DNA from: Camelus dromedarius
Lineage: Eukaryota
Reading direction: 5' to 3'
Assembly: GCF_036321535.1 (NCBI RefSeq)
Contig: NC_087449.1
Span: forward strand, 25,172,001-25,236,000
Length of the DNA stretch: 64,000 bases
The position numbers and the translations under genes were made by a program. A model generated the notes under the pieces. The model was not told where the DNA came from, ran no database searches, and worked only from the letters and a program-made list of their open reading frames with translations. Of the stretch, positions 1-64,000 are shown piece by piece; the first letter of the stretch is position 1; every line of letters starts with the position of its first letter.

Positions 1-667
1 CTGCCTCTAGTAAAGGTCACATGTTACCATCTTCGTAAGTGCTTTTTAACAGAGGCAGTGGTTCCATTTGATCCGTTTGACTCAATTTGATTCATTTATC
101 CTTCATTACTTATTTGTGGACTACGTGGGACATCCACACTGGCTACCATCAGGGGTGCCAAGGTGAGCTCAGTATGAGCCCTCTGCTTCCCAGGAGCTGA
201 TAGCCTGATTGTCTGGATGGAGCAGGGTGATGGCTCACAAGAAAGAGGTACAGCATGTGATTTCAGGACTCAAAAGAAGTGAGACAATATCTTGTTTGGA
301 GAGCAGGGAAGGTGCACTGCAATGGGTAGTTTCCGGCAGACAGAGAAAAGTCCCAGGCCGGTGAAGGAAATGTCCAAGAAGAAAGAAGATCATTCCCACT
401 GGGTCAGATGCTGTGTGGTGGTGTCTCTGAAGGATGATGCCTCGGGTTGGCGGGTTTGGGAAGGGATCACAGGTGACTTTGGAAACAGTTGTTTCAAGGG
501 GTTGTTGGGAGGAGTCCAGATTGCAGAGGCTAAAGGAGTGGCATGCATGGGCCAGGGAAGGCAGTGATACAGCGGAGTGGCTGAAGAAGGCAGAAGAGCT
601 TGTGGAGTTACTTTTGTGTGTTGAAGGATAGAGGAGACCTGAATATGTTTGTTGGCTGAGAAGAAGA

Positions 668-735
668 ATCCGAGAGAGAGAGACACAGAGAGAGACAGAG
701 ACAGACAGGGAAACAGAGACAAAGAGAGCGAGATT
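668..735. repeat. Compound (GA/GACA)n microsatellite
   Basis: gagagagagacacagagagagacagagacagacagggaaacagagacaaagagagcgaga. Confidence 0.85.
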
Positions 736-1299
736 AAAGATACTAAGGCGAGAAGATGCTTGATGAGCAAGGTGCTGGAGGTGCTAGAAGAACCTGAAAT
801 CCGCAGCAGAGGCAGCAGAGGTCAGCCTAGGAAAGCTTCTGGAATGTTTATTCCTCTGAGATGGAAGCAAAGGGAAGGGAGGGTGGGTGAATGTTCAGAG
901 AGATGTTGGAGAGGGAAGGGAGGTGAGCATTAGGTTCTTAGTTGTTTGAAGTCTGGAGGGAAGGCAGACTCTTCCCTCTGGTGGAGAATCATTGCAAATG
1001 GCCCGAATCTTCTCAGGCACTGGGAAGGGGGGTTAACAGTCAAAGAACTACGTGTCTGCCAAGATGACACCACAGGGCTTACAGTGGAGTTTCCGTAGAG
1101 TGTGTGACGACATCAAGCAGCCTGGGAGTGACGGTGTGGACAGGGGCAGGATGGGACTGACTGAAGGTGTGTGGATCCCAGTCGAATGTCATTAATGAGT
1201 TTAGGGAGGGTGTATGAGGAATATCTAGGAGGGTACCTCGAAGAGGCGTAAAACCCCCAAGGACCTCCGCAGATTAGGCCATCTGCTAGGCATCTGGCA

Positions 1300-1460
1300 C
1301 CTGAGATCCCATTTAATCTTCATAATAATCCTATTATGAGGATGGTTATCCCTGTTTTATGGATGATGAAAGTCAGGCACTCAGAAAGTCAACAGATGTG
1401 CTCCGGATCACACGATGACTAAGTGTGTTGCTGGGGTTTGAAGTCCGATGCCGTGGCATC
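1300..1460 (+). mobile_element. MIR SINE fragment
   Basis: atttaatcttcataataatcctat...ttatccctgttttatggatgatgaaagtcaggcactcagaaag MIR core. Confidence 0.6.
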
Positions 1461-4349
1461 CAGGAATCGGCATGTGCTAGATCTGTAACCCTGATTTAGG
1501 AGGCTGGAGGGGAAGTTTAACAGGCATCAGGAAGTCTGAATTCCACATCCCACTGCTTTCCCCCAAATTGGATCTTGTCCCTGGGGCTCAAGTCCCTCCC
1601 ACTGAACGGAAGGCGGCTCCTCAGCCCGGCCTTCAGGGATGCTCTGCTCTCTCTGCACCACTATGCAAACTCCTCTCTTCCACTCCAGCCACGTGGCCCC
1701 ACACTCACCACACTCATTCCCTCCTCGGGACCTCTGCATTTTCTTCCTGTCTGGACCCTTTTCCATGAAGCTCTTCTCATGACTGGCTCCATCTTATCAT
1801 TCAAGTCACAGCTCAGATGCCACCTCAGAAGGCTTCCTGGTGACTCCATCTGCAGTGGCTGGCCATCTCTCTAGCAGAACACCCTGTGTCTTTCTGTGGA
1901 TGATCTTGACTTGTCACTTCTATCTGAGTTCTAACAGAACGCACTGAAGTTAACCAAGGGAGGCTGTGTTCTCTCTCGTTCCTTTCAGTCTCCCCGGCAC
2001 CGAGACCAGGTCCTGGCTCATGGTGGGTGAAATTATTTGTTAGATGAATTAGTGGATGGATGACTCCTGGGAGCTAGGTTGAACTCTAGTAAACTTCCAT
2101 GCTGTAAAATTCCATTAAGCAGCCTTGAGGCTCTTCACCTGCATGGACAGGTGATGTCCATAATGACAGCCTAAAGGTCTTTCTGCCTCCCACATCATCA
2201 GGGCAAGGGGAAGTTACAATTCTAACATTTTCCATGGATTCATGGATACCATAAAAGTGGTAGCTCAACTGAGAAAGGTGCGGAATTAAAGGAGCGTGCC
2301 TCTGTGTTCCGTCTGCTGTGTTCAGTGTTGGGGCCTTTCATTTGAGAACACGAGTAACAACGCCCACTGCTTTTTGAGTGCCTTCTCCAGCGCAGACGCA
2401 GAGCTGCCCTGCCATGTGAAGCAGGTATGTAATGCATTTTCTAAGTGAGATAACTGAGGCTCAGAGAGGTCAGGCGATATGGTCAAGGTCACAGAGCCAG
2501 CAGGTAGCTAAGCCAGAATTCCAACCATAATCTGTCATCCTCCCAATCTGGGCTTTTTCTGCTACTCCAAACTAGGTTCCACAGACCCCATGAGGCTTAG
2601 GAGCACCTATCACGTGCACAACAAATCTAAAGATTCGTAATGTAGCACCTTCATCTCTAGGTAGCTCACAGACTTGGAGCCTGCTAGAAGTCCTCCAGGC
2701 CAGCTTTGATTTGGTTGTTATAAATTTCTGCTGATGTTTTCTGAGAATCCAGTCAATACTCGTCAACCTTAAAATGGATTGGAAGCTCTTCCCTTTAACA
2801 TGCTGAAACAGCTATATAGCCACAAGCATAAAGAATGAAGTGGGGCTGGGGAGATGGTCCGCAAGTGCCATTCCTTTCCCTCCCTGCAGAAGGGGTGTTG
2901 AGGAGGACAGATCCGTCCCACTCCAAACTGGGCTCCCTTCCCAGCCAGTTGCGAAGCATCCAGAAAGCCCATTACAAACCATAAAGGGCTGCACAGAAGT
3001 GACTCATCATTACTGAGACTAGAGCCACAGGTGCACCTCCACCAGCTCAGTCCTTGATGATGCATCCTCTATTTTTTTTTTCTTTTTTTTTGCCAGGACA
3101 CCCCTGCAGAGGGGGAAGCTTGCTGAGTTGGAGGATGCTCAGTCAAGAGCCTTCCTCTTGCCTCCAGGGAGGGTTGGTTTGCTCCCTGGAGCTGCTCAGA
3201 AGCATCTACTGTGAAAGCCCCTGGGGAGGAGCTCGTCCTCACTCCACTGAGTTATAGGTCAAGTTCCTGAAGAGAGTATAGAGAATCATAACATGAGGCT
3301 CGTTTACACCTCTTAAAAGCAAAATAAAATAGTCATGGGGTGAAAATGTGAAAGCCTTTAACAAGGCAATGCAAACATTCCCATCTTTTTCAGGACAGAG
3401 CCGTGGGGTGACGCATAGAGTCATCACTCGGCTTCCACAGCCCAGCTGGTCATGATGCTCAGAGAGGCTTTAGGAAGAAAATTGCTGATCAATGAGCCCA
3501 ACTAGTTTTCTGTATCCACTGGCATCCTGGTCTTACTATGATCATTTCTGAAAAATTGGTTGTGGTGGGGTGGAGGGAACGTCAGACAAAGATTGGGTTT
3601 TTTCTTCTTCCTGCAGAACTTATAAGAAACCCTAACTGACATTTTGTGATAAACCAGATTTGTTACAATGAATATCCATGTCTTCATGAGCAAAGTAGTA
3701 AGGACATAAAGACAAAAATACCATTCTGGACAGTAATAGTAATAGCAGTTAACACTTATTGAGTGTTATTATGTGCTAGGTTCTGTTCTAAGTGCTTTTA
3801 ATACATTAACTCAGTAAGTGTCACAGTAACCTTGTGGGTTCTGTTATTATCCCCATTTTTCAGAAGCAGTGCTAAGAAAGTCTCAGACTAGCTCTGCTGA
3901 GATAGTTTTATTATTGTCCAAAAGACACACACAGATTTTTCCCACAAGCATCAGTACAGGGAAGATTGGGTTTTCCACATAGCACCGCCCATTAGAGGTG
4001 GGATCCTCCAGACAACAGATAACAGGCTGATGGTCTCCTGCATCTCCTTTGGTGGAGAGGGATATGAGTTACAAAATAGAAATCTCTTTTGAGTTCTTAT
4101 TTAATACTTTATCTTTTTTAAATGCCAGTTTTTCATTCCATTGTGAAATGTATATTAATTGCTTTGATATAAAAATTTATGGAGAGTTTTTCCCGCTCAT
4201 TTTTCAAATGAGATGGTTATTCCTGGAAGATTTCCTGTCTATCCCATGGCATTTCTCATGTCCCCTGGTACATTGCACGAGATATCACTAGGCCTTTGAA
4301 AAGGACCTACAACCACAGCCAGTGACTCAAGAGCTACAGACACAGAGCA

Positions 4350-4510
4350 AACCTCAAGTGCACGGCAGTGGGTGATGTGAGGCCACCTGAGTGGTGTGTT
4401 CTAGAGCCAGACAGACCTGAGTCCTGGTCTCACCTTTTCTTACTTGGGCAGTTGATGTAGCTTCACTGACCTTCAGGGTCCTCATCTGTAAAATGGGGAC
4501 AATGTGCTTT
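4350..4510 (-). mobile_element. MIR SINE fragment
   Basis: ctagagccagacagacctgagtcc...ttgggcagttgatgtagcttcactgaccttcagggtcctcatctgtaaaatgggga. Confidence 0.65.
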
Positions 4511-4702
4511 GGTTTAGGAAATAAAGTCAAGGTCATTGGCCCCCTTGGTCATCTCTGACTCTGCTGTGGACCTTTCTTGCTGGGTATCCTCAGAAAAGTG
4601 GCCAATGTTAAAGACTGCTAAAAATGTAGAATATAGGTTGCACCGCTGAGAAAGGACTGCTCTATTCCATGGCCCTTGAGTCGTCAGGCAGTGTCCCACT
4701 GA

Positions 4703-4996
<294 letters not shown>

Positions 4997-6231
4997 TAAC
5001 TCGAGAAGGCTGGGCCCTGCAAATGTCATCTGTCCAAAGCCTGAACTCTTGGTTTCCTCAAAGCCTCCTGAGATCCAGAAAGGCTGGGACAGAGGTCAGT
5101 GAGCTTGTAATCTGTGTCTGAGTCTGGAACTGGACAAATTCCATCTGGGCAAACTCCTCAAACTGAACGTTCCCACAGTGAGCATCTTGAGAAGTCATTT
5201 GCTAGTTAGCTGCTCTAGGAAGCCCCTGCGGGTGATCCACCTTGATCACGAGTTACGGAGCAGTTCAGAGGGCTAGGGCATCCCTGTTGAGCTTCTGGGC
5301 TCTTCTACATGAGAACACAGAGCAGGGATGTGAGCCTTAGCCAGGAGGGCTTGGAGTTAGACAGGCTCCATATGGAACAATGGGAACACCTCAAAAGGCC
5401 ACTTGCCCGTCTTTACCCAGTAGGAGAGCAAGTAGAGTGCATTCATCTCTCCTTTTCCCCCAAGTGATCATAGATGCAGCCTAACTCTCAAGAACTAGGA
5501 AGGGTCTGAGATTTTACTCTACCTTAAAGCTAATAAGGTAGCCTGCCGCAGTGTCATGGCTGCTGACAGAGGACAAAGGGACAAAGGACAGTATATCACT
5601 CACAGCAGCAACAGTAGTCACAGCATTGGTATTTACACCACTTCCCAATTCCCAGTTCCCAGCTGGCGGTATGAGGAGCGCTGGATCCCTGAGCCCAGAG
5701 TGGGTTGTGTTACTGGAGAGGAACCCTGGGCTTAGGAAACCTGAATCTTTTATCCTGGATAGTAAGCATGTCTGCCATCTGTGCTGGAGGAGACTCTGTC
5801 TCCCAAGGCTGTTCACTGTACATACATCCTTAAAAAGACAGCGTAGAACAAAAGGCCAGAGAGCATCTCACTCACAAGATGTGCAGAAATCCAAGAGACT
5901 TGTAGAAAATTGTCCTCCAATGATATATTTAACTCCACTTTCCACTGCCACCCCAAAGTGACTGCAGACAGTAGCCTAACCTGATGGCAGTCACTTGTCA
6001 CACTTCACATAGTAGCAATCCTGTTGATGGCAGGCAACAGACACTTGTAGCTTACTTTTTGGTTTTCAAAGTATTTTCACCCACCTATAGCCCCTAGTCC
6101 ATAGGATTCAATAAAGCTGTTTTCATATTAAATAATGTTTAATTAAATAGGCATTTAAAATCTTTTTTTCTAAATTGGCCCTCTTGAGGGGGAAATGCTC
6201 ACTAATGATCAAAATCAATGCCCTTCTCTTA

Positions 6232-7212
6232 ATTGGCAGAACATACAAACAGCTCATAGAACTCAATAACAAAAAACAACCCAATTAAAAATGGCTGCAC
6301 ACCTAAACAAATGTGTCTCCAATTAAGACATACAGAAGGCCCACAGGCATGTGAAAAAATGCTCAACATCACTGATTACCCACAAAACACAAGTCCAGAT
6401 TACAGTGAGGTCTCACTTCACACCAGTCAGAATGGACATCATTCAAAAGTCCACANNNNNNNNNNNNNNNNNNNNNNNNNNNNNNNNNNNNNNNNNNNNN
6501 NNNNNNNNNNNNNNNNNNNNNNNNNNNNNNNNNNNNNNNNNNNNNNNNNNNNNNNNNNNNNNNNNNNNNNNNNNNNNNNNNNNNNNNNNNNNNNNNNNNN
6601 NNNNNNNNNNNNNNNNNNNNNNNAAAACTCTAATTCAAAAAGATACATGCACCCTAATGTTCATAGCAGCACTATTTACAATAGCCAAGACATGGAGGCA
6701 ACCTTAATGTCCATCAACAGATGACTGGATAAAGAAGCTGTGGTATATTTATACAGTGGAACACTACTCAACCATAAAAAAGAATAAAATAATGCCATTT
6801 GCAGCACATGGATGAGTCTTGAGATCATCATTCTAAGTGAAGTAAGCCAGAAAGAGAAAGTAAAATACCATATGATATCACTTACATGTGGAATCTAAAA
6901 AAAAATGACACAAATGAGCTTATTTGCAAAACAGAAATAGACTCACAGACTCAAAAACAAACTTATGGCTACCAGGGGGGAAGGGGGCAGGGGTGGAGGG
7001 ACAAATTGGGAGTTTGGGATTTGCAGATACTAACTACTATATATAAAATAGATAAACAAGGTCCTACTGTACAGCACAGTAATACCTTGTAATAACCTAT
7101 AATGAAAAAGAATATGAAAAGGAATATACACATATAACTGAATCACTATGCTGTACGCCAGAAATTAATACAACATTGTAAACTGACTATACTTCAATTA
7201 AAAACAAAACAA
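6232..7212 (+). mobile_element. 5'-truncated LINE-1 (ORF2 end + 3' UTR), artiodactyl/camelid-type, interrupted by an N gap
   Basis: ORF2-like peptide (KDTCTLMFIAALFTIAKTWRQP) and a typical L1 3' UTR ending cttcaattaaaaacaaaac. Imperfect flanking duplication aaaa(t)caatgc(c/t)cttct. Confidence 0.9.
6456..6623. other. Assembly gap (N run)
   Basis: Run of n characters inside the L1. Confidence 1.
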
Positions 7213-8936
7213 TGCTCTTCTTATAGAAGAGAAACCGATGCTCTAGGAGAGTAAGGGACGCATCCCAGGTCACCAAGGAGGGATGGCAATTCATGCTGCC
7301 GCTGCTCCCTTCAGCTCCCTCTGGGGTCTTTACATAGGAAGAGAGCTGCAGGTACTGAGTTAAATAGGAGAAGTCGGGAGGCCGGGACTTTCCTGGGCTA
7401 AGCTGCTATGTCTCTCTGTATCTCCAGGGTCAGCGCTGTGCCTGTCCTGTAGCAGCTCTCTGTAAATGGTTGTTGAATTAAATTGTATAGAACTGGACCA
7501 GGAGGGAGGTGAGGAAGGAAGGGCCCCCAAGTCAGGCAGGGGGCAGACAGGAAGACATCTGCATATGTCATCTGGCTTTAATACCACTCGGAGAGAGGAG
7601 TCTGGAGGGAAATGTATGGTCTGGTTAGTGCGGTAAACAAGCATTACCTCAGGGCTGAGTATAAGCAAACCGAAGAGCAAACAGGCTTCTCTGGAAAGAT
7701 CTGTCTGCGTTCCAGAGAAGTGGGGAACCGGGACACCTAATGATACATTCCCATGTCCTGGGATGGTCAGGCATTGTCTGTAATGCTCATAATGACAGTA
7801 ACAGCCGACACTTACGCAGCATTTGTGACCCACTCGGGTCTCACACTAACCCCATAAGGCAGGTAGTATCGTTAAGCATTGATATTCTAACAGATCAGAA
7901 AAAGTCACCAAGGGGTTAACTTGTCCGGAACCACCTAAGTAGTATGGCAGAGCCAGGGCTTTTCTGGTGACAACCCCCTTTCTTTTCTCTAAGCCCCAGC
8001 GCTCTGGGCAGGGAAGCATAATCCATCAGTGACTGCAGATTGGAGCTCTAATCAGTGAACACATCAGCCAACATGTTCTATGTGTAAGACACGGTGCTCA
8101 GAGTCCCAGGGGATCTGAAAGGAGGGGAAGCATAGTCCTTGCCTCGTTCTCACAACCTTACAAAGCCTGGCCCATCAGAGATGCCTGGGACCAGGAGAGA
8201 ACTGGGAGAAATACATAATCAAGTCGTATGAGAGGACTACGTATATACAGGAAACTCAATGAGAAATGATGGTCAATTTGTAATCAGAAAAATTACTGCC
8301 ACACAGTATTATATTCACATCCTTTATCTCATTTGATTTTCACCAAAGCCCTGTGAGGGATACAGGACAGATCATGGTCATATTAATTTTTGAGAAAAGA
8401 AAGACGAAGATTCAGGGACGACAAGTGACGTGGCCTGGGTCACACACTAGGAAACAGGAGGACCAGAGTTTGGTCTCGCTTTCTGAGTCTAACCCCTTGC
8501 CTCATGCACTGATGAGCACAGGGATGTGAAAGATTGTTGTCAATGGCTATGGACTAGAAATGACCCCAGGACCATGCCAACAGGGACCTTGTTGAGACAA
8601 GAGCGTTCTGGGTGTCATTAAATGGAAAATACCAGGGGCGTTAAGAGCAGCCCAAGTCTTCCTTGGGGAAGTTAGGCTGGGAGAGGCCATAAGAAGCCAT
8701 GGTACTAAAGCTTTCAACCCTTCATTTTTTCCATCATTCAACATTTATCAGCCCATACTTGGTGCTAGGTCCTGAAGAGACAGAGATGAAAAAGATTTAG
8801 TCCCTGCCCTCAAAGATGTCACAGTCCACGAGAAAGAGAGAGACTGACAGGTTGCAATACCAAATGGCAAGTGCTGTGTTTTGAACCCTGTGCCTGGGGG
8901 GTCAGTAGAGGGCATTAGAAAGGATGTAGCATTTGA

Positions 8937-9338
<402 letters not shown>

Positions 9339-9774
9339 TAACAAGTGGGTGTTTCACTTCCCTTTCTGAATAGTGCCTTGCCAGCCGGCAGAATTCAAGA
9401 AACCACATGGCAGTAGCAACAGAGTCAACCTCATGAGGCTGTCGTGGGATTTAAATGAGAGGACCCACGTAAATGCCAGGAGCCTTGGGTCTGGGAAAGC
9501 CAAAACCCAAGCCTCTCACACCATCCTGAGGGAATGTGCGGAGGCCTGGCCTTGGCCCTGAACCACATCTGGTCACGGCAACAGCAGCATGTGGGCCTTG
9601 AGGCAGCAGCTTGGACAGGAAAGCTCCGCTGTGCACGTGGATTCCTGAAAGGCTGGATGAAGGAGCCAAGTGAAAGTTATGTCCACTCTTGGACAGGGAC
9701 CCACCTTACAGGGTGGTCCATTTCATCAAGCCGCCCTGCTTGAAGATGTGTTGCCAGAATCGTGCTCCTGGTAA

Positions 9775-9801
9775 GGTGGTGGTGGTGGTGGTGGTGGTGG
9801 T
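9775..9801. repeat. (GGT)9 trinucleotide microsatellite
   Basis: Nine consecutive GGT units, read directly. Confidence 0.95.
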
Positions 9802-9809
9802 GATGAGGT

Positions 9810-10210
9810 AGCTATAATGGTAATCTGTGTCCTGTGCTGGCTCCGTGCCAGGTACTGTACCCGGCATTTACCCCACACCATCTCGTTTAAATCCACAACC
9901 ACTTTATGAGGTAGATGCTCATGAGGAAATGGAGGCACTGAGTGGTTAAGTAACGTACCCAAGATCACACAGCTAGTGGAACCAGCTCCATCCAACTTCT
10001 GATTATTCAGAGGAACTAACTCTTTCCCTGCATTGCCTCATGAATCCTCACAGTAACCCAGTGAGGTAGACACGGTGATCCCTGTCTTGTGCTGATAAGG
10101 AAATTGAGCCCTGGAGAGTTCATGTGGCTGCCATAAGGTCACAAGCTGCTGACTCGTGGAGCAAGGATTCAAGCCCAGGTCTGACTCCTTAATGCTGGCA
10201 CTAGAATGCT
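9810..10210 (+). mobile_element. Two tandem MIR SINE fragments
   Basis: Two MIR cores (gaggaaatggaggcactgagtggttaagtaacgtacccaagatcacacagc; gaaattgagccctggagagttcatgtggctgccataaggtcaca). Confidence 0.65.
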
Positions 10211-11171
10211 TTAAACAGACATCTCTGTATTTTCTTAACATCCACAGTTCAAAAGGAACAAAGGCCTGGGGAGATAAAGAGAGTCCCCTCCATGCCCAGG
10301 GTCAGCCCCTCTCACCAGGCCACAGCTGAACACCCTGCCTTTGCTCCCTTAGTGATCCAAGCTGCTCAGAAACTCACACCACACCCAGGCAGCGTCTTCA
10401 GGTCCCTTGAACCCCAGCCCTACCCAAAGCCACTTCTGTAATCATTAGAGAGCACAGAGTCTCTTTAAATGCATGTGGAAACAGTGGTGGGCTCTGGAAA
10501 TAAGAGCCTTCTTTCCCCTGTTTCCAAACATGATACAGTCAGACAAAGGCTCTGTGTTAGTGAGCTCCCTGGGGCAGAAGGCGGGTGGCCCCTTCACCTG
10601 GAACAGGTCCAGGGCCCTCTTAGGACTGAGCACTACAGCTGGCCCGGGGAGGCCTGAAGGGGCAGGCCGTGTGGGACACGGGTGGGACGCGGGTGGGAGC
10701 AGGAGTTTTGAAGTCCCTGGTTAGCGGAGACAATCGGGCAGTGGGTGTGAGAGCGTCTCCTGGAGTGTGCCACCAAGTGGAGGACTCAGTGGCTGCTCTC
10801 GGGAGGTAGAGGAAGAGCCACAGCGGACAGGTCCTTCGTATTTCAAACCAATCAAGTGATTGTTAGATGCGTGGATTTTAAAATTTGACTGTGTGCCTTC
10901 GGGCAGGTCGCCTACCACCCTGAATCTCTGTTCGTCTGTAAATGAGGATAGTAACAGACCAGACCTAAATACAGTAACGTTTGTCAAGCCCGTTTGACAT
11001 TTAGGAGGCGCTCTGTGGGTACCTGTCCTTGTTGCAAGTAGGTGAACTGAGATAACAAACAGGAAGCAGCTGCCGCGTGAATGAGTAGGGACCTTGGTGT
11101 TTGCAGGCAGTGTCTGGAGGGAGTCGGGAGGATGTCTGGAGTTAGGGGAGCCAATCAGAGAAGAAGGGAGA

Positions 11172-11363
11172 AGTGGCTCTCATTTGGGGGTGATTTTGCC
11201 CTCCAGGGGAGATTCAGCAATGTCTGGAGACATTTTTATTTGTCTTAAGTGTGTGGGGGAGAGGCCATGGATGCTGCTGAACATCCTACAGTGGGCAGGA
11301 ACACTGAAGAATTACAAATTTTCTGGCCCAACATGTCAAGAGTGCCGCAGCTGAGAAACCCTG
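11172..11363. mobile_element. MER20-like hAT-Charlie MITE
   Basis: agtggctctcatttgggggtgattttgccctccagggga...aatgtctggagacatttt...gccgcagctgagaaaccctg matches the MER20 pattern. Confidence 0.75.
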
Positions 11364-13967
11364 ATGTGAGAGAGTGCTGAAGCCCAGGGGGGACAGAAGC
11401 CATCCCAGTCAAGTGCTGGATCAGGAAGAGACAGATCAGGGTTGAGGACCCGGCTGGCTGCAGTTTGGGGCGGGGCTGGAAGCCTGGGAAGTAGGAACTG
11501 GGCAGCTAGGTGGGAGATGGTGTCAGAATCCTGCCCTAAGGGAAGGCGGAGAGGGTTAGGGGATGCCCAGCAAGCATAGGGGTGCCTCTGCAGTGCAGGC
11601 AGCAGGCCCACAGGAGGTTCTAGACCCTGCTCACAGCCCAGTCACCTGCTGCCTTCTGGGACAGGGCTGACTCAGGAGTCACACCCAAATTTCCCAAGTG
11701 AATCGGGCGAGGTGTTTCAGTGGGAGAGGGGGACAGCTGACAGGGCCCTAGCAAACAGCAAGCCCTGTGCCTCCAGCTTCGCGTTGAGGGGTGAGCTCCA
11801 GCCCGAATCACGATCACCGTCTCGTCTCAATGATCACTTTCCTGTGGAGACTCAGATGTTCCCTTGGAAAACTGAGAGAAGTCGTGTCCTGAAAGTGGTT
11901 TTTCTCATCCTACCAGCAGTTACAGGTTGCTGTAAGTGTAGAACCCACAACAGCCAGCAGGGCCCTTTCCGTGGGTTTAGAAGGTAATTTGAGAAATCAG
12001 TCACCCAGCCCCTCGCGGCTGCCAGAGCGTCAGGGACCAGGAGGTAGTGGTGAGGACCGAGCCCTGGTCCCCGAGGCTCACCCACTGCAGGGCTTGTTCT
12101 GTTGGTGCCTCCACAGCACCCATCAAATCGAGAGCTGCTTGAAGACAGAGACTTGCCTTTCTCGTCTCTGCCTGGTCTGTAGTGGCTTCTTCGTGAGTTC
12201 TCGTCGTATTGAGAGACAGCCCCCGCCCACCACACAGACACGCAGATGCACACGCGCACAGGTGTGCCGGCTGCCTGAGCCCCTTCTGTCTCCCCAGGCC
12301 TGCGGTGCTGCCGAGCAGGGACTTGCTGTGCCCGGCTCCCAAGGGAGCTGCACACTGTGGGCTTGTTCCCGGGGCTCTGCCAGAGGCACCTCAGGGACCC
12401 CCCCCAAGGCGGTCTCTTTGGCCACACTTTCTGAACTGAGTGGGGTCCCCCCACTTACCACGTCTGCCATTGAGGAGTCCACAGATGCAGGCAGGCTGTC
12501 ACCCCCAGGTGGGCCCTGTCCCAAGTTTCACTTCTCATAATAATGGTAATCACACTGTCTTTGTGTTGACATCGAGTCTCAGGGTTGGCAAAGGGTAGCG
12601 ATGGAGTCCACAGGGGACAGGCATAAAGAAACCCAGGCCCCTCCTGTAGGGCTCTCACTGGACTCTGCTGGCTTCCAGACCTACTCAATCTAAGAATACA
12701 CGTGAGGACTGAGGTTGCTTGGGTTCTTCGTCAACCTGAAATGCACGCTCTCCGTCATCATCCAGCGTTCCCTCTTTGAGCAGTGCTGACTGAGGGCCGA
12801 CCAGATGGCAGGCACGTGGCCAGGGGCTGGGTGTTCATGCTGGGCCTGCAAACAGGCCAGATCCAGTGTCTGACTTCGTGGGGACTGAGATTTCTCAAAT
12901 AACCCCGCAAATACCAACTTAAAAAGGGCAGTTACAGGGAGGTACAAGGAGTCACCAGGCCTTTCAGAGCAAGAACTCCGTATGTTTTGTGAAGCCCTTG
13001 TGCTGAAATGCCACTTCCTCTGCTCTGCCCTGCCCCCAGCCTCCACACACAGGGCGGTCTCTGTTCCTCGGCTGGCTTGGGTGGCCTTCAGCTGTGCGTT
13101 CTAGTTATTTACATGTGTGCGGAGCCCCAGTGGCAGCTGGACTCCATCCTGGAGCACAGAGAAGAGACTGAGGGGTTTTCAGCTGAGTCAGAACACGTCC
13201 CACCTGCTTCAGTGGATTTCCCACTTTGAGGGGAGTAATTCCCCCCATCTATAGTACAGCAGAGAACACTCTCGTGGGGTTTTGGGTGGCCCGGCTCCCA
13301 TGTAGCAAACCCATTAATATTTATGCAGCAAAATGTAAAAATGTTCACACTAAATGGGCTAAGTAAGGACTGGAGATAGCCTCAGGTGGGGTTTGGCTCT
13401 CTGAACTAGGTTTATGATGGTGAAGACTTGGAAACAATGTAAGTCTCCAATAGAAGGGGAAAATGGTATGTTCTGATGCCTGTGTAAGAGCAGGGAAAGT
13501 CTTATAACATACTATAGTAAGTTCAAAATAACAGTTGATTCAAAATTGATATACAGTGTCATTCCTCTATTTAAAAATCAGCAACAAATTTGCACAGGAG
13601 AAAAGGCTGGAGGGAAACAGATTCCAAATGCTAACTTTCATTTAGGTCTGTGTCATGGAATAATGGAAGAGTTGTTTTCATTCCTCTGTTCTCCAATTTA
13701 AAAAAAAAGTATTAAAAACCAAGTGATGCTTCTTTATTTTCATTGACACAGATTTCCCAGGAGTGATTGCTGTTCCCACGAAAGGGGGGCCATTTCTCAC
13801 AATCCTCAGGCCACACTCAAGTCTCCTCCTCTCCTGGGGTCTGTAGATGCTTCAAATAGACTTCTACGCCCCAGGCATACCCCCCTGTTCGCAACTCACC
13901 CTTCCTTTCTGGGGTGGGAGGCCAATGGGATAAAAAATTTGTGTCTCCTTTTCTTTCTTCCCTGTAG

Positions 13968-14072
<105 letters not shown>

Positions 14073-16250
14073 GCTGCGGAGGAACTGGCCACCGGGAACA
14101 GAAGGCGCCTTCTCTGGACTCCTCCCTCACCCTTGGAGAGGGCATGGGTCACAGCCAGAGGGCCGCCCCTCAACAGAAAAAACTATGTCAAATATGCACA
14201 TACATTCCTGTTGTATAATTCTGCTCATTAGGATGCTTTGTAGTTTTTGCCTTAGGCCAGGCCCCAGAACTCTGTGGGCTGCAGAGGGGTGCAAGGTGCA
14301 GGTGCACTGGTGTCGGCTAAAAATCCCAAGCATCTTCAGCCTCGAATTCCTGGTGACTCTACCGTTTGTAGCACCATGTAGAGAGCAAGCAGGCAGGAGC
14401 TCAGTAGCAAAGCAATACTTTTTACATGGAATTTTAAGTGCACCGTCTTTTTGTTTTTTAATCAATTATATATGAACACGTCCCATTGAATATGCATGTC
14501 TACAGAAGACAGGGTGGGAAAGGGGAGGGATTTAAGCAGCTGCCCTGGTGATCATTCTCTGGAGGACCCTCTGAGAATCACCATGCAGGCAGGTGAAACT
14601 GAACAAACCCCGTCTGGGGCCTTTGTTTAGCTGGGGTTGACAGAGAAATCTTAAATTCAGACGAGGTAGGATGAAGCACATTGGTATCAACGCCAGATAT
14701 ACAGTCTTGACCGTTTCTAAGTCGTCAGGTAGCTCCAGTTTGCTCCAGGGAAACGAATTGATCAGGAAATCCAATCCTGTGAAGCACACCACATATATGT
14801 AGGCAGAGTCCAGCTATGTCAGCTCTTCTGAATCTGTGAAAGAAACAAGTGAATTGGAGGGAGCATCCTTCTAGGGGTGGGTTATTGTCACCCAGAAGCC
14901 ACCGCTTTTCCTCCATAGCGGTATCCATGGTCTCATGGTAATCCCAGCTCCTATCCCCTCCCATCCTTATGAGTGGGCTGTAAGCCCCCATGAGGCTCTG
15001 ACGTTTCCCAGGCTCTTGGCTGCAGAGCCTGCCAGCCCGGGCTGCAGCAGGAGTGTGGAAGCTGGCCGGGCAGGCCCCACTCTGCACTCTCTCTCTCCAC
15101 TGGACAGTTCTTTCTTAAACTTCCACAATCCTGGGGGCCCACATGTGCACAGCTCACGTTCACTAACTCACACAAGGTCATCTATGAATTTCTTCTTTCC
15201 TAAAAATCTCTTATGCAAAAAAAATCTCCCCTTATATAAAAAGGAAAGACATCAAAGTTGGGTGAGCCTCATGCTGGCAACGCAAAAGCTTGAGTTCTTC
15301 TTTGACTCAGATGCCAATTTGCTTGGTGTCCCTTGGGCAAGTCACGGAAACCTCCCTGGGAGGTTTCATCACCTCTAAAAGTGGAAATCATCATACAACC
15401 CACTTCCTGGGGCGGGGAGTGCAGGGCAAGGAACAGCCAGTGGAAGCTTTGGAATCTCATCTGTAATCCATAAAGACCGTCCACAGAGATGGCAGAGGAA
15501 AAGTCAGTACACCGTTGTGGTTCATAAGAGAGGCTCAAAGTCCCAGAACAGGACAGTGGTGTATGACGGTGTTGCTCAGAGAGAATGGAGCAAATAATGA
15601 CTTAAAATGCTTTAACTGGGTTTATTTTGACCTCAAAGCACATTTTAAGAGTAAAAACCCACATTAATAAATGTTCTAGCCCAGTGCTTCTCAAACTTCA
15701 ATGTGCATACAAATCACCTGGCGATCTTGTTAGACTGCGGAAGGTCCGGGAGGGAAGGAGGCTGGAGAGTCCACATTTCTGACCGGTTCTCAGGGCCCGC
15801 TGCCACTGCTGGGCCATACCGCACTTGGAGTAGCAAGGCTCTGGCCTATTCTGACTGTTTATATATTAAAATGCTGCCTCTCAATCTCTTGTCTCGAAGT
15901 TCCTTTCCATTCCTCTGCTCTCGGCTCTTGGGGACTTGCAGTGTGGGCTTGTTTTCTGCTGTGATTCTGAGGAGAGCAGCAGGGGGTCGTGTCCTGTGCT
16001 GCCCATTTGGGGTCTATTTGCACATTTCACATTAGGGTGGCAACGTTCATTTGGTCATATTTTTTTTTTAAATTACCTCATTTAAGTCCAGCTATTAGAA
16101 ACAGCTTCTTTACCAGAGAAGGCAAACTGGTTTTCCTTGAGTTTGAAGCAACCGAGTCATTATCAAAAAGACTTTCCCAACCCTTTCTGAGGTTTTTAAA
16201 ATAAGTTTATTTTCATCTTAAGTTTGGAATGTGAATACATGATCTCATCC
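14073..16250 (+). other. KANK4: KANK4 3' UTR (end approximate)
   Basis: Follows the stop codon. AATAAA at 15666-15671, with weaker AT-rich signals near 16195-16240. The true end cannot be fixed from sequence alone. Confidence 0.5.
15682..15838. mobile_element. MER5A-like hAT MITE in the KANK4 3' region
   Basis: cagtgcttctcaaacttcaatgtgcatacaaatcacctgg...cacttggagtagcaagg. Confidence 0.8.
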
Positions 16251-17239
16251 CTTATAACCACTCCATTCCACTGGAATGTGAGCCCAGAACGTAGTGAGAT
16301 GTAGAAACATGGCCTGCCTCCCTGTCATTGTCACTTCTCTAGAATTCATTCAACAAATATTTGCTGAAACTGGCCAGATGCCTGACACCGTTCCCCGCAG
16401 TGACTTTTAGAAAGCAGCTTGGTCGCCTCTAGAAAAATAGCATCTAAGGTTTCCATGACCCCCATCCCAGGCTTTCCAGGACTTTAAGCCAAGGCTCCAC
16501 TGATGAATACATTTGTCAAGTGCCTGACAGCACAGCCTCCAAGCAACATAAATCAGGCTCTCTGGAGACAGGTATTAAGCTCAGGCCTGGGGAGAGACCA
16601 ACAGGTATTTTAATTAGCTTCCCTCATTGCCTTCACGGAGCTTACAATGTGCTTTTGGAAGACAGGACACATGTGCTAATAGTAAGGAATGAGACCAGGC
16701 AACACAGTTCATTCCACAAGTATTTCTGCAGTGTCCGCCGTGTGCTGGTGCCGGGTTTGCGTAAGAGATACCACAGTGACACGGTTCAGACGGCCACTTC
16801 ATCATCTACTTGGGGAAACAGAATGGTGACAAGGTAGCTCAGTACCGACAAAGGACACAGGACACCAGAGCTGGCCTTAGGAAGTCAAGGGAGGCTTCCA
16901 GAGAAAGAAGTGAAGCTCCTGAACTGGAAACAGAGAGATTAGTGGATGTTAGCCAGGAAGGAGGAGGCGTGAGAGGTGAGGAGAGAGTGTGCCAGGCAGA
17001 GAGACCAGTGTTGCCGAGGCTGGAAGCTTCGAGAGCCGGCATTTGGGGACCTTCATTCAGTCTGATAGAACCGCTGTGTAGAGTTCAAGTGAGATGCCGA
17101 GATTAGAAGGTGGATTTGGAAGAAATGAGACTGAAAATACATGGGGACCAGATCGTAAAGAGCCCCAAAGCTGTGATAAGGCTGCGTTCTAAAGGCAGTG
17201 AAAGGTTATTGCTTATGATTGAGAAATTCATCTAATCTT

Positions 17240-18560
17240 CATCTAACACAGGTATGTCCGATACTTACTCCCGTCCAAGTACTGTGTTTGGGGCTGGGGA
17301 CATACATTACAGTTTAGCAGGGAAGAAAGACAAGTCATTTCGGCCCAGAATGATGCATGCTGCAACTGGGAAAGTGCAAGGTTTGGTGGGGACACATAGG
17401 TGGGAGCCCCAGGGTGTCTGAGGGTGGGGAGGGGGTCCAGGAAGGCTTCCTGAGGAATGTTTAAGCTATCTGACGGATGACTAGGCATTAGCCAGGTGAA
17501 GAGGAGCTAAGGAAACAAAGCCTCAAGACTAGAGTGAACACTGACTTGAGGCATTAGAAGAACTTCAGTGCTCCTGGGGTAGAAAAAAGGAAGACTTGCA
17601 AGGTGAGGCAGGAGAGAAAGCCACTGCAACAAGTTTGGACTTGAAGGAAATAGGAACATGGGAAGTGATGCTCAGATTTATATTTTAGAAAGAGGGACTC
17701 CAGGTTTGGAGGCATGAGGGACATTTATTCAACAAACATTTGTGGACTATCTATTCTCGGTCCCAGGCTCCAGAGTTCATGGTTTGGTGGAGGAGACAGA
17801 CCTAGGCTGACAGCGACTGCAGCAGGATGAATAATGGAGGTCTGAATAGTGCTGTGGGGACCGGCTCGGCCAGAGGGAATCAGGGAAGCCTCACGGAGGA
17901 GGTGGCCTTTGAGCTAAGCCACAGGGATGTCCAGGAGTTTGCCCAGGCAGTCTAGACAAAACAGCAGGCATAAAGATGCAAAGGGTGAGAGAGCATGGCC
18001 TGCCCTTTCAGAGTCATTTCAGAGTGACTTGGGTTTAGTTTGCATGAGGGAAGTGACTGGAGAGGACATCTGAGAGGGAGGTCAGTGAACATATCTCACC
18101 TGTATGTTGAAATTAGGAATTTGGACTTGAGCCTGTAACTTGAGGGGGAATCACACAGACTCCTTAGAGAATCTGAAGATCTCTTTGGAAAAACTGCACA
18201 TATGTGCCAAATTTGCATGTAATTTCAGGGATTCCGAAATCTGTAGTTAAAATCTCACTGCCCTGGGCTGTGGGGAGCCACTGAAGAATTTCTGAACAGT
18301 GGAGCCACATGATCAGATGTGCACTTTAGAATGATCATGGGACGGGGGAGGCTAGAGAGAGACGGGAGGCAAAAAGATTTGCTAAAACGTTCTCCTAAGA
18401 CACTGGATATGAAGCTGAAAGGGCCCGTTCCATTGTGGCATCAGTAGGAATAAAGAATAGGGTGCTGTGGGGCAGGCATTAGGCGTGGGCATGCGCCAGC
18501 TTGTGATGACAGACTGGATGGTGGAGAAGGGTCAAAAATAAGTGGCAGGAAAATGCTGAT
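17240..18560 (+). mobile_element. Fragmented L2 LINE
   Basis: L2 3' motifs (atttattcaacaaacatttgtggac, ggaaggcttcctgaggaa, tttagaatgatca) with a small hAT fragment inserted near 18120-18260. Confidence 0.55.
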
Positions 18561-18569
18561 GCCACTGTC

Positions 18570-19030
18570 CCCAATATCCTTTCTTTCCTTCCTCCTTAGT
18601 AATAGAATCCCCAGCTTTTAGCTGGGCACATTGCCACCCAGAAGAGACTTCACGTCCCAGCCTTTCTTACAACTTGATGTGGCCATGTAACTGGATGAGC
18701 GCCCTCAGCATCTCATGGCAGGCTCAAGGGTCTAAGCCGAGGGTGGTGGATTTCAGGGGAAATGCTCAGGGAGGAGCATCATCTCAATGGCGAGGTGTAA
18801 TGGACATGTCCTCTGGTACCGGCCCCCGTTCCACAGCCACAGTGAAGTCACCCCACCCACAGCCTGGCAGAAGGTGAGGCTTGTGTCACTAGAGCAGATT
18901 CCTGAACACAGGCTCCGGGCCACAAGGCAGCCACTCCTAAAGCGAGACAGTGCCCGTGAACTGGCCTGGTATGGAAATGTGGGCAGGACCATTGAATTAT
19001 CTGAGAAATTTAAATGCAGAAACACGTAGA
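18570..19030 (+). mobile_element. MLT1 (MaLR) LTR, MLT1J/K-like
   Basis: taatagaatccccagctttagctgggcacattgccacccag...cccagcctttcttacaacttgatgtggccatgtaactg. Confidence 0.65.
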
Positions 19031-19074
19031 GTTTTAGGCAGTAGCAGTAGATTATGCTAGGGAGAGAGAAGAGG

Positions 19075-19300
19075 AAGAAGCCAAAACTTATGGTTACCAA
19101 AGTGGGGGAGGGTAAATGAGGAGCTTGCGACTAACATACACAAAAGAGATAACCAACAGCTCAGGGAACTATATTCAATATCTTGCAATAACCTATAATG
19201 GAAAAGAAACTGAAAAAGAATATATATGCTGTACACCAGAAACTAACACAACACCGTAAATCAACTATACTTCAATTAAAAAATAAATTAAAAAAAAATT
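19075..19300 (+). mobile_element. L1 3' end fragment with A-rich tail
   Basis: aaacttatggttaccaaag...aactatattcaatatcttgcaataacctataatggaaaaga...cttcaattaaaaaataaattaaaaaaaaa. Confidence 0.85.
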
Positions 19301-20895
19301 TTAAAAGCAGCCTTGGTCCCTGGTCACTGAAGGATGAGCACTGGAACTGACTGAGCCCATAAGACCTTCTCCTAGGAACTCTGAAGCTGGGATTTTGAAA
19401 GAGATTCAGTCTCCTTCTGGGTGTCCGTGTTATAAGATGTCACTCTCAAAAGCTGCTAATAGCCAAGGTCCGCCACGTGGACTGAAGAGCAAAAGGGACT
19501 CTTCAGCCAGAAAGGCTTCCTGGCTTCACCGGAGCGAGCCTTGCTCCCTCCTAAGACCTCAGCAGATGCCTAACCTTCAACTCCATAACCACCCTAGCTG
19601 TTTTCCTTTCCCAGCCTCCTCTCAGGTTGTAGGAGGTGACAAGGGCAGGGTGTCTGGAATTGGCTCTCTCGGGGGTAGAATCTCAGCTGAACGTCTTGGC
19701 TACTCAGGCTCCTGAGCTGTGCACTAGGGGATGATGGTTCCTTCTCTGTTCTTTCACGAGCTTGATTAGGTAAGGCATCCTCTTTCAAGCTTGACCCCAA
19801 TGACATAACTCGATATACAGAAGAGTACTTTCCTTTTCCTCTGGCCGTTTGATTTTTTTCTCTAGACCTGGTCCCATAAAAATAGAAGCTGACCTTCACT
19901 GAGTATTTAGAACTACCCAGACATCAGTCTTAATAGTGTTGCATGAAATCAATTGCTCCTTATAACAACCCTTTGAGGTAGCCATTAATATTGTCCTTGT
20001 TGAACATATAAAGAAACTGAAGCACAGAGACGTTAAGTAACTTATCCAAGGCCACACAGCTAGTAAACAGCAGATGTGGGATTTCAAGCAGTGGATCTGG
20101 CTCCGTGACTCCACTCCACCACTTGCCGTTCCATCCGGAGCTCTTCTTGCTCCCTCGATAGTGACCCAGGCAGGGGACGGGTGCCCGCAGCAGGGGATGG
20201 AGACTGCTGAGGGAACAAAGTTGCTTCAGGGACCCAGCATTAAGTCAGTGGCTGACCTGTAGGTCCTGCTGGGTGGCCCTGGGACAGAGGAGACAACAGG
20301 CACAGTGTTTGGGACTGGAACAGCTGAGGGGTTGGGACCTCCGTGTGCTCAGCATTCTTGGGGAAGACAGCAGCCGTCTCTGCAGGGTACAGATGGTCTG
20401 AAGCCACACTGCCTCAATGACCCCCTCAGTAGGGAATTCCTTATAAGTCCAAATTAGTTTCTTCACCCCCTGTTCCCCCTGAGAAAGATGGGCCTGGGAT
20501 AGAGGGGGCCCAGCCAGTGATGGAGGGGCTCCTGCCTGCTCCACATCCACGCTCAGTGAAGGCCTGGAAACAGCTCCTGGGCCTTCGCTCCAAAGCAAAG
20601 GGAAACATCCTACTGCTGAGTAGGGGGTGGGGGAGACATTCTCCAGTCTTCCTTTTGCCTTAGAAGTGAGGAAATTTCCACTCTTCTCTCCAGAAAGGGA
20701 AGCTCTGAGAAGAAACTGGAGTCCCTCTCCTGCTACCTCTGTGGTCGGGTCCGGAACTGGATAGGCACGAAGCCCAGCCCAGTCTCTGCTCCGCCTGCCC
20801 GCAGAGAGGATGCACAATGATCTGCCTTCCACCCCGCTGGCTCAGCAGGGCAGGCCGGCCGCGTAGGGGACTGAGACTCTGATCACCACTTCCAA

Positions 20896-21667
20896 TGTGG
20901 GGGGCGGGGTTGTTTCCCTCATCCAAGCCATTCTTGGACACTCCCTGGGTGTTCTGCCTTCAACTTAGTTCTGACACCATGTATCTGGAAATGGCATCAG
21001 ACTCATCAGGTTAAGGGCTCAGTCCCACAAGACTGCCCTGCACTTCAGATGCCAATCACAAGCCCAGGCTGTCACCTGTGCTTCTGACCCACTGACCCCA
21101 TGACCTCCTCCTTGAGTTCGATTCATTTGCTACAGCAGCTCACAGAATTCAGAAAAACACTTACTTACTAGAACACCGCGTTATCATAAATGGATATAAC
21201 TCAGGAGCAGCCAGATGGAAGAGACGCAGAGGGTAAGGTGTGGGGAAGGTACACGGAGCCTCCTCGTCCTCTCGGAGAGAGCCACTCTCCCGCATCTCCA
21301 CGTGTTCACCAACCAGAAAGTTCTCTGAACCCTGTTCCTTTGGGTTTTTGTGGAGGCTTCACTACTTAAGCACGACTGATTAAATCATCGGTCACTGGTG
21401 ATCAGCCTTGATCTCCAGCCCCTCTCCCCTGCATCCTCAGAGGGAGGTCAGGAGTAAGACTTAAAACTCCAACCCTTTAATCACATGGTTGGCTCTCTGG
21501 CAATCAGTCTCCCTTGTTAGGTCCATCTAAAAGTCATTCATTTACATAACAAAAGGCACCTTTCTGGCTCTCATCACTTAGAAAATTCCAACAGTTTTAG
21601 GAGCTCTGTGTCGCAAATGGGACCAAGTCCAAATATATATTTCTCATATATAAATCGCAATATCACA
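20896..21667. mobile_element. MER21-like ERV LTR
   Basis: TG..CA bounded; contains ggttaagggctcagtcccacaagactgccc and cagatggaagagacgcagagggtaagg, characteristic of MER21. Confidence 0.75.
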
Positions 21668-21899
21668 GGGACATTGCAGGGGAAACTGGCTCCACCTGTG
21701 ACCAGCGTGCATGTGTGATTCTGGGCTCAAGTGTTAGATACCCACTGTGTGCACTTAAGCCACATCCCTTTTTCAAGCTGTGATCAGCAATAAAGTTGAC
21801 GTTTCTGGTATCTCATCTCTCATTTGCTTCCCAGCTTGGGAAATGAGAAAAGTAACAGTATGTATTGTCCCCAAACTCCTGAGTGCCACCGCCAATCAG

Positions 21900-22300
21900 G
21901 CATGATCTAGGCTTACAAGCACTCAGAGCCCAGCAGGGAACAGACATGGGACCCAAGGGATGGGATCAGCCACGTCCTCTCTCCGAACTTCCAGTGGCCC
22001 TGGGCACTTCTTGGCCTGTGGCAGCATCACCCCAATCTCTGCCCCCATCTTGGTGTGGCCGTCTTCTCCCTGCGTGGGTCTTCACGTCATCTTCCTTCTG
22101 TGAATGTCTATTTCCATGTCCAAATTTCTTCAAAAGGATGCCAGTAATAGTGCATCAGGGCCCACCTAAGAACCTACTTTTGATTGGACACCTCTGTAAA
22201 GATCCTATTTCCAAATAAGGTCACAAGCTGAGGTACTAAGGGGTAGGACTTCAACACATCTTTTTTGGGGGAAGCAGGATCCAGTTCAACCCATAATACG
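21900..22300 (-). mobile_element. MLT1 (MaLR) LTR
   Basis: ctctgtaaagatcctatttccaaataaggtcaca...ggacttcaacacatctttttt...ttcaacccataata. Confidence 0.7.
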
Positions 22301-22594
22301 TGCTTTTGTTCCTCTCTTCTTAAGATGCTCTGCCCTCCAGGTCTCCCTCTTCCTCACCACTAATGCCTACCTTTCTTTTGTTGCACCTCACCGTAACCTC
22401 CTCTGGGAAGCCTTCCGTGACCTCCGCCCCCAGCACCCCTGCAGACACCTGCCCAGCCGTGCAGTCCTTGTAACCTCCACGTCAGTGCCGCTCCAAGTGT
22501 GCCTGAACTTTTCAGTAGTTTGACACTTTGCAATCAGCAGGCTTGTATTGCATTTGTTTTTAATTTCATTTTCCTACTTGTTAATTTTTATGGA

Positions 22595-23022
22595 TGTTGT
22601 GGGTTGAATGGCGGTCCTCAAAAATATGTCCTTGTCCTATTTCCTGGGAACCTGTGAATGTGACCTTGTTTGGAAAAAGAGTCTTTGCAGATGTAGCTAA
22701 ATTAAGGATGACAAGATGAGATCATCCTGGATTATCCAGGTGACTCCTATGTCCAATGTCAAGAGTCCTTAAAAGAAACACACAAAGGGGAGATTATGTG
22801 AAGATGGAGGCAGAGATTAGAGTGAAGCCACCACAAGCCAAGGAGCACAAGAAGCTGGAAGAGCAAGAATGATTCTCCCCTAAAGCTGCAGAAGGAGTAC
22901 AGCCCTGCCAGCATCTTGGTTTCAGACCTCTGGCCTCCAGAACGGAAAGAGAATACATTTCTCTTGATTTAAGCCATTCAATTTGTGCTAATTTGTTGCA
23001 GCAGTCAAAGAAAATGAAGACA
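22595..23022 (+). mobile_element. MLT1C/D (MaLR) solo LTR
   Basis: tgttgtgggttgaatggcggtcc...gtgaatgtgaccttgtttggaaaaagagtctttgcagatg...tttaagccattcaatttgtg...gaaaatgaagaca. Confidence 0.85.
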
Positions 23023-25859
23023 ATGGCATTTCACAAAAGCATTGGTCCACAATGGATCTGGGGAGGGGGGGAAATTGCTTCTTAATCACATCTTGTTTAA
23101 GAAGAACTATTCTACGTAATGTCATTGCACATAACACAGTGTATTTTATCTGTTTAATTGTCTTCCCAACTCAGCTGTGGACTGTGGGCAGACAGGGTGA
23201 CTCCATGTTCTTCAGCTTTTAATTTCCATTGCCTAGTTTCTGGCCTGATAAATACCAGACAATGATAAATTGAATTTACATGGAGGCCCAGGTGGATCAC
23301 CTAGGGCCATGTATATTCCACTAAAGACTAAGTAAGGCCTTTGTCCTATTGGACCAAAGTCCTTCTAATCCATATCCCCTTTGTCCGAAGTCCAAATGGG
23401 TTCCACAACTTGGGGAGAGGCTGAAATGACAGGTGAGATGGTCAGATGCTGCCTTCCCCGCAAACAGCACCAGGACAACCTGGTGGTCAGACAAGACGGA
23501 GCTCATTCTTTTCTCAGTAAGACTGAGTCTTAGTAGTGTCTTGGAGAGGGGAAGGCAGGGGCGGGATATCTGTAAGGTTCTGGGGTCTGGTTCAAGGCAG
23601 TTCTTTCAGTGAGGGGCTTGATTAGGGTTGCATAAGGATCGTGAAATGATCCTTTAAGATTGACGTCCACAGCAAGGGAAGCAGCAAGAGTTCAGAGAAT
23701 CTTGGGGAGTAAAGTGTTATTTGATGTTTCCTGTTGAAGAGTTGAACAATTGAATGATCATTTAAGTAGTTTTTTTGAAACTTTGAGGAATAAACAATAG
23801 TTACTTCAATTTTCATCTTCTGGGCAAGAGTTTCCTGAAATAGTCAGCTTTCGCTGATGAAGAGAGTGGAACAGTAAAGTCATATTAACCTAGACAGAGC
23901 TGTGTGGGAGGAGATGGGTATCAGGAGTTAGGTGGCCCAACTGAGGGAGGAGGGAGCCGGGAAGGTTCAGAGCTGGTGGGCCCAGACACCTATCAGTTGC
24001 TTATCAAGATGCTAAAAAATAATCTTGCAAAGGGAAACACCCACCCCTCATAACCACATAACACAACAGTGCCATCTGAATACACGCTCACTGTTCTCTT
24101 GGCATTGACTCTTCATCACGGGCCCCATGGGAAGCCCTTAGGTCTTTCTCTCCCACCTTTCTCTTATTCTGGCCCTGGGTTAGCATCGACTCAATCATGG
24201 GGCTAGAATAGGTGCCTAAAGTCTGGTCGGGCCTCCTCGATTCTCCCACAGCCCACCATAGTCAGTGCGAGCATTGGCTGGTGGGCAAGTCACATATGAC
24301 TGCAGGAGTGACCTTTTCCCCACTCCCCCTGGAAACAGGAGACCTGCCCAATAGCTTCCAAAGTGATTACCCTGTTGCAGACACCAAGCAAAATGAGCAG
24401 GCCTAGTGGGGCTGAGTGCTGACGCACGCGGGAAAGGTCAAGCAATACTGGCGAGCACACAGCCTCTGTTTGGGAGAGACAGACGCGTCTGGCCCCAGAC
24501 AAGACCTAATCTAATTTTTAAGCAGGAAGAACATAGCTCCCTGCGACAGAACACCAGACCTGATTTGCCTAGAAATGTATTGGGAGTGGGAGGTGGGGGA
24601 GGGGATAACTACATGTATCTAGGGTCTGCAAGGCATTTTTTACACATCATTCCGTGGAAAAGCTTAGCATAGCCACAGTTTGCAAACTGAATATATTTTC
24701 AGCACTCTGAGACCTCTGTTTAAAAGAAATTTGTAGTAAATCTTCCCTAAAATGAAGGAAATATTCCCTGTTTTTTTTTTCCCTTTAGTTGACTCCTCTT
24801 TGATAAACACTGTTATCCGAAAGAAGGCACCACTCGATATTTTCCACTGCGTACATGCTACCTGGACAGGTAAGGTGAAATGTGACCTCCCAGTCCCAAC
24901 AACAGCAACAATTCCCTAATATTTTGTTTGTTGTGAATAAAATGAAAAGATCTGAGGGGTGAAAAGCCCACTGATTCCAGAACCTATGTCCCATCAGTGC
25001 TTCTGTTCTGCTCTGTAACACTCACATACTTGTTTAGTGTTAGGAACGAGGGAGCCCTCTGGAGAGGAGTCCTCACCAGCGTTTTCCCTCCTGCACCCAT
25101 GTGCAGCTGCACCCTGTGGACTCCCCGCAGCCCAGGGCACCCTGCCCCGCGGCTTCCATGGCGGCTCTCCCTGCTTGTCCTCCTCCAGGGCTCCAGCCCT
25201 GGCTCCTCACTTTAACGCCCATTAAATACAGTTTTATCCTTGACTCTGCTTCTCTACCCCACTCTCCCTTTGAACGCTCAGGACTTCTACAATTACTTTC
25301 ATCCAAACTGTTTTCACTCCCGCTTCTCTGTCCTGACCCTCCTGAGCTCAGTCATCCCACCTGACCTGAGTGCTGATTGTGCAGAAGTGCTTGGTGTCCT
25401 GCCCTGGCCACTGCGTCTAACACCCTGGTCCTGGCATCTGCCTGAACCCCTCTGAGCTCGTGGCATTTTACCCTAAAAAAGTCCATCAAGGGCTCCCCAC
25501 AGATTATAGAAATTCTCTAAAATGTAGCCTTGGTTTCAAGATTCAGTGTGGCCTGGCTTCCAAACAGCCACTACTATTTCATTTATTTGTTTGTTTATTT
25601 GTTTGTTTAGTCGTATCCTGCAGCTAGACAACATCTCCATTCTTTCCCTACCTCTGAGAACTTGCAGTGTTTCCTCAGCTGTTACAGTGTTTTCATGCCC
25701 TATTTTTGCACATTCAGATCTCACCCAGGATTCTTATCTAATCCTTTGGGTCTAAGGTACCAAAATGCCTTAAAAAGCAAATAAATTCCCAAAGGCGTCT
25801 CCAGTGGGTGTAATATCCTGGAAGGTCAGCAGATGGCACATATCCACTTCCTTAGAGGA

Positions 25860-26340
25860 AAACCCAGTTACATTAACTGTCATTGCAGAAAAGATACATA
25901 AGGACTCACCTCTTTCAAGAAGTTAGAAAAATAGTAAAATAAACCCAATGAAAATATAACAAGGGAAACAGTACAGTTAAATTCATAAATTATTAATAAA
26001 ACAAACAAAAAAAGAACTTATAAATCGAAAGGCTGGATCACTGAACGATATGGGTGTCAATAGCACACCTTAAAGAAGAAACAGAAGAAGAAAGCACAAA
26101 AACACAAAATTAGGATAAAGAGAAACTTGCCCCATATATGGAGAAAATGTAGATAGATGAGAGACTGTTACATACCGCTACAATCTAATATATAAAAAAC
26201 TGAATGAAATTGATGATCTACAAAAATATATATAACCAAAATTGGGTTGGAGAGAGATGGAAAAAAACCTAAAGAATTAATCACGTGCAAGAAATTAAGA
26301 AAATTCTTCTCAGAAACTCTAGTCCCACATCATTTTGAGA
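25860..26340 (+). mobile_element. Old L1 ORF2 fragment
   Basis: A-rich degenerate ORF2-like sequence (aaaaactgaatgaaattgatgatctacaaaaatata...ccaaaattg). Confidence 0.55.
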
Positions 26341-27790
26341 GAGGTGATTAGGCAAGCTTCCTGACCCTGGCTGATCATTAAAAACGGGATGATTTAACAC
26401 CAGGCCTTGAAAAACGGGATGATTTTTTCTCGCAGCTGGCGCCTTCATTCCAAGAACGTAACCGGCATTTCTTTCTTTCTTCTCTTTCCCACCAAAGTTT
26501 CTGAGGTAGGGCCAAGCTCAATGAATGAAAAAGCCTATGGTAGGAAGAAGGTTTCAGCACCACCAGAATGAAGACACGATGGCAGAACCCCCAATAAAAG
26601 CCCCATGGCCCATGGTGACTGGCTTCTGGATTTGTCTGTTATTTTAGAATTCCAACTCAACAGCCATCCCTTACATTTTGTATATGTAAATCCAAACACT
26701 ATTCAGTATTGTAGAATAATTTGCATGTGAGAGCTTATTTAATTTGGGTACACATTTTTGAGTACCAGGAACTGGGAAGAAACAAACTAATTTAAACCTT
26801 CTAGAAAAACAGACAGTAGTAAACCTACTGCCTGAAAGCTAAGGGCTTGCCTTCCAGAATCAAGAATGGTGTGTGGTGTTATCCACTGACTTGGTGGAGT
26901 CGCAGCTCTGCTCCCAGGACTGGCACATGGATCCAGCTAAGCAAGCTGAGCCCAGACCCATCGTGCCCAAGCACTTTCCAATCCCTTGTAACCCTCCGCC
27001 AGCAAAAACCTGCCTCTACTCCTATTGAACTCGGTCCTTTCTGCTGGAAAAGCGTCTCATTGGTTTTTCAAGCCCAAGATGTCCAGCGCCCCTTGACGCG
27101 ACATGTGTGCCGCTGGGCCGCCTTGACCTTTCCAGCGTTTATTAGCATTCACCCCAGCCAGGCCTGCTGGTTTCCCCGACAAGTGGCAGGTTTGGAAAAG
27201 GTTACCAGTGTCCTCGCCTACAACTGCCTCGTCAGGCACACGAACAGTACAACAGACTCTGCTGTGACACTTTGAGCTGATCTGACTTCAGGCTTTTTGC
27301 TTTGGCTCTGTGAGATGGAACCAAGGCTAAACAGGAAGGCGTGGGGGGGCGGGGAGGGGGCGGTGTGCAAAGACACGGGAGGCCGCGAGAGGAATACGCA
27401 GTCTCGGCTTCGGGGACGAAGCCACTGCTCAAGAGAACGGGGCCCTCCCACAAACACCTCGATATTTCAATTTTTTTTTTCTTGTGAAATTTGGAGAAAT
27501 TAGATTGGGAGCGTGTGTGAGAGAGTGGACTTTCCATTTTCAGGATCTAATTTTTTAAGTGCTTCTCTAAGAAATTGGTATCTTGTCATTTTCAGACCCC
27601 ACTGGGCTGGCAGGCTTTTGGTGGGGCCAACTGACTCTCACCTGCCATCTCAGCAACTTGATTGGCAGGTTGGGGCCAATCCTGACCTCAGACAGCATTT
27701 TAAAAGCTCCAGCCAAGTACACTGCTGTCTATAAGGAAGCGTCAGTCTTTCAGGTCTCAACAACACGGCCCTTCGATTACTGATGTTGGG

Positions 27791-28275
27791 TGTTAGTGGA
27801 TAGAAGGATTCCCAAATTAGAAAGCCCACCAAAAGTGTGGGTCCTCACCTGCCAGTTGAGAAAGAATTCTCAGCAGAGGCAGAGAGACAAAGTGAAAGAC
27901 CGCTTTATTGCTCAAAAGAGGGAAGGGAAAGAAAGTGCTCAAGCTGGGAACTGTCAGCCTAGATGGCCGGACAAGGGAGCTCTACCTCGGGCTGCAGTCC
28001 TTTATTGGAGGCCTCTGCCATCATTAGCTTCATTCTGGTGCTGCAAAAAGTAATTACCTTCTTCTTATTATGGGCTCCTTCCTCCCTTGTAGCTTAGCCC
28101 TGGAACAGAAACTTTGGCAGGAAAGAGACAATGGAAGAGATGTTGGTTTATGCCCTTGGAATCAAGGGGCCAGCTGCAGGATAAGAGAAGCATCCTTTTT
28201 TTCAACAGCCTGGCACTTTCTTTCCCCTGTTGATGATCAGCCAGGGTCAGCAAGCCTGCTTAATCCCCTCTCTCA
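27791..28275 (-). mobile_element. ERV1 solo LTR (485 bp) nested in another LTR
   Basis: TG..CA termini, minus-strand AATAAA (ctttattg near 27903), flanked by ggg on both sides. Confidence 0.75.
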
Positions 28276-28808
28276 GGGAAGAGGAAACGTCCCCTTCTAC
28301 TCTTCTTGATTTCTTAGAGCTGGGCTCCGGATAAAACTGGCACAAGACAGAGTCACAGGAGAAATAGAAACAAATTTTAATTCATGCGCATGGAAGTCTA
28401 TAGAAATGAGACCTATGAAGTGGCCAACACAGGCAGCTTTTGTACTTTTTGACAAGGAAACAATAAATTTGTGAGGAATTGACAGGACAAAGAAACTTAG
28501 GCTTTGGGTGCGTAATTAGTGAAGAATATGAACAGAGCTTGGGCTTGAGGTGGTAAATTAAAGAGGTCACAAGGTGTGCTTATACAGGCTTCTCAGCTAC
28601 CATCTCTGATGACAAGGGAACACCCTTCCACCTGCAGCTGCAGGGAGTGCGCCTTTCACCTGAGAGATTCATTTCTTGATTCTCAGGGAGACACAGAAAG
28701 GTCGGAGTTGCCTTCTTGTATTGGCCGCTTCTCAAGCAGCTCCAATTCAAAGTAATCAATATACCATGGTGGCATATTTTGGGGTGGCTCACCCTGAACC
28801 CAAATACT
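28276..28808 (-). mobile_element. Host ERV1 LTR (MER4-group-like); left stub at 27784-27790
   Basis: tgttggg...gggaagaggaaacgtcccc...ttcaaagtaatcaatataccatggtggcatattttggggtggc, typical of MER4-group LTRs. Confidence 0.6.
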
Positions 28809-29869
28809 AAGCACTTGCCTCCAGCCTGGGGCTTAAAGAGAACGAAGGGGCCGTATGGTCTTAGGTCTTGGGCATCAGGTACATCTTCCTGGAGGAGGTG
28901 AGGCTGACGCTAATGGAAGGAATTTCCAGGGGACAACAAGCAGAACAGTTTTGTGGGAGTGCGAACAGCGTATAGACCAGGCAGAGGAGAAGGGAGCACA
29001 CAGCACATTCAGAGAACGGCCAGTCCAGAGGGGTTGGATGGAGAAGGGCAGTGAGGGGAGGGAGAAACCGGATAGTCTCTTTAAAATCTCTGTTGCCTTA
29101 CATTCCAAACTTGTCTCCTGAGCACATACAATTTTTTAAATTAAAATTTCCCTAATTAGAATATAAATTCTTGGATGGCAGAGAGTTTGACATATATCTT
29201 TCTTCTCAAAAGAGCCCTCTCCTAGTCTGGAGAGACCTGGTGCCAGGCAGCCATGCCCAAATTTGAAATTGTCGGAAGCATAAACTGATAATGATAAATG
29301 TCTCCAACGACCCATCAGCTTTCGGCCCCTGGTGTACCCGGGCTCTGCTTGGAACCTGGAGACTTCTGCTTCTAAGCCCCCGGCAGAGGAGAGGGGGGCT
29401 CTGGGGCTGGAGGGGCAGAGCCCTGGCCCCTCACCTGGGTAAGACAGTAAGGATCTTGCTTTTGAGAGGATCAGTTCTGGTATCAGCTGTTGCCTTGTTA
29501 ATTTTTTGATAATTTGCCAACAGAGTTCAGAGTTTTTCAAACAATGGACTTAGGGGGAGTCCATGTGGTCTCAGGGAAAAGTTGATTTTGTATTTTAATT
29601 TGGAGAAGATAAGAACAAAGCTTAATATAAAGATCTTCTGGGTCTTTGCTGGGTCAGTGTCAGAGCTGCTTCTGTCTTGAAGCAGGGGGAAGGAAGGCTG
29701 CCCCGCTGGTCTGAAGAGAGAAATGCTGTGGGAATTAGGTCTCCCAAGACAGGCAGATTCAAGAGAGCTTCTTCTGGAATGGGGCAGACCATCATCACTC
29801 TGTGAGCAACTATTACATTCCAGAAAAACAACATCATGGAAAGGGTTCTACTGATTTTTAAAAATTGTT

Positions 29870-30062
29870 TAAAAAATTATTTCTTATACTTTATTTTTAT
29901 GGAAGTATAGTTGACTTACAATGTTGTGTTAGTTTGTGGTGTACAGTATAGTGATTCAGTTATACACATACATATTTTTTAATATTCTTTATCATTATAG
30001 GTTATTACAAGTTATTGAATATAGTTCCCTGTGCTAAACTGTAGGACCTTGTTGTTTATCTA
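29870..30062 (-). mobile_element. L1 3' end fragment
   Basis: tttatttttatggaagtatagttgacttacaatgttgtgttagtt...ttattgaatatagttccctgtgct. Confidence 0.85.
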
Positions 30063-30429
30063 CCAAAATTGTGGATTTTCATAAGATCTCTAAGCTGCAG
30101 CCATACTAAAGGAACAGGAATTTGCAGCAAGAGTCAGATCCTATCTTCTCTGTTTTTTTTTTTCAGGCTGCCCTATCTGGAAGCCCTTCCTCCTGTCTCA
30201 CTGCAGCTAACTCCTAGGATCCTTGAAGTCTTGGTGTGGACATCGCCTCCTTCAAGTTTCTCTGACTCCCCAGACTGTGCAAATTTGCAGGGAGCAATTA
30301 ACTTCTGAGAATAGATGCAAAAAATTTATTGACCTGCAAGTACCTTCTATCTTCATATGCCGCCTGTAAAACAAGGGCACCATGTGGGTGGGGATTTAGT
30401 CCCCAGGATGTTTATATTTCTTTAAAAAT

Positions 30430-31050
30430 CTGGAGGGAGTTGGGAATATAAAATGGTGCAGCTGCTATGTAAAGCAGTATCAAGCTTCCTGAAAAAATTG
30501 AAAAGCAGAATTACTGTATGGTCCAGCAATCCTGCTTCTAGGTAGACAGCCAAAGGAATTCGTAAGAGTATCTCAAAGAGACATTTACACACCAGTGTTC
30601 ACTGAAGCATTATTCACAAAAGCCAAGAGGTATAAATAACCCAAATGTCCATTAAATAAGTGTCTATACTAAAGATTATGTGGTATATACATTCAGTGGA
30701 ATATAATGCAGCCTTTAAAAGGGAGATCCTGTCATATGCTACAATATGAATGAACTTCAAGGATAATATAAGTGAAATAAGCCAGTTACCAAAGGGGAAA
30801 TACTGATGATTCCACTCATATGAGCAATCTAAAGTAGTCCAGTCATAGAAACAGAAAGTAGAAAGGTGGGGGAGGGGAACTTAATGGGCATTGAGTTTTA
30901 ATTTTGCAAGATGAAAAGTTCTAGAGATCTGTTGGAAAGCAAAATGAATATATTTAACAATAGCTAACTGTACACTTTAAAATGTTTAAGCTGGTAAATT
31001 TAATGTTACGTAATTGTAACCACAATTAAAAATAAGATAAAATAAAATTT
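30430..31050 (+). mobile_element. L1M (L1MA/MB-type) 3' fragment
   Basis: cagcaatcctgcttctaggta...attattcacaaaagccaagagg...agccagttaccaaaggggaaatactgatgattccactcatatgag. Confidence 0.8.
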
Positions 31051-32047
31051 TAAACCCTGGAGGCAAAATGCTAAAATACAAAAAGCGTAAGTTTGAAAAA
31101 GATATATGTAGATGACTCATTGGAACTTCACATTATTCATATTGCTATGGACTTCTATAAATGTGAGCAATTAGATAATCTGTAGGACTCTTCATTTCCT
31201 CATCTATAGAACGGGGGCTAGCAGCACAGCAGGTCTCAGTGATGATAAAGGAGAGTCGGTGTGTATGAGATGCACCCTCGTGTCTAACACATAGCACAGG
31301 TTTGGCTGTCCTCACTCTCCCCGCTCCCTGGTCCTTACCCAGCAACCCATGTGCTTAGCTGATGCCCATGAAGAAACAAGCCAAGACTGGTTCCCCAAAC
31401 AGTATGACATACTATAGCATTTAAAGTCATGCCTTTTATTTTATAAGCTCAGTTAAAAAAAATTATAAACAGGGAAAGGGACATTTTCCTTTCCTTTTAT
31501 CAACTCTCCAACAATGGAACCATTTGTATAATTTTTTTTAAGAGTATTATTGTAATTAAACTAACAGCCTTCTGGGTCATAAATGTAACAGTCACTCTGA
31601 GTCTACACACACTCACCACACACAAAAACAGATACATAAAGGGACCTTCAGTTTGCCTGAATGGTTCAAGCCCATGAGATGGAGTGGAGCTGGGCTGTGG
31701 GCAGCCTGGACCTGACGTGGCAGGCCTCTCCCCAAGGTGGCGCAGCTAGGAAATATTTGGGTGGTTCTTTTGTTCATAATACTAGACTCACTGAACAAAT
31801 TGGCAATACTCAGCAGAATTAAGCATAAGCTTACTCTAGGGGCTGAAGAGGGGCTCACACCCAGGTCCCTAAAGGGAAAGGGGTGAGGATGTTCACAGGC
31901 AGCATAGTTTGCAGTGACGCGAAGTTAGAGGCAGCTTGGCGTCCACTGCCAGACAAACTGATAAATAAAATATAGTAGAAACATATGGTGAAATTCAAGT
32001 TAGAAACAATGACTTTTATGTGCATAGCAACCTATGTAGATCTTTTT

Positions 32048-33496
32048 AAAAGTATGTGAATATATCCCTGTCCAGTCAGGGGACTTTATCTTACTAAAAA
32101 CTTGGAAGGAGGGGTCCCCTGAAGACCAGCTACAACCAAAATGGAAGGGGCCATATCAGGTACTCCGGAGCACCCCAACTGCTGTTAAGCTACGAGGGAT
32201 TGCTAGCTGGGTACATCTGTCCAGAATAAAACCTGTAACTTGTAAGTCCCAACAGGAACCAGGAGAGACCTATGCTTGTGAGGCAATACAAGACCTGTTT
32301 AAGAAAAACAAATGATATCATGTAGCGGTAATTAAAACAGTTCATAGTTGCTTGAATATATCCAATTAAAGCTCCTAAAATATATATATTTCAATACACA
32401 GTAGAAAAGTAAAAGTTTCATGTTTAATCAGGATTTTAAGTATTTAACAAGTTCTCAAGGTTCTTAGTAGCTCCAGCTGACTTTGAGATGCCTTAAAGGA
32501 AACCTGGGGCATCTTAGATATTAAGTTAACTAGAATTCTTTAATATGTTAAGTTAAATGTAATCAATAATGACTTTAATAACTGTAAAGAAATCTCTATC
32601 AAATGCAGGTATTTAACCATGTCTTTTAAGTCTTCTGTCTTTATAGAGAGTTAAACTGCTGTTACAAAGGTGCTCCATCATCAAGAAGATTTGTAAGAAA
32701 ATTATGAAGGTGGTTACAACGGTTCCACATCAAGATAATGGCTCTGTGAGGATTCCAGCCCCTACTGCACTTGGATGCAAAAACAAAAGGCTGTCCTGCC
32801 CCTGGGGCCACTAGATTAGGCATTCAGAGGTTTTTACTCCTTGCTAGGCAGGGTCAGCGCCCCCACTCAGCCCGGAAGTAGTTTCAGAAGATGGACCTTG
32901 GCCCCTCTGCAACCCCATAAGATTATGGGAGTAAAATCTCTGAGGGGGGAATGAGACAGGAGGGAAGAGGGCAGGCCACAGCCACTCAAGGAATGACAGC
33001 AATTTAACACCAAAATGGTGGAAGACTCACCTCCCAGTTGGCCTTAAGGATTAAGAGGTTTGACTTCTAGCAGACCTTGAGCTTCATTATGTGCTCATTG
33101 TAACAGCGTGATCAATAACATGCCCGCAGGCGCCATGACAGCCCCAAGGCTAACCGCAAAAGGCCAAAGCCCTGGGAATCCCAGCCCCTTCCCCAGGGCA
33201 GTTGGGTTGATCCCACCTGTAGGCGTGTGAAGCTACCGAGACCATAAAAAGTGACAACCCCACGCCTAGTGAGACCATAAAAAGTGACAACCCCACGCCT
33301 AGTGGCCGTTTGCTCTCTCTTCCCTTTGGAGACGGCCAGCACTCTGTCTGTGGAGTGTGTACCTACTTTTACTTTAACCTGAGCACCCAGTTCCCACAGC
33401 TCTTTCCTTGCCTCTCTTGCCTTACACTGTATGCAGTATGTATATCTCTAAATAAATCTACCTTCACTCAAAAAAAAAAAAAAGTATGTGAGTATA
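32048..33496 (+). mobile_element. Processed (L1-retroposed) ERV1 copy: pol/integrase C-terminus, env-less spacer, PPT, U3-R, poly(A), with 17-bp TSD
   Basis: TSD AAAAGTATGTGA(A/G)TATA at 32048-32064 and 33480-33496. Open frame 32067-32315 reads PVQSGDFILLKTWKEGSPEDQLQPKWKGPYQVLRSTPTAVKLRGIASWVHLSRIKP. PPT ~32942-32951, LTR start TG at 32952, AATAAA 33451-33456, A-run from 33470. Confidence 0.88.
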
Positions 33497-34057
33497 AATA
33501 GTAAGAAAATAAGGTCTAAAGTGTAATTCATTTACATAAACTAAGAACACAATCATCCACATAATGACATATTTTAGAAGAAACATGTATCCAAGGACTT
33601 ACATGATACTTTAAATGGAAGTGGATGAACACTGGGGATGGGGAGTCTGAGTGAGGACAGAGGATAAAAGGGAAAATCAAGAGATGGATCTTGTACAGAC
33701 TTGATGATAGAGGAGCAGGGACTGAAGGATGTTATCAACTCTGTTTACCTTTTACAGTAGAAATTCCTACCCTCTCCCCCAGCCTTGGGAAAAACCAACT
33801 TAATTACTATCTCAAGTAAATCCCATAGGACAGGGAGTCTTGAGTTTGTATGACTGTGTCACTGTAAGCATCCATGATGGGGGGTGCAGCAGAAGAGCAG
33901 GCTTGTCTCTCAATCTGGCCACTGTAAATAAATCAGTGTCAGTAGAATCCTGTGGCTTGACCTCCTCCCATCCTTCACCACTCATATCTATGCAGGAACG
34001 GGTTATTGGTCTAGGGAACAGCACTAGCTTGGGAGCTGGATAGGGTTCAAGACCACT

Positions 34058-34365
34058 ATATTACGTTTCCTAGGGCTGCCGTAACAAAGCACCACAAACT
34101 AGGTGGCCTAAAACAACAAAAGCAGATTCTCTCGCAATTCTGGAGGGTAGAAGTCAGAGTACCAGCAGGGTCATGCTCCCTCCAAAGGACCAGGGAAGAA
34201 CCCTTCCTTCTCCTCTAGCTTCTGGTGGTTGCTGGGAATACGTGGTCTTCTTTGGCATGCATCACTCCAACCTCTGCCTTGATTTCACATGGCCTCCCCC
34301 GCCGTGTGTGTGTGTCCTGTTCTCCTTTCTTATAAAGACACCAGGCATTGGATTAGAGGGCATTT
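34058..34365 (-). mobile_element. MLT1C-like MaLR LTR fragment
   Basis: tattacgtttcctagggctgccgtaacaaagcaccacaaactaggtggcctaaaacaac. Confidence 0.8.
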
Positions 34366-34609
34366 CACAGAAGATAAGCCGTCCTGCAGGAGGAACCTCA
34401 AATGCACAGTGCCAAGTGAAAGGAGCCAGTCTGCCAAGGCTACAAGGCTCCTTTTTACATACTGTATGGTTCCAGCTGCATGCCATTCTGGAGAAGGCAA
34501 AACTATGGAGACAGTAAAAAGATCAGCCCTTCACACGGACTCGATGGAGAGGAATGAACAGGCAGAGCACCGAGGGTTTTTAGGACAGTGAAACTATTCT
34601 GTGTGATAC

Positions 34610-35217
34610 AATGATGGATTTGGCTCAACTGATGCACAGCTAAGTCAACCTGCTGACGCTGGGTTGTGGTGAAGGAAAGTACAATGTTTATTTGGAAAGG
34701 GCCAAGCAAGGAGAATGGACAACTAATGCTTAAAGGATCTGATGGCTTTCAGGCAAGGATTTTTAAAAACTAACATTAAGGGTAAGGGTCTTAAGCATGT
34801 GATTAGCTTGTGGATTCTTCTGATTGGTTGGTGCTAAGCAACAAAGTGATATTTCTGGCATCTTGGTCATCCCTCTTCTGGCTCCAACTTGTCTGGGTCT
34901 CCTCGGCTGTGGTCAGCAGGTTTCATCATGGGGTCCTGGTTTCTGTAAAACAACTCAATGATATGTGTCCGATTGTTATCTCTATCCCTTGAGGAGGCAC
35001 TCAGAGTCCTGGGACTGGTTTTTGGCTGAACTTTTCTTGCTTGATTGCTTTTCCTTAGTTTCTGCATTTTTTCACTTCTCTAATCATTACCTATGTAAGT
35101 TTGCTCTTTAGAATCCTGGGAAGGCCTAGGGGAATAAAGCTTTTTCTACAAAGCAAAAGTAGGGGACACAGAGGGGACAGTACCCAGGAAGGTCCTACAG
35201 GGTCCTGCTGGGTTTCA
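34610..35217 (-). mobile_element. ERV1 3' LTR (MER41-like cetartiodactyl family)
   Basis: Minus strand starts TGAAACCCAGCAGGACCC at 35217, directly preceded by PPT GAAAAGGGGGAAC (35218-35230). Poly(A) signal appears as tttatt near 34686. Confidence 0.75.
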
Positions 35218-35429
35218 GTTCCCCCTTTTCTTTGATGCTTCTCAGTCCTGAGTGGAAGGGGGTGACGACCCACTCTGGCTACTTCCAGCTGAACAGGGGT
35301 GACATTAATTCTTCGGGATTAGAGGAGAGAAAATCTTGGACCTTCTTTTCGAAGAATTCTCGAGTCCCAGGCCTAACATCAGCCTTTTATTATGAAAACA
35401 TTATCTCCCTCTTTGGTTGCCTTGTCACA

Positions 35430-36200
35430 GCACTTGGGTAAATATTTGAAAATTAATAAACACATTGCGAAGAGGATGACGAGCAAAATGGAGCCTTGTA
35501 ACAATACCCAAGAACCCCCCTAGTCCAGACGGCAGCCTGTAAATAAGTCGCGGTGCGTATCCTCTTTACGTACATCCTGTAACCAGGCAGCCTTTTGAAT
35601 GATTCTATTTACTCGGTTTCAACTCCTCCTGAGGTAGTGAGATGTGTGCAGCACGTGGTATGAGCCACTGCACACTCTCCTCCTCATTTTGCAGCTAAGA
35701 AGTCAAGGGCTATTCTATTATCGAGGACCACTCGAGCCAGTGAGTCCAGAGGTTTTTGACGGGCTGCAATACTTATAGCTGTGTCCTTGGCAATTTGTCC
35801 AGTTGTGGCAGATGGGTTATGAATCATATGTCTATTGACTTCCACTCTGGCACTTGGTGTGAGGTTGCTAACAATGCTTTGTCCTATACTGCCCTCATAC
35901 CCTGCCAATATCTCTCTTTTAGGGTGGGGGTTTGCTCTAGAGAGGGAAACCATGTTCTCCGGGCTGTGCATGGAAAGAGGGTCCTAAAATATCCCAGTAG
36001 GCATGACCCTTCCATTTTCCAGCTGTCTAAGCAGCAACATGCCCATCCTTGAGTTGGTGAGTCACTTCCTATGCCAGAAACAAAGATACATCCCAGAGGG
36101 GCACAAGTTACACCTCCCAGGGTAGTGCCATTGACTCTTTCATTTTGGGGGATCTGAGAGATTATGTTATCAAGCTACGGCGAGAACCTTTGCAAGCCTT
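35430..36200 (-). pseudogene. Degenerate class I ERV env (SU C-terminus + TM)
   Basis: CAPLGCIFV...GWACCCL...GSCLLGY, then a frameshift near 35980, HPKR furin-like site, ISD SLARVVLDNRIALDFLAAK, in-frame TGA at 35684-35686, CAVAHTTCC (CX6CC), then a frameshifted hydrophobic anchor LLQGSILLVILFAMCLLIFKY. Confidence 0.88.
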
Positions 36201-36489
36201 CCACAGTCTGTTTACATGATATCCAATGTGCTTGGCTCTGTGGCATAAATCAGTGTCATTTTTTAGCCCTTACACATTGTCAGTTGTGCATTTCAGGGGA
36301 TTTGGGGCATCACACTTTCTCATGAGAAATGTGAGGGACTTTGAGGGGACCAGTAGTAACTTTTCTTGCAGTGGAAATCCCCTCAGACAAGTTGAAGCAA
36401 AGGGTTAGGGTATTCTGAGGTCCTTCGGTTATCTGAACTTAGAATGACACCAAGTTGTGGGGAAGGGTGACAGTGGTAATTTGCAGGGA

Positions 36490-36646
36490 GTCAAGCAAGG
36501 AGTTCGGGTCCCTTGAGCACTAGCTGCCTATGCCCCTTGCTGGGTGCCCTGCAAATAGTGCTGTACTTCGCTTCACCACAGCCCAGTGCCTGTAGATTGG
36601 CTTTGCTGCGCGTCAGGTGAGTGAACTGGAGCTCGGATCAGTAACA
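36490..36646 (+). mobile_element. Partial LTR (R-U5), same MER41-like family, opposite orientation to the env provirus
   Basis: gagcactagctgcc...cttcaccacagcccag...cagtaaca, homologous to the 41345-41838 LTR and to the reverse complement of ~34625-34720. Confidence 0.7.
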
Positions 36647-36659
36647 AGACTGCTCTGTA

Positions 36660-37900
36660 CGTATATGTCCTACAAAAATACTATTAAAGCAAAACACCAA
36701 GGAAAACTGAAAATATGGGCAAAATTACACAGATAAATGCAGACGAAATTAAAGCACAAAGAAGTCACTACTGGACAATAAAGCATAATTCAAGTTAAAA
36801 CTATGAAATGAAACAAAGTTTTTCAGTTATGGTAATCCACAAACATTTGGGTCTTTGTGCCCCAAACAACATGGCTAAATCAACACCAAGAAAAGCAGAG
36901 GCAAAAGGTTGAGATAAAAGGAGAAATTTAAAAGAAAATTGTAAAAAAATAAAATTAAAAGCCAAGTAAGAATTTTCCTTAAAGAAAAAAAATGACAACT
37001 TGCCAAGTAAGCATGCAAAAGGACCCAGTGTGAGGATTTAAAAGATAATTTGCAACTGTGTGGTAGGAAAGAAAAAAGCGAGATGAAGTAAATGATATTT
37101 TAGCAAAACTTTAAAATAAATATTGATTCAAAAAATAAAAACAAACAAAAATCCTCATTGGATAGATATAAAGGAAAATCAATAAAATGTTCAACGTTTA
37201 AAAAACAGTTCCATGTCCAGAACTTTTCATTTAACGATATAGAATAGACAATTTTCATTAAATAGTTCTGAGCTGCAAAAAAGCTAAAACAGAGAAGTAC
37301 TTCACAGAAGAAAGAATAACAAATACTAAACCACCACAAAATCATTAATGTTTCTATATTAAAAGTTTATATAAATTGATAAACTAAAATTTTAAAAAAA
37401 CAGGAATTGCAAAGCAATAAATACTAAATATGAAAAGTTGCCCAAGTCCAGAAATTGGCACTATAATTGAAAAAATAGCATTGCTTTTATCTATCTGTAG
37501 CGGGAATAGTTATAACTTTCCAGGAACGTGGAAAACCTATTAAAATGAGAAATAATGCATAGACTCCCCTTGAGAATCTAGACCAGGAGTAAAACCGCCT
37601 GTACTTAAGAATACACGAACAGAAGCTTTAGTATTGAGCTTTTTGAGACAAAACCCCAGAAAACAATGCCTTTTAATAAAGGAAGGATTGAGCCATAAAA
37701 GCTCTATGTCCACCGTGGAATCAGAGACACTGGTCAGGGATGTCGTTGGCACATTAGAGGGAAAAACAAGCTGCAGATAATGTAGATAGCACAATCCCAT
37801 TTTTGTAAATACACACAAAACCACAGAAGTGAGAATGGAGAGAAAACAGATGAAAATATGCTCAATTTTGTTAGCAGGGGGATGTTTACAAAACTAGCTC
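36660..37900 (+). mobile_element. Old L1M/L1ME fragments
   Basis: Very A-rich degenerate ORF2-like and 3' L1ME motifs (atagcacaatcccatttttgtaaa). Confidence 0.55.
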
Positions 37901-38355
37901 CAGTGTTGGAGAGAGCTGACCTTGGCCAGGGCTGAGGCAAATACCCCCCCCTCACCTTGGAAGGGGCAGCAGGGACTGCTAGACCTTTTTGGTAATTAAA
38001 GTGTGTTCTCCCCCTGCACCCAGAAACCTGCCCCACGCTCCACTCCCCAGCACTGAGCACCTTCATGGTGCATAGAGATGTTGCACCAAACTCTGGGTGC
38101 TCGTGAGAATGAGATAGGAATATGAACTGTTCTTCCCCTAGCGAAAAGCAAGTCCACAAAACGGCCAGCAAATTCAGAAGAAAACAAACAAAAAACGCAT
38201 AGTAAGAACAGGCTGCCTATTCTGAAAAGTTAATTCACCATATAGGAAACATAAGTACATAATAAACATATGAAACAATGGCAGTCACAAGCCAAGAAAA
38301 TGCAAATCAAAACAAGCTTTTTTCCTTTCTGGAGATTACGGGGAATTTGATTTAC

Positions 38356-39340
38356 TGTGGCGCAGCCTCGCAGGGAGACAGGGTAAGAGTGCCGGGACTG
38401 GAGACCTACGAACACAGCCAAATTCAACTGACGACTCACTCCATGTATTGCACACAATCACACAACACAACTTAGTCAAGCAAGTAGGAGAAAAGGTGGG
38501 TAAGGAACCACTCTGAAGAGGGATCTGGAAGGAGGTGGCCCAACAGGAGCGGTGCCCACCGCTGCCTCCTTCCCGCAAAGGGTCTCAGGACTAGAGTGAG
38601 CAGGACGTCACCGTCAGCTCTGACAGAGCCTCCAACAGCGTGGGCTCGGTCCCATGGCGACCTAGAGGCTTGGAGATGCTCAGCTCAGTGGTCTCATTGT
38701 AAGTAGCCTCCAGTAGGGTGTACCAGTTAAGCTCCGGGGGGTCTAATCTCTATCAGTTGCTCTTGTTCCAGTGAAGTCTTTCCTTGGACCTTACCAAAAA
38801 AATCCTTACCCATATTAACCCTCTTAATATATCACACTTAAACATTCACAATCGAACATCAGATGTTTAAAAACAGTCATCATGGAGGCTCACACTAACC
38901 ACTGTGACTCCATTTTGAACTACTTAACGTAGACTAAAGTCAGACAAATGGGTAGGAATCACATGACTAAAAGTCACATTAAAACATTCGCCACCTCCCC
39001 ACACCCTCCACCCCCTTCCCCGGCAATACCCTGGGTGTACGAATTGGGTTTCTCACCCTTCCTATCTGATTCCCGTCCCCAAAGGTCACCCTCCTGTTGT
39101 GTATTGTTAGAGTAAGTTCCTTAAAACACAGATCAGCACTCATCACCGCACTGATTAAAAGCCTCTGGGGTCTTCCTTCTCTAAACCTCTTTTGATGGCC
39201 AGCCAAGCCTGCCCTGAAACTTGCCAAGTCTGCTCCAGTCTTGGTGTTTAAAGCTTGCTTCCCACCTTGATTAGGGATTCTGAACCCAGAGTGGATAGAA
39301 TTTCCGGGAGTGTAGGATATTGGGTGGCAAAGTGACCACA
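38356..39340 (-). mobile_element. LTR (38356-38755) + PPT + internal fragment, copy A
   Basis: Minus strand TGATAGAG...GCGCCACA, preceded by purine tract GGAACAAGAGCAAC. Internal sequence homologous to copy B. Confidence 0.6.
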
Positions 39341-39751
39341 TGTGTTTTCATTCATATCTGGATGGAATTCAGCATGAAACAGTTATCAAAATCATACATT
39401 TGAGATACAGACTATGTGAACTTCTTAACCTACTATTTAGCAAAATTGAGTGGCAGTTCTAAAGTAGTTTTTAATTTTACTTCAGAATGTAAAATTGTGT
39501 CTCCTGATACCTGCAACCACTGTAACGTGACATGAAAATACCTGATTTCTAGTGGTGACAACCCGTGAATTCTGCTCATAATATCAGACTAGCAAAGCGC
39601 CAGGTTAAGGATGCCCACCTTAGTTTATCTGCTGCAAGACTCATTCCTCATCTGTCCAGTTCCCCTGATTCACTCTAGACGATCTGTGCTCCCACACCTG
39701 CCTTCCACGTCTCCAGTTACCAAGCCACTCAACTACCAAGTCTTAGCTGCT

Positions 39752-40198
39752 GGTAAAGAGAAAAACCACCGGCCCAAAATGGCATCACTTATACTAAAGC
39801 CCAGGACATCAAACCTAGACTTAATACTTGACTTACAGTTTCCAACTTCCCAGAAATGTAATCTTAACCAACAAGTTTGGAATTTTCTGGTCAGCACCAA
39901 AGAGGTGATCCATCCCGTGGATCACCTCCATCCCCGTCCCCTAGAGGAAGAAGCAATCTTCATGACAAAACTCCTGCCATTCCGTTTCCCCCAAAAGACA
40001 TCCTCGCCTAAAAACAATCCTTTCTTTTCTTTCCCTAATGGTCCCCCTGGCCCTATTTTCCTTCCTATAAAACCTCCCATCTGATTCAACAGCTCTGAGC
40101 CCTTCTGGTTGCTAGACATGAGGCTGCCCAGTTCATAAACTGCCTAATAAACCCAAATTGATCTTCAAATTTACTTGGTGGAATTTTGCTTTTTAACA
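39752..40198 (+). mobile_element. ERV1 solo LTR (MER39/MER4-group-like)
   Basis: TATA (cctataaaacc), aataaacccaaattgatcttcaaatttac, ends ttttaaca. Confidence 0.7.
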
Positions 40199-41344
40199 AC
40201 TGCTCACCTGCTGGGGGGTCCTTGTCCTGGAAGGAGGATATGTTCTCTGCAGAGCAGGACTCAGTCACCTGTGCAGCTGCGTCTCAGTGCCTAGAGTTCA
40301 AGCAAAGCCCATGGTACAGATTTCAAAGTTCAAGGTTTAGTACACAGAAAAGTACATTTTGTACACAGGGGAAGAAAAAGTTACTTTTCTAGCTACATGT
40401 TTGCTTAAATCTATATGAATATAGCAGTAAACATATTATTCATTTTGTTGTTTGAAAAAGAATTCAATCCATTTTTCTAACAACGAAGCTAGCTACTTCC
40501 ACATCTATCTCCCAGTCAGAAATACTCTGAAGAAACAGGCTGGAGATGAAGCTCAAGGCCTCCCATCGAGGAAGTGGAGGAGACAGAGGGAAAGCCCTGG
40601 TCCTCCAGGCTCCGAAGCTCTTGCTTACACCATCGCTTGCAAAAGACCTTGTAAATTTCACCTCGCAGCCCTGTTTTTAAAGCTAGTGCTTAAGCACTTC
40701 CTCATTTCCTCCTGGACTTCATTGTCTCCTCATGGCACTACTATTTTAATGTCCTCATTCTGGGGTAGAGGATGCTTTAGGAAGGTGCCTGTCTCACAAG
40801 CTGGTGAGAGACAGAGCAGGTTCAAATTTAGAGGGGCCTAGGGCAGCCCCTAACCCCACGTCCCGTGCTTCGGCCAGCCTTACCTGCGGAGATGATCCAG
40901 CAAGAGGACTCAGCCCCGAGCCAACTGAGGAAGGAGGCCGGAGGACTGATCAATTGTTTGCTGGCTCCTCCCCTCCTCTCAAGGAGTTTGCAAATTCCTA
41001 AGCACAACACCTTTGCCATCCACGGCCCCCCCACCGCCCCCACTCCCCCTGTAGCCTCACCAGGCAGGCCTCATCCAGTCCTGAAGCCACTGCCGACTTC
41101 CAATCGCTGGACCCCTGAGCTCCAGCTCCAGCTCTGATTCCTCTGCGTCTCTGGATGAGCCCGCCCCACCCCGACCCCACCATCTGGACTCGAGGCTTTC
41201 CATGCAATAAAGGCACCACTAACTGCCAAGTTATTCAGCCATAAGCCCAGGGGTCAACCTAGATTCTGCTCTTTTCTTTAATCCCCGTGTTTATCCATCC
41301 CCAAGCCCTTTGAGTTTGTCCACTTCTTTCTCTCTCCATGGTTC

Positions 41345-41838
41345 TGTAACTGAGCAGGACTGTATGGTGTCTTCCAAGGACAAACTCTCCCGCCACGTCC
41401 TCTGCTTTAGCTCCTCTCTGAAGTACCTAGATCGTAGTATTAGATGCACATCTCCTGAGTTGTTTTACAGACACTAAAACCCCCTCCAGGTGGAAGAAAT
41501 TAACTACCTGACGACCATGAGCACAGAGCCCTCAGACCTACTGGAGCTTGAGGACTGATAATGTTAACCCCGTGACACAACCCTGTTATCTCACTATCAG
41601 CCAATCAGAGAATTATGCACAAGCTGATCGCATACCCTGGGACTTCCCTCCCTCACCCCGCCTTTAAAAATGTTTTCCTGAAACCCATCAGGAGTTCTGG
41701 TGTTTTGAGCACTAGCTGCCCTGGACTCCTTGCTGGGCGCCCTGCAATAAACGGTGCACTTTCCTTCACCACAGCCTGGTGTCAGTAGACTGGCTTTACT
41801 GTGTGTGGGCGAACAGACCCGAGTTTGGTTCGGTAACA
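41345..41838 (+). mobile_element. Complete MER41-like ERV1 solo LTR
   Basis: TGTAAC...GGTAACA, with CCAAT, tttaaaa and gcaataaac. 4-bp flanks gttc/gctc form a TSD with one mismatch. Confidence 0.85.
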
Positions 41839-41850
41839 GCTCCCAGTGCT

Positions 41851-42900
41851 TGTCGCGGGGCCCAGCAGTGAGGGCAGGCAAGAATCACGGCATTGGAGAC
41901 AGACGAAACACAGCCAGTGTTCAGTTCACCAGTCACTTGGTTTGCTGCATACAATTCGCACGCAAGACAGGTTAGTGAAAGTTGGGAAAATAGAAAAGGG
42001 GATAAGGAACCACTCCAAGGAGAAGTCGGGGCAGCACTGGTCTCCCGCTAGCAATGGTGAGTGGGCAGTCGCCCTCTGCCCCGATAGGGTCTCTGACCTC
42101 GTCCCTCTGGAAAGGCTCTCAGCAAGTGGTGTTAAGTGATCAGCGAAAAGTCTTATTTTAAGGAGTAACATTTACCCCAGGGGAGGAGGCTTGACTCCTA
42201 TCAGTTGCCTCTTCTGTTCCAGTGACTTACATCACCCATCACACTTCTCTTGGTTTATCCCTCTAAGACACAGTCCCACAGCGGATGGTTCAAGACCACA
42301 AATGTGGAAGTTCCCATTGGCCACTGTGACTCCATTTGGAACTACTTTACATGTCTTAACATAGCTTAAATCCTGTAAGTTTCACAGACGATGAGTAAGA
42401 ATCATAACACAAGAAATCACATCACAACATCATTTATAACTAATACTTGAAACGTTTACAACAGTAATGGTACTTAATCTAAGAAGCTCAATTTACATTT
42501 CGTGTTACATCTCAACACATCTTAATAACAGAAGCAGTCAAAATACCTATGGCTAAAACGATCATGTCAAAAACGTATAAATGCTTAGTGTTAGCATGTC
42601 CACATTCAGTTTTGGCTGTAAAGGTCGTCGGCTGCGAAAAAAGAACGTTTGGCTCACTCCATTGGTAGAGCTCTCCCTGCTGAGACGGCTTCTTCTTGGT
42701 ATTTCCTTTGTGATCATATGCATGGAGCTGAGTGGGGAGGTACTCAGGCTAATTCCAAAAAACAAAAAAACAAAAAAAGAGCGCACAGCCGAAAGCTATA
42801 AAGAAGTAGAAAGGTAATGCACCTGCCCAATATTTTTGAGGCCAATCATTTAAGACTAAGTAGTTTAGCCACGACTCAGGAATAAAAGCCTGCACGCGAC
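41851..42900 (-). mobile_element. LTR (41851-42203) + PPT + internal fragment, copy B (distal end approximate)
   Basis: Minus strand TGATAGGAG...CCCCGCGACA, preceded by GGAACAGAAGAGGCAAC. Shares ccactgtgactccattt and taaggaaccactc with copy A. Confidence 0.6.
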
Positions 42901-43658
42901 ATAGTGTGATGCCAGAGTGGGAAGTTAAGAAAAGAACAGAGTGTTTACGGATTGCCCTTTCTGGTGACAGCCAACGGTGATTTTTCTACCATTGTCCTTG
43001 TGACTTGGCACATTCTCAGTGTCGCGTCTGTGCAAGAAGGTGAGAGAGGACAAACTGAGGGAAAGATCATGGCGCCATGGCTCCCAGCCCGCACTCTGTG
43101 GCTCTTGAATAGTTTTAAGAGACTCAGTTCCCAGGGTCTCAGCTGCCATGTGTATCTAAAGCTGATCTCCCTGAGAAGGCGACTGGGCTATGGCCTTCCC
43201 ACGTCTATTTCGCAATCCTTCTTTTCCTGCTTTACAAAATAGTGACTGGATTCACCATGGGAGAATCCCCCATCCCCCACCCCGGGTATAAAAGTCTGGT
43301 GGAGAGTGCCTGCTTCTGAGTGGGAACCTCTCACATGCTCAGCCTGGAGGCTTCCAGGAGAAACGCTGGAAGAGGAGCTGCTTCATCTCACCCAGGCAAC
43401 AAGCCTCTCCACCCACCCACCCACCCACACATCCATCCCTTCATTCATCCACATACCCTCCCCTCTCGTCCTCCCTCCCTCCCTCCCTCTCCCCTCCTTG
43501 TCTCTATTGGACTGAGACTCAGAAGTGGTACAGCTCCGCAGGATGTATGTTAACACCATTACTTGAACTGAAATGTGAAGTCCAAGTTTTTCTGACAGAA
43601 AGTAAGACTCATTTGATGGGACTGGCTTTGCCGCTTAGGTTATAAGGAGCACACTTAC

Positions 43659-43743
43659 CATGAACTGGATGAATTCAATCTGTTTTAGACAAAAAATACA
43701 CTTAATGAGTGTTCAGGATATTAAAAACTCTGGAAAGTATATC
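43659..43743 (-). other. Candidate 85-nt non-coding exon (putative L1TD1 exon 2)
   Basis: Minus strand: tttcaaAG|gatatac...ttcatg|GTAAGT, a perfect donor, ~1.5 kb downstream of the candidate exon 1 donor. An alternative acceptor tttccAG would give a start at 43729. Confidence 0.4.
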
Positions 43744-44449
43744 CTTTGAAATTATTTAAACTTAGGATTCAAAAATTTTAGATGGCAACCTAAAAATGTG
43801 TTTTGTGAGGAAAATGAGTAAAAAGTCTTTGAAAACCACTGTCCCTTCGGCCCCTATCTGGTCCAGAGTGACCCTAGGGAATCACCTTGGAAGCAGATCA
43901 CGAGCCACCAAGGGATTTGGGGCAAACAGGCTTCCCCTTGCGGTGTGCTCCTTGTCTGACTCCGGTCCATCTTTGAATCTGCCCAGCTCTTCAGACATGT
44001 CTGGCCTGTTAGTCTAGAAGATTTTTCCTGGTAACAGTTTGATTATCAAATTGATACCCCTGCCACCTGCCAGGACACCCTAGGCCCGAAAGGGAGAGGC
44101 ATTCCTGGACTTGTAGCATCAGAATGTTAAAGAAACCCAGCTCTGAGGCAGAGCTGAGACACACCCCTCACCTTACTCTGCTTGGGATGCTCTTTGTCAG
44201 CCCAGTTCCATCCTCTTTGTTAGGTTAATCAACTCATTTGTCAAATACTTATTGTGTACCTACTATGTGCTAAGCACTGTTTTTCAAAGTCCTGCTTTGC
44301 TGACCCTCTGCTCCTCTAAGAGGAAGCCTTGTTTGACCCTCTAGCCTGAATTACGAACTCTTCTGAGTCCTAGCATCCTGGGACTCCTGCCATTAAGGCA
44401 CTCATCTCTGTGTGCGGTCAATGTTTTCTTGGAATGCAGTAATGCCCAC

Positions 44450-44690
44450 TCATAAGAAAGCTGGCTCCAGATTCAAACTGTTGAGTTGACACAACACTTT
44501 ACCAGCTGCGTGATCTTCAGTAAGTTAGTTAACCTCTCTGTGCTTCCATTTCTAAAATCTATAAAGTAGGCAAAATAGTACCTACCTCATGGGGTTGGGA
44601 GAACTTGACATAATTCAGTTAAAGTGCTTTTCACATTGCTTAGAACTCAGTAATACAAGCGTCCTGCAATGTTTGCTAAATACATGAAAG
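44450..44690 (-). mobile_element. MIR SINE
   Basis: cttaccagctgcgtgatcttcagtaagttagttaacctctctgtgcttccatttctaaaatctataaagtagg. Confidence 0.7.
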
Positions 44691-45253
44691 CATAGAGAAT
44701 CCAAGTTTACCTCAACATTTGATGCCCATTCTCTCAGATTTTTCCTAGCACTTTCCTACTTACATAAAATATGAATCCTTCACCATCGGTGAACTTTCTT
44801 TCTCTAGGGATTTTAATGAGATTTGAATTAAATATAAAAAACAATTGGAGAGGAGTGATATATTATTCAGGCTTTCTAACAATGGAGATGAAATCCTGTC
44901 AGGCAAATTCCTTAACCTCTTTGTGCCTCCGTTTCCTGTAAGATGAGAAATACTGTGGTCCCTGCCTCACAGGCTGTTGATTAAATGAAGTAAAATAAGC
45001 GAACGCACTCAGAACAGCCCCGTGGTGGAGCGGCCTGTAAGTGCTTGCTGTTAATATTGTTGGTATCATCATTTATTTTAACTTCTGGCAGTTCTTCCCT
45101 CAGGTCTTATACATTTTCCTTTTTTTTTTAAATTTTTTTTTATTTTGGTGAATATTATTTCTGGGAACTACTTATTTTCATTGCTATTGTGAATGATACC
45201 CTCCCCCCCACCCCCCCGCCCCAATCTACGTCTGGTGCGTGGGAAAGCAGTAC

Positions 45254-45560
45254 CTGATAGCCTACAGCCAGTAGCTGACAGCCCAGCATCTCCTGGGAAA
45301 GACAGACCTTGCAAACAGGCGGACTGAAACACAATACGTGAATTGAAAAGATAAAGGCAAGCCTGGGTTCTCTGAATGGCCGAGAAGGCTGTCCGCCACA
45401 CTTGCGGGGGTGGGCGGAGGCGGGGTGCTGAGCAGGGTTTCTTGGAAGCTGTAACAGGCGGCTGGGTCTTGGAGGACAAGGCCTTCTGCACACGCTGTGG
45501 GAGCTGTGCTCCCTTGGATACATACGTAGGCGGGGCCCCGGGGTGGGCTCCGCCCCCAGC
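45254..45560 (-). promoter_or_regulatory. CpG/GC-box promoter plus candidate non-coding first exon (putative L1TD1 5' end)
   Basis: Local CpG enrichment, GC boxes GGCGGGG (45529-45535) and CTCCGCCCCC (45548-45557), and a minus-strand donor CAG|GTACTG with exon end at 45254. Assignment to L1TD1 rests on synteny and orientation only. Confidence 0.45.
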
Positions 45561-46046
45561 TCCCGCTGACGCTGGGACTCAAAGTGGGAGGAAAAGAAGA
45601 GAGCAGGCTGGGGAGTCGGTTTATGCTGCTCTACCTGCCCTGGGCCTAGAGACCCTCTCCCTTTGCTTTTCACGCTTGTTGTTCCTGAATTTCACAGAGA
45701 TCCACCCTATCCTAACAGCTGGCCCTGACTTTGCAGCCAAGGTAAAACAAGGGGCTGGTGAGGGCTTCCCTTTGGGGTGTGGTGCTGTCCTAGCCCGAGG
45801 GACGTATCCTAACCCACTAATCTTTCTCTACAGAAGAGTGGTTTCTATGGAGAAAGGATGCCTAATCCCACCCCACAATGAAGAGTCTAGTTTTCACTTC
45901 CAGGTGAGGATGCCCTCCCGGGCTTATGTAATACGATGTTTAAGCAATTTCTTTTGAACCAAGATTTCATTCTGAGGCCGTGGATCAGGTAAATGGAAAA
46001 CCTGCGCCATCTTTTGGCCATGAGTGTGAGTAGCTGTCTTAGACGC

Positions 46047-46170
46047 TTTTTTTTTTTAATTGAAGCATCGTTGATGTACAATATTGTATGTTACAGGTGT
46101 ACAGTAGAGTGGTTCACAATTTTTAAAGTTTATACTCTCTTTATAGTTCTTTTTATATTAAATACAAGTT
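46047..46170 (-). mobile_element. Short L1 3' end
   Basis: ttttttttttaattgaagcatcgttgatgtacaatattgtatgttacaggtgtacagtagagtggttcacaatttttaaag. Confidence 0.8.
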
Positions 46171-47753
46171 TTTTTCTTCTTTCCTAGTTGCCAAACCTGA
46201 GGCTTTGTAAACTGCAGCGTATACTCAGTGAAGACTCACCTGAGGAAGTATGTGAAAAGGCAGACTCTAATTCCTAAGTGTGCACCTGCCTGCGCTGGGA
46301 TCTTGATGTAAACTGTTCATGGGCCACACTCTTGAGAAACATGAAAAATGATGGAATGAATGCCAAAATGTAAAATTAATACTGAGTTTAAAAATCATTT
46401 TATAATCAAAAAAGAAACCACTTGTCCATTAAAGTGTAAAAGACTGGAAAGTACAAAAATACTAGAGATGAAAATTAAAATCACACATAATCCCAGAAAA
46501 AAAGCACCATATTATAATCTTGTTTTTGTGTCTTTTTAGTTTTGTACCCCTGGTACAAAAATTTCTTTGACAATACATCTTGAACAAGCTACATCATTTT
46601 CCACTAGGTAGCTCTGTGCCGCGCTGTATTTAACTGTTCCCACGTGGGTTATGGGAGACTTTAGGTTGCTTTCACTACTATAAATCACAGTATGTATTGG
46701 GATGACCATCCATTTATATTAATCTTTGTGTACAATTTTGGTTATTTCCTTAGGGAATAACACAAATGACCATGGTACAGACTGATTCTTGATAACATTG
46801 CCAGCTTATTGTTTCCTGATTTAATACATTAGTCAGAATGTTCAAAACATGAAATTGCATAAATGAAGGAGGTCAATTTCTCTACAGACATGACAGTCTG
46901 TAATTAGAATCATAAAGACTTCCCTTCCAAATGTTTAATGAAATTTTACAATCCAAGAGATGCTTCCTCTCCAGGAATACTTTCTTATTCCTGTTGTTTT
47001 TCCTTTCTCCTTTTCTCAAGTTAAAAAAAAATCTTGAATTTTGATGATCTGTTATTCATTATTAGCCTAATTTTAATGAAGAGTCTGGAAGAATAAGAGT
47101 ATGGTGAGAAAAAGAAATATATATTTTTCATAATTGAATGTTATGTAATATACCAAGGTAAGTCCAATTTTATTGAGCACTGCACTGACTTGGCCGGGCA
47201 CTGTGTTAGACCTTGTGGGTATGAACTGAGTGATGATCTAATTTAATTCATGACCTAGAGAGTGACATGGGTATGAAAATAATTACAAAAAGCAGTGATG
47301 TATGCACTAATAAAGCAATGCACAAGGTACAGATATAGTAATAATAGCTAATTTTACTATGTGCCAAGCACTGCTCTGATTTCACATCTATGTTAATTCA
47401 TTTTAGCATCCTGTGTTATGTTATCCCATGAAGTAGGTATCACTCTTACCATCATCATCCCCACTTTACAGATGAGGTTACTAAGGCAAAGTAACTTGCC
47501 CAAAGTTCTAAGAGCCAAGATTTGAACCTTGGTGTCCTGTTACAGAGTTCACGCATATAACCACTAAAAAGTGTCTCTTTGTCATACTAAGGAGGGAAGG
47601 ATTATAACTCTGGAGGATTAAGAAGGATTTTTAAAAATTAATACTGTCAGCTAAGGTTAATTGAGCAACTACTACATGAGAAGCAATGTGCAAAGAGCTG
47701 GCTGGATATACAGTGGTGAAAAAGATAGTCATGGTCCCTCTCTTCATGATATT

Positions 47754-48202
47754 TGTGCCAACTTAAAAACACACAACATAAGAGTTGCGAATTTCAGCTT
47801 TATTCTGGGACATTACTGAGGACTGTAGCCTCGGAATTGGCCCCTCAGATAGCTCTGAGGAACTGCTCCAAGGAGGTTGGTGGAGAGGCCAGTATAAATC
47901 TGATTTTGGCTAGGGAACATGTGCCATTGTGCATCCATCTTGGCAAAAAGTTACTGCTAGTCACGAGGGACAGGTGTCTCAGATAATGATTTTAGTGCTT
48001 TTGTATGTATGGGGAGATACAAGAATTCATTAAAATGTCATAAAAAAATTTTTCCTGAAATATAGCTTTCTAAGGGCTTGTTTCCAAAGCCCAGAGTGCC
48101 TCATCCTGTTCTTCGCCCTGAACCCCTGCTGGTCAGCAACTGCAGTGGCTCATGACTTGATCCTTGTAGAACTGGAGAGTGGGCAACATTCTTTGTTTTA
48201 CA
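47754..48202 (-). mobile_element. ERV1 solo LTR (cetartiodactyl type)
   Basis: Minus strand starts TGTAAAACAAAGAATGTTGCC. Poly(A) signal appears as ctttattc near 47796. Confidence 0.75.
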
Positions 48203-51044
48203 CTTGCAATCTAGTGGGAGCCATACAGTAAACAAAGCACAAATGAATACACAATTGCATACTGTCATAAGTGTAATGAAGGCAAAGAACCAGGTACTAA
48301 AATACAAATAATAATAACAGGATGAGGCAGGGGCATTAGGTTACGGTGGCCTCATGAATGACCTTGCTAAGGAGATACCAAGTCTGGAGTTGAAGGGAGA
48401 GGATGAGTTGGCACAAAAATAGGAGGAAGAGCTTGAGTGCATGTCCTGGGGTCAGGAGCTTAGAGCAAGAGGAACTGAAAGAGAGGTTGCAACTGCAAGG
48501 GAGACACGGGTAAGAACAGATTATTCTAGGCCATGTCAAAAAAAAAAAAAAAAAAGAGGAATTTATCTAAGGTCAGTGAAGGGTTTGAAGCAGGGGGTGG
48601 GGAAGAGGTCACAAGGTCCTATTACCATCTCAAGAACATCATTCGACTCTAATTCTCTGGAGTATGAATTGACGGTTGAGAGACTGAAAACTGGGAGAGC
48701 AGTTAGAAGTAGTTCCAGGCACAGCATGACGGTGGTCTGGACCAGGCTGGTGGCTCTGGAGATGGAGCAAAGTGGACACCCTACAGACATGCATTAGGAG
48801 CAGGGCCAACAGTTCTGGTGGGTGGCTTAGCTGCTAGGGTGATTCTACGGGTTTTGACTTGGCCGGCGAGGTGGGTGTGAAGCTGTTTACCGAGATGAAG
48901 AAGCCTGGGGGCGAACAGTTCTGGAGGGATCACAGGGGATCCAGAAAGGAGCTTCCACCAGAGTTCAACTAGCTTAAATCACAGTCCTTTTTCAGCGTAA
49001 TTTACACTCGCCTCCTCTTCCAGCTCTAAAAACACTCATAATAACCCCGCAACAATAAGCAATGTGACCTGGTGTCTTGAGATGTGGAAGGGGTGAGCTC
49101 ATACCGGGCTCCTTGGACCCTTCCACTTACTGAAGACTCAGCGAAATGTTCATCCCCTGTGCCTGCCCGGTGCTGCAGAGACTCCCGGAACTCGCAGCAA
49201 CTCTCGTGCGCCCTCGCGCGGCTATCTTCTGTATCGCAGGCTGCCGCTGGCTGGGGCGCGCACAGAATCGGAAGGGAGCAAGTTTGGGTGCGCGTGGCCC
49301 TGAGCCAGGGTTTCGTTTCTAGCCTCTGCAGCTGAAAGAGAATCAACCTGCCAGTGAAGCACATGTCCTGTCCTCACCAGCGTGCGGCAAATCAAAAGCC
49401 TGGCAAACCTCCCTGTTTAGGATCCTCAGCTGCACTAGAAAACCAGCGATGAAGGAACGGTTTGAAAGAAGGAGTAATTATATTTCAATTATGGACATAA
49501 AACTCCGAGGCTGTGCGAGGGAAGTCACAGTGGTATTTCAAACGAGCCCTTGATGCCCAGCTCTGATCTTGAAGCCAGATTTAATTGATGCATCTTTGTC
49601 TTGTCAAACGATCACACATAATGGCTCCGTGAAGCCTGCCCTGCGGCTGCGGGGGGTTTTCAGGTAAGGAAATTGTCCACTGAACAGTCAGGCTATTCAG
49701 TAATAAATGCGGGGGGCGGAGGAGGGGGTCTTCCAGCCCCCTAAGGGGAATAAGGAGCCGCATCCCCACCCTTTGCCATGGTTTGAAACAAGCGGGTTGT
49801 GGCCTTCCCAGTCGTGGAAACAAAACATTCCGGTTTAATTCATGGGTCCGAACTGGGCTATCTGGTCCTGGGGTCCGCCTTCAATTTGTCAGCCAGATAG
49901 GGAGTCTGTGTCCGAGAGCTGAGGGGAGGTGGTTTGGCAGAGACAGTGTGAATCCTGCCTCCCCCTCATCGTGTGACCTTGACTTCTGATTTATTTGAGT
50001 CTTCATTTCCACCTTTTGTAAACCGTGGGGACAATAAAACCATATCCTGAAGGATTGTGAAGATCCATCGTTCCCTCGCTCCCCAGTATTTTATTATGCA
50101 AAATTTCAAACATACAGCAAAGTAGAAAACTTTCATGGAGAACATCCACTGCCAAGATTCTGACATTAACATTTTTCTAGACTTGTTTTATCACACAGCT
50201 GTCCACATACCCGTCTACCTATTCATCCATGAATCCATCTTTTAAAAAATCCATTTCAAAGTAAATCCCAGAGAGATTTTTATTTTAAAAATTGTATCTG
50301 GCACTGTTCCTGGCCCAGATATTTCAGTTCAACAAATATTTGAACGTTTATTTTGTACCAGGCACTCTGCTAGGTGCTGGGGGTACAAGTAAGGAAGACA
50401 CTGTTTCTGTCCTTAAGGTATTCTGAATTTGACGTGAAAACAAGACATGTTAACAGATCTCCCATAATTGCATGATAGGGGAAGCTCAGGGTGACCCCAA
50501 GCAGAGGAGAGACAAATCCAGGTCTGTGAGGTCAGGGAAGGCTCCCTGAGGAAGTGACTTTTCAAAGAAGACTTTATAGCCCCTTTAACTATCATAATAT
50601 ACTTAGTGTGATGAGCACAGAAACTAGCTTTCCTCTGCCCTACTCTACAACTGAAGTTGTACCCCAAGCAGGAATCAGATGCCCAAAGATGGGTAATTAG
50701 CAATTCAAAGACGATACACTCTCGAGGTGGCTTCAAACATCACCATCTAAAATGACACAAAGGGCGCATTACCTTAGCGAAATTTTTAAGTTAGTGGAGT
50801 GAATGTGTACAAGATCTGTCGCTGGGAGGAGGATGGAAGAGGCACCCCCTTCCCCCTTGCTTAAACGGGGCCTGATGAGCTAAAGCCCAGCCCCTGCGGG
50901 GGAGCCTTCCAGGTCTGGAACTCTCAGTTCTGCCTGTCCCCTCCCACCTCCACCCCTTCCTCAGGAAGGATCTAACTGGTGGGACAGAAAGCCTGAATGT
51001 TGTTGCAGTTGCCTGGGTCTGAAACTTTTCAAGCCAGGTGTTTG

Positions 51045-51230
51045 TGGGAGGCACTAAAACAATTGTTCTCAACCCTGTCTGCACATTAGAATCCCCTGGG
51101 GAGATTTTAATAAAAGTCTTGGCTCTCACCCTTTCTTCCCCCAGTTCCCATTTAATTGGTCTGGGGTGTATCCCCAGCATTGGGCATTTAAATTATCCCC
51201 AGATGATTTTAGTGTACAGCCAATGTTAGG
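51045..51230. mobile_element. MER5-type hAT MITE
   Basis: ttgttctcaaccctgtctgcacattagaatcccctggggagattttaa...ccccagatgattttagtgtacagcca. Confidence 0.75.
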
Positions 51231-51477
51231 AACCTAAAAAGGCAGGGCGGCTGGCAGAGCTTTGTGGACAGGTGAGGGCTGCGTCTTGTGCTGTGCTCTG
51301 CTGCCTGCTGGTGTTTATGCAAGTGGCTGAACCAATCGGACTTGCTGTGCCTCAGAGGGTAGGGCGGTGAGGGAGGAAGCCTGTCTTCCTGTCCGCCTCT
51401 AGCATTTGGAGGTATTCGCTGAAAAGAACTTGGCAATTATAACTGACCACAGACCAGGAGGAAAAGGAAAGTGAATG

Positions 51478-51650
51478 CTCCAGCCCTGTGGTCCTCTAAC
51501 TTCACTGTGTATCAGATCAACTGGAGATCCTATTAAAACACAGGTTGCTGGGCCTCACCCCAGAGATTCTGATTCAGGTGGTCCAGGGCCATTTGCATCT
51601 CTCCCGGGTGATGCTGCTGACGCCTGTCAGTGGTTAAACCTCGAGCAGCA
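51478..51650. mobile_element. MER5A-type hAT MITE
   Basis: gtatcagatcaactggagatcctattaaaacacaggttgctgggcctcaccccagagattctgattcagg. Confidence 0.75.
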
Positions 51651-52067
51651 TTGCCCTCTGTGCTATGTGTGCAAAGGCCTCCGGGCGAGAGAGCTTGGCT
51701 TCTCCTGGGAAGTATTTGGTGACACCAGTGTTAATACCATTGCTGGAGATTAAGATGGAAGCTAAATCATGAAGTGCCTCAAAAACATGCTGAGCTTGGA
51801 CTTTACCCTGAGTGCAATGAGAAGCCACCTAATTAGGTATAAATACCTAGGGGTCCCTGGTGGTGGGATGGCAGAAGGAAGATCTCAGCTGTCTGCCCCT
51901 GGCGACCTGGGGAGGTGACAGTGGTGATGGTGATAGCACCACAGTCGTGGACACCAGAGGGGGCAAGAGGCTGGGAAAGGGTTGAGAACAAGGACCGAGA
52001 ACACTTCTGTGCTTACCTTAAGGCAAGGCCACCCCTAGAGGAGTTGCAGTTCAATGTCCCATAATGT

Positions 52068-52415
52068 CTGTAAATAGTTAATGCTATGTGTCAACTCAGG
52101 GTGTTTTTGGATGAGACTAACATTTAAATCTGTAGACTCTGAGTTAGCAGATTGCTCTCTGTAATGTGGGAGGGCCTTATCCAATCAGTTGAAGGCCTGA
52201 ATTAAACAAAATGATTGGCCTCTCTGAGCAAGAGGACATCCTCCTGCAGACAGCCTTCGGGCTTGTTTGCACCATCAACGCCGCTGGGTTGTGAGCCTGC
52301 CAGCCCACACTGCAGATGTTGGACTTGCCATAATTGGAGGAGCCAGTTCCTTATAATCTCTCTACACACACACCCACCCCCCATTTGTTCTGTTTCTCTA
52401 GAGAACCCTAATATG
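52068..52415 (+). mobile_element. MLT2 (ERVL) LTR
   Basis: gttaatgctatgtgtcaactc...gcagattgctctctgtaatgtgggagggccttatccaatcagttgaaggcctgaat...ttctgtttctctagagaaccctaa. Confidence 0.85.
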
Positions 52416-53929
52416 ATGTCAGACAGGAAATTTCTGCTCCCAGTCTTTAAGAACAAATGAATCTTAGCCCCTAAGGTATGGGGGAGGGTGGGTAGCACTG
52501 TAACCTGTTTGCAAACAGCTATCCTGAAGTTCCCAGGGAAATAAAAGAAGTTTCTGGAGTTGAATGGCTGGTACCCCTTCCTCCATCACCATTTCTTTTG
52601 CTCTCCCAGGAGAGGAGAGCTGGACAGGTGCCCAGTGAGGACATCAGGCGGGAGGGGTAGGTGACACTGCACCTGTCGTCAGCCATGGCTGCCTTGAATG
52701 ACTGTCTAAACCATGAGGGTGTCCAGCATGTCCTGCTGTGGGAATTCCTCCCAGAATGCAGAGCCATATGGGGAGTCGACAGACGGGGTCTTCTTTGTCA
52801 ACATCCAAAGGATATCTCTATTTTAATTTGTTTCCTAGCCCTTATTTCTGTCTTGTAAGTGCCTTGTGTTGTGGAGCTAAGTTAGGGAGAACTGAAATAA
52901 GCTTTAAAAGTTTGGGGCTAATTCAGAAGCCATGTGTGGGTGCTCTACAGTAGCTGGCTAAACTGACGAATTCCCACTGAGGTTTACTGGAGGCTCTTCT
53001 GCCTGCCAGTCAGCTGGGTGACTGGGCAAGCGGCTTACTCCCTCTGGCACGTTTCTCCCACCTGTGAGATGAGAGTGGCTTTGTGGTGAGCAGGACAGTC
53101 TCCAATTCCAAGGCTGCCAACATTTCCAAAATCTGATTCTAGAAAGAGGATCAGAAAATATTTTTCTCCTATGTAACTTTGCCCAGCATGGGTCCTGACA
53201 CTTGACAGCAACATCTTAGAGACCCAAGACCACAGCAACTTCTTGCTCCTTAAAGTGACTGGAAATGGAAGCGCTGCCCAGAACAAGTGGGGGTTAAAGT
53301 CTTTTACACACACACACGTTACTCTTCCAAATTTCAGTTTATCGTGGTGTTATGTAGACAGTGAAATGTTTCTTTTTTCATCTTTACTTAAATATAGAGA
53401 ATCTGCAGATTGAGAGTCAAGCTGTCAAAAATTTCACATTTGCACTAGGCTGACATAAAACTGAAACTATCACCTAAATTTAAAATTGTGTTCAAAAAAG
53501 TCTCACTATCCAGACTTTAATAGAAAAATAGAAGTACAAACCAAGTATAAAATTGAGGGCAATTTCAATTGCTTATAAAGTTTGAAAATCAACACTGTAA
53601 GAAAAGGTGATGTGACTCCATCTCCTAAGGCAAGACGGTGGTAGTTTTGATCCTGATAAAGTGTTCCTGGAAAAGGGTCTCCTCCTCGGGCCACCTGCAC
53701 AGGTGTGGCTGGGGACGGGGGGTGGAGAAGGATCCCAAGATCTGAGCCAAATGGGCTGTCAGTTCCAGACGCCGGGAGGAACCAAGGGGCCTTCTCTGGG
53801 ACTGTGCTTCTGTAAGTGCAAAATGCTTGCAGAAAATCAAATTGTCATATTGTGAGAAATCAATTCCCATCAACATCTTAAAACCTTTGATTCGATCAAG
53901 GATAAAGGACTTTTGCTTCCGTCCATGAA

Positions 53930-55040
53930 TTAAGTGCTATGGGAGTTGCCCACCTGCTGTAGGAAACAACTAGAAAAGTGTACATAATACATGAAACCAG
54001 TTTTCAGACGTCGGACAACAGGCATCACAGGATTTTAATGTTCAAAAGGAGGGAGCCAAGGAAAGGTCTGCAAGTGCCCCAGTTTACTGCCAGCAGGCAG
54101 TGTCCAGGCCACAAGGCCCAGGAAATGGGAACCAGAGAGACTCCCTGAGGAGCGGAGGGAGATCAAAGCTCGGGGCTGCCAAGATGGGGAAGAGGTAAGG
54201 CAGGGCGCTGGCCAGGAGGGAGCTGCAGAGTGAGAGCTACAGAGCCCTGCAGAGGGGCCCCCTTAAGTCGTGATTGGCATACTGATCTGCACGTGCATGA
54301 GAGGGAACTCCTCAAGGCCAGGAAAGGACCACCTGCAGTTCAGCCTGGGCTATGAATAGTTTCCACTTGCTAGAGTGAAAAGACCTCATAATTTATGAGC
54401 ATTGGGTAGAAATTTCAGAATAATGCCTTAATAGTGGGACAAAACTAGCCTGAAGGGCTGCATGAGACCTACCCTAAGAAAGCCTAAAAACAAGACTTGA
54501 AAGGATCAAAGTGATCACAAGCAACATGACTGAATGCCAGAACAGCCCACTGCTATTTAAAGGAATGCAAAGGAATCCATCACCCAACAATGTAAAGTTT
54601 ACAATGCTGGGCATTCAATAAAAAATTATCAAGACATGCAAAGAAGCCAAAAAATAAGACCCAACCTTAATCAGGAAAGATAAGCAATAGAAAGAGCTTC
54701 AGGGATATCGAAAATGGAATATAGCAGATAAGGATCTTAACTACTATAAACCTTAGAATATATTCAAGTGTATAAAGCAGGGGCAGAGTACAGCCTGTGG
54801 GCCTAACTTGTCCCACTGCCTGTGTTTGTAAATAAAGCTTTATTGGAACACAGCCAGCTTGCTCATTTATGTACTGTCTATTGCTGTACGCACGCTCCAA
54901 TGGCGGAGCTGAGTAGTTATGACAAAGATTGCAGAGGACTGAAAAGGCTAAAGTATTTGCTATCCGGTTCTTCACATGAAAACTTGCTGACCTCCAGTGT
55001 AAAAGAAAACATCAACACGAGGAAGGAAATGAAAAGCACA
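53930..55040 (+). mobile_element. Old L1M 5' region/ORF1 start, interrupted by MER58A
   Basis: L1M 5'-type motifs (acaactagaaaagtgtacataatacatgaaacc; ggcattcaataaaaaattatcaagacatgcaaagaagc). Confidence 0.65.
54779..54997. mobile_element. MER58A hAT MITE
   Basis: tacagcctgtgggcc...tttgtaaataaagctttattggaacacagcca...aagtatttgctatccggttcttcaca. Confidence 0.85.
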
Positions 55041-55486
55041 TTGGGTGGAATTAACGTGAAGACGGATGCAACATAGTCCCTGTTTTCAAAGCTTACCATC
55101 TGGTGGGGGGGGGGGCTGACTTCTTTGACAGTGGCTGGGTGTGAAGAAGGGAAGAAGGGAGTGGCTGGGTTAACAGAAACAGCAGTTTACAATTCCAAAT
55201 TCCTGGAATTAAGGTGCATATCAGGTTAAAATTCCTTGCCAAAGATTGATGGTGACTGAGGTGCCTTGCCTGGTTCTGGAGGGGGGCGGCAGGCGTAGGG
55301 AGTTGGTATTGCTCCCTATCCCAGGTACATCCCGTGGCGAGCCTTAGTTTCAGCTTGGCTGTGGCTTTTTGATGACACAGGGTCTAGTTCCTCAAGCTCA
55401 CAGCATTAGAATCAGTTACACACTTTGCTATCTGATTTTGAGCAACAATTCAAAACTAAGCCATCCTCAGAAATATTATCTTTTAA

Positions 55487-55605
55487 GGGCGGGCAGGGTA
55501 TAGCTCAGTGGTAGCGTGTGTGTTTGGTATGCACAAGGTCCTGGGTTCAATCCCCAGTACCTCCATTAGAAATAAATAAATAAACCTAATTATTCCCCCC
55601 TAGAA
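55487..55605 (+). mobile_element. Camelid tRNA-derived SINE (Vic-1-like)
   Basis: gggtatagctcagtggtag (A box)...ggtcctgggttcaatccccagtacctcc (B box), then the tail attagaaataaataaataaacctaattattcccccc. Confidence 0.85.
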
Positions 55606-55679
55606 AGAAACATTTTTTAAAGGCATTACTGATTGAAACCACTAGTCACCAGCATAAGTGCCTAATTTCAGACCACCTC

Positions 55680-58391
55680 CATAGATGGGTCAAGAGGTTT
55701 ATTGCTACTATTTATTTATGTAGTGCTTGCTATGAGCCAAGCACAAGACTAAGGCTTCGACTTGGGTTTACTCATTATTGTGCTTTGAAACCCCCTCACT
55801 CCCTTTCTAACTGAAGAAATAACTTGGAAAAAGTCACATGGCTACTGAGTCAGGATTCAGACTCTGGCATTGTGATGCCAAGACTCACCTTCTGGACTCT
55901 TATACCGGCTCCTTTGTGAAGGATCTTTTCTAATGCCTGAAAACATAGCTGGCAATGAACATGAGACAGCCATTAATGGATTCCAGATTTTAACAGGACA
56001 CCAGAAAACCTTGTGAAAAGTTGGATTTTTTTTTTTCCTATTAAGGAACAAAATAACTGTTGAAAAAACAAAATCAGAATCAGAAATTAAACTTTTTTTT
56101 GTATATAATAAAACTCCACTTGCTCCTTGGCAGCTACATTTATTTAGAATCTTTGGAAACATCTTAAGCACACAAACATTCAGCAGTTTTCTCTCTCCTG
56201 GTTGACTTCTCTCTCATGCTAACTCTAGTGATATCATTACTATGCTTAAACGGCCCAAATGACGAGGCTATAACAATCTATGTGGCGATGAGAAAATGAC
56301 TCCTGTCACAAATTCCCATCTTCTGTCCTCTTAGCTTGTTGGTAAGTTCTGATGAAAAAAAAATGTTTTTGGGAAGTCAGTTAATTATTAGTCATGCAAG
56401 CAGAGACAGGGCCAGTTAGGAGAAGCACTAGTTTTATCAATTTACTGCAGCAAGGAGTATAAAGCATTACAATTCCTTTATCAATAGACTTTTAGTAGCA
56501 CGTCCCAAAAGGATAGTGTGTAAATAAACACAACAATGATTTATTATTTCAAAATGTGCATTTAATGGCCATTCCATCCAATCAAGCAGAATCACATTTC
56601 AAATGTGTGTCTGTATATATATCTAGATATCTAGATACCTACACATTTTTTTTTAAGGTGCATTCTCAAGTTTTATTTGGGCTTCATTTCTTCTTGGCTG
56701 CTTGAGGTGTTCTTGCAGATACAATTAACATAGAATGTTCTGAGTCTGACAGGATCTCATGCATTGAAAGATAAGATCTAACAACACTGCGTATCTTGGG
56801 ATACATTAGAAATTTCAAAAGCCATGTGTGATTTCAGAAAACTTAATACCAGTCATGAAAGAGATTTTCAACATAAAATTTAGGCACTCTTATACTTTGG
56901 AATAACCACAAAATATTCCAACAAGAGTTAATGCACTTTGTGATTACATCTATTCCAAGATAGTTCTCAATTAAAATCTATACTTATTAAATAACATTTT
57001 AAATTAGAGCCCATTACATTTCGATAATTGTGTGAACCACCTGCAGCACTGTGTTTCAGTTAAATAACGCTGAACTACTTCTAGGACTAATCCTGGTACT
57101 CTATCTTTTGTGGCATTTTTTACATAAGAACCTATAACATTCACTTGTAAGCATCTCCCTCTTTTTCCTGCAATACCTGGATAAGAATGCTCCCAACCGA
57201 CTTTAAAGGTATTCCTGTATTTTCTGCTGTAGTTGCTTTCTTAGCATGCAAACTTCAGGAAACAGGAGGTTCCCTGGAGAACAGGAAACATTAGCCAAGG
57301 AGCCTTCACTGATTCCCAGGCTCAGTTCATTTGCTCAGTCACTTTGTGGCTGAGCGTGTTGCTCCATCTATGTTCCTACAGTCTGTGCTGCTGGACTGAC
57401 CGGTACGGAGCCAAGAGGAGGGGTACTCAAATTTGTCACTGTACTTTGCACAAGGCTAAGGCCACCCGGACCTCGGCTGACTTTATGCAAAACTTGCTGA
57501 TCTCTGCAGTGTGGTTCTGGGGCTTCTACCTCCTCATGTGCATCCTGAGGGGTGGGGATGACGTCTGCCTACGGAGATGCCTTAACTCTAGATGACCTTC
57601 CCAGACTTGAGCATAATTTAGCATTGTTAGAATTCAGAACATGGATGCTAATTGTTCCCACTGAGAATAAGGTGCATTTGCTCAGTGGTATGCATTTATG
57701 TAGCTAAGAAAACAATTAGAAAGCCGTTCAGAATTTTTAAATTACAGTCTGCAAATTGACTCATCATAATCACCAATGACTAGCTTATAAAGATCTATGC
57801 AGAGAAATGAATTTGAGACTTACTTGATGGTAAGTCGTACAGAAGAGAGCACAGTAATTTCCCACAGGAGAATTTGGTATTTCATCATGGGGCTCACTGG
57901 TAAGTTAATTACACCGCTAATGTTTTCTGGCGTATTTGAAGAGACAATTAGCAAAAGTAAATCATGAGTGAGATGACAAGTTGCTTAACATTTGTTTCTG
58001 TTCATCAGATGAGCTCCGAGGATGCTGCTCAGCCTTTGTATGAGTAGGGATGGGAGAAGGACACAAGGAATGAGAGGCTGTTAACTTCAGCTCAGCAAAT
58101 ATAATCAGAACCACTTACTACCAGTTGACAGACATTGATGTTAAATGCAAAACGGGTAAGACTCATTCAGCTGTTAGAAATTAACCTCAACAAGAGGTGA
58201 CAGATGCTGGGAAATATTAGATTGCTGACTTGGGAAATTGACATGAAACTTGGGCCATGTCTCCTGTGCGGAGAGGGTAAGTCGGTAAGAATGAAGGTGG
58301 ATTTTAGTTGAGGCTGTTTTTCATCCTCTTTCAGAACTTCGTCTTCCTATGGATATTCTACAGCATCTATCTTGTGTTCAGGGCCCAAGGC
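55680..58391 (-). other. PATJ: PATJ 3' UTR (end approximate)
   Basis: AT-rich sequence after the TGA. Minus-strand AATAAA candidates (TTTATT on +) at 56672, 56540, 56139 and 55698. Confidence 0.55.
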
Positions 58392-58538
58392 TCATGACAG
58401 CACAGTTAAGACTACAGTCCCTCTCTGGCGTTTTAGAATGGCCACAGCTTGCTCATGAGTAACACCTTCCAGAGTCTCGCCATTAACAGCTAAAATCTGA
58501 TCACCTCGCTTCAATTGGCCGTCATCTGCAGCTGCTCC
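58392..58538 (-). CDS. PATJ: PATJ (INADL) terminal coding exon, second half of the last PDZ domain
   Basis: Minus-strand acceptor tttcttgtttatAG|GGA. Translates GAAADDGQLKRGDQILAVNGETLEGVTHEQAVAILKRQRGTVVLTVLS*(TGA), the PATJ long-isoform C-terminus. Position fits PATJ-(L1TD1)-KANK4 synteny. Confidence 0.95.
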   Translation of the reverse strand, partial: GAAADDGQLKRGDQILAVNGETLEGVTHEQAVAILKRQRGTVVLTVLS

Positions 58539-58929
58539 CTATAAACAAGAAACATTCCAGTTTAATCCAGGGTGATGCAATTACTATTCATATAACATAA
58601 ATACTATGATGTGCATATTAAAAGAATAATCTTATAAACTACCAGTTAAAGTCATTTCTAGGTAATGTTTTTAAATTAAGAAGATTAAGAAAAATGTAGG
58701 ATATGTTACTTGAATAATGGTTGTATAATAACCGTAATTATGCATTGTTTACATAACATACTAGTAGAAATGTAGTGACATTCCCATTTCTTTTAATCAA
58801 GTAGGACCTTATTTCAATATTCAGCACTCAATGGAATCTGAATGTCATATCATGTCATATTCATGAATATGCAACAAACAAAGGCAGAACTGAATCTGGT
58901 GTTAGTTTTGTTGTCAACACCATCATTAT

Positions 58930-59050
58930 ATAGGGCTCCCATTGTATGATAAAGCTAGCAGCACTGTGGTAATTCGTCAAAAAGTAACTGTAGCCTCTAA
59001 ATGGGTAAACTGTATGGTATGTGAATTATATCTCAATAAAGCTGTTCTAT
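58930..59050 (+). mobile_element. L1M 3' terminal fragment in the last PATJ intron
   Basis: aaatgggtaaactgtatggtatgtgaattatatctcaataaagctgtt. Confidence 0.75.
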
Positions 59051-62000
59051 ATATAAATACACAAAAGTGGAGCATCTCTAAAATTGTGCAATATCTTATT
59101 CAAAAGCTTCAACTTTATCTTTGATCCAACTAAACAGGTTTCTAAATGACTACTTTCATCACATACTCAGTCATGCATGGCTCCTCAGAATGGCACAAAG
59201 CAAGTGAAACTTGGGCTTTTTTTTTCATTTTTTTAAGCTGAGTATCTAAAAATGCCATGATATTACTGGATATACTTTGGACAGCTAAGGAAAGGAAAAA
59301 TCTAGAAAATGATTCACAGGAAGCTTTTTCTATCTGTCAGGGTAACTGTGAGAATCCCTTGAAAAGTTAGTGCCAAAAAGAGTCCTCTGAATGACGTCAG
59401 GCTACTGGGGAAATTAATCAAGGCCCACAGGCACCTGGCCCCAGACTGACTCACACAGGAGCCAAGCCAAGAGGTACTAACGCTCCAGAGACCTGTGTCC
59501 CGCACACAGTGTGGAGGTCCTGAGTGGTGGGTGAATTATCTAGAATTTCAAAACCACGAAAAGGGTGGAATTCATGTATAGACGTGTGAAAAAGAGTACT
59601 CACAGCCAGGACTACACTGGGGGGAAAATACCAAGATTAAGTAATTTGCAGCTTTATTCAAATCTTTTTTTTTCTTTTAAGAAAGTTGTTCACTGCACTA
59701 AAGACAGGATTAAACAACTAACTCTAATGAATAAAATCAGAATGGCTTGGCTACCTTGATTTTTAATACATTTTACAGACTGAGATTTAAGGGTTTCAGG
59801 AAACCTCAGATACCTATGTAACTAGTTTTTTTAAAAGGACATTAAGGTCAAGTTTTTATTTTCACTAATGCAAAAAAAGATGATTTTGCAACTTTCTAAG
59901 ATGCGCACACCATCTCAGGCATTGCCTTGCTTCCTTGATAATTACACTGACCCGCATCTCCTCTCCTGCTTTATCAGTGTGGCGTTCGTGCACTAAACAA
60001 AGGGAAGGAAGAAACAAGGGGCCCCCAGACAGACCTCCATCTAGCTGGGGAGCGTGGCCTTACCCACGTGCCGTGTCCCAGCTTGGTCACTTCACCTTCC
60101 CTGATGCTGCAAAACAGGCTCCGTTCTCCACCTGTCGGCCTGTTCTAAGGACGAAGTGTCTGGCACACAGTATTAACTCAACAATGGTGGTAGTGTAATC
60201 AGCTGAAACTCGAATGATGATCAAACTCATGTGTTCAGATTTCACAGGCTCCAAAACACTGCTCCCTCACTTTCCAGGGCTGTTGAAGTCTTTAGGCCAA
60301 TTTCTTGTTGGTTTTTGGTAAAATCTGGCTGCTGAAGGGACTAAGACCTAAAGTTGGCTGTGATTTTGAAGGTTCCAGCCTGTTACACAGATCGACTAAG
60401 TCTCACAAATCCTACACCCCTGAAGTGCCTGTGAGGCTTCCTATTTCTGGAGGGGAAAAAAGACCTGGATGGGCCAAATGAATCACTTCTTAGTTGAGCA
60501 AGAGAACAATTAAAAGATGCTCAGGACACCAAAAAGGTCACATAATAATCCACACCTTGTGGACATCTGAGATCCAGAAACCTGCATCAGAGATAAATGT
60601 TTTAAAGGATATATATTCACTGTTTAAAAAAAAAAAAAAAGGAAAACATGTAGCTATAGTTCTTAGATCTTCAAAATGCCTACGGGGGAAATCTTTAGCT
60701 TAGCGTCAGAATTTGCTGTAGAAAGACTTCACCATTAAAAGAACTCCTTTGCTAGTTTTTGGTTTACTGATTTCTCTACAGAAAACTTATACATTATGAT
60801 ACAACTGGTTCACTCTAACAAATAAAAAGAGAGAAAAAGTCATCAAAGTCTTCTTATAATAAACTATGGAACTATGTGAATAACAATGACAATTATCTGC
60901 ATTGGAATATTCTTTTATTGAGACTGGACTATCTAAGTCACTAGCTAGGACTTTGGAAATTTTCTCTTTTTCTATTCAGAGTTTTTCATTTTTCAGGTGT
61001 GCCTCACGTTACCAAGAAGGTCCAGTCCTTAAAAAATAAAACATACCAAGGGTACTCAATATTTACTACCATGGTACTACCTACAAAGGTGCTTCCTAAA
61101 TGAGCACTTTCAGTGTTGAAGGGGACCTTCGAAAAGGGCATACTGTGTGCGCCTCAGTCCATTCATTATTCCCACTACTCTCGTCCCACTGTGATTTGAT
61201 GGTAGTTTCTTTTCAAAAATCTGCCAGCAACGTGTGCTCTGGTGACCTGAGAGACCGAGCCTGGCTGGTCCCACCAGTGTCTGTGACTGTGTAGGTGGGG
61301 ACAGCGGCTGCAGCCTGCTCAACTCTGGGCCCCAGGGCAAAAGGCCTTAGAAGCTACCCAGTCCTCTCTCTGGACCCTAGCGGATCTACCCACAGTTATC
61401 AAGTGAGCTGGTGATTCCACACATTCTGGAGGGGCTTCCCAGAAGCAAAGGCAGGCAGGCAGAGCTTGGTAAAAGGTGGGGGTTCACTTTGCAGCCTTTC
61501 CACTGTCCTTATCTACAGAGCTGGCTCTTTTAAATGCAAAGTATAACAATGCCCCCTCCCCTACAAAGAATCATCACAGCTACTTACGATGTTATCTTAG
61601 GAGAAAGAGGGTCTGTAAGCAGTTTATCCACCGTGGGAACTATTAGACTGGGGCAGCACTGTTATCCAGAAAGTTTCTGATCTGCCTTCCCTCTCCCCTT
61701 TTGTCTATCACCAGGTTAACAGATGTGTGTTTGGGAATAACATTTCTCCTTAGGCACCCCAGCAAGATGGAAACAGATACATAAATCTGCAGCTGTCTAA
61801 TGTGTGCCAAAAGCAAGTGCCAAATGACTTCAGGATTATGTCAGGTCACGATTAGGCCCAATTAACAGATGATAAGATCTGCAAGGTAAAAGCAAACTTG
61901 TACGCAGTGTATCACATAGCTTTCTAAAAAGAGAAAGAAGCTATTTCTTTTGAAGACCTTTATTTCCTTAGGGAAATAAAGCACTAGGAGGCAATCAGAT

Positions 62001-62787
62001 CAATTAATAAACAAATGATTAATAACCAAATGATATTAAAAAGTTGTAATATCAATGCTAAATAATTTTCAGAGATTTAGAAAGTTTATAATAGATTTAA
62101 ATTCCAGCTTTAATGATGAAATCAAAAGCTTATCTAAGATCCATCTAAAGGCAGCAGTAAGAAATGTACACCATGACCAGTGTACTAAGCAGGAGGAACT
62201 AGAATATTTACTTCCTGAAAAACACCATTATCCAGTCTTAGTCTAACTCATGGGCTGATTCTGCAAGTACTTGGCAGACTATTGGAAGAGAGAAATTACC
62301 TTCAGCTAAAGCGTCCTGAGGTTTTGGTGATGGGCAGTCAAGGATGCTGCACTGATCTGTGGCTGGTACAAAGCTTTATGCCATAGCCCTCTGCTGTCTT
62401 TTCTTAAAGGAGAAAGTCCAATATTTGTGCCAGCCCAGGAGAATACTTCCAGGGCCAAAGCTCTTCCTAAGAGTGTGGTATGCTCCTAATACTGGTTGCT
62501 GAAGAAGACACTCTCTAAAATCTGTTGACATCTACTTTTGTAATAGGGTCCAAAGAAATTTACATTTCCTGTGATTCCACTATTATAAAAGAACTCTTTG
62601 TTCACTCGTCTGGTGCGGGAATTTTCTGTAAGATGAAAATGAAATAAGCATGCATGCACGTATTTAAGGTTTAGCCCAAAGAAGAGCAAAGCAAAGCACT
62701 TAAAAAAAAAAATCTCACCTAGGTTTCATTAAAAAAAAAAAAAAAAAAAAGAAAAAATAAGTACAATAAAAAGGAAAAAAATACCTT

Positions 62788-62935
62788 NNNNNNNNNNNNN
62801 NNNNNNNNNNNNNNNNNNNNNNNNNNNNNNNNNNNNNNNNNNNNNNNNNNNNNNNNNNNNNNNNNNNNNNNNNNNNNNNNNNNNNNNNNNNNNNNNNNNN
62901 NNNNNNNNNNNNNNNNNNNNNNNNNNNNNNNNNNN
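62788..62935. other. Assembly gap (N run) in a PATJ intron
   Basis: Run of n characters next to a poly(A) tract. Confidence 1.
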
Positions 62936-64000
62936 TCAAGAATAGATATTGAGAGGGAATTTCATTTTCATGGAAGAACACAGATTTGAGAGAGACTTTC
63001 ATACTGCGAAACAATGAAGGTCAGTTTATCCGATCAAACTGTCAAGAGACCAATCTAGAAACTTATTTTTAAATTACCCATTTCATGCCAATATTCTTGA
63101 TGTTTTAGGGGTTTCTCTTTGATAAAAACCCACTGTTTTTTAACTAAAAATAAAGTCATGATGCTGAAGTTGTCAAAGCACCCTTCTATTTGCTTAGTTT
63201 TTAACTTTTAAACTTACTGTTTAAAGCTGAACAGAACTGTCTGTACACCCTTGAAGAATGTGCATGGAGCTGGAGGGGGCATCACCCGAGCTTGCGGTAC
63301 ACCGCAGTCTGCAGGTGGACTTCCGAACAGAACAGGTGACAGCTGCCCGAGAGCTCTGTCCGCGGCCGCTCTTGTTCTGCTGGAATATCCTCACGGCTCC
63401 TGATCCCTCACTTGCTCTGAGGGTAGGAACTCATTCTTCAAAACGCACTCCATCTCCAACGTGATGCTTTCCTAACTCCCCTGGAAGCATTAGCTTCAGC
63501 CTTCTCTGTGCTCCCTTTGCACTTGGTCCAGATTTCCACATGGCATTTGTCATATTGTATCATGGTTCCTAAACCCTCTTTCTCCTCTATCAGACTATGA
63601 ACTCCTTAAGTTTTTGTCCTCTGAGCATTCCCAGCACCAAGCACGGTGCCTGTCGTAACTTCAGCATCATGACTGTGTAAATGAGAACTGAAAGCCAGGA
63701 GAGAGGAGAGAAACCAAGGTGAAGCAAAATGGATGAAGACAATCTGTTCCAAATGTATCATTTTGATTTTCAAAGCTTCGTCCAGTGTGGAAGTCATCTC
63801 TCTCAGAAACAACATGGCTGAAAGTTAAATTACCCGTGTGGGCTTAAGTAGTTAAAGCTAAGCAACTAATGCCAATTTCTTATTCCCAAATGTGGCTGTC
63901 TGAAGGGTAAAACCTGGAGGAACTCTGGTACCCCTGACCCTTCGTCTTACTTGCAGGAAGCTCATATGCGTATCCTGGCAGGGTCACCTGTCTTGCGGCA

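What the first reader, a model, noticed from the sequence alone, without database searches (positions are those of the whole stretch)
16300..45560. L1TD1 coding sequence is missing from its conserved slot between KANK4 and PATJ: candidate lineage-specific gene loss in a camelid
Seen: the KANK4 3' end (+) and the PATJ 3' end (-) are both in the window, with no N gap between 6623 and 62788. No ORF in the interval exceeds ~195 aa. I could not find L1TD1 motifs (L1 ORF1 RRM/CTD-like sequence or the Glu-rich tract) on the minus strand by eye. Established: in human the order is PATJ-L1TD1-KANK4, and L1TD1 (a domesticated L1 ORF1p, ~865 aa in two large coding exons, linked to pluripotency) has been lost several times in mammals (McLaughlin et al. 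2014, PLoS Genet). I do not remember whether camelids were scored there. Inference: the coding exons were deleted or decayed beyond visual recognition.
Basis: partly seen in the sequence, partly recalled or inferred. Interest (0 to 1): 0.75.

Follow-up and report, generated by a model that had tools for sequence, protein, structure and literature searches.

The report
Known L1TD1 loss, KANK4–PATJ gap

Summary
The window carries KANK-type ankyrin exons on the + strand, with the last coding exon ending at a stop at 14070-14072. It carries a PATJ/MPDZ-type terminal PDZ exon on the - strand (58395-58538, stop 58392-58394). There is no N between them, and the longest stop-to-stop frame (198 aa) is what chance gives.

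No L1 ORF1-like or L1TD1-like coding sequence was found anywhere in the 44.3 kb between the two stop codons. Three tests agree: Pfam scans of six-frame pieces, a motif scan, and tblastn with a 75-aa panda L1TD1 piece.

McLaughlin et al. 2014 scored alpaca (vicPac2), pig, cow, sheep and dolphin as "L1TD1 not present". They date one loss to the cetartiodactyl ancestor, 64-80 Mya. So the loss is neither camelid-specific nor new, and pig has no true L1TD1 to use as a query.

The PATJ stop lies 12.8 kb further right.

My controls and a decay simulation favour physical deletion over decay in place. That is a small refinement of the published result. I could not verify the species.

The parts
9120..9320 (+). 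KANK-family (KANK4 by elimination and synteny) ankyrin-repeat coding exon, 67 aa
   Evidence: Flanked by AG and GT. Co-linear PDB matches: KANK1 5ybj 100.7 bits, KANK2 93, KANK3 86. None is at orthologue level.
13967..14072 (+). Last KANK4-type coding exon (...[34 protein letters not shown]) and its stop codon at 14070-14072
   Evidence: Polypyrimidine tract plus AG acceptor, with an in-frame stop. PolyA signals at 15666 and 15865.
14073..58391 (.). Stop-to-stop KANK4-PATJ interval, 44.3 kb, gap-free, with no L1TD1 or L1 ORF1-like coding sequence
   Evidence: No N. Pfam scans gave zero hits to the L1 ORF1 Pfam families (PF02994 Transposase_22 and its companion trimer and dsRBD models): minus strand >=30 aa across 14.0-58.6 kb, plus strand >=40 aa across 13.9-58.5 kb. 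Motif scan was below the null. tblastn with 75 aa of panda L1TD1 was below the null. No Glu-rich tract.
58392..58538 (-). Last coding exon of PATJ (second half of the terminal PDZ domain) and its stop codon
   Evidence: Pfam PDZ 5.4e-13. 81% identity to the C-terminal end of MPDZ PDZ13, 2fne. Acceptor and stop located.
32040..32312 (+). Decayed gammaretrovirus-like ERV integrase C-terminal fragment (an insertion, not part of any host gene)
   Evidence: Pfam MLVIN_C 4.2e-15. Piece identified.
34635..35983 (-). ERV env transmembrane fragment (35687-35983), followed by an LTR-like R/U5 copy (34635-34767) on the same strand
   Evidence: Pfam TLV_coat 0.0034. The LTR-like repeat family is 70-79% identical among copies at 34635-34767 (-), 36498-36608 (+) and 41663-41803 (+).
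42515..42985 (-). Processed PIGP pseudogene (retrocopy), broken by stops and frame changes
   Evidence: Pfam PIG-P 1.2e-8 for piece 42752-42985. The reading frame is broken.
29873..30062 (-). One of four 5'-truncated L1 3'-end fragments (others at 7049-7208 +, 19158-19302 +, 46048-46116 -). None carries ORF1.
   Evidence: Self-blastn at 74-77% identity. The alignment ends in a poly-A tail. The L1 3'-end assignment is from memory of laurasiatherian L1 tails.
55494..55590 (+). Simple tRNA-derived SINE: a tRNA-like head followed directly by an (AAATA)n tail
   Evidence: Rfam tRNA 42.9 bits and ARAGORN. Sequence. SINEBase names three simple SINEs of this build: ID (rodents), vic-1 (camels) and DAS-I (armadillos).

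Best explanation
This is the KANK4-PATJ intergenic region of a cetartiodactyl, probably a camelid. L1TD1 is absent because the gene was lost once in the cetartiodactyl stem lineage about 64-80 Mya, as already published. Nothing replaces it. The interval now holds non-coding DNA plus later insertions: gammaretrovirus-like ERV fragments, a PIGP retrocopy, L1 3' ends and a simple SINE. Because no ORF1-like remnant survives in a gap-free interval, the two coding exons (about 0.96 + 1.6 kb spanning about 5 kb in dog and panda) were most likely removed by deletion, not mutated away in place. Shown here: the synteny, the contiguity, and the absence of detectable L1TD1 or ORF1 coding sequence. Taken from the literature: the loss is shared by all Cetartiodactyla and no copy exists elsewhere in the genome. 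Inferred: deletion rather than decay, and the camelid origin.
For: The flanks are identified and no N lies between them. The Pfam scans returned no L1 ORF1 family. The same scans did recover a 48-aa half-PDZ exon (5e-13), a decayed PIGP retrocopy (1e-8), an ERV integrase fragment (4e-15) and an env fragment (3e-3). The ERV family's LTR-like copies are only 70-79% alike, so these are old insertions. As a positive control, a 75-aa panda L1TD1 RRM piece scores 2.2e-12 against PF02994. tblastn with that piece gives at best 18.9 bits in the window, against 20.4 bits in the reversed-sequence null. Planted decayed copies were recovered in 100% of runs at 0.2 substitutions per site, 93% at 0.3 and 60% at 0.4. 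I estimate the panda-to-camelid-pseudogene distance at about 0.25-0.3 (my estimate from general mammalian rates). Literature: PMC4161310, section 8 and Table S2.
Against: I could not obtain a full-length L1TD1 protein or DNA as a referable sequence. The direct homology test therefore used only one 75-aa segment (the exon-2 RRM) plus generic ORF1 profiles. The Glu-rich region, the N-terminal part and the UTR exons were not tested by homology. The Pfam scan can miss short partial domains: the 35-aa ankyrin half-repeat in KANK4's last exon gave no hit. Species identity was not verified. Contiguity rests only on the absence of N.
Confidence: 0.8

Rival explanations
1. Decay in place: L1TD1 was pseudogenised, and its exons are still present but have mutated beyond recognition.
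For: McLaughlin et al. call this 'equally likely' for such an old loss. My homology query was short, and Pfam misses some short fragments. The simulation shows power falling to 33-60% at 0.4-0.5 substitutions per site.
Against: Old decayed coding remnants in the same interval (PIGP retrocopy, ERV integrase and env) are still detected. L1TD1 has four or five Pfam-detectable ORF1 modules and none is seen on either strand. No co-linear motif cluster exists. No Glu-codon-rich tract remains. At the expected divergence of about 0.25-0.3, recovery of even one 75-aa segment is at least 90%.
Confidence: 0.15
2. Independent, camelid-specific deletion: the cetartiodactyl lineages lost L1TD1 separately instead of once in their ancestor.
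For: Nothing here maps breakpoints, so a shared origin is not shown by my data. The single-loss scenario in the paper is a parsimony argument.
Against: All five cetartiodactyls scored, spanning Tylopoda, Suina, Ruminantia and Cetacea, lack the gene with no trace of it. One loss is far more parsimonious than four.
Confidence: 0.08
3. Assembly artefact: a segment carrying L1TD1 was collapsed or mis-joined out of this assembly, or L1TD1 sits elsewhere in the genome.
For: It cannot be excluded without reads. Only one window was available.
Against: There is no N and no abrupt composition break across 14-58 kb. An independent older alpaca assembly and four other cetartiodactyl genomes also lack the gene, genome-wide by TBLASTN.
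Confidence: 0.03

Closest known systems
Cetartiodactyl-wide loss of L1TD1 (McLaughlin et al. 2014, PLoS Genet, PMC4161310)
   Same: The same locus (INADL/PATJ-KANK4), the same result (no L1TD1 and no trace), and a camelid (alpaca vicPac2) was explicitly scored.
   Different: This window is gap-free across the whole interval. I add profile-based, motif-based and simulated-power evidence that favours deletion over decay, a question the paper left open. The species of the window is not verified.
Afrotherian loss of L1TD1 (elephant, hyrax, tenrec; same paper)
   Same: Complete absence with no recognisable remnant at the syntenic locus.
   Different: A different clade and an older loss (84-100 Mya). 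The simple tRNA-type SINE in the window is of the kind named for camels, rodents and armadillos, not for Afrotheria.
Megabat L1TD1 unitary pseudogene (Pteropus vampyrus; same paper)
   Same: Loss of L1TD1 function at the same locus.
   Different: In megabats the exons are still discernible, with frameshifts and stop codons. Here nothing is discernible.

Membership tests
L1TD1 gene (intact) | Lies between PATJ (INADL) and KANK4, on the PATJ strand | tested here: met
   The slot itself is identified: KANK-type exons on + ending at 14072, and the PATJ-type last exon on - ending at 58392.
L1TD1 gene (intact) | Two large coding exons (about 0.96 and 1.6 kb) encoding ORF1p-like regions (CTD; and CC+RRM+CTD) | tested here: not met
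   The longest open frame is 198 aa, which is chance level. No L1 ORF1 Pfam family hit on either strand. tblastn with the panda RRM piece scored below the null.
L1TD1 gene (intact) | Glutamic-acid-rich tract of about 300 aa in coding exon 2 | tested here: not met
   No run of six or more Glu or Asp residues in any frame. The most purine-rich minus-strand patch (25.0-25.5 kb) is not Glu-coding.
L1TD1 unitary pseudogene (megabat type) | Recognisable exons carrying frameshifts or stop codons at the syntenic site | tested here: not met
   Same searches as above. Caveat: only a 75-aa L1TD1 segment and generic ORF1 profiles were available.
Published cetartiodactyl L1TD1 loss | PATJ and KANK4 adjacent with no L1TD1 between them | tested here: met
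   and the scans listed above.
   The tools carry no mammalian genome collection. Indirect evidence: one simple tRNA-head SINE of the class SINEBase lists for rodents, camels and armadillos, and the paper finds L1TD1 in rodents and armadillo. The look-up of a window ORF found nothing on record.
Published cetartiodactyl L1TD1 loss | No L1TD1 copy elsewhere in the genome | not testable with these tools
   Only this window is available. The paper reports none for alpaca by genome-wide TBLASTN.

The most novel reading that the evidence does not exclude
The absence reflects a separate deletion in the camelid lineage, with breakpoints not shared by pigs, ruminants and whales. L1TD1 would then have been lost repeatedly within Cetartiodactyla rather than once in their ancestor. 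A weaker version: the gap-free interval settles 'whole-gene deletion' over 'decay', which the 2014 paper left open.
Probability: 0.08. Interest if true: 0.35.

Novelty: already known. Interest (0 to 1): 0.08.

Why it matters
L1TD1 is described as the only host protein-coding gene built almost entirely from a LINE-1 ORF1, and it is needed for pluripotency in human ES cells. Its loss in whole mammalian orders shows that this role is not universal. That point was made in 2014 using these same clades, so the finding adds no new biology. Two small things are gained. First, a contiguous assembly confirms the loss. Second, the evidence leans towards deletion of the coding exons rather than decay in place.

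Tried and rejected
(1) The single search of protein representatives, run with the 67-aa KANK exon, was swamped by giant multi-ankyrin proteins. It yielded no KANK4 id, so no orthologous mammalian locus could be fetched.

(2) The look-up of encoding contigs with the 195-aa ORF found nothing on record.

(3) A full-text search for the SINE core sequence found no paper printing it. A loosely specified L1TD1/livestock search was uninformative.

(4) 'FPTKVS'/'FPAKVS' peptides in an inverted repeat pair (26336-26598 and 28001-28275) resembled the ORF1 'YPAKLS' motif. They gave no Pfam or PDB ORF1 hit even at E<=10, so I rejected them as coincidence.

(5) A purine-rich minus-strand patch at 25.0-25.5 kb was checked as a possible decayed Glu-rich tract and rejected.

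(6) M2 and M3 motif hits at 60.2-60.5 kb (-) are spaced wrongly and lie in non-ORF1 sequence, so I rejected them.

(7) The PIGP piece has no PDB relative, so the retrocopy's divergence could not be measured.

(8) Step left out: a full-length L1TD1 tblastn or DNA alignment. The only source was the paper's supplement, which has no reference id, and long sequences are not to be pasted. I used a single 75-aa segment instead.

(9) Step not taken: the homologous-protein searches. No window piece is long enough to pass the length filter for KANK4, PATJ or L1TD1.
Full report
**Observation**

The window has N runs only at 6456-6623 and 62788-62935. Between 14 and 48 kb the longest start-to-stop ORF is 195 aa. 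The longest stop-to-stop frame is 198 aa. The lack of long ORFs is therefore what non-coding DNA gives.

**Flanking genes**

On the + strand a 67-aa exon (9120-9320, bounded by AG and GT) aligns co-linearly to the crystallised ankyrin domains of three KANK proteins. The scores are KANK1 100.7 bits, KANK2 93 bits and KANK3 86 bits. None of these is at the level expected for an orthologue, which leaves KANK4, the fourth family member.

A further KANK-type exon follows a polypyrimidine tract and AG acceptor at 13967 and ends at a stop at 14070-14072. PolyA signals lie at 15666 and 15865.

On the - strand a 48-aa half-PDZ exon (58395-58538) follows a good acceptor and ends ...TVVLTVLS, with the stop at 58392-58394. 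It is 81% identical to the extreme C-terminus of human MPDZ PDZ13 (2fne), again below orthologue level. That fits the paralogue PATJ.

A KANK gene and a PATJ/MPDZ-type gene lying tail to tail match the INADL-KANK4 arrangement that McLaughlin et al. describe as conserved across mammals and birds.

The interval that should hold L1TD1, on the minus strand, is therefore 14073-58391 (44.3 kb). I found nothing that marks 45560 as a PATJ landmark.

**Search for L1TD1**

I cut all six frames into stop-to-stop pieces and scanned them against Pfam-A:
- Minus strand, pieces of 40 aa or more, 14.0-58.6 kb.
- Minus strand, pieces of 30-39 aa, same range.
- Plus strand, pieces of 40 aa or more, 13.9-58.5 kb.

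No piece matched PF02994 Transposase_22 or the companion L1 ORF1 trimer and dsRBD models, at E<=1 (E<=10 for the short set).

The same scans recovered several true features:
- The PDZ half-exon, at 5.4e-13.
- A decayed PIGP retrocopy, at 1.2e-8.
- A gammaretroviral integrase C-terminal fragment, at 4.2e-15.
- An env TM fragment, at 0.0034.

As a positive control for the model itself, a 75-aa piece of panda L1TD1's C-terminal ORF1-like region scores 2.2e-12 against PF02994. That piece came from the paper's Dataset S2.

Five short ORF1/L1TD1 motifs gave 14 weak hits in the window, against 32 in the reversed-sequence null, with no co-linear cluster.

tblastn with the 75-aa panda piece gave at best 18.9 bits (E 1.6). 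The reversed null gave 20.4 bits.

In a simulation I planted mutated, indel-bearing copies of that segment into the window. Recovery above the null was 100% at 0.2 substitutions per site, 93% at 0.3, 60% at 0.4 and 33% at 0.5. My rough estimate of the divergence between panda L1TD1 and a camelid pseudogene silenced 64-80 Mya is 0.25-0.3. This estimate rests on general mammalian rates, not on a tool.

No Glu-rich tract remains in any frame.

**What the literature already says**

McLaughlin et al. 2014 (PMC4161310) extracted the INADL-KANK4 interval from many mammals. [quoted passage not shown] They leave open whether the cause was deletion or decay. Table S2 lists alpaca vicPac2, pig susScr3, cow, sheep and dolphin as "L1TD1 not present". 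It also gives the two coding exons in dog and panda as about 0.96 kb and 1.62 kb, separated by about 2.6 kb.

"Lineage-specific in a camelid" overstates it, and the suggested pig query does not exist.

**What fills the interval**

- Gammaretrovirus-like ERV debris in both orientations. This comprises an integrase C-terminal fragment at 32040-32312 (+) and an env TM fragment at 35687-35983 (-). LTR-like R/U5 copies lie at 34635-34767 (-), 36498-36608 (+) and 41663-41803 (+), only 70-79% alike.
- A processed PIGP pseudogene at about 42515-42985 (-).
- Short L1 3'-end fragments without ORF1.
- An unidentified inverted repeat pair at 26.3 and 28.0 kb.
- A weak CpG-rich patch at 49.0-49.45 kb.
- One simple tRNA-headed SINE at 55494-55590.

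These elements are old, yet their coding remnants remain detectable. That is why I favour deletion of the L1TD1 exons over decay in place.

**Species**

I could not verify "camelid". No mammalian genome collection is available, and a look-up of a window ORF found nothing on record. The only hint comes from the SINE. [quoted passage not shown] The paper finds L1TD1 in rodents and armadillo. If the window came from a mammal outside Cetartiodactyla and Afrotheria, the loss would be new. I rate that as unlikely.

**Limits**

- The homology test used one 75-aa L1TD1 segment plus generic ORF1 profiles. A full-length L1TD1 query could not be brought in by reference.
- Pfam can miss short partial domains. 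KANK4's 35-aa terminal ankyrin half-repeat gave no hit.
- Contiguity rests on the absence of N alone.
- Breakpoints could not be mapped.

**Verdict**

Interest is low.

Noticed in passing
window 42515-42985 (-): Processed PIGP pseudogene (retrocopy). Piece 42752-42985 hits Pfam PIG-P at 1.2e-8. The frame is broken by stops and shifts further downstream.
   Followed up: partly
window 32040-32312 (+), 35687-35983 (-), 34635-34767 (-), 36498-36608 (+), 41663-41803 (+): A cluster of decayed gammaretrovirus-like ERV pieces in both orientations: an integrase C-terminal fragment, an env TM fragment, and three LTR-like R/U5 copies only 70-79% alike. I described them only and did not reconstruct anything.
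   Followed up: partly
window 55494-55590 (+): Simple SINE: a tRNA-like head followed directly by an (AAATA)n tail. ARAGORN reads the anticodon as Thr GGT. By my reading it looks like a mutated tRNA-Ala AGC loop. It is the only copy in the window and a possible clue to a camelid origin (vic-1 class).
   Followed up: partly
window 49001-49450: The only CpG-island-like patch in the intergenic interval (GC 0.58-0.60, CpG o/e 0.71-0.77), about 9 kb downstream of the PATJ stop. It could be an orphan promoter. I could not test whether it relates to the lost gene.
   Followed up: no
window 26336-26598 (+) and 28001-28275 (-): Inverted pair of an unidentified interspersed repeat, 73-80% identical and 1.4 kb apart. 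Its 'FPAKVS' peptide mimics an ORF1 motif, but no Pfam or PDB ORF1 hit was found.
   Followed up: yes
window 7049-7208 (+), 19158-19302 (+), 29873-30062 (-), 46048-46116 (-): Four 5'-truncated copies of one L1 3'-end family, 74-77% identical in pairs and ending in poly-A. No ORF1 or ORF2 domain was detected anywhere in the interval.
   Followed up: partly
window 6456-6623 and 62788-62935: The two N runs are exon-sized (168 and 148 nt) and lie inside the KANK4 and PATJ gene bodies. The first half of PATJ's last PDZ domain was not found in the readable sequence upstream of 58538.
   Followed up: no
It lies in a moderately GC-rich, non-CpG-island stretch 12.8 kb beyond the PATJ stop codon.
   Followed up: partly

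Follow-up and report, generated by a model that had tools for sequence, protein, structure and literature searches.

Why does an endogenous retrovirus (ERV) remnant in the dromedary genome end in a run of A at the very point where the U5 segment of its long terminal repeat (LTR) would stand? The element occupies positions 32065-33470 of the stretch of DNA analyzed here (64,000 nucleotides, hereafter the window), opening with the tail of an integrase gene and continuing through a polypurine tract (PPT) and U3-R to poly(A). An earlier reading made from the sequence alone had explained it as ERV mRNA copied by the LINE-1 (L1) machinery. The features located at the element are as follows, in window positions:

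32048..32064, + strand: left target-site duplication, 17 bp; the TTTTT directly before it gives an L1 endonuclease-type TT/AAAA site
32065..32315, + strand: remnant of pol, cut off on its 5' side, that encodes the integrase C-terminal domain (frame open over 32067-32312 and closed by a stop codon at 32313-32315)
32316..32941, + strand: non-coding 3' region from integrase to LTR, about 630 bp, with no env remnant detected; the layout is alike in family copy L061
32942..32951, + strand: PPT; an identical sequence precedes the 3' LTR of family copy L023
32952..33303, + strand: U3 of the 3' LTR, beginning TG, delimited by LTR comparison
33304..33470, + strand: R region, its start placed by where full-length and R-only retrocopies begin
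33470..33483, + strand: poly(A) run of 14 A in the sequence, where U5 would stand
33480..33496, + strand: right copy of the target-site duplication, differing from the left one at 1 of 17 positions

The sequence-only reading had the element start abruptly inside pol, and the comparison with relatives agrees: in eight of them, family sequence runs on upstream where the window switches to the duplication, which maps the 5' break to 32065. The integrase-tail frame of 82 codons, which that reading described as uninterrupted, is real, matching Pfam MLVIN_C (E 4.2e-15) and the MLV integrase 2m9u (E 2.6e-11), but it is not special, being read through in two of nine relatives and interrupted in the other seven. 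Selection on the open frame was considered and rejected, given the two open relatives and the fact that the frame in the window copy has no promoter or start upstream. The window copy, with no promoter upstream of its coding remnant, is dead and shows no sign of function. At the 3' end, the PPT, U3-R and a poly(A) run 13 nt past AATAAA were all located as previously described. The AATAAA lies in R at 33451-33456 and the A-run begins 13 nt on; its first A is the final base of R, and its last four A lie within the right duplication. The inferred R start is 28 nt after a TATA-like box, which is doubled in this copy by a 33-bp tandem duplication of U3 at 33233-33298 (second box at 33276); this U3 duplication is copy-specific, being missing from the four other LTRs aligned. 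The 17-bp target-site duplication at TTTTT/AAAA also stood up, with its two copies 16/17 identical: the 17-mer is present in the window at just these two places, and two matches arose in 0 of 100 shuffles.

A family LTR naturally ending at the switch point would leave no U5 to be missing, and this was part of the outcome that the sequence-only reading had named as fatal to itself. An LTR search of the genome gave 3,238 candidates, of which 40 were scored and 30 fetched (29 besides the window copy). In all 29 other LTR matches fetched, U5 follows the switch point, so the outcome in question did not occur and the claim that U5 is normal in the family and absent here was borne out. The family LTR is about 630 bp long, with LTRs 83-93% identical to that of L004; a complete U5 measures about 130 bp and has TCA at its end. 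An exact 4-bp duplication flanks 21 of the 29 family LTRs fetched. U5 is thus truly missing in the window copy, since all 29 other LTRs continue into it and 21 of them have exact 4-bp duplications; it follows from the same 21 LTRs, with their complete U5, that the family integrase makes complete LTRs, unlike what is seen in the window copy. The U5-type LTRs of the family are nearly all solo, because adjacent internal sequence is absent in 39 of the 40 listed (3' region upstream in 0/40, leader downstream in 1/40); the automatic solo-LTR classing was crude, calling a 4-bp duplication in 12/40 and 15/40, and only its flank test was used here.

Could the window copy be an ordinary provirus from which deletions removed U5 and the 5' part, beside a pre-existing A-run, with the 17-mer as a chance repeat? 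Family copies that are 5'-incomplete and have complete 3' LTRs do occur (L065, L067, and L072), and no empty site was seen. Such a deletion, however, must have ended exactly at the family poly(A) site, where 168 copies switch to A-runs, and the 16/17 repeat sits precisely at both ends without chance matches elsewhere. We regard this explanation as extremely improbable. It is very likely, instead, that RNA of an env-less class I ERV was copied here into DNA, most probably by L1 target-primed reverse transcription (TPRT), giving an element that lacks its 5' part, carries a poly(A) tail, and is one of at least 168 such copies. The features that the sequence-only reading had cited for L1 copying of an ERV mRNA, namely the poly(A), the long duplication, the TT/AAAA site, and the truncation, were all found, together with mRNA-collinear siblings, and it is from these hallmarks that we infer a dependence on L1. 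In the sequence of events that we propose, a family provirus would have been transcribed in the germ line and its RNA polyadenylated 13-14 nt past the AATAAA in R. The L1 ORF2p would have nicked the target at TTTTT/AAAA and primed on the poly(A) tail, with synthesis extending over about 1.4 kb and ending within the integrase gene, and second-strand repair would then have left the 17-bp duplication.

The sibling copies speak to the same mechanism. The tailed sample consisted of the first 40 of 100 listed sites (168 in all), and a duplication scoring at least 10 was found at the mapped 5' boundary in 22 of these 40, compared with 0/40 at a boundary displaced by 400 bp; in the remaining 18 sampled copies, no convincing duplication was found. 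The 22 duplications are 10-21 bp long, with A at +1 to +4 in 19, 20, 18, and 17 of the 22, respectively; position -1 is a pyrimidine in 17 of the 22, and the strict endonuclease pattern fits 12 of the 22 target sites. Longer sequence was fetched for 14 internal-bearing loci, 13 of them tailed siblings and one ambiguous; eight have a 5'-boundary duplication and six do not. Copies of the full-length form R-U5...U3-R-poly(A) also exist, with a 15-bp duplication in L066, a 14-bp one in L076, and none clear in L074 and L077; L173 also starts at R. One further tailed copy, L069, has a much longer duplication, of at least 24 bp exact and apparently more than 100 bp.

These data also bear on whether the RNA was inserted without the L1 ORF2p, for instance by the ERV's own reverse transcriptase (RT) with repair-mediated capture at a break. 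The family did encode its own RT, and a duplication went undetected in 18 of the 40 tailed copies, as such a route might allow. Retroviral RT, however, regenerates complete LTRs. Duplications of 10-21 bp at A-rich, pyrimidine-preceded sites, with priming on the tail, are moreover hallmarks of TPRT (PMC5537654). We therefore give a route without L1 very little probability and retain L1 TPRT as the most likely origin.

The fetched loci show several other arrangements. The two LTRs of L063 are only 83% identical and share no common 4-bp duplication, which suggests that it is a recombinant of two subfamilies. In L055 (oriented 693-1318) and L011, a complete family LTR is embedded in reverse within internal sequence of the family (the overlap in L055 is 4 bp), and in L008, L034, L041, L045, L047, and L061 a second family LTR or piece lies in opposite orientation less than 1.5 kb from the match. 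A reversed second LTR or piece was thus seen in 8 of 58 non-window matches, a count in which a few loci overlap. These reversed pairs look too frequent for chance, and self-targeting, autointegration, and ERV clusters are candidate explanations. Tailed or R-fragment copies also lie reversed and adjoining a family provirus in L063/L034 (just past the 3' LTR) and L011 (just before the 5' LTR).

As for the history of the insertion, in all four sequencing runs compared, which represent three near-identical organisms, contigs extend 41-54 bases across its left junction, and the insertion is therefore common to those three organisms; no contig covered the right flank. No joint skipping the element was found among the 15 joints listed (of 91), from three near-identical organisms. 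A paralogue of the element's flanks, which would show the pre-insertion state, had no match in the genome, and a comparison of the flanks with 914 kb of fetched family loci gave nothing better than E 0.03. The flanks may be an old L1 3' end. The window copy differs by 8.2-8.6% from its nearest relatives, and the two halves of the 22 duplication pairs mismatch at 13 of 346 positions, a value that is biased low. At an assumed substitution rate of 1.5-2.2e-9 per site per year, these values suggest that the insertion is roughly 10-25 My old.

The sequence-only reading had also remarked that this copy sits in the interval lacking L1TD1. Two exons, assigned to genes by synteny (PMC4161310), frame the locus:

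9081..9338, + strand: KANK-type ankyrin exon, by synteny probably of KANK4
58395..58538, - strand: terminal PDZ exon of MPDZ/InaD-like type, by synteny probably of PATJ

The two exons fit the KANK4-PATJ interval, which is the site of L1TD1 in other mammals, and the window contains no frame of more than 215 codons. The remark was thus true but incidental: per PMC4161310, L1TD1 is absent from all Cetartiodactyla examined there, the alpaca included, and was lost 64-80 My ago. A link of the insertion to the loss of L1TD1 was rejected, and the location is uninformative on the insertion, because the loss is order-wide and far older.

What kind of retrovirus supplied the RNA is best seen in L061, which retains zinc knuckles, protease, RT, RNase H, and integrase in broken frames, with the 3' region and LTR directly after. 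Its RT scores 201-214 bits against MLV-type RTs and at most 78 against all others (HIV 43-55). These domains show the gag-pro-pol order between TG...CA LTRs, with a tRNA primer site and PPT, and the family has both an MLV-type integrase C-terminus and the 4-bp integration duplication. The primer site is complementary to tRNA-Lys(CTT) in L063, L066, L074, L076, and L077; the pre-gag leader is about 1.5 kb; and there are two nucleocapsid zinc-knuckle stretches, the first of them degraded. The family LTR was absent from the best 30 of 78 env matches (0/30), and a tblastx search of the 30 env cores against the family loci found no env between integrase and LTR. An env beside a family copy at L042/L070 was rejected as a candidate, as it belongs to a different nested element with its own LTR. 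The family is therefore, as far as seen, class I (gamma-like, ERV1) and env-less in the copies examined, in keeping with the earlier assignment to an env-less ERV1. Among the 240 RT matches listed, there was no reference of ERV-W or any other named group, and the best long-coverage identities among them were 63-65%. The whale protein P0228 shares 81% identity with half of the RT query, and the best long relatives among the matches listed (63%) are the bat proteins P0003 and P0005, of about 1,160 aa, which have gag-pro-RT domains with no integrase listed.

A subgroup of the family (L074, L075, L076, L077, L079, and L080) has most of pol replaced by about 1.4 kb of AT-rich non-coding sequence, leaving gag-pro only, and is probably non-autonomous. 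This subgroup was also retrocopied, full-length copies included.

To judge how common tailed copies are, we counted R ends across the genome with strict patterns, which gave 168 of poly(A) type and 862 of U5 type, i.e., 16.3% tailed, with both counts being lower bounds. The best 30 internal-region matches (window included) comprise 14 with poly(A) at R, 14 with U5 or U5 pieces, one ambiguous, and one unresolved; among the 14 poly(A)-ending matches, L039 and L046 are one locus duplicated by segmental duplication. As a control, we used env-bearing class I ERVs that share another poly(A) motif, in which one tailed locus, itself found with a looser pattern, stands against 1,096 of U5 type (0.09%). 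None of 30 env-bearing loci ends in poly(A). Tailed copies are thus about 180-fold over-represented in the family compared with the control, and L1 appears to have captured the family far more often, a specificity that rests on one control group. The genome-wide count of poly(A) versus U5 copies that the sequence-only reading had suggested (168 versus 862, with a duplication in 22 of 40 tailed copies) supports L1 mobilization of the window copy; what that reading had missed is the family-specific bias and the fact that the products are mostly R-only.

The single tailed copy of the control (G000:C27:13017418-13017456, - strand) has an env match about 640 bp upstream, which makes it a probable retrocopy with env. 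At four independent loci (L042/L070, L046/L073, L061, and L036), copies of the tailed family have LTRs of the env-bearing control family nested in them or beside them.

The control subgroups show pairwise identities of 76-86% and also of 95-97%. Age alone is an unlikely cause of the bias, because this span of 76-97% overlaps the range of the family; the tissue of expression possibly differs from that of the control. A broader form of this explanation holds that the bias reflects timing and expression only, i.e., high transcription in germ cells during an L1 burst, and no feature of the RNA. It finds some encouragement in the platyrrhine ERV-W, which is near HERV-W in sequence and has no processed copies in the account of PMC6995185, where low L1 activity is one suggested cause. 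Against it, the control overlaps the family's divergence range and yet has only one tailed copy in 1,097, a comparison in which tissue of expression is not matched. We put this explanation at slightly less than an even chance.

The lengths of the 40 sampled tailed copies add a second peculiarity. Two are shorter than 130 bp, 25 measure 130-187 bp, five reach into U3 (250-469 bp), eight extend past the LTR (581-2,751 bp), and none is full length; the lengths were measured as the extent covered by six natural copies, so that variants unlike these may come out too short. R-only pieces of 130-187 bp thus make up 25 of the 40 (about 60%). Of the 15 R-only copies with a clear duplication, 14 begin where the full-length copies do, at a GC-then-pyrimidine-rich point about 28 nt past the TATA-like box. 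This common start points to the cap site and not to random truncation. Three R subtypes occur in R-only copies in numbers of 15, 7, and 3 and in LTRs in numbers of 28, 7, and 5, which are similar shares, and on a tree the R-only copies are mixed among the R regions of LTRs, with 19 label changes versus 20.2 when shuffled (2 of 62 branches well supported). A single master for the R-only copies was therefore not supported, given the shared subtypes and unclustered labels on this weak tree. Since the three R subtypes of the LTRs are shared and there is no clustering on the tree, the R-only copies probably come from many loci.

We lean towards the view that the R-only copies are whole copies of short cap-to-poly(A) transcripts, started in a solo or 5' LTR and ended at that LTR's own poly(A) signal. 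Alternatively, they could be full-length retrocopies that collapsed, either by recombination of their two R repeats of about 150 bp (leaving a "solo-R") or by a jump of the ORF2p from the 3' R to the 5' R. Both of these routes give exactly the observed product, with a start at the cap site, R, a tail, and a long duplication. Full-length copies with two R repeats do exist, and the 630-bp LTRs of the family collapse readily, 39 of 40 U5-type LTRs being without adjacent internal sequence. This alternative nevertheless needs about 25 of 40 insertions to have been of 5-7-kb RNA copied in full length and nearly all collapsed through about 150 bp, when in the sample of 40, 15 copies are truncated and not one is full length. 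Short polyadenylated transcripts that arise through incomplete suppression of the 5'-LTR poly(A) site are, furthermore, on record for foamy virus and MoMLV (PMC3694450). The R subtypes do not separate the two routes. Collapse is a real possibility, though the less likely one, and short transcripts are the favored source.

The closest precedent is HERV-W, as the sequence-only reading had proposed. Sporadic retrocopies of other ERVs occur. According to a review, HERV-W is the sole human ERV group mobilized by L1, with determinants that "still remain to be clarified", and its processed pseudogenes are marked by a 5' R-U5, a 3' U3-R, poly(A), the TT/AAAA motif, and a long duplication (PMC5537654), hallmarks that match those found here. 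The camel family is like HERV-W (LTR17/HERV17, of catarrhine primates; PMC5537654, PMC5016936) in showing the L1 hallmarks family-wide and in its gamma-like RT, two nucleocapsid zinc knuckles, and long pre-gag leader (about 1.5 kb). It differs in its non-primate host, the lack of any env found, its Lys primer site, and a longer R (about 150 bp versus about 70-90 in HERV-W), and the processed share of internal-bearing copies is 14/30 here and more than two-thirds in HERV-W. About 60% of tailed copies are R-only here, whereas in HERV-W many copies fell in a 0-0.5-kb class (PMC5016936), some of which might be R-only. Of the ERV-W traits, the family has the second zinc finger and the long pre-gag region; it has neither a Trp/Arg primer, env, nor the primate range. 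With its Lys primer, no env, and a non-primate host, the family is not filed as ERV-W, with primer site type being a weak ERV-W marker (PMC6995185). By analogy, it would work as HERV-W processed pseudogenes do, as a HERV-W-like variant.

Other systems are alike in part. The platyrrhine ERV-W-like elements share class I membership, a pre-gag region, and a non-Trp primer with the family, but L1-processed copies are abundant here and none were found there (PMC6995185). Ordinary L1-made processed pseudogenes (PMC5753468) likewise have TPRT hallmarks, are dead on arrival, and come from many source loci; here, in contrast, retroviral RNA served as the template, with a single ERV family exceeding the control group about 180-fold. 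The R-only copies resemble L1-dependent SINEs in their size of about 150 bp, their lack of coding sequence, their tails, and their long duplications, and differ in having no single master lineage (on the weak tree) and no U3. Because U3 is absent, they would not be re-transcribed from a promoter of their own. We found no camelid or R-only report in the literature searched, whose scope did not extend to the 2002 HERV-W papers or repeat databases, and in two camelid transposable element papers (PMC8605555, PMC6675863) the word "pseudogene" occurs 0 times.

We tentatively suggest, as a possibility somewhat below even, that L1 captured, in a host outside the primates, a further ERV family wholesale and independently of HERV-W, one in which solo LTRs would fire RNAs of about 150 nt that gave rise to at least 100 SINE-like R-only insertions, and in which a feature of R or the 3' end, of a kind shared with HERV-W, would make the RNA a preferred ORF2p substrate. 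A second positive, apparently separate family and a near-negative control in one genome (16% versus 0.09%) offer a way to test which properties turn an ERV RNA into an L1 substrate. As the R-only class shows, LTRs can seed SINE-sized insertions, which are easily misannotated as LTR fragments, and about half of the family's internal copies escape LTR-pair dating and provirus counts.
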